62,349 nt of DNA, filler included, from Candidatus Woesearchaeota archaeon (GCA_047603125.1; 5 parts of 5 records of this genome joined end to end with filler, not necessarily neighbours in it), one strand, 5' to 3'. Numbered from the whole stretch's first letter, positions 1 to 62,349 are shown. Program-made: numbers and translations. Notes: a model not told the origin generated them from the sequence alone.

Positions 1-2
1 CT

Positions 3-2351
3 ATAAATTCTTTTGTAGATTCAACAGATCCTTTAGCAGGCAATGCGCAAATTGATTTGGCGTATGAAGATCCGCGTTTGACATTTGGAAAAGATTTAGA
101 CATAGATTATTCGTATGATTGGCAATCTTGGGCAATTTATGAAAATTTTCGTGAATGGATGGAAACGGGCGCAGGCAATTTAAGTGGGGAGTTTGAGCAA
201 TTGTTTCAGAGAAAACCTTGTCAAGCGTTGACAAGCAATTGTGGTTGTACGGGTTATGATGTTCATATTACACCCGAACAAGAGTTACAGGAAATGAGAA
301 TAAATCGCCAAGATGTTGAAGGTGTGATTGAGCAAGCAGTTGAGAGGTTGCAAGATCAATTTGAAGATTGGAGAAATATAGAGTGTTCATATACAATTCA
401 AACTGGCGGACTTGAATTAAAAAATCAACTGAATGCATCTTGGATTGGGGTTGATCCTGGACCGGAATCTCCTCATGAAAAAACGTGGTTATTGAATCGG
501 TTGGATTCGGACGATACACAATATTATACTTATTCATTAATAAATACCATCGATGATTTCGATGGGGGTTCATGTAGACCTGCAGATTACCGTTCAAATG
601 ACGCGAGATATGAGGGTGCAATTTCCTTTGATTCATTTTATATTCCTGAAAATTTGGATGAAGATTTAGAGTGGACTGAAATTGGACTTGAAACGGTGAA
701 AACAACTTTTGACAATTTTTGTCAAAGCTTTGAAGGGGACGTCGTAATGGAGCAGCTTTCAATGGATAGACAAATTCATGTTGAATTTTCTGTTCAATGT
801 GTTGATACTGAGCAATTTGTTACGACAGAAAATGGTCTTGAGCCAGTTGGTGGTTCAATCTCGCTAATATATGCTATGGCTGAAATTTGTGAAAATCCCG
901 ATTATCATAATCATAGGGCTGATGGAAGAATTGAAATGCCAACTTGCGTCGATGGAGCTGAAGCAGAGCCTTTAGAATGTCTATTAGAATGTCCCGCCTG
1001 TCAAGAATGTGTATTTCGAGATGATGTTGATTTTGAAGTATTGCCAAGAGAAGATGAAGATGGCGTTTGGAGAGTTTATAGAGTTAATGAAGATGGTTCA
1101 ACGACACTTTTGAACCCTGAAGATGCTTACACTTGTTCAAATCAAGAAGAAGTTGATATGTGTTTGAGATACGAATTTGATCCTGTGAGTGGAGAACAAG
1201 TCTTAGTCTCAGATCCTTTAGATTATTCTTGTGGAACTTGTGTTGAAGGCTCAGATGGTTTGAATGCCTGTCAACCGGTAGAAAAAGCAGAAAACCGCTG
1301 TAAAGATTACATGGCTGTAGAAGGAAAAAGCTGTCTTGTTTGTGATGGAATACATATGGCTGCGCACGAAGCGTGTATACCTGGAGATAACGGTGTAGCT
1401 TTGGAGCTTGGTTTGATGTGTTCTGGAACTTTTACAGATGGCGATGAATTTGTTAGCGGTCCAGGTTTTTGTGGTTTTTGTAATTTTGATGGAACATGTA
1501 GTGATGAATCTGAAATTTCAGTACAAGAAGCTTTTGAAATAATTAATGAACGGCGAGTGAATGAAGGTGTAGTGAAACTTTCTGAAGAAACAATTTTTTC
1601 AAATGTTTGTGATCAGTGTCAAACTTGTGAGCTTCAAAACGTTTCAATTCCGGGAATAGTCACCTGTGTGGCGGATCCCGAACAAAATTATCGGGAAATA
1701 GTAAATGATAATGAGGGTAATTCTGTTCAGTGTCGAATGTGCTATAATGGTACGATTGCTATGTCTTTTCCAAATGCAACTCGATATGGTTGTTCGCTTT
1801 GTGACGTTTGTACAAATGAAGGAGTTTGTGGATATGTTCCGGGCTATTCAGAAAATGTTTCGAATGTTCGCGCATGCGGTGCTTGTGAAGTGTGTGGTCC
1901 CTCATCTGATGGCATAGGAACGGCTTGTCTTCCAAATTATGAGGTAAATAATAATACTTGTGACGGCCAAGGTCTTTGCAGGTGGTGCCAGGATGGTCAA
2001 TGTGTAGTACGAGAAGAAAATATTGGCGAAATTTGTGCAAGTAGTGGTCAGGAAGGTGATGGTGTGACAGTTTGTGAAAGAGTCTGCTCTGACGATGGCC
2101 AATGTAAAGATGGAAGTGCTACTCGGGGTGAAACTTGTATTCCTCGACAACAATTGATTAATTCAGGAAATACTTGTTTTGTTGAACACTATACCGTATG
2201 TACTGCGCAAGGAACGTGTACTTTTGGAATACCTGATGGGGCGAGATGCTGTTCTTCAGAAGTTTATGCGTTGGCGGGTCAGCAATGTTGTAAGCGACCA
2301 GATGGGACGTTTTATGCAAGTGCGGATTGTGCAGTTCAGGACACCAGCTAA
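3..2351 (+). CDS. Large acidic, cysteine-rich extracellular protein (5' partial)
   Basis: Frame is open from the window edge. The C-terminal half is packed with CxxC/CxxCxxC-G-C motifs (CQTCE, CSLCDVCTNEGVC, CGACEVC, CRWCQDGQC). Stop at 2349-2351. Confidence 0.75.
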   Translation: MNSFVDSTDPLAGNAQIDLAYEDPRLTFGKDLDIDYSYDWQSWAIYENFREWMETGAGNLSGEFEQLFQRKPCQALTSNCGCTGYDVHITPEQELQEMRINRQDVEGVIEQAVERLQDQFEDWRNIECSYTIQTGGLELKNQLNASWIGVDPGPESPHEKTWLLNRLDSDDTQYYTYSLINTIDDFDGGSCRPADYRSNDARYEGAISFDSFYIPENLDEDLEWTEIGLETVKTTFDNFCQSFEGDVVMEQLSMDRQIHVEFSVQCVDTEQFVTTENGLEPVGGSISLIYAMAEICENPDYHNHRADGRIEMPTCVDGAEAEPLECLLECPACQECVFRDDVDFEVLPREDEDGVWRVYRVNEDGSTTLLNPEDAYTCSNQEEVDMCLRYEFDPVSGEQVLVSDPLDYSCGTCVEGSDGLNACQPVEKAENRCKDYMAVEGKSCLVCDGIHMAAHEACIPGDNGVALELGLMCSGTFTDGDEFVSGPGFCGFCNFDGTCSDESEISVQEAFEIINERRVNEGVVKLSEETIFSNVCDQCQTCELQNVSIPGIVTCVADPEQNYREIVNDNEGNSVQCRMCYNGTIAMSFPNATRYGCSLCDVCTNEGVCGYVPGYSENVSNVRACGACEVCGPSSDGIGTACLPNYEVNNNTCDGQGLCRWCQDGQCVVREENIGEICASSGQEGDGVTVCERVCSDDGQCKDGSATRGETCIPRQQLINSGNTCFVEHYTVCTAQGTCTFGIPDGARCCSSEVYALAGQQCCKRPDGTFYASADCAVQDTS

Positions 2352-2360
2352 CGCTAAACA

Positions 2361-2368
2361 TTTTTAAA
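2361..2368 (+). promoter_or_regulatory. TATA box of minD (leaderless-type spacing)
   Basis: TTTTTAAA preceded by A-rich BRE-like sequence, ending 23 nt before ATG 2392; the same spacing recurs at many genes. Confidence 0.55.
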
Positions 2369-2391
2369 TTTAAACATCTTTTTTTATCTTT

Positions 2392-3156
2392 ATGACATAT
2401 ATTTTAGCAGTTGCCAGTGCAAAAGGTGGTGTTGGAAAAACAACAACGGCCATAAATCTGACAAGTGCGCTCATTGAATTTGGCAGGCATGCGATTTTAG
2501 TTGATGGTTGTTTACAAAAACCAAATATTGGATTATACTTAGGCATTCAAACACAAAAAACTATGCATTCTGCACTACGGGGAGTACATTCTGTTTCTGA
2601 GTCCATTGTCAGACATGCAAGTGGTATTCCTGTTATTATAGGAAAGCTCAATTCAAAACAAAGTTTTACTAAAACTCATGTGTCTGAGGCATTAACAGAA
2701 CTGTTGACAAAAACAGAACTTGTTATTGTAGATACGCCTCCGACACTTGAACCATCGACACAGGATGTTTTGTATTCGTGTGATGGTGTACTTTTAATTA
2801 CGAGTCAAGATATTTTATCAGTAACAGACACGCTAAAGACTGCCCAATTTGCTCGTGCACATGGAAAACAAATATTAGGTGTTGTTGTGACACACACCTA
2901 TAAACAAGATACAGATATAACGCTTCAAAGCATTGCTGCAACATTGGATACACAAGTTGTGGCTGAAATACCGTATGATAGAAAACTTCATGATTCACTT
3001 AAAAAACGTCATCCTATACTATATATTGATGATGGTGCACCTTCAGCAATTGCATACAAAAAATTGGCTGCAAATCTTATCGGACAAACATATGAACCTA
3101 GTATCTCAAAAAAGAATTTCTTACAATTTATTTTGCAACACTTTTATCGAAAATAA
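2392..3156 (+). CDS. minD: MinD/ParA-family ATPase (archaeal MinD)
   Basis: Deviant Walker A KGGVGKTT, IVDTPP, and a C-terminal APSAIAYKKLAA segment typical of archaeal MinD. Confidence 0.85.
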   Translation: MTYILAVASAKGGVGKTTTAINLTSALIEFGRHAILVDGCLQKPNIGLYLGIQTQKTMHSALRGVHSVSESIVRHASGIPVIIGKLNSKQSFTKTHVSEALTELLTKTELVIVDTPPTLEPSTQDVLYSCDGVLLITSQDILSVTDTLKTAQFARAHGKQILGVVVTHTYKQDTDITLQSIAATLDTQVVAEIPYDRKLHDSLKKRHPILYIDDGAPSAIAYKKLAANLIGQTYEPSISKKNFLQFILQHFYRK

Positions 3157-3623
3157 GTCTCACCAATTTTTTCTAAGTGGCGCTTTGCTTGTTTATAATA
3201 CTCGGTAATAGAGTCAATAGTAATTTCATGTGTTTCCCCTGTTGGAAAAACAGCTTTCATTGTTACATGGCGTCGAAATTCTCGCTCACTTGTGTATTGT
3301 GCATTATTGAATTGGCGCATGAGTATGTAAAAATCAACAGTATCGAGTAGAATATCGTCATCAGCATAAATTTTTCGAATGAGATTGAGTTTTGCACCCG
3401 GTGCAGTTGGGAGTTCATAGATTTTTCGTTCTTTTTCTGCTCGTCGAAGAAATTCATCCCAAATAAAATCAAATGTTGATATAAGTCGTGCGATAATATT
3501 TCGTATAACATCAACTGTTCGTGTATACTTGAGACTGACATAGATAAGGTGATCAACTCTGCGAAGCTCATATTGAGCTTGCTCATATGCATCCGCATCC
3601 TCAGGTAAATGTTCAGACATCAT
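3144..3623 (-). CDS. Conserved hypothetical protein
   Basis: 159-aa ORF overlapping its upstream neighbour in an operon; ELRRVDHLIYVSLKYTRT helical (HEPN-like) character. Confidence 0.7.
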   Translation of the reverse strand: MMSEHLPEDADAYEQAQYELRRVDHLIYVSLKYTRTVDVIRNIIARLISTFDFIWDEFLRRAEKERKIYELPTAPGAKLNLIRKIYADDDILLDTVDFYILMRQFNNAQYTSEREFRRHVTMKAVFPTGETHEITIDSITEYYKQAKRHLEKIGETYFR

Positions 3624-4086
3624 GGTGAATAATTTGCTCCATTTTTTTTAATACTTGCTTTGCATCCAAAATAAATTCTCGAATACGCGGCGCATTAATT
3701 TTTTCAACTCCGTATTCTGTGTCGCACATGATATATTGATTATCGCGTGTGAACTCGACCGGTGCTTGTTTGTGAAATGTGATGAGTTGTTGTAATTTAT
3801 CTATAAATGTGACATCTTTTTTTGGAATTTTATGCATAGGGACAATTTTGAGCTGAAACATATTAAATTTTGATTCAAATGTTGTGTGAAACGGAGGTAT
3901 GGTGCGCTTTTTTCTTTCAAAGTGCAGTATTGCACCTACAGTATTTGTCATGCATAAAAATAAATGATCTAAACAGGTAAGCAAAATTTTTGGTTCGTTG
4001 ATAGCAGGATAGGTGACAGTGAGCATGTGCTCACATGCTTTTATATAATAATGGGCCTTTTCCAGGCATTCTTGATATTTCTCCAT
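3613..4086 (-). CDS. Conserved hypothetical protein
   Basis: 157-aa ORF, GAGGT SD-like sequence upstream, tightly coupled to NAC. Confidence 0.7.
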   Translation of the reverse strand: MEKYQECLEKAHYYIKACEHMLTVTYPAINEPKILLTCLDHLFLCMTNTVGAILHFERKKRTIPPFHTTFESKFNMFQLKIVPMHKIPKKDVTFIDKLQQLITFHKQAPVEFTRDNQYIMCDTEYGVEKINAPRIREFILDAKQVLKKMEQIIHHDV

Positions 4087-4089
4087 AAA

Positions 4090-4425
4090 TTACCTCTCAG
4101 CTAACGTGAGAATTGCTTGAGCAAGATCCCCATTTGCGTCTTGGATTGCTTGAATAGCATCGTCTCGACTAACATTTGCTTGCTCCATAACTGTTTGTAT
4201 ATCATCATTTGTGATTTTAATAACTTGCTCTTCTTGAATTGGTGTTCCGACAATCTGGTATGTATCTTGCCCACTCATAGTCATCTTAGAAACTTGTGGA
4301 TTTTCAAATATGAGCGTTCCTTGAGACGTTTCCATAATAATTTTTGAAACCTCAAGTTCGTCCTGAGAGATGCCCATACTGCGCATCATTTTCTGTACTT
4401 GTTTTGAATTTAGATTGGGCATCAT
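4090..4425 (-). CDS. nac: Nascent polypeptide-associated complex protein (archaeal NAC)
   Basis: KQVQKMMRSMGI NAC domain plus C-terminal UBA-like DIQTVMEQANVSRDDAIQAIQDANGDLAQAIL. Confidence 0.92.
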   Translation of the reverse strand: MMPNLNSKQVQKMMRSMGISQDELEVSKIIMETSQGTLIFENPQVSKMTMSGQDTYQIVGTPIQEEQVIKITNDDIQTVMEQANVSRDDAIQAIQDANGDLAQAILTLAER

Positions 4426-4433
4426 TTTTGACA

Positions 4434-4625
4434 CTATTGCATGAGATGGCTAATCCCAAAAATTTGATTTCCAAATAAATGTAAGAGAGCAACAAGTAAA
4501 ATAACAAGCAACAAAAATACAATAATATGTGTTGGCTGAAGTTTGATTAAACTCTTATCATCAACATTATACCGAGTCAGACCCCCCATTCCTGAAGGCA
4601 TTTGGATGTTGTTATTTTTTGCCAT
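4434..4625 (-). CDS. secG: Preprotein translocase subunit Sec61beta
   Basis: MPSGMGGLTRY motif followed by LQP and a single TM helix. Confidence 0.85.
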   Translation of the reverse strand: MAKNNNIQMPSGMGGLTRYNVDDKSLIKLQPTHIIVFLLLVILLVALLHLFGNQIFGISHLMQ

Positions 4626-4689
4626 TTATGTAGGGAAGTGTTTCCCATTTAAATAGTTTTATATGAATATCGGTGTGATTTTCCCATTG

Positions 4690-4815
4690 AGAATTCGCCT
4701 TTTTTGTGAGGTGTGCAAAAACCCTTCTCTTGAGAGTGGGATGCCTAAAAAATCAGTCAGTTTTCAGGATTTGAAAAACAATATGTTTTTCATTTAAAAG
4801 CAAACGACGAATTCT
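4690..4815 (+). repeat. Structured element family A, copy 1 (IS200/IS605-hairpin-containing)
   Basis: Closing IR AGAATTCG/CGAATTCT encloses three hairpins; collinear with 25509-25637 (shared GTGAG...GGGATRCCTA.AAAA...GTTTTC.GGATTTGAAAAAC...TGTTTTTCA). Confidence 0.75.
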
Positions 4816-4818
4816 AAA

Positions 4819-4885
4819 TATAATGCGGCGATTTTTGAACAGTGGTTCATTTTGCAAAATTCTGATTATACACCTAGGCATTATA
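4819..4885 (+). repeat. Structured element family B, short copy
   Basis: TATAATGC-GGCG...AACAG..GTTCATTTTGC.AAATTCTGATTAT.CACC-TAG-GCATTATA; homologous to 7823-7922 and to the reverse complement of 23211-23306. Confidence 0.75.
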
Positions 4886-4922
4886 ATTTGTAATTGTTGT
4901 TAACTAAATCAGCGTGCTCTTT

Positions 4923-6302
4923 TTAATTGCGTATTCGTTTGACGCCATCAATAAAAACAAGAATACTCAGCGCTACTGCAAGCAGGAAAAAAGGTATTGC
5001 CACATAAAAAGACAGGACTGTTTCTCGAAATAAAAGCAAAATTGTTGCGCTGACAAGCAATGCTCCAAATAAAATGCCGTATGTGAGTTTGATAACCATT
5101 GTTTCGAGTTTTTCAATCATTTCTTTGATAGTTTGGTAATGAATCTGTTCAACCTGCTGTGCGTTTTTTTCTGTTTTCATATGTGTGTCCTTTTTTGGAA
5201 TTTGAATGTGTAAATCTTTTTGTACGAGCGCATCATAGAGAGATTTTGCAATATTTTGGTGGGTTTGACGTTCTGCTTGATCTAAAAATCGCGCAAATTC
5301 TCGTAAATCGTCATTTTTTGCATGTGTGAAGACGAGTTGTGTGAAAAAAGTTATGGGGGCATTCTCTGGATCAGTGTCTTGAAAAAACCGCGAAATTTGC
5401 GATTCTATCTTTGTCGCTTGAGTATGGCTTAAATGCTGACCTTGACAGAGTAACTGAAGGAGGTGGTGCGGGTGCTTGAGAAGATATGCAAGAATAACTT
5501 CTTCAATATAGGAAATGTGTGTCGTTTTTGTTACTTGGTGCACTATGGGTATCTGTTGATTTTGATGACGTTGCCAGTACATATGTGTTGGAATAATCCT
5601 GTGTTTGAAGCATTGATGGAAGATATCTGTTAAAATTGGCGTCTTTTTTTTAGACGATGAGAGTGTATAGGTGATAGCATGTCGTTTTGCTTTTTTTGTG
5701 TCAAATTTGACAGTGTCTGTGTAGAGTTTTTGAATAATTCCTACTTGGCGCGTGAGTAGTTTTGGTAGTGCAAGTAAAAAGTCGTGCACGAGTTTTGTAA
5801 GGCGAATATGGGACAGTGATTGATAAGAGTCCAATAAATGTGCAAAATCAATAAGAAATTGCGCGTGAACATCTAGTTCGTGCATCAAATCGGGTCGTGG
5901 AATGATAATATAGCGTGTTTGATTCTTGTCCCGTACTTGGTATGTTGCCGTGTACATGTCATTTTGGAGCAATGTTGCTTTTTTTCCTTTAATGCTTGTA
6001 TATCGAAATGTTGGAATAGTATCAAAGTTTTTGACTTTTGAGGGTGTTTGTTTACGAATATACTCTTCATCTTCTTGTATAAAGATTCCTTGCTCGCTCA
6101 AGTAGTATAATACAGCCTCGTACAGTGGACCCATTTGTTGGGAAACGCGAACGAGACGGTATGAGAGTGGCTTTTGTCGATTAAATAAAAGTGAGATTTT
6201 CTCTTTAAATGATGGAATTTCTACTAAACCAATTCTGGTCAACTCTTTTGCAAAACCCTCGTCGATAAGAATGTCGCTAAATTTTTGATGAATATGTTTC
6301 AT
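4923..6302 (-). CDS. Degenerate AarF/UbiB (ABC1) kinase-like membrane protein
   Basis: RLVRVSQQMGPLY and YQVRDKNQTRYIIIPRPDL resemble ABC1 N-terminal motifs; two C-terminal TM helices; catalytic motifs not recognisable. Confidence 0.5.
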   Translation of the reverse strand: MKHIHQKFSDILIDEGFAKELTRIGLVEIPSFKEKISLLFNRQKPLSYRLVRVSQQMGPLYEAVLYYLSEQGIFIQEDEEYIRKQTPSKVKNFDTIPTFRYTSIKGKKATLLQNDMYTATYQVRDKNQTRYIIIPRPDLMHELDVHAQFLIDFAHLLDSYQSLSHIRLTKLVHDFLLALPKLLTRQVGIIQKLYTDTVKFDTKKAKRHAITYTLSSSKKKTPILTDIFHQCFKHRIIPTHMYWQRHQNQQIPIVHQVTKTTHISYIEEVILAYLLKHPHHLLQLLCQGQHLSHTQATKIESQISRFFQDTDPENAPITFFTQLVFTHAKNDDLREFARFLDQAERQTHQNIAKSLYDALVQKDLHIQIPKKDTHMKTEKNAQQVEQIHYQTIKEMIEKLETMVIKLTYGILFGALLVSATILLLFRETVLSFYVAIPFFLLAVALSILVFIDGVKRIRN

Positions 6303-6412
6303 AAAACCCCCTTTTGAGTATTTTGAGGATTGCAAATTTATAAATGTTCAGTATCTAAAAAGACCACTTATGAGTAGTAACCTTTAAATATGGCTTCGTA
6401 TTTCCCTTTTTT

Positions 6413-6685
6413 ATGGAAACACACGGTGTATCGTTTATTGTATTTGTATTTGCGCTCATATCACAAGTATTATTCTTTTCTTATGCGATGAGTGATTCGG
6501 TTGATCTTATTGGTAATCAATCGCAAGAAGCAGTACAGTGCGCACTTGCAGCACAGTCCATTGAACGATGCTCGCCAGGTTTTTTTGATACGTATGAGAA
6601 TCTTGATAAAACACGTGATGAATATTTAGCTTTCTTAGAAACAACGGAGAAGTCTCTTCAGTCTGTTTTAGATTCGGTAGAGTAG
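6413..6685 (+). CDS. Small hypothetical membrane/secreted protein
   Basis: N-terminal hydrophobic helix; TTTAAATA box about 25 nt upstream. Confidence 0.6.
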   Translation: METHGVSFIVFVFALISQVLFFSYAMSDSVDLIGNQSQEAVQCALAAQSIERCSPGFFDTYENLDKTRDEYLAFLETTEKSLQSVLDSVE

Positions 6686-7158
6686 GTCTTACTTGCAAGC
6701 GTATTACTCTGCCAATTTAGTTGATGCCAAAACAAGTCGCGTTTTTGAGGATATATTTCTAGTATGGTCTCTAATTTTTCAACAATATCGTCACAAAATT
6801 CGTGAAAGTCTCTTTTTGTTACAAGGTTTTGCCAATAATCACGTCTTTTTGCGCGAACCTTACTAGATTCACTTAGAAAAAATTGGCTTTTATGCATATC
6901 TCCGGGAACAAAGCGAAAGTCAAGAAAACGAGGATAATCAAATTGAAGATGTTGATCAGTGTGAACACTTAAGACAATTTCATTTTTACCAACGTGTAAA
7001 TTTCTTCGTGACATGTGCCCTGTTTGAAATTCAGTAAGTGGGCAAAATAAGATATTTAGGCGTGTTGTTGGCCAAGCATGTGATGTTCCAAAATACTGTG
7101 ATTGTTTAATTCTTTCGCGCAAATATTCTCGACAATATCTTCGTGCTTGCTGATACAT
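6658..7158 (-). CDS. Hypothetical protein
   Basis: 166-aa ORF downstream of the CYTH gene; no recognisable motif. Confidence 0.55.
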   Translation of the reverse strand: MYQQARRYCREYLRERIKQSQYFGTSHAWPTTRLNILFCPLTEFQTGHMSRRNLHVGKNEIVLSVHTDQHLQFDYPRFLDFRFVPGDMHKSQFFLSESSKVRAKRRDYWQNLVTKRDFHEFCDDIVEKLETILEIYPQKRDLFWHQLNWQSNTLASKTYSTESKTD

Positions 7159-7222
7159 GCGTCTGAGATTTTATTTGGATTTATAAAAATATGGCTGCTA
7201 TATGTTCTATTTTTTTCAAAGT

Positions 7223-7750
7223 CTAGACCAACGATTTCCAGTTTTCTTTGTAGTATTGATACTTTTTTGCAAATTCTTCTTTTGGAGTTATTGCAACATC
7301 TAAGGAGAGAAGTTTTTCTTTGAGTTTTGCAAACTCTTGCTCTTTTGTCTCTTCTGTGCACATTTTTTCAAGCTCGATGACATACCCGTACCCTCGAGTA
7401 AAATCCAAACACACAGTGCAATCATCCCATGCAAATTCAAAACGCTTGCGAAACCACTTTATTTCCACCGAATAACCTAAAGAGATAAATAATCTTTCCA
7501 ATGACTCAAATTGGTTTGTATCACATTTAATTTCTATTTCTTCTCTATGATCGTCATGGATTTTTCCTTTTTTCATCCAAATTTTTGAGAAAAAATCATT
7601 TTTTTGAATTCGTAAATCTTGCTCGCCATCAAAATAAAATGTTTCTTGATTATCTTCTTTGACAAGTGTTGCATTTTTGGTAAAAAAATCAAGTAATTGT
7701 TCATACTTTTCTTTTGAAAGAAAACTTCGAATTTCTGCTTCGATATTCAT
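7223..7750 (-). CDS. CYTH domain protein (class IV adenylate cyclase/triphosphate tunnel)
   Basis: N-terminal ExExR (IEAEIR), QETFYF, LRI, GYGYVIELE. Confidence 0.85.
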   Translation of the reverse strand: MNIEAEIRSFLSKEKYEQLLDFFTKNATLVKEDNQETFYFDGEQDLRIQKNDFFSKIWMKKGKIHDDHREEIEIKCDTNQFESLERLFISLGYSVEIKWFRKRFEFAWDDCTVCLDFTRGYGYVIELEKMCTEETKEQEFAKLKEKLLSLDVAITPKEEFAKKYQYYKENWKSLV

Positions 7751-7822
7751 AGTGGTGCAAAGAAAAGCAATGTTATAAATGTTATGTTTGAAAGCAATTT
7801 TTTAAATTTGTTCCAATGTTTC

Positions 7823-7922
7823 GTGATGCTATTACGGCGTTCTTGTGACAGTTGTCATTTTGCGAAATTTTCGCTGCATAAATCGCTCAATTTCTGATTA
7901 TGCGCCAAGGTAATAGTATCAC
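7823..7922 (+). repeat. Structured element family B copy
   Basis: 13-bp closing stem GTGATGCTATTAC/GTAATAGTATCAC (one G-U), GGCG/CGCC helix, AAG bulge, internal TGACAGTTGTCA hairpin, GCTGCA, TTCTGATT. Confidence 0.8.
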
Positions 7923-8004
7923 ATACCTGTATTTTAAGCTGTTGTGTTTGATTTCATAATCACTCATAAAAACCCTTAAAAAGGGAAACACCCTAAATCA
8001 TGTT

Positions 8005-9342
8005 ATGAGCGTTTTTCATTCCTATGACATTCGAGGACTATATCCTGAGCAAATAACACCAAGCTTTGCCTACAAGCTTGCATGTGCGTATGCTGACCAA
8101 TATTTACCAAAAACAATGGTAGTCGCCCATGACACAAGAAATGGAACAAAACAAATAACACAATCACTCGTTGATGGTTTTATAGATTCGGGTGTAAAAG
8201 TAACAACAATTGGACTTGCAACAACGCCGCAATTTTATTTTGCAATCAATCACTTTAACACAGATGGTGGTATTATCGTTACTGCTTCTCATAATCCAAA
8301 AGAATATTTAGGCTTTAAGATTTGTAAAGAAAAAGCTATTCCAATAGGCTACGATACAGGGTTAGATAAATTAGAAAAACGCATGCAAACTATGGCATTT
8401 CCACGAACACCAGAAGTAAAAGGAGAGCTGCATACAAAAAGTGTGCATAAAGAATATTTAGATTTTCTTCTTCCATTTGCAAGCTCCATTCAACCAATAA
8501 AAGCTGCGTTTGACCCAGGAAATGGGACAATTGGAGTCGTTCTTCCATACTTACTTGAGAATATTGAAATGGATTCGCAGATTATTCATGAAAAACCAAA
8601 TGGTAATTTTCCTAATCGCTCACCAAATCCGTTTGAGCCAGAAGCGCTTAAAAAAATTCAAGCATACGTGCACGAACAAAATGCTCAAATTGGCTTTGCA
8701 TATGACGGAGATGGAGATAGAGTGGTAGTTTTAGATGAGCACGGAGATGTTATTCCGCCTTCGGCAACATTTTTGATGATTTGCGGTTCACTCATTGATT
8801 CTCAAATAGCACAAGAAGAATTATTTTTACATGATTTACGAATGAGCGCATTTGTTCCAGAATGGTTAAAGTCAAAAGGATTTTCTACAGATGTGACGCG
8901 TGTTGGTCACACACACATAAAGACGGCGATGCGAAAAACAAATGCAATTTGTGCTGGTGAGCAATCGGGTCATTATTATTTTCGGGATGCTTTTTATACG
9001 GACAATGCGCTGCTTGCAACAATTCATATTTTACGCTATGTCAGTGTACGCCATCAACCAGTAAGCCAGTTAGTGGAGGAGTTAATTCGATACGAGAGTA
9101 GTGGTGAGGTGAATCTTCGTGTCAATGATACAAAAAGAGCAATTTCTGTTGTTGAGGATTCCTTTGTTCAAGCAAAAAAAGTGTTAAAATTGGATGGGAT
9201 TTCCTTGTATTTTGATGATCATTGGTTTAATGTTCGCGCATCAAATACTGAGCCATTGCTGCGTATAAATGTTGAGGCAGACGATGAGCAGATTCTCGAG
9301 AAAACGCTTCACCAGCTCAAAGATTTACTCCATGATTGTTAA
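8005..9342 (+). CDS. Phosphomannomutase/phosphoglucomutase
   Basis: YDIRG, TASHNP (phospho-Ser), DGDGDR (metal binding), GEQSGH, RASNTEP. Confidence 0.95.
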   Translation: MSVFHSYDIRGLYPEQITPSFAYKLACAYADQYLPKTMVVAHDTRNGTKQITQSLVDGFIDSGVKVTTIGLATTPQFYFAINHFNTDGGIIVTASHNPKEYLGFKICKEKAIPIGYDTGLDKLEKRMQTMAFPRTPEVKGELHTKSVHKEYLDFLLPFASSIQPIKAAFDPGNGTIGVVLPYLLENIEMDSQIIHEKPNGNFPNRSPNPFEPEALKKIQAYVHEQNAQIGFAYDGDGDRVVVLDEHGDVIPPSATFLMICGSLIDSQIAQEELFLHDLRMSAFVPEWLKSKGFSTDVTRVGHTHIKTAMRKTNAICAGEQSGHYYFRDAFYTDNALLATIHILRYVSVRHQPVSQLVEELIRYESSGEVNLRVNDTKRAISVVEDSFVQAKKVLKLDGISLYFDDHWFNVRASNTEPLLRINVEADDEQILEKTLHQLKDLLHDC

Positions 9343-9476
9343 GGAATTAATCTTATAAGATGGAACATACAACAATATCCTAGTTTTAAAAAACATGCTC
9401 TTTTACACAGCTATTCGGCCTTATTTTCAAGAAAAACACCGCAATCTTTTTAAGTATAAATGACGTATACATACGT

Positions 9477-9662
9477 ATGACTGCTACAACAATGATTCGG
9501 ATAAGCACCCAAACAAGAGAAAAGCTTAAAGAAATGGGCAGAATGGGAGAAACATACGACGATGTTATTTCTCGACTGCACGAGAAAGTCTTTAACAAAA
9601 AGGCAGAAAAAGAGATGATGGACTTATCTGATTGTATTTTAGTTGAGGATATGCAGTGGTAA
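9477..9662 (+). CDS. Putative antitoxin (small RHH-like)
   Basis: TMIRISTQTREKLKEMGRMGETYDDVISRL with an acidic C-terminus; overlaps the downstream toxin-like gene. Confidence 0.7.
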   Translation: MTATTMIRISTQTREKLKEMGRMGETYDDVISRLHEKVFNKKAEKEMMDLSDCILVEDMQW

Positions 9663-9994
9663 TTGTAGCTATCACTCAAGACCTAGATAAAGAGCTAAAA
9701 AAACGTCTTGATAAAAATACATACTATAAAATTAAAGATCTTTTTATGTCTTTGAAAAAAGACCCTTACAAAGGAGACGTTTTACATGTGCTTGGAAATG
9801 TGATTCTCAAAGAAATTAAATTCAAGACATTTCGATTTTATTTTCTTACTTCAAACAATTTAATTAAATTTGTTGCATGCAATAATTTAGAAAAAGAGCT
9901 TATTAAATTCATTCGCATGTCAAAAAAGAATGACCAACAACATGTCATTAATGACATCTTAAACAAGTTAAAAAAAGACAAAGACCATTTTTGA
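9656..9994 (+). CDS. Putative RelE/ParE-like toxin
   Basis: Basic 112-aa protein with LKKDPYKGD and KEIKFKTFRFYF; paired with an upstream small gene. Confidence 0.6.
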   Translation: MVIVAITQDLDKELKKRLDKNTYYKIKDLFMSLKKDPYKGDVLHVLGNVILKEIKFKTFRFYFLTSNNLIKFVACNNLEKELIKFIRMSKKNDQQHVINDILNKLKKDKDHF

Positions 9995-10091
9995 TGATGG
10001 GTGAATATGCTGCCAATATGAAAATCTTACAAAAAGCAAGCTCGCCCGATATTCATAAACTTTTATAAATAAACACGATACTTACCTCATT

Positions 10092-11192
10092 ATGGCATTT
10101 AATCCTTGGGAAGTTTCAGGAGCGGTTGATTATGATAAGCTTGTAAAACAGTTTGGAATTAAACCATTAAAAAAACTCCCGGCTATTTTTGAAAAAAATA
10201 TTTTATTTTCGCGAAAAAAAATATTTGCGCACAGAGATTTTGAAAAAATAGCTCAGGCAATTGAGCAAAAAAAACCGTTTTGTGTTATGACTGGGCTTAT
10301 GCCAACGGGAAAATTTCATATTGGTCATATGATTCTTGCGCAACAATTTATTTTTTATCAATCCTTGGGTGCAAAAATATATATTGCGATCGCAGACATT
10401 GAAGCGTATCATGCACGATCACAAAGTTTGGAGACGAGTCGAAAAATTGCAATTGAGGAATATGTCAAAAATTATATCGCGCTTGGATTAAAAAAAGAAA
10501 ATCTTGTGCTTTACTTTCAAAGTGAACGCAGTGATAACGCATTCGTATCTAATTCATATTACAGACTGCAAAATCTTCTGGCAAGACATGCAACTTTTAA
10601 TGAATTTCAAGCAGTATATGGAGAAATTAGTCCAGGGAAAATGATTAGTGCATTACTTCAGGCAGCTGATATGCTTCATCCAAGTCTTGATGAGTTTGAA
10701 GGAGCAATTCCTATTCTTATTCCGGTTGGCATTGATCAAGATCCACATATTCGCCTTGCAAGAGACATTGCAAAAAGAATAAAGGAAAAAAAAGTGGGAC
10801 AACTCAGCTCAACATACCATTTATTCGTTCCAGGGCTTGATGGGGGAAAAATGAGCTCGTCAGTTGAAAGTTCTTATATTGGTTTAACAGATGACCCTGT
10901 AACTATTAAAAAGAAAGTCAATAAATATGCATTTTCTGGCGGCAGAGCAACCTTGGAAGAGCATAGAAAACTCGGTGGCAATCCTGATATTGATGTGAGT
11001 TATCAATGGCTGACGTTTTTTGAGCAAGATGATGCACTCTTGGATCAAATCGCCAAAAAATATCGCAGTGGTGAGTTATTAAGTGGCGAGTTAAAAGCAA
11101 TTATTATAGAAAAGTTACAAGCAATCATTGGTGACGTGCAAAAAAAGCGAGCAAAAATAACACAAAAAGATATTGAGCAATATTTTTCATAA
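10092..11192 (+). CDS. trpS: Tryptophanyl-tRNA synthetase (archaeal type)
   Basis: PTGKFHIGH (HIGH), GIDQDPH, KMSSS, AFSGG. Confidence 0.96.
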   Translation: MAFNPWEVSGAVDYDKLVKQFGIKPLKKLPAIFEKNILFSRKKIFAHRDFEKIAQAIEQKKPFCVMTGLMPTGKFHIGHMILAQQFIFYQSLGAKIYIAIADIEAYHARSQSLETSRKIAIEEYVKNYIALGLKKENLVLYFQSERSDNAFVSNSYYRLQNLLARHATFNEFQAVYGEISPGKMISALLQAADMLHPSLDEFEGAIPILIPVGIDQDPHIRLARDIAKRIKEKKVGQLSSTYHLFVPGLDGGKMSSSVESSYIGLTDDPVTIKKKVNKYAFSGGRATLEEHRKLGGNPDIDVSYQWLTFFEQDDALLDQIAKKYRSGELLSGELKAIIIEKLQAIIGDVQKKRAKITQKDIEQYFS

Positions 11193-11247
11193 AAATCACA
11201 AAAATTCTTTCGCAGACTATTTAAATGAGCAAGTGTTTACTAGTTTC

Positions 11248-11976
11248 ATGGATGAAATCGTGAGCACAGGAAGCATATTTGATCAATTGCTAAACGGTGG
11301 CTTTGAAAAGGAAGTAATTACGACTATTTATGGACCTGCGGGCTCGGGAAAGACAAATGTCGCACTCTTGACACTTTGTCACATCATAAAAAACGGCGGA
11401 AAGGTCATATATGTGGATACGGAAGGTTCATTTTCTGCATCTCGGGCAGAACAAATTCTGCCTGACTTTCAAAAATATGCAAAAAACGTTGTTTTTTTAC
11501 GACCTTTTACATTTGAAGATCAAAAAAAATCATTTCTACTCCTAAAAGAAAAAATAGAAGAAAACCCGAAACAGTACACGGTTGTGATTATTGATTCCAT
11601 TGCAATGTTATATCGCTTAGAAGTTGGAAAAACATTGGACGTTTCTTTTGTAAATAAAGAGCTTGCAATACAATTGGGTATTTTAACAGAAATTGCGAGA
11701 AAGCATAATGTTCCGTCGCTTATAACAAATCAAGTATATTCTGATTTTGAAAATCGTGACATGGTGAAAATGGTTGGTGGGGATTTACTCAAATACACAT
11801 CAAAATGTTTGATTGAACTCAAAAAAGCAAAAAGTAATCTTCGCATAGCACGTTTGATTAAACATCGAAGTTTACCGGAAGGCAAAGAGCTTGTTTTCAA
11901 AATCATTGATTCGGGAATTGAGCAAGCGCAAATACCAAAACTCCCACAAAAAATTGATTCGGATGAGTTTGTATGA
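11248..11976 (+). CDS. radB: DNA repair protein RadB
   Basis: GPAGSGKT, YVDTEG, IIDS, TNQV, KHRS basic patch; no N-terminal HhH domain. ATG 11248 preferred as start. Confidence 0.92.
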   Translation: MDEIVSTGSIFDQLLNGGFEKEVITTIYGPAGSGKTNVALLTLCHIIKNGGKVIYVDTEGSFSASRAEQILPDFQKYAKNVVFLRPFTFEDQKKSFLLLKEKIEENPKQYTVVIIDSIAMLYRLEVGKTLDVSFVNKELAIQLGILTEIARKHNVPSLITNQVYSDFENRDMVKMVGGDLLKYTSKCLIELKKAKSNLRIARLIKHRSLPEGKELVFKIIDSGIEQAQIPKLPQKIDSDEFV

Positions 11977-12263
11977 AAAAAGACAAAAAGCGTGCCAGAG
12001 AAACCATTTGTGAATTATTTGAAAGTGCACAAATTGTTGCAAGCGTAGATTTACTTCGTGCACATCAATTTATTAAAGATGCAAGAAAACTCGGTCAAAA
12101 ACATCTCATTCGCCTGACAAGTCAACAAAAGCGTCAATATTGTCATAAATGTTATGCATATCTTCATCCGGCTATAAACGCACGCGTTCGTGTACGTGAT
12201 GGTATTTTAGAATCAGAATGTCTCAATTGCGGTCATTGCAATCGATTTGTTGTAAAAGGATGA
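11973..12263 (+). CDS. rnp4: Ribonuclease P protein component 4 (Rpp21)
   Basis: KRQYCHKC...PAINARVRV...CLNCG zinc ribbon. Confidence 0.88.
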   Translation: MKKDKKRARETICELFESAQIVASVDLLRAHQFIKDARKLGQKHLIRLTSQQKRQYCHKCYAYLHPAINARVRVRDGILESECLNCGHCNRFVVKG

Positions 12264-12267
12264 TGTT

Positions 12268-12420
12268 TTACTCTGGGATTTGAGTATCAGATAAATCAGT
12301 GGTCTAACGACAGTTGTCTTTTTTGAAAAATCGGAGCTGCATTTTTTCGGATTCTCATCCTCAATTTCAAAAGAGGCTTTTAAACAATTGTCCTGGTTTT
12401 AGATTTAACACCAAGAAGTA
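12268..12420 (+). repeat. Structured element family B, hybrid/degenerate copy
   Basis: Has the GACAGTTGTC hairpin of 7823-type copies, GCTGCA, the TTTTCGGATT.TCATCCTCAA.TT..AAAGAGG.TTT.AAACAAT module shared with 59077-59275, and a CACCAAG foot. Confidence 0.6.
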
Positions 12421-12486
12421 TGTTTTTATCATATCACAGGCTATCCATACAAATAATTTTTAAATAAAAACGTTTCTTAAAGATTT

Positions 12487-13323
12487 ATGGAGAGAAAGAC
12501 GCTCATTGTTATTGGTATTTTTGGTGGCCTTTTTCTTTTGGTAAGCTTTGTTTTTTCTGGTCTTCTTGTTTTTTATTTGATGTTTGGTTATTTAGAACAT
12601 AATGCTCATATTATCTTTATTGAAGATTATTTGAACGAACCATTTCAATATCAACTTCAACCCATGCAAGGAATTTATTATGAACAATCTTTAGTTGAAA
12701 TATATCCGATTGGTCAAGTGAGTGCAGATTTACAAAATATGTGTCAAATGATTATGGCAACATATGCAATACCTTGTCGCATACGACCACCTATTATAGA
12801 TACCTTTGACTCACAAATTGATAGCGATGTATTATTTACTCGTGGCTTTGCAAAACAATCCGGGTCTCATCAGGCGCATTTTATTGTCTACGTAACTGAG
12901 AAAAATATTTATTCGCAAACAGTGAGACCACGTAATTCGTATAGCTTTGTCAATTATCATTATGAGTACACTCCACAAAGAATTGATGGGGTGTTTGTAG
13001 TATCACCTTATCTTTTCAATCAAGCAATACCAAGATATCCAATAGCGAATCATCAAGAAATAATAGTTGAAAGAGCATTAATTACACAGACATTAACATC
13101 TCTGGGTCGTGCAATCTTTCAAAATGTTCGAGAACGAGATCCTCAATGTATTTCCGCGACAGTAAACTCTCTTTCTGATGTTTTACAAAAAACAGGAAGA
13201 CTCTGCCAGCAAGAATCTGAACATTTAACTCAATGGCAGAGCCAACTGGGTGAGCCAAGAAATATTTCGTCACATCAAATGCAAGAGCTTGAACGAATTA
13301 AGCGCCTGTATTATTTTGAGTGA
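12487..13323 (+). CDS. Membrane-anchored archaemetzincin-like protein lacking the HExxH motif
   Basis: N-terminal TM helix; CISATVNSLSDVLQKTGRLC resembles the archaemetzincin C-terminus; the zinc motif region reads LTSLGRAIF. Confidence 0.5.
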   Translation: MERKTLIVIGIFGGLFLLVSFVFSGLLVFYLMFGYLEHNAHIIFIEDYLNEPFQYQLQPMQGIYYEQSLVEIYPIGQVSADLQNMCQMIMATYAIPCRIRPPIIDTFDSQIDSDVLFTRGFAKQSGSHQAHFIVYVTEKNIYSQTVRPRNSYSFVNYHYEYTPQRIDGVFVVSPYLFNQAIPRYPIANHQEIIVERALITQTLTSLGRAIFQNVRERDPQCISATVNSLSDVLQKTGRLCQQESEHLTQWQSQLGEPRNISSHQMQELERIKRLYYFE

Positions 13324-13378
13324 GTGAATGATGTTGCTTTCTGAAAATTTATAAACTCCTTTTTATGTTTTTTTATTG

Positions 13379-14068
13379 ATGTCTATTTCAATAGCAGTAG
13401 CATTTTTTGGAGGTTTAGCGACATTTTTAAGTCCCTGTGTTTTACCACTCCTCCCTTCCTTTTTTGCATATTTGGCTGGCGGTGTTCAAATAAGTCGTAT
13501 GCGATATTTTCTTAATAGCGTCTTTTTTGTTTTGGGGTTGAGCTTAGTATTTGCGTTTATAGGGATACTTTTTCAACTCGTTTTTGCTCGTACGAGTTTT
13601 ATTATTGAGCTATGGCTTTCTCGTATCGGGGGAATTTTTATTATGCTTTTTGCGCTTCATATTCTTGGTGCTCTTCCTTTATCGTTTTTGAATCGCGAGT
13701 ATAAAGTTTCTTCTATGCAATTTTCTTCCACCTATATTACGTCATTTTTGTTTGGGGCAGTGTTTGCTCTTGGCTGGACTCCTTGTTTTAGTGCAATTCT
13801 GGGAGGAATTTTAACATTAGCTATTGTTGAGCCGACAAGTGGTTTTTTTCTCTTATTTGCCTATGCTCTTGGTTTAGGAATACCGTTTTTACTTGTAGGC
13901 ATTTTTTCAACGGAGTTATTGTTGTTTTTAAAAAAGCATAAACAATTTTTCTGGTATTTTCAAAAAATCTTTGCAGTCGTTCTTCTTGGAATTGGTTTTT
14001 TAGCAGCAACGCAATCCATGAGTTTGATTGCAGACTTTACTCTTGCACTATGGTATATTGGAAGGTAA
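13379..14068 (+). CDS. ccdA: CcdA/DsbD-family transmembrane electron transporter
   Basis: FLSPCVLP and GWTPC motifs, six TM helices. Confidence 0.9.
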   Translation: MSISIAVAFFGGLATFLSPCVLPLLPSFFAYLAGGVQISRMRYFLNSVFFVLGLSLVFAFIGILFQLVFARTSFIIELWLSRIGGIFIMLFALHILGALPLSFLNREYKVSSMQFSSTYITSFLFGAVFALGWTPCFSAILGGILTLAIVEPTSGFFLLFAYALGLGIPFLLVGIFSTELLLFLKKHKQFFWYFQKIFAVVLLGIGFLAATQSMSLIADFTLALWYIGR

Positions 14069-14152
14069 TTTTTCAAAAAAATTGAAAAATTTTCAAAAAA
14101 AGTTACAAAGACCTTTTGAATCAGAAACCACTCTTTCTATTTGGTGAACAAC

Positions 14153-14341
14153 ATGGGTTTATCAGATAAAAAGGAAGAACAACTAAAAAAAATGCCAACG
14201 CTCGAGTTTGTTACTCGTAAAAGTAAGGATGGACGTTTTATCATCCATAAAACAATTGTGACTGATATTAAGCCAATTTCATATTATGAAAAAGTCTTAA
14301 ACGGTCAAGAAGAACAAGTTGAAGAAGAAGTCGCAGCTTGA
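14153..14341 (+). CDS. Small conserved hypothetical protein
   Basis: GGTGA SD before ATG; KSKDGRFIIHKTIVTDIKPISYYEKVL; T-rich tract after the stop. Confidence 0.7.
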   Translation: MGLSDKKEEQLKKMPTLEFVTRKSKDGRFIIHKTIVTDIKPISYYEKVLNGQEEQVEEEVAA

Positions 14342-14400
14342 CTTCTTTTTTCTTTTTCTCTTTCCAAAACATTTTAGAATAGATACGTCTGAGAATATGT

Positions 14401-15741
14401 ATGGTTGATACAAATACTCTCAGAGGGCCACTTCTTATTACCTATCCTGATTCGTTATTGATACAAAAGAAAAAGCCACTTGCATCTTTATCTCAATTTC
14501 TTGAAAAAACGAAATTTTCTAGTATTCATCTACTGCCTTTTCAACCATATAGGTGTGATGATGGATTTGGAATAACTGATTATTTGAGAGTTCGCCCAGA
14601 ACTAGGGACTTGGAAGAATATAGAAGCTATTGGAAAAAAGCGAATTGTTGTTGCAGATCTCATTCTCAATCATTGTAGTTTACCAAATAAACAATTTAGA
14701 GATGAGCATTTACTTTCTTTTACTAAAAAACCTTCAACAACCCATGTTTTTCGTCCGAGAAAGACACCACTTTTTGTCAAGAAAAATAACAAATTTTATT
14801 GGACAACATTTAGCAGTCAACAATTCGATCTTAATTGGAAACATCCTCACGTTTTTACGAAATTTCAACATATACTCGATGAGTTTGCACAGCATTCGAT
14901 AAAGGGGTTTCGTCTTGATGCTGTTGGTTTTACGTATAAAGATTTACGAACAAACTGCTTTTGTACAAAACAAAGTCAAAAAATAGCGTATGCCTTTACA
15001 CAATATGCTCAAAAAACCCATGGTGCGTCCGTTATAGGAGAAGTGAATGGGACACGTGAACAAATAGAATCGTTTTTACCTCATTGTTCCTTCATATATG
15101 ACTTTGAATTTACAAGTTATCTCACATATAGTTTCTTTTATCAAGAGAGTACTTGGTTATATAAAAAAACATATTCTTCTCGATATTTGTATCCTGCTTC
15201 AACTCACGATGGTATTCCACTTATTCCCTTGTTTCAAAATAATTTAGGTGAGAGGTTTGTTCGAGATGTACAAAAAAAAGGTTTTTATGTTTCTTTTATG
15301 AATAAAAAAAAGCCATACGAATTAAATACAACACTTGTGAGTTTATTAGGAAAAAAAGCGACAAAAGCAGCACATGCGCTGGCCTTTTTTCTTCCTGGCG
15401 TGGGTGCGACCTTTATTGGAAATTTTTTATTACAAAAAAATAAACCTGGATTTGGCCGCGCAATTCACAGAAAGAAATTAACGTCGTACAAAGTCGATTC
15501 GGACATGAATACAATAGTCAGTGAATCCCAAAATATTTCTGGTTCTTTGAAATTAATTTTTGTCAATAAAAAACTCTTTGTTGCAAAGAGGGGAAAATAT
15601 ATTTGCATAATTAATTTGAGCGATCATCCTGTTTCTTATGATGTTTTTGGGTTTGATGTATTATCTAAACGACATATCCGTCGCTTACATGTTCAAGCAC
15701 ATGAATATTTGTGGCTAGTTAAAATTCGGTTTAAGAACTGA
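14401..15741 (+). CDS. GH13 sucrose phosphorylase-like (GH13_18) glycoside phosphorylase
   Basis: LITYPDS, IHLLPF..DDGF...DY, DLILNH, WTTFS.QQFDLN, RLDAVGF (nucleophile), IGE, THDGI. Confidence 0.8.
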   Translation: MVDTNTLRGPLLITYPDSLLIQKKKPLASLSQFLEKTKFSSIHLLPFQPYRCDDGFGITDYLRVRPELGTWKNIEAIGKKRIVVADLILNHCSLPNKQFRDEHLLSFTKKPSTTHVFRPRKTPLFVKKNNKFYWTTFSSQQFDLNWKHPHVFTKFQHILDEFAQHSIKGFRLDAVGFTYKDLRTNCFCTKQSQKIAYAFTQYAQKTHGASVIGEVNGTREQIESFLPHCSFIYDFEFTSYLTYSFFYQESTWLYKKTYSSRYLYPASTHDGIPLIPLFQNNLGERFVRDVQKKGFYVSFMNKKKPYELNTTLVSLLGKKATKAAHALAFFLPGVGATFIGNFLLQKNKPGFGRAIHRKKLTSYKVDSDMNTIVSESQNISGSLKLIFVNKKLFVAKRGKYICIINLSDHPVSYDVFGFDVLSKRHIRRLHVQAHEYLWLVKIRFKN

Positions 15742-16653
15742 CCCTGAAATTTGTGCTTTATTTCCATTCTGTGTAAACTGCGATATGTAGTTATAAATAC
15801 ACGCACGAGACGATTTGTATGCTTTTGCCCATTCTATTTGCATGTTTAGAGGTTTATTTGATTCAAAAACAGGTCTGCCCTTTAATTCTGTTTGCAGTAA
15901 TGTTGAATTAAAATTTAAAAATCCTGCTTCTTGAAGAGTAGAGAATAAAATACTTGAAAACCCAACTTCGTAAATAAGAGACTGTTTTGTCCACGGGCTC
16001 TGCTGTCCATCATATGGCAATGAAACTTCGGGACTTTCTATCTTTCCTCTGATAGTTTGATGTATCCCTGGAAAAAAAGGAAGTTCTTCCTCAGATTCAA
16101 ATTCTACAACTCCTCCATCACTGGAATCATCATCAGTATTACCAAATGTAGTATCTTCATCAGCTTTTGTTTGAATGAATGGTTCAAATTCATACGCGGG
16201 CGCGAGTGTTTTTCCAAAAATCGTATTCACTGCTTGGTCTTGTCTAAATGAAACTGAATACTCGATAAGATCCATATCTTCGATAAACGGTGTTGTGCGA
16301 AGTTCAGCAGTAACGAGGGTTCGTGTATTATACGCAACAGCCAGTCGTTTTTTAGCTGCTTGCATATATCCGACACTCTTTGGAAATGGTACTTTTCCTA
16401 TATTTGCTATTTCGCACGCGACAGAGAGTGCATCTTCACTTGCACGGTAAACTTCAACAAGCATTTGAGAACGTGTTGCGTCCATTAATTCGTGCATTGC
16501 AAACAGTTCAGGTGAAAAAGAAGTGGTGAACTTGACGCGAACATGTCGGCAATCATTCTCATTTTCTCGATATAAGACCTTTGCTTGGTCGCTTAGATGT
16601 GTTGGTTCCCATCGATCAAGGAGATGCTCAAGTGTGCATACGATTGTCATCAT
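15715..16653 (-). CDS. Hypothetical protein
   Basis: 312-aa ORF with a TATA-like TTTAAATA upstream; possibly hotdog/thioesterase-like but not supported by a motif. Confidence 0.6.
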   Translation of the reverse strand: MMTIVCTLEHLLDRWEPTHLSDQAKVLYRENENDCRHVRVKFTTSFSPELFAMHELMDATRSQMLVEVYRASEDALSVACEIANIGKVPFPKSVGYMQAAKKRLAVAYNTRTLVTAELRTTPFIEDMDLIEYSVSFRQDQAVNTIFGKTLAPAYEFEPFIQTKADEDTTFGNTDDDSSDGGVVEFESEEELPFFPGIHQTIRGKIESPEVSLPYDGQQSPWTKQSLIYEVGFSSILFSTLQEAGFLNFNSTLLQTELKGRPVFESNKPLNMQIEWAKAYKSSRACIYNYISQFTQNGNKAQISGSVLKPNFN

Positions 16654-16760
16654 TTTTTTAATAGGCCTCGTATATTTAAATCTTACTTTTTTTGCTACTC
16701 GAAAGTGAGATTTAAAGAAAAGAAGAAATGTTTAAAAGGAAAAGGCCGTAATTTTACTAT

Positions 16761-18584
16761 ATGCACGATATTGTCATAGGAAGGGATGAAGCGGATCGGA
16801 AAAAGTATGCAAATCGCGGTACTATTCTTGTAGGAAAGCATTATGTTCAGATGGGACAAACAACATCACTTTCAAACAATATTTATCTGGATATCGCGCG
16901 TGCACATGCAATGTTTGTTTGCGGAAAAAGAGGTGGGGGAAAGTGTCTGACGGGAGATACTTTAATAACGCTTGGAGACTCAACTCAAAAGACAATAGAA
17001 CAGTTATTTAATGAATATACGAGTGATGGGATTGCAGTTTCAAAAGATTATTATAAATTATCTCAAAAAATCACAGTCTTGTCATTTAATATTTCTCAGC
17101 AAAAAATCGAAAAAAAATCTGTTACACATATGTTTCGCAGAAAAGTAAAAGAAAAATTAGTCAAATGGACTTATATAATAAATGAAAAACCGATTACTTT
17201 AATTACGACTAAGGATCATAAAATTCTCACTATTCTAAACGATTTCAAGCAGAGTTTGAGATTTAATTTCGAATGGGATTCGTATCTTTCTCAAAAAAAT
17301 TTACATTACTTTGTAAGTCATAATAAAAATAAGATTGACCCCGTCAAAATTGAATCTTATCAAGAAATTGATTTTGAGGGCTATGTTTACGATTTAACAG
17401 TACCAGAAAATCATAATTTTGTGGCAAATGATATCATTGTTCATAATTCTTACACTCTTGGCGTCATTGCAGAAGGTCTCTCTGATATTGAGCCAGAAAT
17501 TGCACAAAACCTTTCTATTATTCTCATTGACACGATGGGTATTTATTGGACAATGAAATATCCAAATAAGCAAGATGAAGATCTACTCAAACAATGGAGC
17601 TTGGAAGCTAAAGGACTTGATGTGAAAATTTATACGCCGATTGGCTATTATCAAAAATATAAGGATGAGGGAATACCAACTGATTATCCATTTTCCATTC
17701 GACCCAGCGAACTGACTTCGCTTGACTGGTGTATGACATTTAACACAGATTCTAATTCTGAACAGGGAGTTTTAATTTCTCGAGTTATTTATGAGTTGCA
17801 AGAAAAACAGCAAAATTATAGCATTCAAACAATTATTGATGCCGTTACTACCGATACGGATGCAAGTGACATAGCAAAACAGGCTGTTATTAATTTATTC
17901 AAAAATGCAAATACATGGGGGTTGTTTTCGGATACGGCAACACCCTTATCTCAGCTTGCCCAAGGAGGTCAGGTGAGCGTACTGGATGTTTCTTGTTATG
18001 CAACACAGCAAGGTGGTTGGACAATTAAGCAATTGGCTGTTGGCATTGTCGCGCAAAAACTCTTTATTCAGAGAATGCTTGAGCGAAAAGATGAGGAATT
18101 TAAAGAAGTGCACAATATTATGAATTATTTTAGTGAGGATGATTCCTCAAAAAAACAACAATATCCTCTCGTGTGGCTTGTGATTGATGAAGCTCATGAA
18201 TTTTTACCCAATGATAAAACAGTTGCGTCTTCTGATCCTCTCATTACCATTTTACGTGAAGGTCGCCAACCAGGTATTTCAGTAATTCTTGCAACACAGC
18301 AACCTGGAAAAATTCATACGGATGTTTTAACACAGTCCGATACTGTTCTTTCTCACAGAATAACTGCAAAACTTGATACGGATGCTTTGGGTACGCTCAT
18401 GCAGTCTTATATGCGTACGGGTCTTGTGCAGGCTCTTGACACTCTACCTCGCGTGAAAGGAGCGGGCATTATTTTTGATGACACGAATGAGAAAATGTTT
18501 CCTATGCGCATTCGTCCTCGCTTTACATGGCATGGTGGTTCTTCTCCTTCAGCAGTTCCAAAAACTAAGAAGTATTTTGAGTAG
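16761..18584 (+). CDS. HerA/DUF87-family ATPase containing an intein
   Basis: Walker A GKRGGGK|S split by an intein; IDTMG, LVIDEAHEF (Walker B), REGRQPG, ATQQP. Confidence 0.9.
   Translation: MHDIVIGRDEADRKKYANRGTILVGKHYVQMGQTTSLSNNIYLDIARAHAMFVCGKRGGGKCLTGDTLITLGDSTQKTIEQLFNEYTSDGIAVSKDYYKLSQKITVLSFNISQQKIEKKSVTHMFRRKVKEKLVKWTYIINEKPITLITTKDHKILTILNDFKQSLRFNFEWDSYLSQKNLHYFVSHNKNKIDPVKIESYQEIDFEGYVYDLTVPENHNFVANDIIVHNSYTLGVIAEGLSDIEPEIAQNLSIILIDTMGIYWTMKYPNKQDEDLLKQWSLEAKGLDVKIYTPIGYYQKYKDEGIPTDYPFSIRPSELTSLDWCMTFNTDSNSEQGVLISRVIYELQEKQQNYSIQTIIDAVTTDTDASDIAKQAVINLFKNANTWGLFSDTATPLSQLAQGGQVSVLDVSCYATQQGGWTIKQLAVGIVAQKLFIQRMLERKDEEFKEVHNIMNYFSEDDSSKKQQYPLVWLVIDEAHEFLPNDKTVASSDPLITILREGRQPGISVILATQQPGKIHTDVLTQSDTVLSHRITAKLDTDALGTLMQSYMRTGLVQALDTLPRVKGAGIIFDDTNEKMFPMRIRPRFTWHGGSSPSAVPKTKKYFE
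16944..17447 (+). mobile_element. Mini-intein (168 aa, no homing endonuclease)
   Basis: Begins CLTGDT, block B TTKDHKIL, block F VYDLTVPENHNFVAN, ends VHN followed by Ser+1. Confidence 0.93.
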
Positions 18585-18661
18585 TGACAATTGAGCGGCA
18601 ATTCTCGTAATTTTTGATTTTTAAGAGAACATTTATATACTTGTGGACACATTATAACCAC

Positions 18662-19186
18662 ATGTTAAAGGATTTAACCACTTTGGAATTGTTTTTCATA
18701 GACCCGATGAGAGTGTATTCTGCCAGGGAATTAGCAAAAAATGCAAATATGAGTCACATAACAATTGCTAAGCAAATACAAAAATATGATTTTATTAAAA
18801 GAGAAAAAAATGGACCGTACTTAGGATTTAAGGCAAAGATTGTTCCGGAATTTCTTCGCATGCGATTTTTTTATAATTACCAGAAAATTTTCAAATCAGG
18901 CTTGATAGATTTTTTAAATTCTCATTTTGATTACCCTACTATGATTTTATTTGGATCATATGCAAAGGCGGAGAATGTTCGAAATAGTGATATAGATATT
19001 TGCATAATTTCTCAGGTTGAGAATGAACCGAATTTAAAAAAATTTGAAACAAAATTAGGGTTGCCAATTCAATTATTTATAAAATCAAAATCGAAATTAC
19101 ACGACCTGAAAAAAGATAATCCACATCTTTTGAATAGTATTTGTAATGGCATTGTTCTTCAAGGAGAGCTAGAGGTTTTTGGATGA
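18662..19186 (+). CDS. wHTH + minimal nucleotidyltransferase (MNT antitoxin)
   Basis: SARELAKNAN HTH; LFGSYAKAE...SDIDI. Confidence 0.88.
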   Translation: MLKDLTTLELFFIDPMRVYSARELAKNANMSHITIAKQIQKYDFIKREKNGPYLGFKAKIVPEFLRMRFFYNYQKIFKSGLIDFLNSHFDYPTMILFGSYAKAENVRNSDIDICIISQVENEPNLKKFETKLGLPIQLFIKSKSKLHDLKKDNPHLLNSICNGIVLQGELEVFG

Positions 19187-19590
19187 ATTTTGCATACATG
19201 CAACAAGAGGGTTTTATTCGAATTGTAACTCCAAATATGGCTAGAGCAAAGAGTTTGGAAATTGCATCTGAAGAAACATTAGAAACGGTTTTATTGATTC
19301 CTTTAACAAAAACAAGTTCTAAAACAATTGTTCGAGATTTATATGAAGCACTGAGACAAATGATTGAATCAAAAGGATATGCCAAAGGATTCAAATTTGA
19401 AAATCATGAGAGTCTCAAGTATTTTTTGCAGGAAAAACTGCAATTAAAAGAACTAGCGCTTTACTTTGATACATTACGAAAAATAAGAAATGGAATCAAT
19501 TATTATGGTGATAAAGTCAACCTTGAAACCGCCAGAGATGCTTTAACATTAGTTCCAAAATATATTTCTCAATTAAAAGACATTTCTTAA
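19183..19590 (+). CDS. HEPN domain toxin (MNT-HEPN pair)
   Basis: ATGA overlap with the MNT gene; LYEALR, NHE, LRKIRNGINYYG (R-x4-Y variant of the HEPN motif). Confidence 0.8.
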   Translation: MNFAYMQQEGFIRIVTPNMARAKSLEIASEETLETVLLIPLTKTSSKTIVRDLYEALRQMIESKGYAKGFKFENHESLKYFLQEKLQLKELALYFDTLRKIRNGINYYGDKVNLETARDALTLVPKYISQLKDIS

Positions 19591-19630
19591 GGTATTATTT
19601 TATTTCAATATTATCGAAATTATACGAAAC

Positions 19631-19834
19631 TCACTTCAAAAACAAATATCCAACAAAAAAGAACACAACTACAAAACCGGAAGAAAGGATAATCCAGTTG
19701 ATGGAAATTTCCGAGGGCATAGAAAAAAATGCAAAAAACGGTGAGAGTAAACCTCGCTCTGTTCGTAAAAATGGAACGACAAGTGCCACAATAGCAGTGG
19801 TTAAAAAACTGGTGATAATAATTTCTTTTTTCAT
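19631..19834 (-). CDS. Small two-TM membrane protein
   Basis: ATG overlaps the stop of the upstream gene (ATGA); two hydrophobic segments. Confidence 0.5.
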   Translation of the reverse strand: MKKEIIITSFLTTAIVALVVPFLRTERGLLSPFFAFFSMPSEISINWIILSSGFVVVFFFVGYLFLK

Positions 19835-20253
19835 GGAACACGCTTTAATTGCCAATCCAAAAGTGTCTGTTTTTCTTCTGGTTTGGGTTCTTCTTGAGTG
19901 ACTTCTGGTTTAGGTGCTATTGTTTCTTTTTTTGGCTCACTAAATACCAACGCACTTTTTATCTGACTTGCAATATCTTTTACTTGCGCAGGATCTCCTT
20001 GTTGTACTTCCCAATTAAATGAGAGCCCATCATTTTCTTTTCTTCCAACAATGTCAATTTGTGTGAGCGATTGAAGTAAAATATTTGTTCCTTGATAACC
20101 ACTATCAAAAAATAGTTTTGCAATCATATGTGCAAAATTCATTGCATGGGTGAAAGCAGCTTCTGACTCTTCTTTGATTGCAATTTGTATATGGGCATCA
20201 TTATATGCTTTTTTTGCAGCAGTAATAGTTATAATTTCATCTTCTAAAATCAT
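19831..20253 (-). CDS. Hypothetical protein
   Basis: Coupled to the HIT gene by an ATGA overlap, GGAGG upstream; may be a degenerate HIT-like fold. Confidence 0.65.
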   Translation of the reverse strand: MILEDEIITITAAKKAYNDAHIQIAIKEESEAAFTHAMNFAHMIAKLFFDSGYQGTNILLQSLTQIDIVGRKENDGLSFNWEVQQGDPAQVKDIASQIKSALVFSEPKKETIAPKPEVTQEEPKPEEKQTLLDWQLKRVP

Positions 20254-20873
20254 GAGTATGCCTCCTTAAGTTTTTTTGCAAGTGATTCTATATCAACGCC
20301 TTCAAAGAGTTGTTGTAAATGTTTATCTTCTTTTACCAGATTTGCAAATTTTTGTGGTTCATTCATGAGCGCATTTCGTAACTGCTCATTACTTTCTAAT
20401 AATTGCGCAAGCTGCTTTTTTGTATCGGGCGCAGGCTGTGCTGGCTTTTCAGGTGCTTTTTTCAAATATTGTTGACAAGTCGCCTGAATTTTTTGTATAA
20501 CTTGCGAGTTAGGCTCAATGGATTCAGTTGGTTCTGGGAATGCATGTTCGGGAAGTAAATGCATAACAGCGTGTGGCATTTGTTGGCCTGCTACCCCTCC
20601 CCCAGCAATGAGTCCTTTCACGGTATTTGTTACAACGACTTTTTGTTGTGCTTTTGAGAGCCAGAATATGACTCTTGAGAGCTCAGCAAGACACTCAGGT
20701 TTTGCTTGCTGCCAGACAATCATGTGCTCCTTTGGTAAAACCAGCATATGGCCTTTCGTATGTGGATTAATGTCGGCAATAACGAGTATATGCTCGCTTT
20801 CGTAGACCTTTTGGGAAGGTATTTCTCCATTGATAATTTTACAAAAAATACATTGTTGGGCAGGGTCGCTCAT
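20250..20873 (-). CDS. HIT family protein
   Basis: CIFCKII.GEIPS, DINP..GH.LVLPKEH, GQQMPHAVMH (triad altered). Confidence 0.88.
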   Translation of the reverse strand: MSDPAQQCIFCKIINGEIPSQKVYESEHILVIADINPHTKGHMLVLPKEHMIVWQQAKPECLAELSRVIFWLSKAQQKVVVTNTVKGLIAGGGVAGQQMPHAVMHLLPEHAFPEPTESIEPNSQVIQKIQATCQQYLKKAPEKPAQPAPDTKKQLAQLLESNEQLRNALMNEPQKFANLVKEDKHLQQLFEGVDIESLAKKLKEAYS

Positions 20874-20951
20874 GGTGCATATAAAAGAGGCTCTCTTTAA
20901 GTATCTTGTGGAAACATTTATATATTCTAAAGGGTCATTTGTGTACGGGGT

Positions 20952-21731
20952 ATGGTAAATAAACTAACATTTTTAGGAACTGCAGGAGATTATCTTGTTC
21001 TCTCAAAACAAACACGATATAGTGGAGGGATTGCAATTGAGTGTGATGATTTGTCATTGATATTGAATCCCGGTCCTGGAAGCCTTGTTTTAGCAAAGCA
21101 AATGGGAGTACAATTGCGGGATTTTGATGCCATTCTTGCAACGGATACGACATTTTTGCATAGTCATGATGTGGGTGCAGTCGCAAGTGCGCTTACTCAC
21201 GGTGGGTTAGATTCTCGCGGCGTTGTAGTCACATATAAAGAACCACCTCAGTTAAGCGAATCGTTGAAAAATAATTTGGAAAGACTCATCGTTTTACCCG
21301 ATCAAGGACATGTTGCATTAAATGATGTTGATATTCGATTAACTACAACGGGTAAACCACATTTGAGCGGGGTGTTTATTCGTGCACCAAAGTTTCATGT
21401 TTCATTTGTTGGAGATACGGCATTTTCAAAAAGTATTGCTAAGCAACATCAATCAACAGAAATTTTGCTTTTATCTGTAACAATTGTCGAGCCCGATGGA
21501 ATTTCTTGCTCGGTTGATGATGCAATTTCATATATCCAAGCAATTAAACCAAAGGTTGCTGTTCTTTGTGAATATGGACAAAAAGTTCTCAATCAAGATT
21601 TATTAGAGCTTGTTCGTTTCATACAAAAGGAAACAAAGGTTCATACCATTGCTGCAAAAGATGGTCTCGTACTTAATCCCGTTGAACACGCTGCAACAGT
21701 ACGTCAGCAAAAATTGCATCTTGGTGAATAA
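20952..21731 (+). CDS. Metallo-beta-lactamase fold protein (degenerate metal motif)
   Basis: LTFLGTAG, NPGPG, FVGDT; the HxHxDH region reads TDTTFLHSHD. Confidence 0.75.
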   Translation: MVNKLTFLGTAGDYLVLSKQTRYSGGIAIECDDLSLILNPGPGSLVLAKQMGVQLRDFDAILATDTTFLHSHDVGAVASALTHGGLDSRGVVVTYKEPPQLSESLKNNLERLIVLPDQGHVALNDVDIRLTTTGKPHLSGVFIRAPKFHVSFVGDTAFSKSIAKQHQSTEILLLSVTIVEPDGISCSVDDAISYIQAIKPKVAVLCEYGQKVLNQDLLELVRFIQKETKVHTIAAKDGLVLNPVEHAATVRQQKLHLGE

Positions 21732-21734
21732 TAA

Positions 21735-22661
21735 ATGAATCAATTAGAAGAGTACATTTTACAAAATCTCTCTCGCGGATATGATGCGAGGATGATTTCT
21801 CAGACATTACTCTCTTCAGGATATACACAGGATCAAATTAATCAGGCATTTCAGACCGTTTATCAGATGCAAAATCAAGGGTTTGCTGATCAGTCAGGCG
21901 GTGGGACACAAAAAAAACCCGTTTCATTACTACTTGTTGTTATTGTAATAGTAGCAATACTGTTTGTTGCAACACTGGCTTCTCTTATTTTATTCTCGTC
22001 ATCAAATGGTGATCAGCCTCCGCGAGGAGATGATAGACCTATTATCGATCCTCGGCCAAGCGAGCCGACAACATCCCCTTCACAACCAAATCAAAGGCAA
22101 CCTGATCCGGGTAATGATTCTAATTCGCAACCAAGTCAACCGACACCGCCCGAACAACCTTCGACCCCAACAACTCCACCATCGCAACCAGCAGATACAA
22201 CGAATTTACGAACAAGCTCCGAAATACTCGCTGCAGTTCAAGACATTGTTCAATTTGACCCTGATGAAGCGGCAAAACTCTGCGTGCGTATAAATATTGC
22301 AAGAACGCGATCGCAATGTGTCACTGATGTTGCAATAGAGGCAGAAGATCATCGCTATTGTGATGTAATAACGCATGTCCCTGATAGGGATGATTGTTAT
22401 CTTCAATTTGTGATTCAAGGAAAAGCAACAGACCAAACATGCGCAAATATAGTGGATGCGTCAAAACAAGCTCGTTGTGAGCAAGTTTATACTGCCTATA
22501 GGAGAATTTCCGAATTTCGATTACCTGAAACTCCTCAACCACCTGAAAATGATTCGACATCGCCCTCTTATGACTCTCAAGAATTTAGTTTCTCCAATGA
22601 TTCACAAGCACAGGATGAACAACCTGTGAATCAAACACGAACAAGTGAAGGTACAGAGTAA
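21735..22661 (+). CDS. Single-pass membrane protein with P/S/Q/T-rich linker and Cys-repeat ectodomain
   Basis: N-terminal helical motif, TM helix, low-complexity stalk, C-x2-I-x5-(R/Q)-x2-C repeats. Confidence 0.75.
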   Translation: MNQLEEYILQNLSRGYDARMISQTLLSSGYTQDQINQAFQTVYQMQNQGFADQSGGGTQKKPVSLLLVVIVIVAILFVATLASLILFSSSNGDQPPRGDDRPIIDPRPSEPTTSPSQPNQRQPDPGNDSNSQPSQPTPPEQPSTPTTPPSQPADTTNLRTSSEILAAVQDIVQFDPDEAAKLCVRINIARTRSQCVTDVAIEAEDHRYCDVITHVPDRDDCYLQFVIQGKATDQTCANIVDASKQARCEQVYTAYRRISEFRLPETPQPPENDSTSPSYDSQEFSFSNDSQAQDEQPVNQTRTSEGTE

Positions 22662-23192
22662 ATGTTTATTCGAATAAAAAAAGTTTCTGGAAAGACATAT
22701 GCCTATCTGGTGCAAAATGTTTGGACAAGTGCGGGTACAAGACAAAAAGCAAAGGGGTATTTAGGAAGAGTCTATGTTTGCAATCCGGTTCTTATAGATG
22801 CAGTTGATTTTTCTTGTTTACAACCAGATAAGAATAGACAGAAACAAGCAATCGAACTTGTCATTGAAATATTTTTGGAAAAATTAGGATTTGTTAAAGA
22901 GAAAGCTTCATGGAAATTATCAATAGAAAAGAAAATAATAACTTATTCTGGAAAAAAATTATTTTGTGCAAAAAAACCTGTTGTATTACAAGTCGGTGAA
23001 GGATATTTTTGCACCTATACTATTCAAAAATTATTTTCGCTTTCTTCTGATCTAGAAAAAATAGAGCAATCACGCCAGAGAGCAAAATTGTTAGCCCTGC
23101 GTTTTGTTAATGCGGGAATTCAGCTTGATGCTCCCGTTTTTATACAATTGTATAAATTTATTTCTCAAAATGATTCTGGAGACGAGCAGTGA
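22662..23192 (+). CDS. Hypothetical basic protein
   Basis: MFIRIKKVSGKTYAYLV...RQK..GYLGR N-terminus resembles DUF4277/IS1634 N-terminal nucleic-acid-binding segments; no DDE domain. Confidence 0.65.
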   Translation: MFIRIKKVSGKTYAYLVQNVWTSAGTRQKAKGYLGRVYVCNPVLIDAVDFSCLQPDKNRQKQAIELVIEIFLEKLGFVKEKASWKLSIEKKIITYSGKKLFCAKKPVVLQVGEGYFCTYTIQKLFSLSSDLEKIEQSRQRAKLLALRFVNAGIQLDAPVFIQLYKFISQNDSGDEQ

Positions 23193-23210
23193 GTTTGCTA
23201 GCTAATAAAC

Positions 23211-23306
23211 ATAGTAATGCCTTGGCGCAAAATCAGAATTTCGCGAAGCTTTGCACCTGAGAAATTCGCAAAATGAACAGCTGTTTTGGATGCGCCGCAT
23301 TACTAT
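23211..23306 (-). repeat. Structured element family B copy
   Basis: Perfect 10-bp IR ATAGTAATGC/GCATTACTAT; the minus strand reads GGCG...AACAGCTGTTCATTTTGCGAA...GGTGCA...TTCTGATTTTGCGCC-AAG-GCATTAC. Confidence 0.8.
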
Positions 23307-23367
23307 ATACTTAAGCTATGAAATAAGTATCAATCACCTTTAAAAATAACCACATCTCACCATTTGT

Positions 23368-25434
23368 ATGGCAAAACAAAAAATATTGATAACGAGTGCA
23401 CTTCCTTATGTAAATAATGTGCCACATTTAGGTAATCTTATTTGTATTATTAGCGCTGATGTGTATGCGCGCTTTGAGCGATTACGTGAGAATGAGGTTC
23501 TATCGGTATTAGGAACGGATGAACATGGAACGACAACAGAAACAAAAGCCATTGAAGAAGGTGTGACTCCTCAAGAAATTTGTGATACGTATTTTGCTAT
23601 TCATAAAGATGTTTACGATTGGTTTAACACCGATTTTGATTGTTTAGGAAGAACGTCTTCTCCAATTAATAAAGAAATTACAATAGACATTTTTACAAAA
23701 TTGCAAAAAAACGGGTATATTTTCAAAAAGGAAATTACGCAGTTTTTTGATGAAAAAAAACAGACATTTCTTGCAGATCGTTTTATCAAAGGAATTTGTC
23801 CATATTGTGGTTTTGAAGATGCGCGTGGTGATCAGTGTGATTCGTGTGGTAAACTTCTTGATCCTGATCAACTCAAAAATCCCGTCTCATTATTGTCCGG
23901 GGAAAAACCAGTGGAAAAACAAACAGAGCATCTATACATTGATTTGCCTAAACTCAAACCGCAATTAGAGGCATTTATCAATAAAAACAAAAAAAGTTGG
24001 AGTGAAAATGCAGTTTCAATAACAGACCATTGGTTAAAAGATTTACAACCTCGGGCAATTACGCGCGACCTCAAATGGGGGATACCTGTTCCGGGTTTTG
24101 AGAAAAAAGTGTTTTATTCTTGGTTTGATGCGCCAATTGGCTATATTGGAATTACCGCACAACATAAAAACGATTGGAAATCGTGGTGGCAAAATGATGC
24201 TGTCAAGTTGGTGCAATTTATGGGAAAAGATAATACGCAATTTCATACGGTTTTATTTCCGGCATTTTTATTGGGGACAAAAGATCCGTATACTTTGGTA
24301 AATTCCCTTTCTGTGAATGAATATCTCAATTATGCGGATGGAAAATTCTCAAAATCACGAAAAACAGGTGTGTTTGGAGATTCAGCAAAGGAAACTGGAA
24401 TTGTCGCAGATGCCTACAGGTATTACTTAACTGCCATTCGCCCAGAACAAGAAGACACTGTTTTTGATTGGGTTGATTTTGCACAAAAAGTCAATAAAGA
24501 ACTCATTGATAATTTTTGTAATTTAGTGAATCGTGCCGTATCTTTTACCAAAAGAAATTTTGAGGGACGTTTGACAACAACAGAAGCATTTGATATTGAT
24601 TATAAAAAAATCGAAATGCTTTATCAAACGCATAACCAAAAACAAGCTCTGAAAGAAATCATTCATTATTCAAAACAATTAAATCATTATTTTCAAGAAA
24701 ATGAGCCGTGGAAACGTATCAAAACAGATGCGAACAAAGCGCATGTTGTTCTCTCAACAGTTTTGAATCGCATTTATGATTTGACGGTGATGATAAGTCC
24801 AATTGTACCAAAATTAGCACAAGAAATATTTGCACAATTACAAATAACGCAAGTTTCATGGACTAATTTAGGAACTGATATGCTCAAGCCAAGTCATACT
24901 GTTGGTGTGGCTTCACCCTTATTAGAAAAAGTCAGCGATGAGCGAGTATTAGAGTTAAAAGAACAATTCTCTGGTAAAAAAACATTTGCACTTGATTTAC
25001 GCGTGGCAAAAGTCGAGTCTGTGAAAAAACATCCGAACGCAGATAAATTATATGTAATTACAGTCGTTGTTGGTGATCATCAAAGACAAATTGTTTCTGG
25101 TCTGGTGGATTATTATTCAATAGATGAGCTTGTTGGAAAATCAATCGTTTTGGTTGCAAATTTAGAACCTGCAACAATTCGTGGAGTGAAAAGTCAAGGG
25201 ATGTTGCTTGCTGGTGAATATAAAGATGTTGTTAAAGTTTTAGAATGTGAACAAAAGTCAGGAACACAAGTGTTGCCACTGGGGTATATTAGCTCGAGTA
25301 AGATATTGCCATTTTCAGAATTTAAAAAAATCAAGATTGCATTGGAAGATAATCGAGCAAAATTCAACGGAAAACTCCTTTTGGCAAAAGAAAAGGAAGT
25401 GACTTGCGAGTTGGCACAGGGTCGAGTGAGCTAA
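23368..25434 (+). CDS. metG: Methionyl-tRNA synthetase with C-terminal tRNA-binding (Trbp111) domain
   Basis: SALPYVNNVPHLGN, DEHG, zinc knuckle CPYC..GDQCDSC, KFSKS, C-terminal HPNADKLY...SQGMLL. Confidence 0.97.
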   Translation: MAKQKILITSALPYVNNVPHLGNLICIISADVYARFERLRENEVLSVLGTDEHGTTTETKAIEEGVTPQEICDTYFAIHKDVYDWFNTDFDCLGRTSSPINKEITIDIFTKLQKNGYIFKKEITQFFDEKKQTFLADRFIKGICPYCGFEDARGDQCDSCGKLLDPDQLKNPVSLLSGEKPVEKQTEHLYIDLPKLKPQLEAFINKNKKSWSENAVSITDHWLKDLQPRAITRDLKWGIPVPGFEKKVFYSWFDAPIGYIGITAQHKNDWKSWWQNDAVKLVQFMGKDNTQFHTVLFPAFLLGTKDPYTLVNSLSVNEYLNYADGKFSKSRKTGVFGDSAKETGIVADAYRYYLTAIRPEQEDTVFDWVDFAQKVNKELIDNFCNLVNRAVSFTKRNFEGRLTTTEAFDIDYKKIEMLYQTHNQKQALKEIIHYSKQLNHYFQENEPWKRIKTDANKAHVVLSTVLNRIYDLTVMISPIVPKLAQEIFAQLQITQVSWTNLGTDMLKPSHTVGVASPLLEKVSDERVLELKEQFSGKKTFALDLRVAKVESVKKHPNADKLYVITVVVGDHQRQIVSGLVDYYSIDELVGKSIVLVANLEPATIRGVKSQGMLLAGEYKDVVKVLECEQKSGTQVLPLGYISSSKILPFSEFKKIKIALEDNRAKFNGKLLLAKEKEVTCELAQGRVS

Positions 25435-25454
25435 GAGTGATTTTGGACATGGTT

Positions 25455-25507
25455 ATTGAGAGTTTCGCGTGTATAATACTCCGGACTTTAGTCCGCAAAC
25501 TCTCAAT
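25455..25507. repeat. Inverted-repeat element with CGGACTTTAGTCCG hairpin
   Basis: 11-bp IR ATTGAGAGTTT/AAACTCTCAAT around a hairpin with the same CTTTAG centre as the adjacent family A hairpin. Confidence 0.6.
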
Positions 25508-25508
25508 T

Positions 25509-25637
25509 CAAAAGTTCGCGATTAGGTGAGAAGCGTAATACCCCGTCCCTTTAGGGCGGGGATACCTAGAAAACGTCCTAGTTTTCTGGATTTGAAAAAC
25601 TTGTGTTTTTCAATTAGCTTCGAGCAGCGAACTTTTG
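25509..25637 (+). repeat. Structured element family A, copy 2 (IS200/IS605-type hairpin CCCCGTCCCTTTAGGGCGGGG)
   Basis: 11-bp closing IR CAAAAGTTCGC/GCGAACTTTTG around three hairpins (25541-25561, about 25566-25589, about 25592-25613). Confidence 0.8.
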
Positions 25638-25657
25638 TTATTGGTAACTAATCTTTC

Positions 25658-25810
25658 GGTTTCATCCAATAATTGTTTTTTTAAAGAAGAGCACGCAGAT
25701 TTGGCTCAAGAGTCCCGCTTTGAGAATCACACAAAATTTGGCTGCAAGAATCACCAAATTTTCTGACTTTACTGCAAGGTGCTCTTCTTTATTCTTCTTT
25801 GGATGGAGTT
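25658..25810 (+). repeat. Structured element family B, long subtype
   Basis: Outer stem TTTCATCCAA/TTGGATGGAG, 12-bp stem AAAGAAGAGCAC/GTGCTCTTCTTT, GCAG/CTGC helix, AAG bulge; closely matches the reverse complements of 59077-59275 and 52970-53037. Confidence 0.85.
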
Positions 25811-25855
25811 TAATCTTTCGAAATATTTAAAAGACATGAGTGTCTACACTTGGAT

Positions 25856-26425
25856 ATGAGTTGGAAACAAACTTTTTCTGGGGAAGATTTTCTTTGCTAC
25901 GAGAACAGTAATCAGTCTGTAAATATGCGAATCGAGTCTCGAAAGACTGAGGATGGTTGGCTTATTTGTAAATCCTATATGAGTGATAATGGGCTTAATC
26001 ATACTGATGAGTATATGGTTGCAACTGCTGATAAGATGCACCAAGTTGTGACGCTGCTCAAAGATGAAAAAACGCCGTCGCCAACACAGATTAAAAAATA
26101 TATTCTTGAAAAGAGTAAAAAAGTAAGTGTAAAACTTGAACGAGAATTTAAAGAGTACAATGTTGAAAAATGGAATTTTTATGTGAATTCTCACTCAGTT
26201 CCAAACTTTGCAATTGTTCGTTGTTATGAAGATGTCACGATTGATTTGGTTCTTCACGAACGATATAAGCCGCAAGAGCAAGCAATCTTTAAAGAAATTA
26301 CACATATGCTTGGCTTAGAAGATTTTGAAGATATGCTCACGATTAATTGCTATTATTTTACAAAAACACAATCACGAACAATTCCTTCAAAAGATGCTGA
26401 TGAGATAAAATTAGAGTTTTTGTAG
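25856..26425 (+). CDS. Hypothetical protein
   Basis: 190-aa ORF with TATTTAAA about 25 nt upstream. Confidence 0.65.
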   Translation: MSWKQTFSGEDFLCYENSNQSVNMRIESRKTEDGWLICKSYMSDNGLNHTDEYMVATADKMHQVVTLLKDEKTPSPTQIKKYILEKSKKVSVKLEREFKEYNVEKWNFYVNSHSVPNFAIVRCYEDVTIDLVLHERYKPQEQAIFKEITHMLGLEDFEDMLTINCYYFTKTQSRTIPSKDADEIKLEFL

Positions 26426-26460
26426 GGAACATTTTTAAATTACTGCAATTTTATAATTAT

Positions 26461-26627
26461 ATGCACAAAAAGGGGCAAACGGCTACGGAGTATCTAGTGA
26501 TTACTGCAGTAGTTATCATTATTGCTGTGATCGTTATTAGTTCTTTAGGTGGTATTCCTAGTATTGGTGGGGGTGTTTCTGAGCAGGCTGCGCGTGCTGA
26601 GCTAGCATCGATGGATATTGGTGTTAC
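26461..26627 (+). CDS. Class III signal peptide protein (pilin/archaellin-like N-terminus), 3' truncated by contig end
   Basis: KKG|QTATEYL followed by a hydrophobic stretch. Confidence 0.8.
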
Positions 26628-26727
26628 NNNNNNNNNNNNNNNNNNNNNNNNNNNNNNNNNNNNNNNNNNNNTTAATTAATTAANNNNNNNNNNNNNNNNN
26701 NNNNNNNNNNNNNNNNNNNNNNNNNNN
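26628..26727. other. Artificial contig linker
   Basis: N44-TTAATTAATTAA-N44, identical at four places in the window. Confidence 0.98.
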
Positions 26728-28496
26728 TTATTGCCTTGATGCTCTACGGTAAAAAAATAATTATTATATTGCCAGTCTGAAGTTATATTTTCAAACGAGA
26801 ACTGCACATTTTCCACACCTTGTGCAATTGATATATTAACAGAGTAATTTTTGTCGATAGAACGGTAGGATGAGATGTTGTTTTTTATTAAATTTATATT
26901 TTTATCAATATTATCAACTGCTAATAAATCCAAACTATTTGATTTAAAAAAATCAATGTAATGAAACTCTAAATAAGGTATTAGATAATTAAAGTATATA
27001 GTATCTTTATAAAAAATACTTAAAGGTCGAATAGTTAAATTCCGATAAGTTTTCAAAAATTGATTATTATTTTCATTTAATATATCAATACCTAAAGCAT
27101 TGTAATTAGTATTAACATTTCCCGGATCAAAATGCTTTATTAGATTTAAATTAGTTGAATTAAGATTGTAGAAATTGTATTTTCTATTAGCGTTATTGAG
27201 TATCCCAAACTCCCAATTCCCATCCGAAGTAATATCTGTAAAAAACATTTGTGCTGGTTGAAAACCTAGCGAAAAAACAGAATAATTCATCTCACTAAAA
27301 TTATATGTTAAATTATCTCGAGTAAATAATCTCAAAAGATTTTGACTTACATCCGCACAAAAAAAGTCTTCAAAACCATTTTTATTATAATCGAACACGA
27401 GTGGAAAATTACACCTTTCATTACTTCCTAAAGGAATAGCTTGATTTATTTCATTCTCTTTTAATCCATCTTCAAACAAAAAGTATTCCCAATTATCTAG
27501 TACGCCTCTCACAACAATAATATCTTTTAAAAAATTATTATTCATACTAAAAACACCAGCATACGCAATATTACTAGAATCATTCATCAAACTCTCCCTT
27601 TCAAACCCCCATGACACACCGTTCAAATTAGAAGCAGTCAACACATCCACAAAATCACTAGAATACACAATCATATCCCCAAGACCATCCCAATTCAAGT
27701 CAGTCACAAAAAAATCAACATCAGCATACGACAAACCATGCTCAGAGCTATTCCACACAACAGTAGAACCCGAATAAATCAACATCCCAAACGAACCCAC
27801 AACAATTATTTCATCATTCCCATCCAAATTAAAGTCAAATGAACCCAACTTAAACCCAGAAGACGAAGTTAAATTTTCAAAAGGATGCGAACTTACAAGT
27901 GACAACTGAGGTTCATACGCCTTTACGTCACTAAAAGAGAGATTAAATATAGTATTCGAACCAGAATCAAAAGAGCAATTCACTAGGAACCACTCATCTG
28001 ATGTAAATGTACGATTAAAAGATCCAAGACCATTATTTAGCAAAAGCTCTTTTTGTTCATATGAGCAAGAAGTACCTAAAACATACGAGTCAAAACTTTC
28101 ATCAAAACGACGGGGTTCATTTCTTCGAGTGACATTTATAAAAATGGTATTTGGCAGACTTACCATAAGTCCAAATTCTGTTTGATATGTGAGAAGTGAA
28201 TCTTGTAAACTTATCGTTTGAGTATAGTCTCCATCGCACACTACGGCATCATCAGTAGTGATGGTGACAACTCCCCAATATCGGTCATCTGTCGTGTTAA
28301 ACTGTACTGAATCGTAAAAACAGCTAGGATCGGTGGTGATTTGATCATTGTCTCGTACTTGAAATGAAATATTAACAACATCCCCTGGAAGAAGAAAATC
28401 ATCGCCGCTATTCGCATCAGAATTATGAAAAGTGAGACTATATACGCTTGTTGAAAACAAAAGTAGAGTAAATGCAAGTAATAACCCCTTTTTCAT
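26728..28496 (-). CDS. FG-GAP/VCBS repeat surface protein (3' truncated by contig end)
   Basis: Signal peptide MKKGLLLAF...; DFNLDGNDEII, DLNWDGLGDMI, DYNKNGFEDFF, DITSDGNWEF repeats. Confidence 0.8.
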
Positions 28497-28518
28497 ACCA
28501 AATATACAGGAATAAGTA

Positions 28519-28574
28519 TTTATAAACGTAACTATACTGACTACAAATAACAAGAAAACCCTCATATTTATAAA
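28519..28574. promoter_or_regulatory. Divergent promoter pair (two TTTATAAA boxes)
   Basis: TTTATAAA at 28519-28526 and 28567-28574, each about 22 nt from the divergent ATGs at 28496 and 28597. Confidence 0.6.
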
Positions 28575-28596
28575 TAAAAACATATCAAAAATGGAC

Positions 28597-31011
28597 ATGA
28601 AAAGGGGGTTTGGAGTCTGTATTCTTATAGTATCTATCTTATGTGTGGGGGTATTCGCCTCGTTAGGAGTAAATGATATTGATAATAAAGCACGGATCGC
28701 CGATTTTAACAATGATGGACGCCTCGATATCCTAGCCTTTTCAGATAGAATTGACTCACGATTAGCATATATCAATCTCTATACTCAAACAAGCACAAAC
28801 ACCTTCTCACCAGCCATACGCCTTGTGGATGAGCAGCTGAAACGTTGTGCGCTCTCATATGGTGATTATAACAATAACTCCTATTTGGACATCGTGTATG
28901 CGTGCTTTAATCAAAGTGATCACATGGTGTCAGGGTTGCTTACAAATAGTGGCGGGACATTTATTCAGGAAGATTTTTTCACAAGTGAGCTTTATACAGG
29001 GCCCTTCCAAACAACAAATAGTCAAATTCTCACATATGGAGATATCTTAGTGTTAGATTTTACTAATAATGGGCATCCCGATATTTTAAGTTGCTTTCAT
29101 GGTGAGGAAAATCTTTCATTGTTTTTATCTGATGGAGAATCGTTCACACAAATTGACTCGGGCATTCCTCGAAATATCTTTAAAAAAAACGGCGAAATGA
29201 CAAATTGTTTTCTCACACCTCTTGACGTAAATGCAAACGGAGTAACTGACATTATTGCATACCAATATGATGCAAATAACTTCTCATTGTTTACAAATCA
29301 GTTTTGTAATGCAACAACATGTCAAGAACCACAAAATGCATTTGCTGCAGTCACAGATGATAATGCGTTTAATCAAACTTATTTTGCCAATAAAAAAATT
29401 AAACATCTGCGAGCTTTTGATGTCAATCAGAATGGATTCAGCGACTTATTTTACATCGCAGATGTGTCTGATTCGAGCGCATCTCCAAGAAATATAACTT
29501 ATGGCCATTTTCTTAATAATGCATTTGATATAGCATATGAACCCGCGCTTACTCCTCCAGTGATTGAACAATTTACATACCAACATGTTTCGCCGCAGCA
29601 TTTTCGTCTGTCGTGGAAGAATTATACTGAAAATCAGGATTTTTACCAAATTCGTATTACTCCAAGTACTTTTAGCCTTATACCAAATGGAAGAACGGAT
29701 CAATTTGCAGCAACATATAATCTGTTGCTGACAAATAATGTCACGCGCTTTGGAGAACCCTTTGTTAGTAGCTATGATCATCATGCCGGATTTGGAAATT
29801 TACTAACCAGAACAGATATCAATCTTTCTATTCAACCTCAATGCTTTAATGTTTCAGCACAAGCAATATCTCGGTCAGGAATGATGGTCAATTCCAGTTT
29901 ACAAGAGTTTCCAGTCATGATTACTGTAGAGGATAATACTTTTCCAATTGAGTTATGTGATGGACTTGATAATACTTGTACTGGCGTGGCTGATGATTCA
30001 TTTACATTTTTTTGGCCAGATGGAAACAATTCAACTATCACATTTGAACGAAGGGGTGAGAGGAATCTCATGGTTGGTCCTACACAAACATTTACAAATC
30101 CGAATAATTTGAGTCAAAATATTACGTTTGATTGTACTTCTTGGTTATTTAATACAAACAATCAAAATTTCTGGGAACCAAGCTCTTCTTCAACTAATAC
30201 TATATCGCCAGGTTCAGGAGGTGCGACAACTGCAGCAACTCAAGTTGAGCAAGAATCTGGTTCTTCTCCTTTTGAGAATCAAGAACCAGAACCCGAACCG
30301 GAACCCCAAGACCCACAACCCCAAGAACCCCAATCACAAAGCCAATCATTTGCAACCAAACCCTTTGAGCAATTCTTTGAAATAGAATACAGAAATGAGA
30401 GAACATATGTCATTGAAACTATTCAAAACATTGAGCGAACCAAAAAAACAGATATAATAATTCGAAAAGAGTTTCCTACAACTACACTACAAAGTGCATC
30501 CCTTTTACAATCACGAACACCAATTATCATCCAACGAGAAAACCCCATTATTGACTTTTTCATAGGTGATCTAGACTACTTAGAACAATATCGAATGCAA
30601 TATTCATTACCAGGCACTATTGAAGAGCATCAAATTAGAGCAGTGCAAACAGTTATGCTCGCAGATCAGCAATATACGCAAGAACAAATAGAACTTTTAG
30701 AACAAGAACAAGAAGAGATAGCAAACAGAGCAGTTAACACAAGTATCACAGAAACACAAGTTGGAGACAATACCGTTTTCACCATCCGTGTGGACTTGCA
30801 AGATGATGTAGACACCGTACGAAATGTTGAAATTGAGCAATACATTCCTAAATGTTTAATTGAAGAAGTCAACGAATTAATACTACGAACAGGTATTGAT
30901 GAAAACTATATCAATAATGTACAAATTAAAGAAGCAGACCCGATAATTGTTTGGACATTTGAGGAACTCAGAGCAGGCGAAGAGTCGCAGTTATTCGAAA
31001 ATCACCTCTGA
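28597..31011 (+). CDS. FG-GAP repeat secreted protein, paralog of the 2852-aa protein, lacking a membrane anchor
   Basis: Signal peptide; DFNNDGRLDIL, DYNNNSYLDIV, DFTNNGHPDIL, DVNANGVTDII repeats; FN3-like segment; ELCDGLDNTC motif; ends shortly after the duplicated block. Confidence 0.8.
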   Translation: MKRGFGVCILIVSILCVGVFASLGVNDIDNKARIADFNNDGRLDILAFSDRIDSRLAYINLYTQTSTNTFSPAIRLVDEQLKRCALSYGDYNNNSYLDIVYACFNQSDHMVSGLLTNSGGTFIQEDFFTSELYTGPFQTTNSQILTYGDILVLDFTNNGHPDILSCFHGEENLSLFLSDGESFTQIDSGIPRNIFKKNGEMTNCFLTPLDVNANGVTDIIAYQYDANNFSLFTNQFCNATTCQEPQNAFAAVTDDNAFNQTYFANKKIKHLRAFDVNQNGFSDLFYIADVSDSSASPRNITYGHFLNNAFDIAYEPALTPPVIEQFTYQHVSPQHFRLSWKNYTENQDFYQIRITPSTFSLIPNGRTDQFAATYNLLLTNNVTRFGEPFVSSYDHHAGFGNLLTRTDINLSIQPQCFNVSAQAISRSGMMVNSSLQEFPVMITVEDNTFPIELCDGLDNTCTGVADDSFTFFWPDGNNSTITFERRGERNLMVGPTQTFTNPNNLSQNITFDCTSWLFNTNNQNFWEPSSSSTNTISPGSGGATTAATQVEQESGSSPFENQEPEPEPEPQDPQPQEPQSQSQSFATKPFEQFFEIEYRNERTYVIETIQNIERTKKTDIIIRKEFPTTTLQSASLLQSRTPIIIQRENPIIDFFIGDLDYLEQYRMQYSLPGTIEEHQIRAVQTVMLADQQYTQEQIELLEQEQEEIANRAVNTSITETQVGDNTVFTIRVDLQDDVDTVRNVEIEQYIPKCLIEEVNELILRTGIDENYINNVQIKEADPIIVWTFEELRAGEESQLFENHL
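30376..30985 (+). repeat. Direct repeat copy A (~610 bp)
   Basis: Near-identical to 37072-37681 (offset 6696); the translations differ only by N/K. Confidence 0.92.
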
Positions 31012-31062
31012 TTAGTAATAACAAACGAAACATTTATAAATAAGCACAGTATTCTTATTTAT

Positions 31063-32013
31063 ATGAAATTAAACTCATCTCTACGAAAAGCTGTAGGTCT
31101 TGGTGCTATTGCAGCTGCTACTATTTTACCAACTAAGCATGTTGATGGTGCTATACTTGTAACATACACTGCAGACCAAAGCGGAATTGTAACAAAGCCA
31201 GTGTATGGTTTATCAAGCACTGACTCAAATTTTTTTTTGTCTGGACGCATTGAAACTGATTCTTTGAGCAAAAATTTTACAGGTAACAATCAAGAATCTT
31301 ATGTATTCGTTAATCCAACTCTTACTAAAGATGCAGCTTCGTTTAATAATGATTATATGTTCCAATTGGGGGCGGATAATACTATTCGTCAAGTACGCCT
31401 TTCTGATGGTGCACGAATTAATATTAATGATAAAATAGGTATAGAAACAGGCAACAACACATTCGGTATTGGATATGATGCTGGGACGAATACTATTGGT
31501 ATTGGACAATTCGATGGTTCACAAATGTCATTTCGAACATATGATGTAGGAACTGGGCTATTAAGCGACCCTATTTCATTTGCATTCAATGCTGCACAAT
31601 ATGGTACGCCAACTGGTCTAGACTACGTTGTCAAAGGCGGTTCACCAAGAATGTTGGTTGGGACAAGGGATGGGCCACCTGAAACAATTTTTGAGAGTGA
31701 TCCAAGAAATTTCGTTCTCGACATGGACGCAGATTCGGGTCTTGTTGGTCAGTATGCAACTATTATGGGATCTACTAATAAACTACAAGATTTGCTATAT
31801 GATAATGGTCGTTTGGTTACGTCGTTTGAAAGAGCAGGTGCGGGATATATTCAAGTAGGCGACTTTACAGTCATCCCGGAGCCAAAAGCTATGGGTCTTG
31901 CAGCTGGTTTAGCTGCTCTTGGAGCGGCAGCTTATATGCGAAATTCACGACGACGTGAAAGACCTGTAAAAGATCTTGAATCAAGTGTAAACACACTTGA
32001 CGCTTACAAATAA
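31063..32013 (+). CDS. PEP-CTERM sorting-domain protein
   Basis: Signal-like N-terminus; C-terminal VIPEP, TM helix (AMGLAAGLAALGAAAYM) and RNSRRRER. Confidence 0.8.
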   Translation: MKLNSSLRKAVGLGAIAAATILPTKHVDGAILVTYTADQSGIVTKPVYGLSSTDSNFFLSGRIETDSLSKNFTGNNQESYVFVNPTLTKDAASFNNDYMFQLGADNTIRQVRLSDGARININDKIGIETGNNTFGIGYDAGTNTIGIGQFDGSQMSFRTYDVGTGLLSDPISFAFNAAQYGTPTGLDYVVKGGSPRMLVGTRDGPPETIFESDPRNFVLDMDADSGLVGQYATIMGSTNKLQDLLYDNGRLVTSFERAGAGYIQVGDFTVIPEPKAMGLAAGLAALGAAAYMRNSRRRERPVKDLESSVNTLDAYK

Positions 32014-32100
32014 AATTTTTTGAGCAATTTTGCTCATGTTCTTCTTTTTTTAGACGAGAAAATAACAATATTTAAATATACCTCTTTTTAAAAGAAGACT

Positions 32101-35100
32101 GTGAGAAAAGGGGTATTCTTAGGGGTGTGTATAGTCTTATGTACAATATTTCTAGCTTATTCTTTTCATTCTCAAGATGTGCTTGATGATTTAACAATTA
32201 ATTACACGTTTACGGGCGATTCTGATTTTTTGTATGTGAATAAATCTATATTCTTTAACGCGACAATCTACAATACTACAAATCCTAGTCAAATTTTCTC
32301 AAATGACACATTTATGTGTTTTGTTAATGTGAGCAGTCCTTTCTCATTAGAAGAAATGAGTTTTACTAATAATCAATTTGTCTTACAAACTGAATTTACG
32401 CAAACAATTCCACTGGCTCAGTATTCGATTTATTGTAATTCGACGCAATTTGACAGTTTTGAAACACAGTCTCACAATTTTACCATAAGCGAACAATTCC
32501 GGCCTATTGTCCGTTCAATTGATTTAGATAATCAAAATTACAGTCTTTACTCTTGGATTGCTCAGCCGGTATATGTTGCGTTTTATAATTTAACACAGTT
32601 TAATCAAAATTCTAATCAAAGTACACTAAGTGATGCTTTGTGTACTTTGGAGTATGGGGGTGTTGAGTTTAATTTATCTGAATCATCCGTTCCAGGAATT
32701 TATGCAAATGACAGTGTTTATTTTGACACTTTTGGAAATCTTTCAGTTTTACTTTCTTGTGAAATTGACTCGCAGATGTATAATTGGAATCAAACTGTTG
32801 AGGTTTTGGAGTATAAGTCAAAGTTTGAGGCGTTTGATTTTGAATTCGGGAGTGCATTTGACTCTGCCGGAAAACCAAATTTGATATTATTTATTGACCT
32901 TTTAATATATTCGCACGACACGCCTGGAAATCATTATTATTCTGTTTTTAATACTACTTTAAATTCATTAGTTGTTAATAACGCAAGTGGTTTAAATTTA
33001 AATACTATTTTTTCAATAATATCTCCATCTAAAATTTTGAATTTTGGAAGTCAGGGTTCTGTTAGTCGTATACATTCTATTTTTAACCAGGGAGATTCAG
33101 TCATTCTTAATGAAAGTGTTTTTAGTAATGCAGCAGGATATTTTTTGACAACTTTGGACATAAATAACGAAGGAGATTTTGAGAGCATGGTTTTTTTTAG
33201 AAATACTTCTGTTCGTCAAAATTATGTTGTTGAAGAATCAGGGATCTATAGAAAATTGAATGCTACGGGCTTGACAGATGGTGCTATTTGTTATGAAGAT
33301 ATTAATAAAAATGGCTTTTTTGATTTATTATTATTTGGCAGTACGGGTGCAGGTTTAGAGACGAAAATTTATTTTAATAATGGAACACATTTTAATCAAA
33401 GTTTAGATCTTGGTTTGGGTTTTCGTCATGGCTCGTGTCATATTGGTAAATTTTTAGAAAATAATGAAATTAATTTTATGATATTGGGGGAATTTTTTAC
33501 AGGTTCTGCGTTCGTCAACCAACTCCTCCTTTTCAACTCAACAGAAAACCTGCTTAATAACCAACCAGACCTAAACGGAAGAATCCCAATCGAACCACTT
33601 TCTCACACAGACATCTTCGTTGCAGACTTAGATAATAGCGGATTAAAAGACATCCTTATTTGTGGACAAAATCAATCAGGAGACTATAAAACCTATTTTC
33701 TCAAACAAAACATGACCAACCCTGGATTTTTTTATGTCCTAGATGAATTCGATCACCCCAATGTTCATAAATGTTCAATCTCCGCCACACATCTGACAGA
33801 CTCAACAGCTTTAGAAATTGCGATTGGAGGAATTGGAGCAGAACCGCAAGACAATCAAATTAAAGTCTATAAAAACATCCCTCCAAGAGCATTACCAAAT
33901 CCACAACCACCAACGATAACAAATCTGAGTTGGAATAACCAAACAAATCAATTATACATAGAGTGGGAACCAACAGATTCGATGCATAGCTACAATCTCA
34001 AAGCCATGTATCTAAATCAAACTGTTATCATGTCTGGTTTTTACCCACTCTCCACACATCCTGCTCAAGGCTATTTAGGAAATATGCGTTATCGAACAAA
34101 TGTAACACTAAACAATATTGAGAACGGATTAGTACAAGTAGGAGTACAAACATTTGATCAAGCACTTCGAAAAAGTGAGTGGTCAATAAAAACGAATCAA
34201 TGTCAACCTCCACAAGGTTCATCTTATTGGATCATAAATGAATATTGTCTAATCTTAAATGAAACGCTTCCTGCACTAAATATAACCGTAACAGAAAATG
34301 GCTTGGTGGATTTTATTAATGATTTTTCCTCACCACAGACAAATATAACGGTTCATGGACAAATTCGCGCCAAACATCTCGATGTTCAAAACATCATTTA
34401 CAACACAACAAACACGCTGACACTAAATACCAGTGCGAGTGTAACTGCTCTCAAACCAGCAAGAATTGAAAAAAGCAATATTACAACACTCATTGCAAAA
34501 GCAAATAGTACTCTTTTTGATTCACAAGTACAACATGTGACTGTATATGATCCGTATCAAGTTAATGATACCATAGCAACCGTATTTTCATATATCAATC
34601 AATTCTCGCAACAAGTAACTGACGTCTTGCAAAATAGTACGGGTGTGTTTACAACCAATACAACTCAAACACTTCTTAGACAAACATTTACTAATAGCTC
34701 AGTAAATCCCAACAATATCACAATTACGTTCACCAAACCCCCGTTATATTACAACAGCACACAAAGTATTCAACCAGAGCCTAATAAAACGATTATTCTC
34801 ACAAGAAATCCTCTGCCCGATATAGGGGTATTTCAATCTAATGTAAATCAAACACTACTGCAACACGATGGAGCACTTGATTTACAAACCTTTTCACAGT
34901 TTCCTAACTTTACAGTTGAAATACCTGATTTGGCAAGAATAAACTGGTTGCATCCTATCAATGTTTCTTTTTTAAATCTCAATGATTCCATACAAATAGA
35001 AGAGAATCTCATATCAGTCAATCATTCTCAATTAAACGCAAGTGCAAATATAACTTTCTTTAATTTAAGTTATCTTACAAAACCTCTTTTATTAAAAAAC

Positions 35101-38100
35101 GGAGAAATTTGTCAAGATTGTCTGAATCAAACATATCAAGACAATACGTTTTCAAGTATTGTTTCTGGTTTTAGTACATATCAAACACAGCAAAACGCAC
35201 AACTCAGTTTTGAAACAACAAGCCTAGCAGTTGTCAATCAAACATTTGATATTCGTGTTCGTTATGTACAATCACAAAACACGAATAACCCCGTAGAAAA
35301 TGCAACCTGCCTGTTTGAAACGAATGACAAAAGTATCCCCCTTTCATTAAACGGTTCTTTTTATACCAATCAAACAATATTTAATACAACGTCTGAATCC
35401 ATTTTTGCAAACATCTCCTGTAGCGCGTTAAATTTTGAGCCACTTAACTTAACACAAGAAATTCAAGTTATTGATAATGGATTATTTTTTGTTCGAACGG
35501 ATGATGTTTATGAAGGGGTAGAAAGATCAAGTGCAGGGGTGTTTGGAAAATACTTGTATTATCAAGGAATCTTAAATAGTATTTTGAAAGAATATATTAA
35601 TAAAACTCTTATTTCAAGCAGTTTTGTTTCAAATATTGAGAATAAACCATTCTCCCTCACAGACCTCAACAACGACGGTCAAATGCAAAAAATTAATCTC
35701 GGCCAGCAAATAGTCAACACACCTTCGGACTGGACGACTTTAACAAATGGTGCATTTATTACCGCCGACTTAGATAATGATGGTGATATTGACATTATCT
35801 ACTGTGGAAACCAACGATTTGGAATCTTAGAAAACAGATTTGCCCAAAACCAACATGACACACTTGAATTTATCAACCACCCATATCCAGAATTTGGTTT
35901 AAGCCGATGTTCATTAGCTTACACGGTTTTTAATAATACAAAGTATGTAGCTGCACAAGGAAGAAACAAATCAGATGATAACAAATTGTTCTTATTTAAA
36001 ATAGAAGAAAATCTCAATCTAACTAACCTTAGCACTACAGCAAATTTAGGTGATGGTGAAATCTATTTTACAAATATTAACAATGATGATAATATAGAAC
36101 TTATAACGACGGGTACGCGTACATCTACCTCAGGCTTTGAAACAAATGTGTTTACAATCATAAATAACAGTCTTCACAATTCGACATTTACTATTCCAGA
36201 ACATTATATACAAAGCTCAATTATATCAGTCAAACTTCAAAATGAAACTTATCCGTTAATTATTATTTCTGGAACAAATCTAGGAGAAAGTGCAGATCCT
36301 CCTCACATCAACGCATACCAATACAACGGCACAGACTTGGAAAAAAGAAACGACCTTATACAAGATGTACCACCATTTTCACGAGGGTCGGCATTTTTTG
36401 CAGACATCACTGGAAATAATCTTCCAGAACTGTTCATAACAGGAAGTGGGACTGCACAACTCTTTACACTCTTTGATACAGAGCATCAATTAGTTGGAGT
36501 ACAACCATCAGCACCACAAAATTTGAGTGCAAGTTATAATCCAACAACACAAGAACTCTTTATAGAGTGGAGTGAAGTACCAAATGCAACCTATCAATTA
36601 CAAGTGGGGGAAACATCAAGACCACATCGATTTGTATCAAGTGCAACAGGCTCGTCAACAAATCCGACACAGAATCAACAAGGTAATATGTTCTCACAAA
36701 CAAATATTACGTTACAAAATATGCCAAATACTTGTTATCAAATACGCGTTCAAGCAATTTCACCATCGTATATTCAAAGTGATTGGCAGATACTTAAAGA
36801 CTACAACAAGAGAAGTGGTTTTGATTCTGCAGGCAAATATGATATTAATTGTGATGGGGATTATAGAGATACAACAGCAGGTGGCCCACCCTCGCCATTA
36901 GATAGAGCAACAGGCGCTGCAATCACCCCTGGGGAACCAAGTGGTGAAGGTACCGTACAACCCCCACCAGAATCAGGATCAGAAGAAGAATCACAAGAAC
37001 AACCACAACCCCAAGAACCCCAACAAACACAAAGCCAAGGGTCATTTATTACCAAACCTTTCGAGCAATTTTTTGAAATAGAATACAGAAATGAGAGAAC
37101 ATATGTCATTGAAACTATTCAAAAAATTGAGCGAACCAAAAAAACAGATATAATAATTCGAAAAGAGTTTCCTACAACTACACTACAAAGTGCATCCCTT
37201 TTACAATCACGAACACCAATTATCATCCAACGAGAAAACCCCATTATTGACTTTTTCATAGGTGATCTAGACTACTTAGAACAATATCGAATGCAATATT
37301 CATTACCAGGCACTATTGAAGAGCATCAAATTAGAGCAGTGCAAACAGTTATGCTCGCAGATCAGCAATATACGCAAGAACAAATAGAACTTTTAGAACA
37401 AGAACAAGAAGAGATAGCAAACAGAGCAGTTAACACAAGTATCACAGAAACACAAGTTGGAGACAATACCGTTTTCACCATCCGTGTGGACTTGCAAGAT
37501 GATGTAGACACCGTACGAAATGTTGAAATTGAGCAATACATTCCTAAATGTTTAATTGAAGAAGTCAACGAATTAATACTACGAACAGGTATTGATGAAA
37601 ACTATATCAATAATGTACAAATTAAAGAAGCAGACCCGATAATTGTTTGGACATTTGAGGAACTCAGAGCAGGCGAAGAGTTTACATTCACATTGCCGGT
37701 TTTACGAGATGAAGATTGTCTTGACCAAACACGAATCCGAACATTAGCACAGGATTTTATTGGTGCGCACTATGAAATTAATCAAAAAAACCTTCTCTTG
37801 TCACTCTTATTGACGGCGGGAATCTTTTTACTCTTTTTACTTCTCTTTACGAGTATTACAAGGGCAAATAGATATGATGCCAATTATTTAATCACGCAAC
37901 AAAAGCGACATGGATTTACAGATGAGCAAATTTTTCATAATTTACAAGAAAACCGCTTTATTGAGATTACTAAAGAGCAGATACAAAAACACAAAGCCAC
38001 ATTTACGCACCACATAACCACTCGAGGAGTGGAAATTTTTATTTTCTTAACACTTGTTATCTTAAACACACTTGATTTTGCGGGTATGATTCCGGGGTAT

Positions 38101-40659
38101 TTGGATTGGGTCAAAAAAATTATCAGCTGGCTTTTACTTCTTCTTCTTTTATACAAAGTTGATTTGACAAAGGTGTTGTTTAATTATACTAAGCAATGGC
38201 TGAATGTGACATTGCTTGGGGCGATGTTTTTGATGCATTTGCAAGGTCTTATTCAATTTGCACAGGCTTTGCGCTTTGATGCGCGCACAGCCTTTGTTTT
38301 TGACTTGTATCAATGGATATTAGCAAATGAATATGTTTTTTCAGTCATCCTGTTTAGTATAGGGACGGGCACATTACTTTTGATATCGCTGTACATTGGC
38401 TTTTTTATGCCAATTCGCGAAGGTTCGTTATATTTTACTCTCTCACGGCATCCGCACGCACATACAGTCTTGCAAAAAATCAAGCGAAGTGTTATTACCT
38501 TTATACTGTTGATGATTTTTTTCTTTACCATATTTAATCGGATGATGGAGTGGCTTGCAATTGCTATTGATGCGGCGGTTTTCATGCTTGCATTGATTAT
38601 ACTGCTTGCAGCAATTTTACAAACGAAATTTCACGATACAAAAACGCGAACACATCATCATATTCACAATATTTTTGCCAATAATTCAATATTGCTTATT
38701 CTCTTTGCATGGTATATTGGTTCGTTTTTCATCCCACTCCTTGAACCAATGTATGCGCAGATGGCACTTGGTGCACTCATTGCACTACTCGTGTTTGTCG
38801 TTTTGATAACCAGTATTTATTCCTACAAACATCACTTTCAAGAACTCAAGCATGTATCGACTGCAGTTGATACCATTTATGTAAAATTTGTCAAACTCTT
38901 TGAATATCCACATACGCTCTTTTTAGGAATTTCAGGATTACTTGTATTACAACATATTGTAGAAATAGGGTTGTATTTAATTCCAAATATTACTGGACAG
39001 GCAGGCTCAATTTACTCTCATGTACATAAAAATACACTCTTTTCTTTGTTTGGTGAGACAAGTATTGTTAGTGAGCATTTGTTTACACTCTCATTAAATG
39101 AGGCGTACTTGTATTCGTTTTTATATTTGACAAGCTTTTTGGGTTTTATTTTACTCTTTTCTATTCCAGCAATTATTTGGACTGTGTATTTTGTTCATAG
39201 ACAAGTCCATTTTACAAATGTGAGTTTGAGTGAGTATTTAACCAAAAAAACAACGAGTGCAAAAGTGTTACGTGCTGTTGCTGTTGTAGGAATTCCTTTT
39301 ATTGTAACTGCGCTTGTCAGTCAAATATTATATATACGCCAAGTACAAACACTCTCATTAGTTGGCATTGAAATTCTTGCGCAAAAGTCACCGGTTCAGC
39401 CAACAACAATTCTGTTTTTACTCATTGGTATGCTCGTGTACATACCCATTGCCTATGCACTGCGAACAAAGCCTGCTCTGACATATAGTACCATCTGGTT
39501 TGGAGTGGCAACGCTCATGTATATGTACATGATTCCCTATCTTGATTCTACAATGCGGTACTTGTTGCAGACAGTCTCAGCCCCGACAAATTTAGAATCA
39601 GTACTCTTGCTATTTGTCTTTGTCTTTTTTAGTATTGATGTATTGATTATTTATGGTCTGGGGCTTTTGATACTGATTTTGTTTACGCTTCCTAAAACTA
39701 TTAAGCACGCGATTATTCGAGTAATTTCCAAACGAGGCCCATTACATCGAATGAATGCGCTCTCAATGCATATGAGCCATTTGGATTATTTTGACTATGC
39801 ACGATTCCATTTTGTAGGGAATCTCAAACACCATCTTAAACACTATGTACAAGCAGAGCAAAAAAGGGGGCATCATTTAGAAACGATTATTTTACAATTA
39901 AAATTGCATCAATATCCAGACTCGCTCATACATCATGCGATTGAAGATATATTAGAAGACCCTAAATCTAAAAAACAACTCACCCATATGCGACCGGAAC
40001 ACATTGATGCGGATAAAGTAAAACATCTTGTTCCCCTCATTCGAAAAGATCTCAAGCATAAAGAAACATTGCTTGAAATTTTTGAAGAGTATGAGGATGA
40101 ATACTCATACCCTGAAATAAAACTTGCAATGCGCTTGGCAAAAAACACGATTCGGGGTAATATACACTCCTCACAGGTCAAATATGTCGAGCTTCAAGAA
40201 ATAAAAGAAATTATTTTGTATTTACAACAAAAAGAGGATGTGGAGCAGTTTGCTCTTAAAGGCTATGATCCCTCATTTATGCAATTGCGTGCTAATGCAA
40301 AAGACGCAAGCCATAATCCACAAAAAGCACAATTGCTTACTACTATTTTAGAAGAATGGGTTATTAAGCAACAACAAATTCATACAGTCATACAAATTTT
40401 AAAAGATTACAGTGCAAACGAGATTTTGTATGCTTGTGATTACATACTCACCCATAAAGATCAGCGGGAAAAATGGAAGCAAGATGTGCAAAAAATTCAA
40501 CAAATGATAGATTGGATTGAACATGCAAAGCAGCAAGGTCTGACAGCCGATCATATTCGAGTGGAATTGCAAAATGCAGGCTGGTCAAAACAACAAATTG
40601 AGTTAGCGTTTCAAAAAATACATGCACACCATATTTTCACACATACCAAAGATGATTAA
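32101..40659 (+). CDS. Giant (2852 aa) surface protein: two FG-GAP/FN3-like modules, Ig-like stalk, multi-pass membrane domain, cytoplasmic helical repeats
   Basis: Signal peptide, many NxS/T sequons, DINKNGFFDLL, DLDNSGLKDIL, DLDNDGDIDII, DITGNNLPEL; more than 10 TM helices in the C-terminal third. Confidence 0.85.
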   Translation: MRKGVFLGVCIVLCTIFLAYSFHSQDVLDDLTINYTFTGDSDFLYVNKSIFFNATIYNTTNPSQIFSNDTFMCFVNVSSPFSLEEMSFTNNQFVLQTEFTQTIPLAQYSIYCNSTQFDSFETQSHNFTISEQFRPIVRSIDLDNQNYSLYSWIAQPVYVAFYNLTQFNQNSNQSTLSDALCTLEYGGVEFNLSESSVPGIYANDSVYFDTFGNLSVLLSCEIDSQMYNWNQTVEVLEYKSKFEAFDFEFGSAFDSAGKPNLILFIDLLIYSHDTPGNHYYSVFNTTLNSLVVNNASGLNLNTIFSIISPSKILNFGSQGSVSRIHSIFNQGDSVILNESVFSNAAGYFLTTLDINNEGDFESMVFFRNTSVRQNYVVEESGIYRKLNATGLTDGAICYEDINKNGFFDLLLFGSTGAGLETKIYFNNGTHFNQSLDLGLGFRHGSCHIGKFLENNEINFMILGEFFTGSAFVNQLLLFNSTENLLNNQPDLNGRIPIEPLSHTDIFVADLDNSGLKDILICGQNQSGDYKTYFLKQNMTNPGFFYVLDEFDHPNVHKCSISATHLTDSTALEIAIGGIGAEPQDNQIKVYKNIPPRALPNPQPPTITNLSWNNQTNQLYIEWEPTDSMHSYNLKAMYLNQTVIMSGFYPLSTHPAQGYLGNMRYRTNVTLNNIENGLVQVGVQTFDQALRKSEWSIKTNQCQPPQGSSYWIINEYCLILNETLPALNITVTENGLVDFINDFSSPQTNITVHGQIRAKHLDVQNIIYNTTNTLTLNTSASVTALKPARIEKSNITTLIAKANSTLFDSQVQHVTVYDPYQVNDTIATVFSYINQFSQQVTDVLQNSTGVFTTNTTQTLLRQTFTNSSVNPNNITITFTKPPLYYNSTQSIQPEPNKTIILTRNPLPDIGVFQSNVNQTLLQHDGALDLQTFSQFPNFTVEIPDLARINWLHPINVSFLNLNDSIQIEENLISVNHSQLNASANITFFNLSYLTKPLLLKNGEICQDCLNQTYQDNTFSSIVSGFSTYQTQQNAQLSFETTSLAVVNQTFDIRVRYVQSQNTNNPVENATCLFETNDKSIPLSLNGSFYTNQTIFNTTSESIFANISCSALNFEPLNLTQEIQVIDNGLFFVRTDDVYEGVERSSAGVFGKYLYYQGILNSILKEYINKTLISSSFVSNIENKPFSLTDLNNDGQMQKINLGQQIVNTPSDWTTLTNGAFITADLDNDGDIDIIYCGNQRFGILENRFAQNQHDTLEFINHPYPEFGLSRCSLAYTVFNNTKYVAAQGRNKSDDNKLFLFKIEENLNLTNLSTTANLGDGEIYFTNINNDDNIELITTGTRTSTSGFETNVFTIINNSLHNSTFTIPEHYIQSSIISVKLQNETYPLIIISGTNLGESADPPHINAYQYNGTDLEKRNDLIQDVPPFSRGSAFFADITGNNLPELFITGSGTAQLFTLFDTEHQLVGVQPSAPQNLSASYNPTTQELFIEWSEVPNATYQLQVGETSRPHRFVSSATGSSTNPTQNQQGNMFSQTNITLQNMPNTCYQIRVQAISPSYIQSDWQILKDYNKRSGFDSAGKYDINCDGDYRDTTAGGPPSPLDRATGAAITPGEPSGEGTVQPPPESGSEEESQEQPQPQEPQQTQSQGSFITKPFEQFFEIEYRNERTYVIETIQKIERTKKTDIIIRKEFPTTTLQSASLLQSRTPIIIQRENPIIDFFIGDLDYLEQYRMQYSLPGTIEEHQIRAVQTVMLADQQYTQEQIELLEQEQEEIANRAVNTSITETQVGDNTVFTIRVDLQDDVDTVRNVEIEQYIPKCLIEEVNELILRTGIDENYINNVQIKEADPIIVWTFEELRAGEEFTFTLPVLRDEDCLDQTRIRTLAQDFIGAHYEINQKNLLLSLLLTAGIFLLFLLLFTSITRANRYDANYLITQQKRHGFTDEQIFHNLQENRFIEITKEQIQKHKATFTHHITTRGVEIFIFLTLVILNTLDFAGMIPGYLDWVKKIISWLLLLLLLYKVDLTKVLFNYTKQWLNVTLLGAMFLMHLQGLIQFAQALRFDARTAFVFDLYQWILANEYVFSVILFSIGTGTLLLISLYIGFFMPIREGSLYFTLSRHPHAHTVLQKIKRSVITFILLMIFFFTIFNRMMEWLAIAIDAAVFMLALIILLAAILQTKFHDTKTRTHHHIHNIFANNSILLILFAWYIGSFFIPLLEPMYAQMALGALIALLVFVVLITSIYSYKHHFQELKHVSTAVDTIYVKFVKLFEYPHTLFLGISGLLVLQHIVEIGLYLIPNITGQAGSIYSHVHKNTLFSLFGETSIVSEHLFTLSLNEAYLYSFLYLTSFLGFILLFSIPAIIWTVYFVHRQVHFTNVSLSEYLTKKTTSAKVLRAVAVVGIPFIVTALVSQILYIRQVQTLSLVGIEILAQKSPVQPTTILFLLIGMLVYIPIAYALRTKPALTYSTIWFGVATLMYMYMIPYLDSTMRYLLQTVSAPTNLESVLLLFVFVFFSIDVLIIYGLGLLILILFTLPKTIKHAIIRVISKRGPLHRMNALSMHMSHLDYFDYARFHFVGNLKHHLKHYVQAEQKRGHHLETIILQLKLHQYPDSLIHHAIEDILEDPKSKKQLTHMRPEHIDADKVKHLVPLIRKDLKHKETLLEIFEEYEDEYSYPEIKLAMRLAKNTIRGNIHSSQVKYVELQEIKEIILYLQQKEDVEQFALKGYDPSFMQLRANAKDASHNPQKAQLLTTILEEWVIKQQQIHTVIQILKDYSANEILYACDYILTHKDQREKWKQDVQKIQQMIDWIEHAKQQGLTADHIRVELQNAGWSKQQIELAFQKIHAHHIFTHTKDD
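37072..37681 (+). repeat. Direct repeat copy B (~610 bp)
   Basis: Near-identical to 30376-30985, in the same reading frame. Confidence 0.92.
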
Positions 40660-41555
40660 TCTTTTCGTTGATTAAAAAATGTGAGCTCAGGTGTAGATTC
40701 TGTTAATCGTAAATCAAGTGGGAGCGGTGTTTTTTCAGCTAATTCTTTTGGTATTTGTACAGTAACATTCCACGGATTTAATTTATAGTGTTCAATAATT
40801 GGATCGTGGCGCTTTGGTTGAGAAACAGGTTGGGTTTGATAGGAATTATGATTTGTAAATTGTTGTGATAATCGCTCATTCCATTTTGTATCTATGTGGT
40901 GACCTACAAGAAATGTTCCAAATGCCATCGTTGCAGCAACAGCAAGTCCTTTTAATCCATAAGTAATTGGTCTTTCCAGTCTATCTGTTAATGGGACGGG
41001 ATATCTGGATTCGTATCGAACACGTGAAGGATTACCTGCTGACCGTATTAACGTTTGATATGCTTCTTTTGGTGGGCCTTGTGATACTTCTTTTTCAGGA
41101 TGTGTTTGTTTCCACTGGGAGAATCCATTTGCAGTTGCTAATGGTTTAGGTGAATTGTCTGAAAAAGTCACGAGTTGTGTTTTCTTTGGTGAAGCAATGA
41201 GAGCAAGTTGCGTTTCTTGCGGTGTTAAGTATGAGTCCAATGTTTGTTGGATGGATGAGAAACTTGTTGAGAAGCGTTTATATGTATGACGTGCAATTGC
41301 AAGCATTGAGTCAACTGTTTTATAGATTTCATCTTTTTGTTTGTGACCATGTGCCTTTTTGAGTTGTTTGTGTAAAAAGCTTTCAATGTCGTGCTCTCGT
41401 TGTTTGTATGAGCCACCCTTTGCAAATATATCTGTTAAACCTTTCACTGTTCGACCCTTTAATGAATTACGCTGTGCACCATCAAAGAGGTGAATTTGTG
41501 CGTCATGGGCCAAATAGTTTTCGAGCCTATTACGTAGTCGTGTATATGATTGCAT
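40656..41555 (-). CDS. Hypothetical single-TM protein
   Basis: 299-aa ORF with one hydrophobic segment (GLAVAATMAFGTFLV); TATA about 25 nt upstream. Confidence 0.6.
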   Translation of the reverse strand: MQSYTRLRNRLENYLAHDAQIHLFDGAQRNSLKGRTVKGLTDIFAKGGSYKQREHDIESFLHKQLKKAHGHKQKDEIYKTVDSMLAIARHTYKRFSTSFSSIQQTLDSYLTPQETQLALIASPKKTQLVTFSDNSPKPLATANGFSQWKQTHPEKEVSQGPPKEAYQTLIRSAGNPSRVRYESRYPVPLTDRLERPITYGLKGLAVAATMAFGTFLVGHHIDTKWNERLSQQFTNHNSYQTQPVSQPKRHDPIIEHYKLNPWNVTVQIPKELAEKTPLPLDLRLTESTPELTFFNQRKD

Positions 41556-41587
41556 AAAGTGGGAGGAATACTGAGGGGTTTATAAAA

Positions 41588-42169
41588 TTACTCCTTTGAA
41601 GAGACTACTTCTCGTCGGGCCTGTTTGAGAGCTTGTACATACCAAAAAAAATCCTCAAGGAAGATATCGATGCGTTTTTTATATGCTTGATCTAGAAGTG
41701 TTGCATCTTCTCCAATTGTTTTTTTTACGAAGCTTATAAGGAGTGGTTGAGGTGTTGGGATTGCATCAAGTTCACTAATCACGGGTCGTATTGCCTCATT
41801 TGCACGAATTCCACCAAACATTGATGCGCTGTAGCTGACAATTCCAAATGGTTTTTTTTCATATTCGGGCATGAACATATCAAGCAGGTTTTTTATTGCA
41901 CCGCTAAAACTATGATTGTATTCAGGGGTTATGACAAGAAACCCATCGGATTTTGTGAGTTTATTTGAAATAGCGCGAATTGATTCATCTGGCGAATCTT
42001 GGTGATGTGAGGTTTCTTGTAAGTATAAGAGTTGTGGTGCTTTAACAGGATCAATGAGGTGAACAGTGTGTCCGCGGCTTTGCAGTATTTGTTCTAAGAG
42101 TTTACCTACACGATCTCCTGCTCGATTTGTTCTTGTGCTTCCAACAAGAATGGCTATTGTATAGTTCAT
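41588..42169 (-). CDS. NADPH-dependent FMN reductase
   Basis: GSTR, TPEYNHSFSGAIKNLLD, GGIRA. Confidence 0.92.
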   Translation of the reverse strand: MNYTIAILVGSTRTNRAGDRVGKLLEQILQSRGHTVHLIDPVKAPQLLYLQETSHHQDSPDESIRAISNKLTKSDGFLVITPEYNHSFSGAIKNLLDMFMPEYEKKPFGIVSYSASMFGGIRANEAIRPVISELDAIPTPQPLLISFVKKTIGEDATLLDQAYKKRIDIFLEDFFWYVQALKQARREVVSSKE

Positions 42170-42181
42170 GATGTTAAAAAA

Positions 42182-42679
42182 TTATATTTTTGTTCGTTTC
42201 TTTTCTATGACATGCACAAATTCCTTTTGAAAAATGGCATTATTTGGAATATGAATGAGATTTCCTTTTTTATCTTCGAGTATTGTGAAAAAGAGTGTGA
42301 TTTCATCCACCCGTCCTTCGATTTTTGCATGCAAGAATCGAATATGTGAGTCAATAACAAAGGGTTTTGTAACAAATAGAATGATTGCGCAAATAATATT
42401 GCTTAAAATACTCCATACTGCAACAAATCCTATTGCAATGAGCCCCAGTACACTTACCATTGCAAACCGGAGGCTTTGAATTTGATATCCAAATATGATA
42501 AGAATATATCCTACAAGAACAATGAGAAATGAAACGCGATTGAGTTTTCGTAAAATGGAACGTTGTTGCCGATTTTTTTGTCGGGAAACAAGATGTGAGA
42601 CGAATAAATAAATTATAATGAGAAGAAGAAACCCACTACTAAACGCAAATAATTGAAAAAAAGAAAAAGAAGAAAACAT
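42182..42679 (-). CDS. Small mechanosensitive channel (MscS family, short)
   Basis: Three TM helices, LSNIICAIILFVTKPF, EGRVDEITLFFT, IPN. Confidence 0.8.
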   Translation of the reverse strand: MFSSFSFFQLFAFSSGFLLLIIIYLFVSHLVSRQKNRQQRSILRKLNRVSFLIVLVGYILIIFGYQIQSLRFAMVSVLGLIAIGFVAVWSILSNIICAIILFVTKPFVIDSHIRFLHAKIEGRVDEITLFFTILEDKKGNLIHIPNNAIFQKEFVHVIEKKRTKI

Positions 42680-42682
42680 CGC

Positions 42683-43114
42683 CTATTCAACGATTTCTTC
42701 CACTGTCACTGAAAAAGTCAGTGTTTTTCCTGCAAGTGGATGATTTAAGTCAAGTGTGACATCTTTTTCTTCCACTTTTGTAATTTTTGCAGGAAATTGC
42801 TGTCCGTTTGGAAGTGCAACGCCAATTGTCATGCCCACTTTTGGATCAGGGACTGAGCCCATTTTCTCTTTTGGAATGACTTGAATAAGTTGCTCATTGA
42901 AATTTCCATACGCTTTTTCAGGTGGAATAGTAATGTCTTTTTTCTCACCTACTTGCATACCCTCAACACCCTGCTCAAAGCCTGGAATTACTTGCTTTTC
43001 ACCAACTTTAAATTGGAGGGGCTGACCATGCTTTTGTGAAGAGTCAAACACTGTGCCATCTTCTAGCTTTCCTTCATATGATACTTTGATAGTATCACCT
43101 TGTTTTACTGTCAT
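42683..43114 (-). CDS. slyD: FKBP-type peptidyl-prolyl isomerase (SlyD-like)
   Basis: YEGKLEDGTVFDSS, VIPGFE, PPEKAYG, DLNHPLAGKTLTF. Confidence 0.93.
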   Translation of the reverse strand: MTVKQGDTIKVSYEGKLEDGTVFDSSQKHGQPLQFKVGEKQVIPGFEQGVEGMQVGEKKDITIPPEKAYGNFNEQLIQVIPKEKMGSVPDPKVGMTIGVALPNGQQFPAKITKVEEKDVTLDLNHPLAGKTLTFSVTVEEIVE

Positions 43115-43190
43115 AGGTATATGCAAATAGTTTCTCATATAAAAAGGTAATTGTCTGTGATTTTACGAGAAAAATGGCGGATTCTCTTTT

Positions 43191-44216
43191 CTATCGCTTA
43201 AATAAGAAGGTATCACAGCTATGAACGAATCGTTTGTAGTCCTCAAAGTTTGGGAGTCGTTCGAGTCCTCGCAGACGATGTTCTGTATGTTCATATTGAA
43301 CACCATGCCAAGGACGATGCGTAAAATCACGCTCAGAGATATTGACTGATCGAAATCGCGGTGTATCAAGTCCATAGGATATTTTGCTTTGTGTTTGTAA
43401 ACGTGTCATGGATTTTTTTTGAGATGTATAGACGGTTTTGAGCACATGCAACGTGCGCGCAATATCGAGAATACCATTAAATGCACGTCCTTTTCGAATA
43501 CCAAGTTGTTCAAGCATAACATCGTATTTTCCCGGTGTTTGATCTCGAAGTTTACGTCCTTGCTCATCATAGCTTAGATCTCCAAGAATTTCATATGCTC
43601 TTCTATTTTCAAGTGTTGCATCACTCGTTGGTGCATGTAAGAATCCTTGCCAATATTCGATGACATTTGTCGGGGCGCTAAGCATTTCAACGGTTCTACA
43701 CGCCAAATAATTATTTATATCGTGTGTGACATTGCCACAACCAAAATCATTGACAAAGAGTACATCGGGTTGTTTTGTTTTTAGAATGGTTTGGAGATGT
43801 TTGGTTATTTTTTGTGCTAAGTCAAATCCTTTTTTCGGATCAGAATCAATGAGTGCTTCGTAAACTGCTCGCTCATCAACAAGTGCTTGGTCGGTAAATA
43901 TATGTCCGGCATATAGAAGGGATTTAAATAATTCGTTTTCCCGTTTATGAGCAAATTCTTTTCGAGATGGGCCATGAATATCGGGCTCATATCCCTGTGT
44001 TCCATTGGTGAGAAGAGTAAACGATGATGACACGGCAGGGTTTGCTGCCATTTCTCTAATTGTTTTGTAAAACGCAAGTTCATCATCGGGATGAGTAATA
44101 AGGACATGTGTACGAAGTGGTGTGGTGTATCCAGACCAGAAGCGATGACGGATGGGGCGCAGTAACAGTGAATTGAGTGTTGCTCCAGCAAGTGCTCGTA
44201 CTTGTCCTTTTCTCAT
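43191..44216 (-). CDS. PIG-L/LmbE family deacetylase-like protein
   Basis: THPDDE motif, LTNG, RENEL, THD. Start at ATG 44216 fits a TATA box at about 44240-44247. Confidence 0.7.
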   Translation of the reverse strand: MRKGQVRALAGATLNSLLLRPIRHRFWSGYTTPLRTHVLITHPDDELAFYKTIREMAANPAVSSSFTLLTNGTQGYEPDIHGPSRKEFAHKRENELFKSLLYAGHIFTDQALVDERAVYEALIDSDPKKGFDLAQKITKHLQTILKTKQPDVLFVNDFGCGNVTHDINNYLACRTVEMLSAPTNVIEYWQGFLHAPTSDATLENRRAYEILGDLSYDEQGRKLRDQTPGKYDVMLEQLGIRKGRAFNGILDIARTLHVLKTVYTSQKKSMTRLQTQSKISYGLDTPRFRSVNISERDFTHRPWHGVQYEHTEHRLRGLERLPNFEDYKRFVHSCDTFLFKR

Positions 44217-44276
44217 ATTCTGTGGAATCTTGGGGTTGTTTATATAAGTTCTTGTGGTTTTTGTGAGAACAAGCAT

Positions 44277-44939
44277 CTAATTTTTCTTTTGATGGGATAT
44301 TTGGTCAAGCTGTGTGCTATCTAATCTTCTTAAATTTATGTACATGTCTGATTCTTTTCTCATTTCTACTGAAGTCACGCTTTCATCTCCAAAAATAATA
44401 ACATGTTTTCCAAGGTTTTTTGTTGTTCGAACAGATTCAATCAAGTCAATATCTCCGGATAAGACGACTGCGATATCAAAAGTATTTTTATATGCGAATT
44501 CAACTAAGTCCACTGCAAGTTGCACATCTACGCCTTTTTGAAAAATTTTCAGTGTAGATGGGCTAAACTGTAGTGGTTTATCTCTAATTTCAAAATAATA
44601 GTAATCTCGAGCTAATTGCAAGAATTCTGTTTGAATTTTTTTACTTTTTTTTGCTTTCTCAATCATATTTTGTAAAGCGTTTTTTCGTTCAGGATTCGTT
44701 TCTTTTTTTAGCGATTTTTCCATACGATTAATAAGGTTTTCAGTATATTTGCCAGTATAATAATATGTTCGTAAGTGATGAACTGAGCAGTTTTTATATT
44801 GCAAATTTTTTTGAAGGTATTCAATAACAAAGGTGTTAATTTTGTAATAATCAACATACCGAAACTGCTTTCTGGATTTAGAGACATTTGAAAGCCCGCT
44901 CGTAAAATTATCTGCATCTATGAGAATGATTGTTTTCAT
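44277..44939 (-). CDS. NYN domain (LabA/DUF88, PIN-fold) nuclease
   Basis: IDADNF, QKGVDVQLAVDL, LSGDIDL. Confidence 0.92.
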   Translation of the reverse strand: MKTIILIDADNFTSGLSNVSKSRKQFRYVDYYKINTFVIEYLQKNLQYKNCSVHHLRTYYYTGKYTENLINRMEKSLKKETNPERKNALQNMIEKAKKSKKIQTEFLQLARDYYYFEIRDKPLQFSPSTLKIFQKGVDVQLAVDLVEFAYKNTFDIAVVLSGDIDLIESVRTTKNLGKHVIIFGDESVTSVEMRKESDMYINLRRLDSTQLDQISHQKKN

Positions 44940-44944
44940 GTTAA

Positions 44945-44992
44945 TAAAAAAAAGAGGATTTACAATCCCACGGTTGTGAGATCATCCCCTTT
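44945..44992 (-). promoter_or_regulatory. Leader hairpin plus U-tract upstream of the NYN gene
   Basis: Minus strand AAAGGGGAT-g-ATCTCAC-aacc-GTGGGAT-tgtaa-ATCCTCTTT then a T-run, a few nt before ATG; fully paired only with G-U on this strand. Confidence 0.6.
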
Positions 44993-45075
44993 ACGATTTC
45001 ATTATTAGTATGAATTAGTAGTGTTTTTTTCTTTATAAATTTGTCGCTTCTTTTTTTGAAAAAAGTATTTACCCT

Positions 45076-46281
45076 TCAAAGTCCGTCAAGAATTGTCTGG
45101 GCGCTAAATGGTTGTAAATCATCGTATGTTTGACCATCAGCTAAAAATAAAATTGGCTTTTGCGTGACGTACGAAATAGAAAGAGCTGCACCGCCTTTTT
45201 TATCCACATCTGATTTTGTTAAAATGATTGCATCAATTCCAATAGCATCATTGAATTGCTGTGCCTGCTCAACACAATCATTTCCAGTAATACTCTCGCC
45301 CACAAAAATAGTCACATGGGGTTTGACAACGCGTTTGAGCTTTGTTAATTCATCCATGAGATTTGTGTTTGAGTGGAGTCTTCCAGCAGTGTCAAGCAAG
45401 ACAACATCAAGTTTTTTAGATTTTGCATGAGATACGGCATCATAGGCGACTGCGGCAGCATCACTGCCATATTCGTGTCGGATGAGTTTGACACCAAGTT
45501 TTGTTGCGTGTTCTTGTAATTGGTCAATTGCAGCTGCACGAAATGTATCACATGCCCCAAGGACACAGCTTTTGTTGTTTTTTAAAAAGTAGTGTGTGAG
45601 TTTTGCAAGCGTAGTTGTTTTTCCAGAACCATTAATACCAACAACCATGATGATGAGTGGTTGTTGTGTACTTTTGAGTAAGTCAATGGGTTCTTGTGAG
45701 AGTATTTGAGTAATTGTTTGTGTTAATGTTTGTGAGACCAGCTCTTCAATTTGTGATCGGGAAATTTGTTTTCCGACAAGGGCTGTTTGTAAATTTTCTT
45801 TTAATTTTTCAATGACTTGCACAGCAACATTATTTTCTAATAATTCCATTTCTAATTCAAAAAAGATCGAATCGAATTGTTCTTGAGTGAGTATTTTTTT
45901 TGTAAAGGTTTGTGTGACTTTTGTAAAAAATGAGGTTGAGGGTTTTTCTTGTGCTTTCTGAGAGACAGTTGGGATAACTTTTTCTTCTTTTTTGATCTCA
46001 AGTGGCTTTTCTTTTGGTGGGGGAATGGGTGTTTTTTGTTCAACAGTGAGTGGTTTTTCTTCTTTTTTTGGAGAGATTTTTTCAACAATTGTTTCTTTTT
46101 TTTGCTTTTCAGGTTCTTTTTTCTTAACAGGCTTTTTTGGTGTCTCTTTTTTTTGTTCAACAACAGCGGGTTGTTCTTGTTGTTCTTCCACTTCGACTGT
46201 TTTCTCCTCTGCTGTTTGATCAACAGATTGTGAGAATTTACTGACTGCACTTTTGAGTTTGTCCTTTAAGAATTTAAACAT
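45076..46281 (-). CDS. ftsY: SRP receptor FtsY
   Basis: GINGSGKTTT, DTFRAAA, DTAGR, TKSD, KGGAA; charged N-terminal extension. Confidence 0.96.
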   Translation of the reverse strand: MFKFLKDKLKSAVSKFSQSVDQTAEEKTVEVEEQQEQPAVVEQKKETPKKPVKKKEPEKQKKETIVEKISPKKEEKPLTVEQKTPIPPPKEKPLEIKKEEKVIPTVSQKAQEKPSTSFFTKVTQTFTKKILTQEQFDSIFFELEMELLENNVAVQVIEKLKENLQTALVGKQISRSQIEELVSQTLTQTITQILSQEPIDLLKSTQQPLIIMVVGINGSGKTTTLAKLTHYFLKNNKSCVLGACDTFRAAAIDQLQEHATKLGVKLIRHEYGSDAAAVAYDAVSHAKSKKLDVVLLDTAGRLHSNTNLMDELTKLKRVVKPHVTIFVGESITGNDCVEQAQQFNDAIGIDAIILTKSDVDKKGGAALSISYVTQKPILFLADGQTYDDLQPFSAQTILDGL

Positions 46282-46639
46282 CTTTTTTCTCCTCCTTATG
46301 AATATCATCGAGTTGTTTTGATATATCTTGTAATTGTGTTACGAGTTTTTCTTGATATGCGCGAAGTGACGTTAATTCCTCTTGTAAGAATGTTATCATC
46401 TCATCCTTATTTTTTGTCACTGCTGTATTTGCTCCAACAAATGTGATAAACTCATTGGTGTTTGTAAGTGTTGCCGGAGTAAAAATACCATCGCTGACAG
46501 GAATGAGCACTTCAGGTTGTGTTTGAATTTTTTCAACAGCACTTATCGCCAGTGTAGTTTTATGAATTTGCGTATCAAATGTTTCTAATTTTTGTGAAAG
46601 TGTTTGAATACGTCGTTCGAGCTGTTCATATGCGTTCAT
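46274..46639 (-). CDS. pfdA: Prefoldin alpha subunit
   Basis: Coiled coils around EVLIPVSDGIF...FVGANTAV; located between aIF6 and ftsY. Confidence 0.85.
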   Translation of the reverse strand: MNAYEQLERRIQTLSQKLETFDTQIHKTTLAISAVEKIQTQPEVLIPVSDGIFTPATLTNTNEFITFVGANTAVTKNKDEMITFLQEELTSLRAYQEKLVTQLQDISKQLDDIHKEEKKDV

Positions 46640-47313
46640 TTTTGTATAAATCCAAGACCTTCGTCTGCGTTGACAATTTCTGGACCTGTGCTTGCTGTTC
46701 CAATTGCAAACCCATGCGTATTGCAAATAATAGCGCTCTTAATGTAGGGTGAGCCATTGTTAACAGTTGCAGGTGTGAGTGGAATGTCAAGAAGTTTTTC
46801 AAGCTGCTCAATTTGCTCATCACTCATATCGTAGTGTACTAGGCCGCCGTTTTTTGTTGCAACAATGCTTGAGCCAACAACGTCTGTGTCGGCAACATGG
46901 ATGCGCTTGATTGTAGAACATTGACATGTTTTGGCAATTAATTCAACAGCGACTTCTTCCATATCTTTATTTGCTAATAAGATATCTCCATGAATAAATA
47001 CATTATTTGCAAGTGCGGTGAATCGTGTTGGAATTTTTGTCACCGTAAAGCCCATCTTTTCTAGTGCTTGGACTTCATGGTCAAATGCAATATCGGGAAC
47101 GCATAAAATATCGTCTTTTCCGATAAGAAAAATACCCAGAAGTGATGTTCCGCAAATAGACATGTGATAAATTGATGTTTGGAGTGCCTCGCTTAAACTA
47201 TGCGTTTCTTTTTGAGTGACTGATTCACCCACGAGTGTGCGTGTATCTGTCGTGTATGCATATAATCCTATATTTGGATTTGCACTAAATGCGAGTCTAA
47301 TAACATGTACCAT
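46636..47313 (-). CDS. eif6: Translation initiation factor 6
   Basis: NPNIGLY, GTSLLG, ALANN, VGS...GGLVH, TVNNGSPY, TGPE. Confidence 0.93.
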   Translation of the reverse strand: MVHVIRLAFSANPNIGLYAYTTDTRTLVGESVTQKETHSLSEALQTSIYHMSICGTSLLGIFLIGKDDILCVPDIAFDHEVQALEKMGFTVTKIPTRFTALANNVFIHGDILLANKDMEEVAVELIAKTCQCSTIKRIHVADTDVVGSSIVATKNGGLVHYDMSDEQIEQLEKLLDIPLTPATVNNGSPYIKSAIICNTHGFAIGTASTGPEIVNADEGLGFIQK

Positions 47314-47344
47314 GGACTATTGAAAATCTGTGTCTTTTATAAAG

Positions 47345-48091
47345 CTATTCACGCACCAGTGTTTCAACATCAAAATCGCTAAAATGCTCTTTTTGATGCA
47401 AGTCAACCACTGCGAGGTTTCGTAGATGTAAGAGTGGAATAAATGTGAGTAATTTGTCTTGGCGTTCTTGTGTTGGTAAAAGCTCAGAAAACGAGACAAA
47501 TGATTTAGGGTGTGCAAATAATTGGCGCTTGACTGATTCAATAGATTGCGTTATATCAAAACTTTTTTGTGGAACGGTTATTTTTGGCGCATCAATAGGC
47601 CTATTTCGTGTGCTTCGCTTTTTTTCAAGCTCGAGTGCTTTTTCGAGTGCTTCAATAAGATCATAGACAGAAACCTTTCGTTTTCTTGTCTGTGGTGTTT
47701 TTGGTGTGATTGCAATTGTTTGTGAGACGGTATTTTGAACAAACTCTTGGTACTGGTCGTCATCTTCTCCTTCTAAGAGCTCTGGTTGCTCGTCGATTTG
47801 ATTCGTTGATGCAATGAGTTGATCAAGTATGGAAATATCATCTGTTAAAAATCGCCGTGATTTGAGTTTAAGCATGAGTGCTGAGGCTAAAATGATTTTG
47901 CCTGAAACCTTAAAGTTCATTTCTTGGTATTGCTTGAGCAGCGTTAAAAATTGCGATGCGATAAAGGAAATGTTAATGTCCCACGGATCCATTTGATTTG
48001 TTCGAACCGACTCTAAAATCATAGCCTTCCAGCTAATATCGTCTTGGCTGACAAGCTGCTCAAAGAATGCGTCTTGGGTTTGTGTAGGCAT
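47345..48091 (-). CDS. scpA: Segregation and condensation protein A (kleisin)
   Basis: MDPWDINI, SGKIILASALMLKLKS, RKVSVYDLIEAL, TFIPLLHL. Confidence 0.9.
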   Translation of the reverse strand: MPTQTQDAFFEQLVSQDDISWKAMILESVRTNQMDPWDINISFIASQFLTLLKQYQEMNFKVSGKIILASALMLKLKSRRFLTDDISILDQLIASTNQIDEQPELLEGEDDDQYQEFVQNTVSQTIAITPKTPQTRKRKVSVYDLIEALEKALELEKKRSTRNRPIDAPKITVPQKSFDITQSIESVKRQLFAHPKSFVSFSELLPTQERQDKLLTFIPLLHLRNLAVVDLHQKEHFSDFDVETLVRE

Positions 48092-48300
48092 GGTGGTGTT
48101 AAGCGGATAATGGTTTATAAAGTTTGAGATTTTATCTTGCTGAAATCCAGTTTATTTATAAAGGGGGACCTCATAGAGCTGTATTTTTGGATGCTAATTT
48201 AAAAATACGCCCATTAGTATACATTTCAGTAATATTTATATAATACAGGTGTTCTTTAGGTAGTAGTTTGGGGGATTTGTAGCTGTGCTACAAAAAAACA

Positions 48301-48687
48301 ATGGTAATATTATATGATATGTTTAATTTACCGGATGATGTATATGAGATAATCTTTGCAACGCCGCAACAAAAAATCGTGGCAAAGGTTCTCATTGACT
48401 TTATTCGTGAAAATGGTGGAGAGATTAATAAGACGCAAATGTCGTATTTTGCAACAAAACTCCATGACGGTGAGCTTGAAGCAGAGATTGATGAGCCTCA
48501 ATATAAAGGAAAATTAGTCAAACTCTCTTATAATAAGCGACAATTTTATGACCGAATTCTCACACCCATGAAAAGTATGGGGCTTGTTCAATTTAATTTA
48601 TACAAGAAGACCTATAAAATTTCCTCACAATTTGCAGATAATATTCGAAAAATCGGGCTTATGTGGAGCGAAGTGTATCATTCTTGA
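48301..48687 (+). CDS. Conserved hypothetical (winged-helix-like) protein
   Basis: 128-aa ORF; RQFYDRILTPMKSMGLV...KTYKIS. Confidence 0.7.
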   Translation: MVILYDMFNLPDDVYEIIFATPQQKIVAKVLIDFIRENGGEINKTQMSYFATKLHDGELEAEIDEPQYKGKLVKLSYNKRQFYDRILTPMKSMGLVQFNLYKKTYKISSQFADNIRKIGLMWSEVYHS

Positions 48688-49561
48688 GCAAGAAGAGTTG
48701 TTTTTTGAGTTTTTCAATTGAATCATCCCTTGTATAGTAGATGATGTGCTTTTTTTCTTTTTTGAGAAAATCAATGAATTCTTGGGATTGGTCTTCGCGT
48801 CCATGAGAAACGATAATACAGGCATCGCAGTGGTATTTGATTGCTAAAAATGCCTGTGTCTCAATTGCATTTTTTCTTTCTTTTCGAAATAAGACACCGG
48901 GTGTGTCGATGAGTTGAATTTTTTCTAATCCCTGTGTGATGTATCCAACATTGAGTGTTTTTGTTGTAAATTCATAGTTTGCAATTTCAGGAACGGAATT
49001 TGTAATTTTTGCAAAGAGTGTTGTTTTTCCTACATTTGGCATTCCAACAATACAAATTGTAAAAAGCTGGGACTTAATACTGGGAAACGCGCGAAAAACT
49101 TTTCTTGCATGATCAAGGATTGCAAGAGACTCGCTGAGTTGCTTGAAAACAGAGCTAATTCGACCGATTGCAGCACCCACATGTTTTTTACAATCTTCTG
49201 TTGTTCGCGCACCACTAATCTTTTTCACATACATGGATTGAAAATGTGTTATTTTTTCACAGCCCCAGATAAGTGCGCCAAGAGATTTTTTGAGCTCACC
49301 AATGTCAAGAGAACTTTTTGTTAATTGTAAATAAAAGGGTGTAAATTGGTCAATGGATGGAAAATGATTATGAATAGAGCGTAATTGTTCTTGTAATGTT
49401 TGACAAATAGTATCAATTTTGACACTTGAAGATTTTTTTGTTTTGAGCGTGTAATCGCGAATACCTTTTTTGACTTCTTGTGCGCGTTTTTTTGATCGCT
49501 TAATAGCAACATCAATGTAAAAGTCGGATTTTTCTATTTTTGGTATATCTAAAAAACTCAT
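48659..49561 (-). CDS. NOG1-family GTPase
   Basis: NOG1 N-terminal helical domain, GMPNVGKT, YEFTTK, DTPG. Confidence 0.9.
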   Translation of the reverse strand: MSFLDIPKIEKSDFYIDVAIKRSKKRAQEVKKGIRDYTLKTKKSSSVKIDTICQTLQEQLRSIHNHFPSIDQFTPFYLQLTKSSLDIGELKKSLGALIWGCEKITHFQSMYVKKISGARTTEDCKKHVGAAIGRISSVFKQLSESLAILDHARKVFRAFPSIKSQLFTICIVGMPNVGKTTLFAKITNSVPEIANYEFTTKTLNVGYITQGLEKIQLIDTPGVLFRKERKNAIETQAFLAIKYHCDACIIVSHGREDQSQEFIDFLKKEKKHIIYYTRDDSIEKLKKQLFLLKNDTLRST

Positions 49562-50229
49562 TTTTTCTTACACACGACAAGAAGATGATCTTGCTCAAAT
49601 GGCTCAAGTGTTTTTTGATCAACAATGATGAGCTCTTTTTCAATTGCCGCTTTTACTTGTCGAAAAATTTCTCTTGGTTTTTTTGCTACATCAATTGAGC
49701 GAGCCTTAATCGAGAGAAGAGCAAAACCGCCCGGCTTGACAAATGCATGTGTGTTTTGTAAAAATATGTCAACTTGATTTTTTTGTGCAATGTCCATAAA
49801 CAATGTGTCAACTGTTTGAACATGTTGTGTAAGTGTGGTAATAATACTTGCATCTGCAAGAATGGGAACAATGTTTGTTCGTTTTTTTGCAAGAAAATAG
49901 AGTTCGCGCAATACCCGTGGTGCGACATCAACAGCATAGACGGGTGCATCTTGAACAATTTCGCTCACATGGGAGACTGTTGTCCCAGTTGAGCATCCTA
50001 AATATAAAACGCTTGTGTGCGGCTTGATTCCAATTTGAGAGATTCCGTTTTTAATTGCCGCTCCAAGCTTACTTCTTCTTGGATCCCAAATTCGATATTC
50101 TTCTCCTTTTTCTCGCATGAGTCTCTCGCCATACACTTGTTCACCCTCAACAGCATTTTTTGTACACAATAATGACCCTTTTTTATAGACACCAAGCATA
50201 TGTTGTTCAAGTTGTGGCTTTTTTTTCAT
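49558..50229 (-). CDS. flpA: Fibrillarin-like rRNA/tRNA 2'-O-methyltransferase
   Basis: VYGE, YRIWDPRRSKLGAAI, VLYLG..GTTVSHVS, IKARSID, LEPF..DH. Confidence 0.96.
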   Translation of the reverse strand: MKKKPQLEQHMLGVYKKGSLLCTKNAVEGEQVYGERLMREKGEEYRIWDPRRSKLGAAIKNGISQIGIKPHTSVLYLGCSTGTTVSHVSEIVQDAPVYAVDVAPRVLRELYFLAKKRTNIVPILADASIITTLTQHVQTVDTLFMDIAQKNQVDIFLQNTHAFVKPGGFALLSIKARSIDVAKKPREIFRQVKAAIEKELIIVDQKTLEPFEQDHLLVVCKKK

Positions 50230-51167
50230 GTGTTACTCACCCGTTCAACTTTTTTGAGTAATTGTTGTGCAAGTGTGCTATCGGCACTTTGAAAATAATC
50301 TGCTCGTGCACTAATAACAAGAACATTTGCAAGTGCGCGTGCCGTTTTCCCTTTGTTTTTTGATTTTGCAACGAGGGGATGTTGATATAAAATACCGTAT
50401 TTTGGTGGCTTTGAGCCTGTTTTTAAGTGGCGAAAGAGTGCTTTTTCTGCGCCAAGTACCTGCATTGTTGAGGCGGTGAGTCTCGAGAGATTTTTGGCAC
50501 TTTGTGCAATTGAGAGAAGCTTTGCACCAATTTGTGCGCCAGCAATTGCACTAAATGTTGGTAAGTGTGCAAACATGCATTGCTGGACATACTCACTTGT
50601 TTGATCGCGAAGTTGTGTGAGCTCATAAATGCCTTTTGCCATTTGTCGAATCATTTGCATATCACTTTGAGGAAATTCAACAAAGAGTTCCCCCTGTTGT
50701 GTGTCTTGTTCAAGGGTGAGTGTTTTTGCAAAGGCTTGGTGCGATGCAATTTTTTTAGAAATTTCAGGATTGTGCCACTCATACCATTCACGTAATCGTC
50801 TTGAGAGCACATTAATTTGTGTGTCAAGCTCACTAATGGAGCGAATTGCCTGTATACAAGAAACATCCCAATTATAGACTTGTAATTTATGTGCGGTTAG
50901 GGTTGTGCTCACCTGGGCGTTTGGTTTTGCATGCACAAGTATTTTTGCCAAAATTTGCGGGTTTGTGACTGTTTTATTTGTATGTTTTTTATAATTACAA
51001 AATCGGATGTTTGCAAATTCACTTTCAAGCTTTTTTTCTGTTTGGCAAAGCTCATACTCACCGACTGAGAGCATTTCTTGCTCGTTTAATGTGTGAGTTT
51101 GCAAAATAGCAAAATTCTCGTCTAGAACATACAATGTTTTTGCGCTGACAAATGCATACATAGGCAT
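50226..51167 (-). CDS. nop5: Nop5 (Nop56/58) C/D box sRNP protein
   Basis: RLREWY...PE, ASTMQVLGAEKALFRHL, PPKYGILYQHP, GK.AR. Confidence 0.93.
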   Translation of the reverse strand: MPMYAFVSAKTLYVLDENFAILQTHTLNEQEMLSVGEYELCQTEKKLESEFANIRFCNYKKHTNKTVTNPQILAKILVHAKPNAQVSTTLTAHKLQVYNWDVSCIQAIRSISELDTQINVLSRRLREWYEWHNPEISKKIASHQAFAKTLTLEQDTQQGELFVEFPQSDMQMIRQMAKGIYELTQLRDQTSEYVQQCMFAHLPTFSAIAGAQIGAKLLSIAQSAKNLSRLTASTMQVLGAEKALFRHLKTGSKPPKYGILYQHPLVAKSKNKGKTARALANVLVISARADYFQSADSTLAQQLLKKVERVSNT

Positions 51168-51184
51168 GAAGAAAAGCTTGTGCT

Positions 51185-51694
51185 TTATAAATCTACTGAG
51201 TACGGGCAAAACCGATTCATAACTGCTTGCTGGTCTTGGTAGAGTAGGTGAATGGTCTGTACAATTTGTGGGGTGAGATGTGCTTGTCCGTCAAGTACAT
51301 GACTCAAGCGTGCGCATGCCACGAGTTGCCGGTTTAAAATATGTCGTAATTGCTCGAGATGTTGTACTTGTGTTGCAATCTGCCAAACATGGCTGGCTTC
51401 TTTTGGATGATATTGCTGGTTTGTGAGCAGCGCTTCATAGACATGATCCCAGCTATGCTTTGCATGTTTTGTAATCGTTGAAAAAGATGCAATGATGTGG
51501 TGTTTTTGCTCATCGCTGAGTGTGAGGTGTTCGTGTGTATTTGGTGTGAATTTTATTGTTGACCACGCAGGTTTTTCTGTGTGGTTGATAAAGTGCATAA
51601 GCTTTTGTACTCCTATATGAACTGTTGGGAGTGTAGGAGATTGGAGTAATTTCAATAATTCTTGTTTTTGCTTAAGAAGTGTTTGCGCAGTCAT
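51185..51694 (-). CDS. Hypothetical protein
   Basis: 169-aa His/Gln-rich ORF with a TATA-like box upstream. Confidence 0.55.
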   Translation of the reverse strand: MTAQTLLKQKQELLKLLQSPTLPTVHIGVQKLMHFINHTEKPAWSTIKFTPNTHEHLTLSDEQKHHIIASFSTITKHAKHSWDHVYEALLTNQQYHPKEASHVWQIATQVQHLEQLRHILNRQLVACARLSHVLDGQAHLTPQIVQTIHLLYQDQQAVMNRFCPYSVDL

Positions 51695-51742
51695 TATGTG
51701 TCTTACGGGATTTTTTATTTAAAAAGGCATTGTTTTTCTCAA

Positions 51743-52924
51743 TCAAAAAAAGAATGGAATAAGTAACGCCGCAAGCAAAATATACAATGCTGCACCGCAA
51801 ATAATATGATAAATTTTATTTGCTTGATTTGGGTACCATTTTTGTGCAAAGATACGAACGAATTGTCCGCCGTCCGTGATATAGAGTGGCATTAAATTAA
51901 TGAGTCCAATACCAAGATTAAAAATAAATAACCATTTGATGAGCTCTTTTATCCACTCATAGGGTTTGTGAAGATTCTCTGAAAAGTCTTGACTGTAGTC
52001 ATATCGTGTGTGAATACCAATAATACCTAAATATGCGCGACCGGGAATGTTCGGATGCTCATCAAGGGTTATTACATGGGTTCTATTCTCATTGCCTAAA
52101 TAAATGGTGTCTCCCGGTTGATATCGGTATTGCAAATGTGCAAAAAAAAGATTCGGGTCAATGGTTTGATTATTATATGTGCTATAAATTGTTCGAGCTT
52201 GTACTCCTGCAATGCCGGCAGCATGTGATTGGTTGACTTGCTCAAAATAAATTCCTTCAAATTCTAAGACTTGTGCGTCGATTGCAGGAAATAAAAATAA
52301 GAGCATGAGTGCAAATGGTATTGCAAGTAAAATATTAGAAATTGGACCTGCACCTAAAACGGCATATTGAATATAATCTTTTGTTTTTTGAAACTTTTTT
52401 TGATTTGGTTCAACAAAGGCTGCTGGGATGACTGGAATCCATCGAAAGAGACTCAAAAACGCAAATCCGCTTGAGTCCACAGGAACCTTCCATGCGCGTG
52501 CGACAACTCCGTGTGCGAATTCATGAACCGTTGCAAGAATAAATATTGCAATAATCCAGTGAACGAATGATAAATATCCTAAATGAGGAATTTCTTGAAA
52601 GGGAAGGACGAGTGCGACTTGTTGTAAGCTTGGTGTTTCCAGTAGTGTTCGTACCATAAAGACAAGTAAAATTAAGTTGAGTGCAATTCCTAAAAATCCT
52701 GCTCCTATGCTAATGTAGCCAAACATCTGCACCCACGCAGTGTACTTTTTTGCAATATAGTCCATGAGTGCAATACCCCATTTTCGTTTTACTAAGACCA
52801 TGGAGATAATATGTACTGGTCCAAATGCAAGAATGGGTTGTAAGATAATTGACTTTCTTCTCCAGACAAGATAGGCAATTGCAAAGACAACAAATGTGAT
52901 AAAAAGGATGAAGTCAAAAATCAT
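51743..52924 (-). CDS. Site-2 protease (M50) with PDZ-like insert
   Basis: HEFAH, AFVEP, AGP.SN, NLMP...DGG; multiple TM helices. Confidence 0.93.
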   Translation of the reverse strand: MIFDFILFITFVVFAIAYLVWRRKSIILQPILAFGPVHIISMVLVKRKWGIALMDYIAKKYTAWVQMFGYISIGAGFLGIALNLILLVFMVRTLLETPSLQQVALVLPFQEIPHLGYLSFVHWIIAIFILATVHEFAHGVVARAWKVPVDSSGFAFLSLFRWIPVIPAAFVEPNQKKFQKTKDYIQYAVLGAGPISNILLAIPFALMLLFLFPAIDAQVLEFEGIYFEQVNQSHAAGIAGVQARTIYSTYNNQTIDPNLFFAHLQYRYQPGDTIYLGNENRTHVITLDEHPNIPGRAYLGIIGIHTRYDYSQDFSENLHKPYEWIKELIKWLFIFNLGIGLINLMPLYITDGGQFVRIFAQKWYPNQANKIYHIICGAALYILLAALLIPFFF

Positions 52925-52969
52925 GGAGTGAATGGGGAATGTTCTCTTTAAAAAAGTATTGAAAAATGG

Positions 52970-53037
52970 GGCTCTATCCAAAAAATAAGAAAATAGAGCA
53001 CCTTGCAGCAAAGTCAGAAAATTTGGTGATTGTCTGC
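52970..53037 (-). repeat. Structured element family B, long subtype, cut by contig end
   Basis: ATCCAAAAAATAAGAAAA..GAGCACCTTGCAG.AAAGTCAGAAAATTTGGTGATT matches 59077 onward and the reverse complement of 25750-25810. Confidence 0.85.
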
Positions 53038-53137
53038 NNNNNNNNNNNNNNNNNNNNNNNNNNNNNNNNNNNNNNNNNNNNTTAATTAATTAANNNNNNN
53101 NNNNNNNNNNNNNNNNNNNNNNNNNNNNNNNNNNNNN
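53038..53137. other. Artificial contig linker
   Basis: N44-TTAATTAATTAA-N44. Confidence 0.98.
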
Positions 53138-53455
53138 AGACAAGATTTACAATTACCAAAAGGCAAAGTCGCAGCTCAAGTAGCACACGCATCAGTTACA
53201 TGCTACAGTAAGGCTGGATTTCTTAAAAGGAATAAATGGATGAAAACAGGCATGAAGAAAATAGTTCTTAAAGTAAAAACCGTTGATGAACTTCAAGACA
53301 TTAAAAAACGCGCCAAAAAGAAAGGACTCACAACTGCGCTCATTGCAGATGCAGGCCACACTGTTGTTGAGGCTGGAACAATTACATGTTTAGGAATTGG
53401 TCCAGATGAAGACGCTCTTATCGACACTGTTACTGGAGAATTACAGATGCTTTAA
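53138..53455 (+). CDS. pth2: Peptidyl-tRNA hydrolase Pth2 (5' partial)
   Basis: Open frame from the contig edge: RQDLQLPKGKVAAQVAHA...KIVLKV...DAGHT...GTITCLGIGP. Confidence 0.93.
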   Translation, partial: RQDLQLPKGKVAAQVAHASVTCYSKAGFLKRNKWMKTGMKKIVLKVKTVDELQDIKKRAKKKGLTTALIADAGHTVVEAGTITCLGIGPDEDALIDTVTGELQML

Positions 53456-53527
53456 AAAAGCATTTGATAAGAAAAGGATAAATTCATCGAGGGAAATCTT
53501 TAAAAATACCAACATTTAAGAAATATT

Positions 53528-54694
53528 ATGTCCAACGAAGAAGCATACGAAAAAGCAAAAAAAATATTATATGAGTGTTCAACAAAACACGGATTCATTG
53601 CTGCAAAAAAACAAAAAAAGGGAAATTATAATCGTATTTGGGCAAGAGATTCTATGATTTGCAGTATAAGTGCATTTATGAGTGATGATCCAAAACTTAT
53701 AGGAACAGCAAAACAATCATTAGTAACATTAATTAAAAACCAACATGAACAGGGAGAAATACCTAGTAATGTTGACCCTCTAAAAAATAAAGTAAGTTTT
53801 GGTGGAACATCTGGACGCGTTGATGCACAATTATGGTTTCTCATTGGTTTTGGTCAATACGTCAAAAAAACAAACGACCGCACATTTGCAAAAGCCCATT
53901 TCAAACAATTCGAAAAAACAATTCAGCTCGTACGTATTTATGAATTCAATCACAAAAGTCTGATTTATGTTCCGCAATCAGGAGATTGGGCTGACGAATA
54001 TATTCAAGAAGGATACGTACTCTATGACCAACTATTATACTACCAAGCATTTTGCGAGTATGCATATTTACAAGAACTACTTAAGAAACCATATACACAA
54101 ACAAAAGAAAAAATAAAACGCATAAAAGAAACCATCCGTATTAATTATTGGCCAATCAAGAAGAATCTTACAAAAGCATTCCACAGAAATTTATACGCGC
54201 AATACACAAACTCAAAAAGACCATATCTTCTCCCTTTCTTTCATCCTGGACATTATGGATTACATTTTGATTTATTTGCAAATAGTTTAGCAATGCTCTT
54301 ACATATCACAACACCTTTTCAAAAAAAGCGTATCATAAAATTTGTTACTGAATCCTTTGAGCTTCCACCATGTTTTGCCCCCACAATTACCAAAAGAAAT
54401 CCGTTATACAAAAAGCTTGAAGTTAATTATGGACATACATTTCGAAATTATCCACATCAATATCATAATGGAGGTATCTGGCCCATGATACTTGGGTTTT
54501 ATGTAAGTGCAAGCCCTAACAAAAAACTACTCAATAAACTTGTGTCATTAGTTAAACAAAATAATTGGGAATATAATGAAGTATATCATGGAAAAAAACT
54601 TATTCCTCATGGCACTCCTTCTCAAGCATGGAGTGCAGCAGGTATTATACTTGCATATGAAACACAAAAGAACAAAAAGAAGGTATTTTTATGA
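53528..54694 (+). CDS. GH100-like (alkaline/neutral invertase-related) (alpha/alpha)6 glycoside hydrolase
   Basis: NYNRIWARDS, GEIPSNV, VDAQLWF, YHNGGIWP, QAWSAAG. Confidence 0.8.
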   Translation: MSNEEAYEKAKKILYECSTKHGFIAAKKQKKGNYNRIWARDSMICSISAFMSDDPKLIGTAKQSLVTLIKNQHEQGEIPSNVDPLKNKVSFGGTSGRVDAQLWFLIGFGQYVKKTNDRTFAKAHFKQFEKTIQLVRIYEFNHKSLIYVPQSGDWADEYIQEGYVLYDQLLYYQAFCEYAYLQELLKKPYTQTKEKIKRIKETIRINYWPIKKNLTKAFHRNLYAQYTNSKRPYLLPFFHPGHYGLHFDLFANSLAMLLHITTPFQKKRIIKFVTESFELPPCFAPTITKRNPLYKKLEVNYGHTFRNYPHQYHNGGIWPMILGFYVSASPNKKLLNKLVSLVKQNNWEYNEVYHGKKLIPHGTPSQAWSAAGIILAYETQKNKKKVFL

Positions 54695-55488
54695 AAATCA
54701 TTGCAACAGACCTTGATCGAACACTTTTACCAAACGGATCACAAAAAAAAGACAACCACATCTACAAAAAACTACGTGCATTTCTCAAAAAAAATAATAT
54801 CAGTGTCATTTACGTTACAGGAAGAAGAAAGGAACAAATCCCTTCAGTTATCAAACGCTATAATCTTCCTCATCCATTATATTGCATAACAAACGTTGGA
54901 ACGCAAGTATATTCATACAAAAATGGAATATTTCAACCGATGCAAAACTGGGAAAAAGAGTTACATAAACAATGGAAACCAGGTTTTGATATGTTTGTTG
55001 AAGAAAAACTCAAGAGCAGTAAAATACTCAAACCCCAAAGCCCTGCAACAAAAAATCAATTTAAACGAAGCTATTTGGCAAACCCAAAAATATCTCAATC
55101 ACGAATCAAATCTGATGTAGCACAACGATTAAAAAATATCCCTTACAAATTAACCTATAGCATCGATGCAAACAGAAATATTGCACAAATCGATATAATG
55201 CCACCAAAAGCAAACAAAAAAAATGCACTGCAATTTCTCTTAAAACAAATCAAACCAACTGATGTGCTCACAGCAGGAGATTCAGGCAATGACATTTCAA
55301 TGTTAACGCACACTTGGAAAAGTGTTCTTGTTAAAAACGCAAAAAATAATGTAAAAGAAGAATATAAAAAAAGCCCACACCCTAGCAAAAGATATATTGC
55401 AACAGGAAAGTACAAAAATAGTAACGGAAATTATGCATCAGGAATCATTGAGGCTCTCATCCATTATGGGTGGATTAAAAGATTCTAA
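54691..55488 (+). CDS. HAD-IIB sucrose-phosphate phosphatase-like hydrolase
   Basis: TDLDRTLLPNG, YVTGR, DIMP..ANK..A, AGDSGND, GNYASGIIE. Confidence 0.85.
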   Translation: MKIIATDLDRTLLPNGSQKKDNHIYKKLRAFLKKNNISVIYVTGRRKEQIPSVIKRYNLPHPLYCITNVGTQVYSYKNGIFQPMQNWEKELHKQWKPGFDMFVEEKLKSSKILKPQSPATKNQFKRSYLANPKISQSRIKSDVAQRLKNIPYKLTYSIDANRNIAQIDIMPPKANKKNALQFLLKQIKPTDVLTAGDSGNDISMLTHTWKSVLVKNAKNNVKEEYKKSPHPSKRYIATGKYKNSNGNYASGIIEALIHYGWIKRF

Positions 55489-55559
55489 ATTTTTAACTAT
55501 ATTCAACCACTTCCCTAACACATAATCTTTTTAAACAAACCTATTTTCTCCTCAGTAAC

Positions 55560-55634
55560 GGGCCCATAACTCAGTCTGGTTAGAGTGTTCGGCTCTTAAC
55601 CGAAATGCCAGGGGTTCAAATCCCCTTGGGCTCA
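55560..55634 (+). tRNA. tRNA-Lys(CTT)
   Basis: Acceptor GGGCCCA/TGGGCTC, anticodon arm TTCGG-CT-CTT-AA-CCGAA, T arm GGGG-TTCAAAT-CCCC; no intron, CCA not encoded; TTTTTAAA upstream, T-rich tail. Confidence 0.93.
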
Positions 55635-55701
55635 TTTTCTATTTTAGAATTATCAAGTAAAACAAAACGCACTTTTAATTCAAAACCACAACAAGAAAAA
55701 A

Positions 55702-56157
55702 CTAATCCAATTCAACTTTGCCATATTTAACTGCAGTTGAAATAATATAACTAGCAATAATATGAGCTTCTGAAACAGCAATATCAATCGCACGCGTTAA
55801 CACACTAATTAATAAAATCAAAATTGTTGTTCCTAAAATACCTGAAATAACTGTTGCTAGAAGAACAGCCTCACGTAAAATAATAAAATTACCAAAAATA
55901 GCGCCAAATAAAGAAATATAAAGCAAGATAAAACAAATCGCACGAGATGTCTTCAAAAACTTAGCGCGTTTGCGAATCACATCTAAAACAACAACTTTCT
56001 CATTCACAGTTTCACGAACTTTCTTAGGACACTTTTTATTTATAAATTCAATTTGCGGTTGAAGTGTTGCAGAAATACGCGTTGTCCTATCAATAGAATA
56101 CCTACGCAAAAAAGGTTTAACACCACCTAATTCCTCCACACGCTTTAATGGCTTCAT
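55702..56157 (-). CDS. Hypothetical two-TM membrane protein
   Basis: 151-aa ORF with two hydrophobic helices; TTTTTATA upstream. Confidence 0.6.
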   Translation of the reverse strand: MKPLKRVEELGGVKPFLRRYSIDRTTRISATLQPQIEFINKKCPKKVRETVNEKVVVLDVIRKRAKFLKTSRAICFILLYISLFGAIFGNFIILREAVLLATVISGILGTTILILLISVLTRAIDIAVSEAHIIASYIISTAVKYGKVELD

Positions 56158-56313
56158 ACATAAACATAAATAACAATACTATAAAAAACTTTTCAATCAA
56201 ATTAAGTAAAAAGTCAGCTTTGCCCATTGAGGCGTCTATGTCTCTTGATAAAGAGACAGATAAATTCCCCTGCAAGGTGATTTTTACGCATACATACCAA
56301 AACTACATATAAA

Positions 56314-56413
56314 NNNNNNNNNNNNNNNNNNNNNNNNNNNNNNNNNNNNNNNNNNNNTTAATTAATTAANNNNNNNNNNNNNNNNNNNNNNNNNNNNNNN
56401 NNNNNNNNNNNNN
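56314..56413. other. Artificial contig linker
   Basis: N44-TTAATTAATTAA-N44. Confidence 0.98.
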
Positions 56414-56594
56414 ACTCCCCTTTAAAAGAATTGTGTTACAACTAAAAAGTTAGATACATATTGCATACCAAGTCTCGATGACACGAACAGGAAGATTTAT
56501 AAACTGCAATAGCCGGAAATAAAATTAGACTGGAAAATTAAGTTACAAGCATATCACTTCGATATCACGTGACAAAACAGGGGCTGACTGCAAA

Positions 56595-57857
56595 GTGAAA
56601 GTTTTAATGTTTGGTTGGGAATTACCACCCCTATACGCAGGAGGTATAGGCATGGTATGCTACGATTTAATCAAAGAGCTTACAGCCCAAAATGTCCACG
56701 TCACCTATCTAATGCCATTTGGCCCAAAAGATTTTCCAACTGATACAAACGCACAAATTGTCGTTGCAGAGCAAGCGTTTCCTGAGCTCGAACTTTCTGA
56801 AGTTGACATTCGAAAAGTTCATACACTCTTTAATGCCTATCAGTCTCCACAAGAATACGAACAAGCATACAAAGAACAGCTCAAACGTGAAAAAGAACGG
56901 GGCGTTCGAAAAAATCTATACGGACCAAATTTATTTGCAGAAGTCGATTTATTTGCAAAACGCGCATACGAACTCATTGATGATGTTGAATTTGATGTTA
57001 TACACGCACATGACTGGATGACGTTTCCAGCTGCAATTGGCGTAAAACAAAAAACAGGAAAACCACTCATCGTCCACGTCCACAACACTATTTTTGATCG
57101 CTACTTAGGAAATGCATCTCCGCATGAAAAAAACATAGAATGCTCAGGTCTTGAACACGCCGATGTCATCGTTGTTGTTTCTAACTACATTAAAAATACA
57201 CTTGTTGACAAATATCACGTCGACCCAAATAAGATTCAAGTAATTCACAATGCTCCAAACTCGCTACTACGAAATGTCAAGAAAAAGACAGAATATAAGC
57301 TTGATATCGGCGATGATAAAATGGTTCTCTTTACAGGGCGTATGACCATGCAAAAAGGTCCTGAGTATTTTGTACACTGTGCAAAAAAAGTTCTTGAACA
57401 TCGAGATGACGTCACATTTGTTATGGCAGGCAGCGGAGATCTTTTTGAAAACACAATTAACCTTGCATCACACTTAGGAATTTCTCATAAATTTTTATTT
57501 ACAGGATTTTATACTATGGATCAGGCAAAATCCCTGTATCAGCGAGCAGATTGTTATATTATGCCATCCGTCTCCGAGCCATTTGGCATCGTTCCGCTTG
57601 AAGCTATGGATGAGGGTGCTCCGACTATGATTACGCGTACATCCGGTTGTAGCGAAGTTATACATCACGCACTTAAAATTGATTTTTGGGATATTCATCA
57701 AATGGCAAATAAAGTCTTAGCAGTCTTAGAATATCCACAGCTCAAACAAGAATTAAAACTCAATGGGCAAGCACAAGTTAGTTCAATGAATTGGAGCAAG
57801 CCTGCAACACTTTGTAAGACATTATATCATTCACTTTCAAACCAACGACAGGTTTGA
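56595..57857 (+). CDS. GT4 glycosyltransferase (glycogen synthase-like)
   Basis: MFGWELPP..GGIG, HAHDWMT, GRMTMQKG, PSVSEPFGIVPLEAM; adjacent to a GH57 gene. Confidence 0.9.
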   Translation: MKVLMFGWELPPLYAGGIGMVCYDLIKELTAQNVHVTYLMPFGPKDFPTDTNAQIVVAEQAFPELELSEVDIRKVHTLFNAYQSPQEYEQAYKEQLKREKERGVRKNLYGPNLFAEVDLFAKRAYELIDDVEFDVIHAHDWMTFPAAIGVKQKTGKPLIVHVHNTIFDRYLGNASPHEKNIECSGLEHADVIVVVSNYIKNTLVDKYHVDPNKIQVIHNAPNSLLRNVKKKTEYKLDIGDDKMVLFTGRMTMQKGPEYFVHCAKKVLEHRDDVTFVMAGSGDLFENTINLASHLGISHKFLFTGFYTMDQAKSLYQRADCYIMPSVSEPFGIVPLEAMDEGAPTMITRTSGCSEVIHHALKIDFWDIHQMANKVLAVLEYPQLKQELKLNGQAQVSSMNWSKPATLCKTLYHSLSNQRQV

Positions 57858-57886
57858 ATACCACCAGAAGAAAAAAGAGCGATACC

Positions 57887-59095
57887 ATGAGTAGCATTTG
57901 CTTATATGTTCAAATACACCAACCATTTCGGCTTCGACCATTCACCGTATTTGACATAGGGAAAAACGAATCCTATTTTGATCTAAAAACAAATAAAGAC
58001 ATTTTACAAAAAGTTGCAAAACACTCTTACATCCCTACGCTTGAGCGAATTGAGAAACTCATTGCAAAAACAAATCTTGCCATCACTTTTAGCATCTCAG
58101 GTCTTGCTCTTGAACAACTCCAAGAATACGAACCAACAGTTATTGAAAAACTAAAAAAACTCGCAACATCATCCCAAGTTTCTTTCTTAAGTGAAACATA
58201 TCACCATAATTTAGCAAGTGTCTACTCACATGAAGAATTTATAGAACAGATACAGCTTCACACAAAAGCATTAAAGTACTATCTTGGAATTGATAAGCCA
58301 ACGATTTTTCGAAACACGGAACTTATTTACAGTGATGAAATTGCACAAATTGTAGAATCACTTGGCTACAAAGCAATTCTTGCAGAAGGTGTTCCCGAAA
58401 TGCTTGACTGGAGAAGCCCAAATCACCTCTATACTGCAAAGGACACAACACTCAAAGTCTTTTTTAAAAATTTTAAACTCAGCGACGATATCGCATTTCG
58501 ATTCTCCGATAAAAAATGGGCAGACTGGCCCCTCACTCCTGAAAAATTTGCAAAATGGACGCAACAATCACAAGCACAACTTATTAACCTATTTATTGAC
58601 TTTGAAACATTTGGCGAGCATCAACGCGAAGATTCAGGCATTTTTACATTTTTAGAGGAACTCCCCGATGCAATTAATGACGCGGGAGGAACATTCATGA
58701 CTTTACCCACTGCATGCAGTACATTCGAATCGAAAGGAGAAATTAGCGTCCCGACATTTACCTCATGGGCAGATCAAAAAAGAGACTTAAGCGCGTGGAC
58801 GCAAAATACAATGCAACAATCTGCAATTCGGCGCATCTTTGACTTACGCGAGCAAGTGCTCAAAACTAAAGACAAAACACTTATTGACGATTGGAGAAAA
58901 CTTACAACCTCCGATCATTTTTATTACATGTCGACAAAAATTGCAAGCGACGGAGCAGTCCATTCGTACTTTAGTCCATATGACAGCCCGTATGATGCAT
59001 TCATCGCTTTTATGAATGTAGTAAGCGACTTAGAAAAACGCGTATTACAAACACAGCAACAAGAAAAAGCACAGGCAACTCCATCCAAAAAATAA
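57887..59095 (+). CDS. GH57 alpha-amylase/glucan-modifying enzyme
   Basis: HQP, SETYHH, FRNTELIY, LSDDIAFRF, DFETFGEHQ, SWAD, SDHFYYM. Confidence 0.92.
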   Translation: MSSICLYVQIHQPFRLRPFTVFDIGKNESYFDLKTNKDILQKVAKHSYIPTLERIEKLIAKTNLAITFSISGLALEQLQEYEPTVIEKLKKLATSSQVSFLSETYHHNLASVYSHEEFIEQIQLHTKALKYYLGIDKPTIFRNTELIYSDEIAQIVESLGYKAILAEGVPEMLDWRSPNHLYTAKDTTLKVFFKNFKLSDDIAFRFSDKKWADWPLTPEKFAKWTQQSQAQLINLFIDFETFGEHQREDSGIFTFLEELPDAINDAGGTFMTLPTACSTFESKGEISVPTFTSWADQKRDLSAWTQNTMQQSAIRRIFDLREQVLKTKDKTLIDDWRKLTTSDHFYYMSTKIASDGAVHSYFSPYDSPYDAFIAFMNVVSDLEKRVLQTQQQEKAQATPSKK

Positions 59096-59275
59096 GAAAA
59101 AGGAGCACCTTGCAGAAAAATCAAAAAATTTGGTGATTGTTTGAAACCCTCTTTCAAACTTGAGGATGAAAATCCGAAAAGTTGCAACCAATTTTTTATA
59201 AGATTCTCAAAGCGAGACTCTTGAGCCAAATCTGCGTGCTCTTTTCTGTGACAAAAACAAGTTTTGGATGAAACC
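59077..59275 (-). repeat. Structured element family B, long subtype with ~45-nt extra module
   Basis: Matches 25658-25810 in reverse complement plus an insert containing the GTTTGAAA-ccctc-TTTCAAAC hairpin; overlaps the GH57 stop codon. Confidence 0.85.
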
Positions 59276-59357
59276 AACACTAGTCTGCGACAAAAGAAAA
59301 AGATATAAATGAGTAGTTCTAAGTATATTTCATGTTATCAATACCTGAACGAAAATT

Positions 59358-59457
59358 NNNNNNNNNNNNNNNNNNNNNNNNNNNNNNNNNNNNNNNNNNN
59401 NTTAATTAATTAANNNNNNNNNNNNNNNNNNNNNNNNNNNNNNNNNNNNNNNNNNNN
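59358..59457. other. Artificial contig linker
   Basis: N44-TTAATTAATTAA-N44. Confidence 0.98.
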
Positions 59458-59517
59458 TTATTTTTGTTTGTGTCATGATAAACCAAACAAATCTAAGGGC
59501 ACTTATTTATTTAACTG

Positions 59518-60453
59518 TCAAACTTGGGCTATAAGCTGTATGCACTCCGTTGCATTTTTTGCGCCGCGAGCAGTCCATCGTGCATGATCTTGAATTTCAG
59601 AAAACCGATACCGCGTTTCACGTGTCTTATAAAGTTGCAACCAATCAACAAAATCTTGTTTTGCTTGTGATGTTTTCTCATAGAGTGTTTGTGGCTTCTC
59701 AGGTTGTGTTTTTGTTTCATACCACTTATTCAAATCAGAAAATACTGAAGGATTATGTTTTGCACCGCGCCCACACATAATTGCATCACATTTTGTATGT
59801 GCAAATGCCATATGCGCCATATAACTATTTGTCACATCTCCAGAAAGAATGAGAGGGATAGATATGGCCTCTTTTACTTTTCTAACCAGTGGCCAGTCAG
59901 CTCTTACAGTGTAAAGTTCTTTTCGTGTTCGCGGATGAATTGTCAACGCATCAATACCGCAGCGCTCCAACATCTGTGCAACGTGTACTGCATTTTTTTC
60001 CTGCCAGCCTGCACGTATTTTTACAAAGAAAGGTTTTTGTATAATTTCTCGCATTTGTAAAATAAGTTTTTCCAATTGATCAGGATGCTTCATCAAATAC
60101 ACTCCACCCTTTTTTGCAAGCATGTATGAGAGTGGGCAACCCACATTATAATCAAAACCATCACAATGAGAATCCAATATCCGTACTGTCTGTGAAATCG
60201 TTTGTATATTTGGACCTGCTAATTGAATAATGAGTGGTCGTTCATCAGGCTGAGGATTAATGAGTTTTTGAATAGCGACTTGTTCTCCTTTTTGCTCAAC
60301 CATTTGCATGAACACGTCACAGTCAATCATATCAGTAAAAATAAGACCTGCACCTCTTTTTTTACACAATACTCGAAACGATGCACAATTAACCGCTTCC
60401 ATCGGTGCAAGAATAAATGGATTTTCAAGTGTTAACTCTCTGATTTGAATCAT
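59518..60453 (-). CDS. dus: tRNA-dihydrouridine synthase
   Basis: LAPME, IIQLAG, YNVGCP, VKIRAG, IHPRT, ADW, SGDV, MCGRG. Confidence 0.92.
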   Translation of the reverse strand: MIQIRELTLENPFILAPMEAVNCASFRVLCKKRGAGLIFTDMIDCDVFMQMVEQKGEQVAIQKLINPQPDERPLIIQLAGPNIQTISQTVRILDSHCDGFDYNVGCPLSYMLAKKGGVYLMKHPDQLEKLILQMREIIQKPFFVKIRAGWQEKNAVHVAQMLERCGIDALTIHPRTRKELYTVRADWPLVRKVKEAISIPLILSGDVTNSYMAHMAFAHTKCDAIMCGRGAKHNPSVFSDLNKWYETKTQPEKPQTLYEKTSQAKQDFVDWLQLYKTRETRYRFSEIQDHARWTARGAKNATECIQLIAQV

Positions 60454-61427
60454 ATGAGCATCCTCTGTTGCTGTGATAAAAATTGGCTTTTTTCAATGGG
60501 AAGTTTTTTGAGCTGGAGATATTTTTTGACAAGTGCGACATCTGAGAATTCTAAACCTTGTTTTAAAAGAGCATCTCGCACGGTTTCGCGCACAACCCAC
60601 ACACCTGCAGATTTATACGAGGGATCAATTGAGCGAAAAATAACCACACTTGCTTGTTTTTTCACCAGTCTTAAATATTCTAAAACAGCTAATTTAGCCG
60701 AATAGTATGCACCCGCCGTTTCTGTAGCATATCCTGATTTTCCAAATTCCTTCTCTCGATTCAAACAGATTTTTTGACCAATGACTTCTATAAATTCAAA
60801 GCAAAATGGTCCTTCAAGAAGGATAATTGTAAATGCATTTTTTTCATACTCATCAAAAAAAATCATATTTGCATGTGTGTCGCATCCAGCAAGTTCTTTT
60901 TTTAGCTGTGCACTTTTCAAGGAATCAACTGCGGTTATTGCTTGTCTAGTCGGGACAATCTGTCTATTTTTTCCAAGGCCAGCCACACTAAATAATCGAC
61001 TGATATGATACTCACTTACGTTTTCCAAAGACTCCAAGGCCTGGCTTACGGTGGCATCCGTATCATAGTAGGCGTTTTCTAGTTCACGAAGAGGAGTATT
61101 TTCAAGTATATGTATGTGCGAATAATCCCCTTTTTGAAAGGGAAGCATATCTTTTGGTGTTGCAAGAGATGTTCCTATTTGTTTTTCTACATCAACAAGC
61201 GGCGTTGTTTGTGCAAGCGCAAGTTCTTGAACCGTTGGTAAATCTTTTGAGCGCACACCAACAAGACTCTTTCGAAACGCCATTATTGATTGTAGACTCA
61301 CATTGTGTTTTTTCCAACTTCGCGGATCTTCAGATAAAGAATCATCTTGTTTTTCGAACTGCTCTTTTGTTAGAGTGTGAATAGTATACTCGGAGACGAT
61401 GATGTTTGGAGCATGTGCGCGAACCAT
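60450..61427 (-). CDS. nreA: Nre-family DNA repair protein
   Basis: RQIVPTRQAITAVD, AGAYYSAKLAVLEYL, GVWVVRETVR, C-terminal PIP-like QRML. Confidence 0.82.
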   Translation of the reverse strand: MVRAHAPNIIVSEYTIHTLTKEQFEKQDDSLSEDPRSWKKHNVSLQSIMAFRKSLVGVRSKDLPTVQELALAQTTPLVDVEKQIGTSLATPKDMLPFQKGDYSHIHILENTPLRELENAYYDTDATVSQALESLENVSEYHISRLFSVAGLGKNRQIVPTRQAITAVDSLKSAQLKKELAGCDTHANMIFFDEYEKNAFTIILLEGPFCFEFIEVIGQKICLNREKEFGKSGYATETAGAYYSAKLAVLEYLRLVKKQASVVIFRSIDPSYKSAGVWVVRETVRDALLKQGLEFSDVALVKKYLQLKKLPIEKSQFLSQQQRMLI

Positions 61428-61466
61428 AGGAGTGGGAATTTGGTTATATTTAAAAAATAAGTGGAC

Positions 61467-62276
61467 TCAACTTTGAGACTGCGCCTGAAAAAAGGCATCT
61501 AATTGCTCTTGAAGAACATTCGTAAACTCGCCACTCATCCATAAATCATTATGCCCTCTATTTTCAATTAAAAAATAGGCTTTATCCTCTGTTCTCAACG
61601 AATCATAGACTTGACGAGAAAATCTTGTAGGTACGATTCTATCAGCCGTGCCATGAATAAGAACTGCCCTTCCCGTATACGTTTCAAGCCAATTTTGTGT
61701 ATATAACTGCTCTCGTAAAAGAACAGAGGCAGGATAAATGCGATATTTTGACTGTGCAACCTCATGAAGGGATGGGAATGTGCTGACTAAAAAGAGTGCA
61801 TCAACTTGAGCGTTTTTTGCATGATACGCTCCAAGAGCACTTCCCAAACTCTGACCATAGACAATCACTTTCTCAAAGCCTTCCTCTTCTAAAAAAGCGA
61901 TAATATCATGAACATTTTGTTGTAATTTTTTTGTGCTGGGCGTTTTTTGATCATTGGAATATCCCGTATATTCCACATAAATCATTGACATTCCCGGTCG
62001 TTGCAAATGTTCGCGCGTTGGACTTCTCGCACATGCAGAACCGGCGTTTCCATGATAGTACACAAGAACAGATTCTTTTGACTCAAACTTATAATAAAAC
62101 CGCGTATCATGTATTTGTTTTATTTGAAAATCTGAAAAGCCAGGGCAATTTTTAAAATCTTGATTATCCGGGTAAAAAATAAGCGATGTTTGTGCTAAAT
62201 ACAAATATACACCAAAAAGCACATAGACGATAAAAACTGCAATTCCCATATGAATCAAACTTTGCGTTATACTCAT
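61467..62276 (-). CDS. Alpha/beta hydrolase (ABHD/BEM46-like), N-terminal TM
   Basis: YYHGNAG, EYTGY, GQSLG, IHGTADRIVP, GHND. Confidence 0.9.
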   Translation of the reverse strand: MSITQSLIHMGIAVFIVYVLFGVYLYLAQTSLIFYPDNQDFKNCPGFSDFQIKQIHDTRFYYKFESKESVLVYYHGNAGSACARSPTREHLQRPGMSMIYVEYTGYSNDQKTPSTKKLQQNVHDIIAFLEEEGFEKVIVYGQSLGSALGAYHAKNAQVDALFLVSTFPSLHEVAQSKYRIYPASVLLREQLYTQNWLETYTGRAVLIHGTADRIVPTRFSRQVYDSLRTEDKAYFLIENRGHNDLWMSGEFTNVLQEQLDAFFQAQSQS

Positions 62277-62349
62277 CTATGTTAAACCTCGCATGTTTTT
62301 ATAGCTTTTCATTTTTTGTTTGTATTTTTCCAAATACCTCTCACAAAAG

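Follow-up and report, generated by a model that had tools for sequence, protein, structure and literature searches.

The window, that is, the whole stretch of DNA analysed here (62,349 nucleotides, filler included, from five joined records of a Candidatus Woesearchaeota archaeon genome), contains seven copies of one repeat family. They lie on three contigs (C49, C50 and C61), where a preliminary description had placed them. The part common to the family is a folded core of ~95 bp. On the strand that reads AAG at the foot of the fold (the AAG strand), its layout is a closing stem P0, a 4-bp helix P1, a hairpin P2, a stem P3 with the loop TGCA..AATC, a junction TGAYT, the partner strand P1′ and the bulge AAG.

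The copy at 7823..7922 (+, 71.9 bits) is a full core with a 13-bp P0, P1 at 7836-7839, the P3 loop TGCATAAATC at 7875-7884, P1′ at 7903-7906 and AAG at 7907-7909. Its termini are uncertain, and a TATA-like TTAAAA lies at 7976, ahead of the gene at 8005. A full core of group B occupies 23211..23306 (-, 63 bits), with P1 at 23293-23296 and the bulge, read as CTT on the + strand, at 23221-23223; a TATA-like TTTAAA at 23339 lies ahead of the Met-tRNA ligase gene. The copy at 25658..25810 (+, 72.3 bits) is a group A MITE with GG(C/T)TTCATCC-type TIRs, in which P0 (25686-25694), P1 (25695-25698), the P3 loop TGCAAGAATC (25743-25752), P1′ (25772-25775), AAG (25776-25778) and P0′ (25779-25787) follow one another. 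The TIRs and target duplications lie outside the closing stem and had been overlooked previously: the 9-bp duplication TAATCTTTC flanks this MITE on both sides, at 25649..25657 and 25811..25819 (both +). A TATA-like TTTAAA at 25826..25831 (+) lies 15 nt past the right TIR, upstream of the gene at 25850. The group A MITE at 59077..59275 (-; partial match, 22.7 bits) has TIRs at 59077-59086 and 59266-59275, P1 at 59232-59235 and the bulge, CTT on +, at 59109-59111; an optional 44-nt two-hairpin module is inserted in its P3 loop (~59139-59182).

The layout described for all seven copies holds in these four, the last with its extra module, but not in the remaining three. The group B copy at 4819..4906 (+ for the AAG strand, the folded strand probably being the complement; 36.8 bits) has lost P3. 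It retains P1 (4827-4830), with a C.A mismatch, P2 (4837-4848) and P1′ (4871-4874), its bulge is TAG (4875-4877), and its right TIR ends in AACTA at 4906. The copy at 12268..12420 (+; 11.3 bits, E 1.9) is decayed and has no closing stem, although P2 (12309-12318), TGCA (12338), CACC-AAG (12409-12415) and an optional two-hairpin module from ~12342 can be recognized. At 52969..53037 (-) only the 3′ half of a group A MITE is present, cut by the contig end, with the right TIR at 52969-52979, the bulge, CTT on +, at 53002-53004 and a TATA-like TTTAAA at 52947-52952.

The repeat is real and more extensive than the preliminary description had it. The genome-wide count proposed there gave 110 covariance-model matches in this 1.1-Mb genome, and a BLAST search of the same genome gave 126 loci, far above chance. 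The model also finds 9-109 copies each in many relatives and zero in some close ones; the core is present in 7 of 10 genomes of the family, in an all-or-none, patchy pattern. One genome (G008) has 50 copies, and another of the same genus (G003, 94% complete) has none. The statement that the family had not been described agrees with Rfam 15, in which a tRNA is the sole match of the whole window at the gathering threshold. Nine core loci outside the window reach E 1.6 at best, and the viral contigs scanned gave three pattern matches, none with the core layout. For one Woesearchaea genome, 105 MITEs/Mb have been reported (PMC11602168), and the MITE catalogue of that paper may include these sequences as MITEs, but we found no description of the folded core in this or other papers (PMC12558985, PMC13037366, PMC3184786, PMC5829648).

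Fold and folded strand

P0 is 9-13 bp long and nearly free in sequence, and the 3-nt bulge sits between invariant C-G and G-C pairs. From the three-way junction extend a shorter hairpin and an 11-bp stem, the loop of which is conserved, and optional helical domains can be inserted in either loop. Among 100 distinct copies from outside this genome, all 28 stem pairs covary and change on both sides. Pairing is found in 92.9% of 2788 cells and the covariation is 0.804, versus 0.203 for shuffled and 0.10-0.15 for slid alignments, with the qualification that the core alignment (A2) comes from fitting to the model and consists mostly of top-scoring copies, which biases it toward perfect pairing. P1 is paired in 98% and the bulge is AAG in 98-100%; conservation of the unpaired TGCA, AATC, TG and CAAGG is likewise 98-100%. 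Each helix keeps a fixed length, whereas stem sequence is free. The earlier proposals that closing stems differ yet stay paired, and that selection acts on a single-strand fold rather than on stem sequence, are thus supported. Types of P0, P2 and P3 are reassorted among copies. A close sibling, at 93% identity, exists for 36 of 102 intact copies versus none of the copies without P2/P3, a comparison that rests on eight such copies.

The preliminary description had also assigned the fold to the AAG strand, on the grounds that only in that orientation could mismatches be resolved as G-U. One G.T in the stem of the 7823 copy fits this. However, the outside copies have 38 G-T and 39 A-C mismatches against 2551 Watson-Crick pairs, and P0 and P1 across this genome have 13 G.T versus 19 A.C, whereas a rough parse of this genome's tRNA stems gives 35 versus 8. 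Because the two mismatches are equally rare, the argument fails. On the complementary strand, where the bulge is CTT and the P3 loop GATT-NN-TGCA, 52 of 100 copies have a GNA triloop on P2 and 59 of 100 have tandem G.A, each against 0 of 100 on the AAG strand. The latter arises in two P3 columns that switch between A-T and T.C/C.T. RNA folding energy is lower for the CTT strand in 30 of 41 sequences, and 35 of 37 copies of the optional module have a GNRA tetraloop. GNA mini-hairpins are described as far more stable in DNA, and as occurring at the G4, ssiA and N4 single-stranded DNA signals (PMC13037366). Found on the CTT strand only, the triloops and tandem G-A pairs therefore point to single-stranded DNA. 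The folded strand is likely to be the CTT strand, not the AAG strand of the preliminary description, and it probably folds as single-stranded or cruciform DNA. Against this stand features of the AAG strand, which is sense to the ISH3 transposase, has a conserved purine bulge and shows BHB-like polarity.

The CTT strand could also act as a structured RNA (a small ncRNA, a ribozyme or an antisense RNA to the transposase), made from read-through or neighbouring promoters and multiplied on IS or MITE DNA. The GNRA tetraloop would be just as much at home in RNA. The A-rich junctions, the tandem G.A pairs, the folding energy and the peripheral domains at fixed loops are all consistent with an RNA, a kind of molecule in which elaborate optional domains are typically found. 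However, the wobble excess of the tRNA control is absent on both strands, the triloop caps are a DNA-type feature, and copies lie in both orientations within operon-sized gaps, by eye with no common promoter or terminator. We consider such an RNA unlikely.

Carriers, termini and context

In this genome, the core sits within MITEs of at least three terminus classes, with 3-, 8- and 9/10-bp target duplications. Both TIRs were located in 54 of 107 classified copies, including all 19 of group C. Duplications of 9 bp flank 11 of the 18 group A copies with both TIRs, those of 3/4 bp all 19 group C copies, those of 8/9 bp all four group F copies and those of 10 bp two of three group E copies. In their TIRs and target duplications of fixed length, these copies agree with MITEs, and every MITE group with both features that we found here carries the core. 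Such TIRs and duplications are typical of DDE transposition, and movement of these copies through the ssDNA or RNA intermediate suggested earlier is not supported. A TAGT-type end is present at two contig ends. No autonomous IS was found for the GGCT, GGGT and GACAG termini, multicopy IS interiors being unassembled. The contigs of four DNA runs contain no join that skips a core copy; relatives have orthologous gaps that lack the core, but these are too diverged for element ends to show.

An autonomous IS with matching termini was found for the CAGT class. In two genomes (G007 and G005), the core lies at the right end of a 1.27-kb ISH3-like IS with CAGT-type TIRs and a 5-bp duplication (4 of 5 matching). 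The best NCBIfam match of its transposase is ISH3 (E 5e-31; 107.9 bits, under the 225 cut-off). The core forms the 3′ end of this transposase clade and is read through in three frames: C-terminal peptides fit its translation in 17 of 27 close homologues and 0 of 37 distant ones. It is confined to the subclade of at least 55% identity, with 0 of 26 among more distant loci. A carrier genome also contains a core-free IS5 element (L288), so the core is not needed for transposition in general.

The MITEs of this genome are inserted 12-18 nt upstream of TATA boxes (52 of 96 copies). The core does not drive this targeting: in ISH3-like elements without the core, a TATA box likewise lies 14-16 nt from 4 of about 8 right ends that could be read, two of these identified by script and two by eye. 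No such peak occurs in three other carriers, G008 (3 of 20), G160 (4 of 27) and G161 (6 of 28). Most sampled copies in these genomes also have no detectable termini: TIR/duplication scores exceed the threshold in 0 of 11, 0 of 27 and 3 of 28, respectively, versus 1 of 88 controls. The scan missed three G161 copies whose TIRs are visible by eye, so some of these solo copies are decayed MITEs. Some copies occupy tight gaps, the distances to the flanking genes being 8+44, 14+9 and 6+25 nt. Among the sampled copies we found no near-identical solo pairs, the nearest neighbour reaching at most 0.94, and the 92 genes adjoining outside copies include no transposase.

The gene contexts of 43 outside copies (15/11/10/7) show no orientation bias, which argues against a simple terminator or leader role, as the preliminary description had done. 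A sense bias apparent in five copies of one family vanished once more copies were counted. Replichore-like bias is also absent (29 same versus 24 different here; 16/11 and 13/9 in other genomes).

Searches for a partner protein of the core found none. Y1/RAYT (PF01797) is found in 0 of 5 other carriers, and in this genome as one 67-aa frame beside an IS200-like repeat. Y2 is found in 0 of 10 genomes, in a search whose positive control was also silent, and a crude HUH motif scan of this proteome was empty. DDE_Tnp_4 and IS1595 are absent from all 10 genomes. Reverse transcriptase occurs in 2 of 5 carriers, and tyrosine recombinase in 8 of 10 genomes without following the core.

These results bear on whether the core could itself be a non-autonomous ssDNA element, which a candidate nickase or recombinase would cut near the CCTTG bulge and insert into, or use to build, a short palindrome, with IS ends and MITEs as some of its landing sites. 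The control-level scores in G008, G160 and most of G161, the missing TATA peak there, the tight gaps and the reassorted stem types would fit, as would CTTG, which we take to resemble IS91/rolling-circle nick sites. However, the Y1/RAYT and Y2 results, the distance between solo neighbours and vertical co-evolution with one ISH3 clade are unfavourable, and an empty palindrome of a family P0 was not found in this genome. This possibility seems quite remote.

A candidate portable DNA signal

The best reading, which we favour only tentatively, is that the core acts in cis as a portable ssDNA signal, which DDE transposons have amplified and which is retained in the manner of a REP-like repeat. A trans factor present only in some Woesearchaeales lineages would read it. 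It is carried by the right end of the ISH3-like IS clade and by MITEs with termini of several classes. As the TIRs and duplications show, DDE cut-and-paste transposition spread it through this genome to positions a short way upstream of promoters. An intact core may help an element to multiply or persist, in which case the fold would outlast the termini. As to its biochemical role, the likeliest, though still an improbable guess by analogy, is that a protein loads onto it where ssDNA is exposed. It might, for instance, be a single-strand initiation (priming) signal by which a transferred or excised strand is helped to become double-stranded. It is conceivable, if rather doubtful, that the core is a new structure-defined element class in DPANN: a branched ssDNA (or two-polarity) fold that a candidate lineage-restricted enzyme recognizes and can move or recombine whatever the stem sequence, captured by different transposon families as an accessory and populating genomes alone without termini.

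If instead the core were an RNA of the AAG strand, its foot could be a relaxed bulge-helix-loop site for the tRNA splicing endonuclease, and transcripts would be cut or the interior released as a circular intron-like RNA. The exact 4-bp helix, the 3-nt bulge 3′ of it and the adjoining closing stem match hBH/BHL sites as described in PMC5829648, an EndA gene is present in this genome, and the AAG strand has the sense of the transposase. In 52 of 100 copies, two more pairs are possible after a 3-nt 5′ bulge, the second covarying slightly (63 versus 53 shuffled). However, the first of these h′ pairs does not covary (78 versus 79), the interior would require U.C/C.U tandems and pyrimidine triloops, and the bulge is nearly always AAG, whereas by eye those of the genome's own tRNA introns vary. 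Moreover, a spliced-out DNA form was not found in this genome, and EndA is general in archaea, yet the core is patchy; this origin is very improbable. The similarly improbable view of ordinary MITEs and their relics, whose palindromes stay paired by template-switch correction or gene conversion without selection on the fold, accommodates the TIRs, the duplications, the autonomous IS, the decayed and deleted copies and the near absence of G-T (one arm being copied directly from the other), but is already weakened by the conserved unpaired nucleotides, the fixed helix lengths beside free stems, tandem G.A mismatches that are retained instead of being corrected, the recurrence of one core both between unrelated termini and in copies without them, and its presence in every TIR-plus-duplication MITE group found here.

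Several known systems come close to the core. Prokaryotic MITEs such as Correia/NEMIS, RUP, Nezha and Chunjie are described as short, non-coding and intergenic, with TIRs and duplications, and as moved in trans (PMC3184786). They share TIRs, target duplications and intergenic position with the MITEs of this genome. In the latter, by contrast, a single internal fold recurs between TIRs that are unrelated and with duplications of different length; its covariation is independent of the TIRs, and it persists in copies that have no detectable termini. The ISH3 family is like the carrier IS in its CAGT-type TIR, 5-bp duplication and DDE transposase, but the core is restricted to the subclade noted above. 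REP/REPIN sequences with RAYT are similarly palindromes that lie between genes in many copies and in both orientations, with a patchy distribution among close relatives, and one back-to-back core doublet (L334) was found. Unlike them, the core is longer and branched, its stems, including the outer P0 columns, are free in sequence, the GTAG foot tetranucleotide is absent, and no Y1/RAYT gene was found in five of five other carriers. A branched mobile fold is also maintained by compensatory changes in the Bacillus bcr1 repeat and Borrelia IS-end stem-loops, and IS-end structures outlast IS decay; as far as this source (PMC3184786) describes them, these differ in sequence and architecture and are treated at the RNA level in a single genus, not across IS families. 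The phage G4 origin, ssiA and the N4 promoter also have GNA mini-hairpins in a folded DNA strand, where they are read by proteins (PMC13037366), but these are single-copy signals on replicons while the core is multicopy, and the likeness is one of analogy only. Archaeal BHB/BHL sites resemble the AAG strand in having a closing stem next to a 4-bp helix with a 3-nt bulge; in the core, however, the second bulge and inner helix are weak, the bulge sequence is fixed and the opposite strand is better supported.

Several other candidates were rejected. IS200/IS605 or IS91 HUH ends do not agree with the duplications or the Y1 and Y2 searches. Integron attC sites do not agree with the dispersed copies in random orientation or with integrase matches that do not follow the carriers. 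Likenesses to K-turn, hammerhead, twister-sister, retron and CRESS-origin structures were dropped on topology or a missing consensus.

The interior of a transposon can usually decay freely; here one fold is kept across unrelated termini and after their loss, which implies a protein partner. The all-or-none distribution among close relatives offers a direct route to this partner by comparison of gene content. Several IS types insert ~14 nt upstream of archaeal TATA boxes, making promoter-guided target choice testable in archaea. Should the core prove to be an ssDNA signal, natural DNA structures would gain a rare family whose covariation is deep and which bears comparison with attC or REP.

Structure and covariation of the core

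On the AAG strand, the orientation first proposed, the core is closed by stem P0 (9-13 bp, last base C). Within it lie P1 (4 bp, first base G), a 5-nt junction and hairpin P2. A junction of 6-7 nt with C as its last base leads to P3 (11 bp), whose loop consists of TGCA, 1-3 nt and AATC. Another 8 nt, beginning with TG, connect P3 to the 3′ foot, which comprises P1′ with its final C, the AAG bulge, and G followed by P0′. Optional domains of two or three hairpins (44-55 nt), which vary from genome to genome, either separate TGCA from AATC or are placed in the P2 loop.

The preliminary description had located seven copies in the window, and all were found where it placed them, with reservations on individual copies. 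The whole genome (G000) is 1.1 Mb; five of its contigs make up the window, whose genes are archaeal. BLAST identified 126 core loci in this genome, and the covariance model of the core, R2, gave 110 matches; 107 copies were sorted into nine groups by closing stem. Elsewhere in the window are a gene for a 607-aa P-loop ATPase with an intein splicing domain (16761-18584) and a 2852-aa ORF that has no Pfam match and follows an FG-GAP repeat protein (32101-40659).

The copies share one fold. A structure-blind MAFFT alignment of 41 copies is paired at 97% in P0, 99% in P1 and 88% in P3. We also aligned 100 distinct copies from other genomes; this alignment was fitted by the model, includes training sequences and consists mostly of top-scoring copies, and 92.9% of its cells are paired. 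Two-sided changes occur at all 28 core pairs (918 cells), and the covariation score is 0.804 vs 0.203 for shuffled and 0.10-0.15 for slid controls, which bears out the earlier proposal that selection acts on a single-stranded fold. All four Watson-Crick types are present in the central P3 columns. The strongest mutual-information signals in the core are the proposed pairs, and mutual information in the 100 copies gave no pseudoknot signal.

Folding strand and molecule

Mismatches had been thought to resolve as G-U only in the AAG-3′ orientation. This was not confirmed: among about 2780 cells of the outside copies, G.T (38) and A.C (39) mismatches are equally rare, and copies of this genome, not selected by model score, have 13 vs 19. 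In a rough parse, tRNA stems of this genome give 35 vs 8, the wobble excess expected of them. The claim that copies lie in either orientation stood, and in the outside copies core orientation is independent of flanking genes.

The recurrent mismatches come as tandems, T.C/C.T when read on the AAG strand and G.A/A.G on its complement (the CTT strand), where they alternate with Watson-Crick pairs. On the CTT strand a GNA triloop caps P2 in 52 of the 100 copies; on the AAG strand it does so in none. PMC13037366 describes GNA mini-hairpins as far more stable as DNA, and as marking ssDNA priming and promoter signals. We consider it likely that the CTT strand is the one that folds, and lean towards DNA as the folded molecule.

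A cruciform-like fold required on both strands would also fit, and the absence of a wobble excess is compatible with it. Another alternative is that the AAG strand folds as a BHB-type RNA. The AAG strand is the transposase sense strand and has the BHB polarity, the genome contains an EndA gene, and the optional module has a GNRA tetraloop, which speaks against CTT-strand DNA. However, the inner helix exhibits little covariation, a spliced-out copy was not found in this genome, and the core has just the outer half of the BHB motif.

By eye, the inner helices of five intron-containing tRNAs (G000 contigs C23, C32, C39, C41 and C57) are short or weak, and the Trp and Tyr tRNA introns of this genome contain box C/D-like words.

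Transposon carriage and copies without termini

In this genome, DDE elements carry the core, which is flanked by TIRs of several different kinds. Duplications of 9 bp accompany GGCTTCATCC-type TIRs in 11 of the 18 copies that have both ends, 3/4-bp duplications accompany TAGT-type TIRs (19/19, 14 with an identical sibling), 8/9-bp duplications GACAG-type TIRs (4/4) and 9-10-bp duplications GGGTTTGTG-type TIRs (2/3). In two of the family's three DDE_Tnp_1 matches, the core follows downstream of the matched domain at a distance of about 250 nt. A relative (G007) has an element of about 1.27 kb with CAGT-type TIRs and a 5-bp duplication in which one position mismatches; the ISH3-like ORF of this element, 390 aa long, reads through the core.

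C-terminal peptides decode to the core loop, in three different frames, in 17 of the 27 closest of 64 homologues, and core-compatible tails are absent from the other 37; core presence was judged here from protein tails, not DNA. The model had no match at 26 distant ISH3 loci. The constraint therefore acts on nucleic acid, and it persisted as the ISH3-like clade diverged to 55% protein identity.

Internally deleted ISH3-like relics occur at G000:C58:1-271, C48:3505-3730 and C42:4907-5050. In the latter two the right TIR and the core survive, and P2 of the C48 relic contains an inserted two-hairpin module. Contig ends of this genome (C1, C2, C11, C21, C34, C39, C58, C63 and partners) contain the collapsed copies of at least five multicopy IS families. 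Window 25453-25642 is a distinct, non-autonomous repeat of IS200/IS605-like type, about 190 bp long. The genome has 18 of its left ends, 17 of them preceded by TTATT, and the repeat frequently interrupts the right arm of core-bearing MITEs. Loose ends beginning with TG occur at window positions 7950 (255 nt, 4/4 runs) and 14341 (four runs, long in three), which suggests an IS that is polymorphic within the population.

Of 51 copies with both ends, 39 have a TATA-like word whose start lies 12-18 nt beyond one TIR, vs 11% of random intergenic positions. The TATA side of inserted copies almost always faces a gene start, and the association recurs in every duplication class. We considered promoter targeting as a property of the core, but core-free ISH3-like elements likewise end near TATA (4 of about 8 readable ends), so insertion near TATA belongs to transposition in these hosts, not to the core. 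In other families of the order, loci L292, L303, L304 and L307 are ISH3-like elements without the core, and their ends lie 14-16 nt from a TATA box, on its upstream side. Promoter-guided target choice may thus be general in this order. By eye, two of the contig-end IS families also seem to insert at a set distance from TATA boxes: one about 20 nt downstream, close to gene starts, and the other, with GTACG ends, about 14 nt upstream.

Other copies lack detectable termini. A scan for TIRs plus duplications was positive for 0/11 copies in the G008 set (which takes in four metagenome loci, assigned by assumption), 0/27 in G160 and 3/28 in G161, vs 1/88 controls; it missed three G161 copies with TIRs visible by eye. 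Because of these, and because decayed 30-nt arms are common to some G161 copies, old MITEs make up part of this class. Even so, the TATA peak is absent from all three sets. Several copies sit in gaps that leave <15 nt on one side. Nearest neighbours are just 56-94% identical, yet nearly all of their stem positions pair, and the types of P0, P2 and P3 recur in different combinations among copies. At the fibrillarin-NOG1 junction, the genes overlap in the window and in G009, and G008 has a 177-nt gap with a core. The MITE label alone is insufficient for the whole family.

At locus L334 (G008:C192:389-578), two back-to-back cores with overlapping closing stems resemble a REPIN doublet. In one genome a core separates grpE from dnaK, and in another it separates dnaK from dnaJ (L153, L270); by eye, it was not seen in orthologous dnaJ gaps of four relatives. 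Locus L250 (G161:C21:1-2284) encodes a reverse transcriptase of 546 aa that is extended at its C terminus; a core copy is found about 630 nt away, beyond one intervening gene, which is probably chance given 72 copies.

Distribution and possible role

The core is patchily distributed and multicopy. Seven of 10 family genomes carry 10-110 copies each; the three without it are 94, 90 and 70% complete. Under strict filters, with just 27 candidates scored per genome, further carriers were five of 150 sampled order genomes and eight of 150 sampled phylum genomes, all of the same order. Seven genomes reached via loci have 9-109 copies each. A GTDB genome scan gave at least 107 pattern matches; among the 107 listed, 21 passed a structure filter and five more were model-positive, all 26 bearing archaeal titles, and the remaining 81 were excluded by the structure filter alone. 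The core layout occurs in 18 of 19 metagenome and none of three viral pattern matches. Named relatives with the core bear Woesearchaeota titles. Two carriers of 1.2-1.3 Mb were deposited as Methanosarcinales, but one is assigned to the source genome's family, so this pair does not demonstrate spread outside the order.

The core acts like a MITE in this genome and behaves like REP-type repeats in others, but it did not prove to belong to the REP repeats, HUH element ends, integron attC sites or Rfam families. No description of it was found in the literature searched, which took in few subscription papers. As far as searched, its vehicles are of known kinds and the shared fold is undescribed; that it represents a new element class is doubtful.

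No candidate partner among Y1, Y2 (with a silent control), reverse transcriptase and tyrosine recombinase tracks the carriers. Every TIR-plus-duplication MITE group found in this genome carries the core, and a close sibling exists for 0/8 deleted vs 36/102 intact copies. These observations suggest that an intact core would favour multiplication or retention. A lineage-restricted factor may read the folded strand, and we speculate that, on ssDNA, the core could act as a signal for priming or repair loading.
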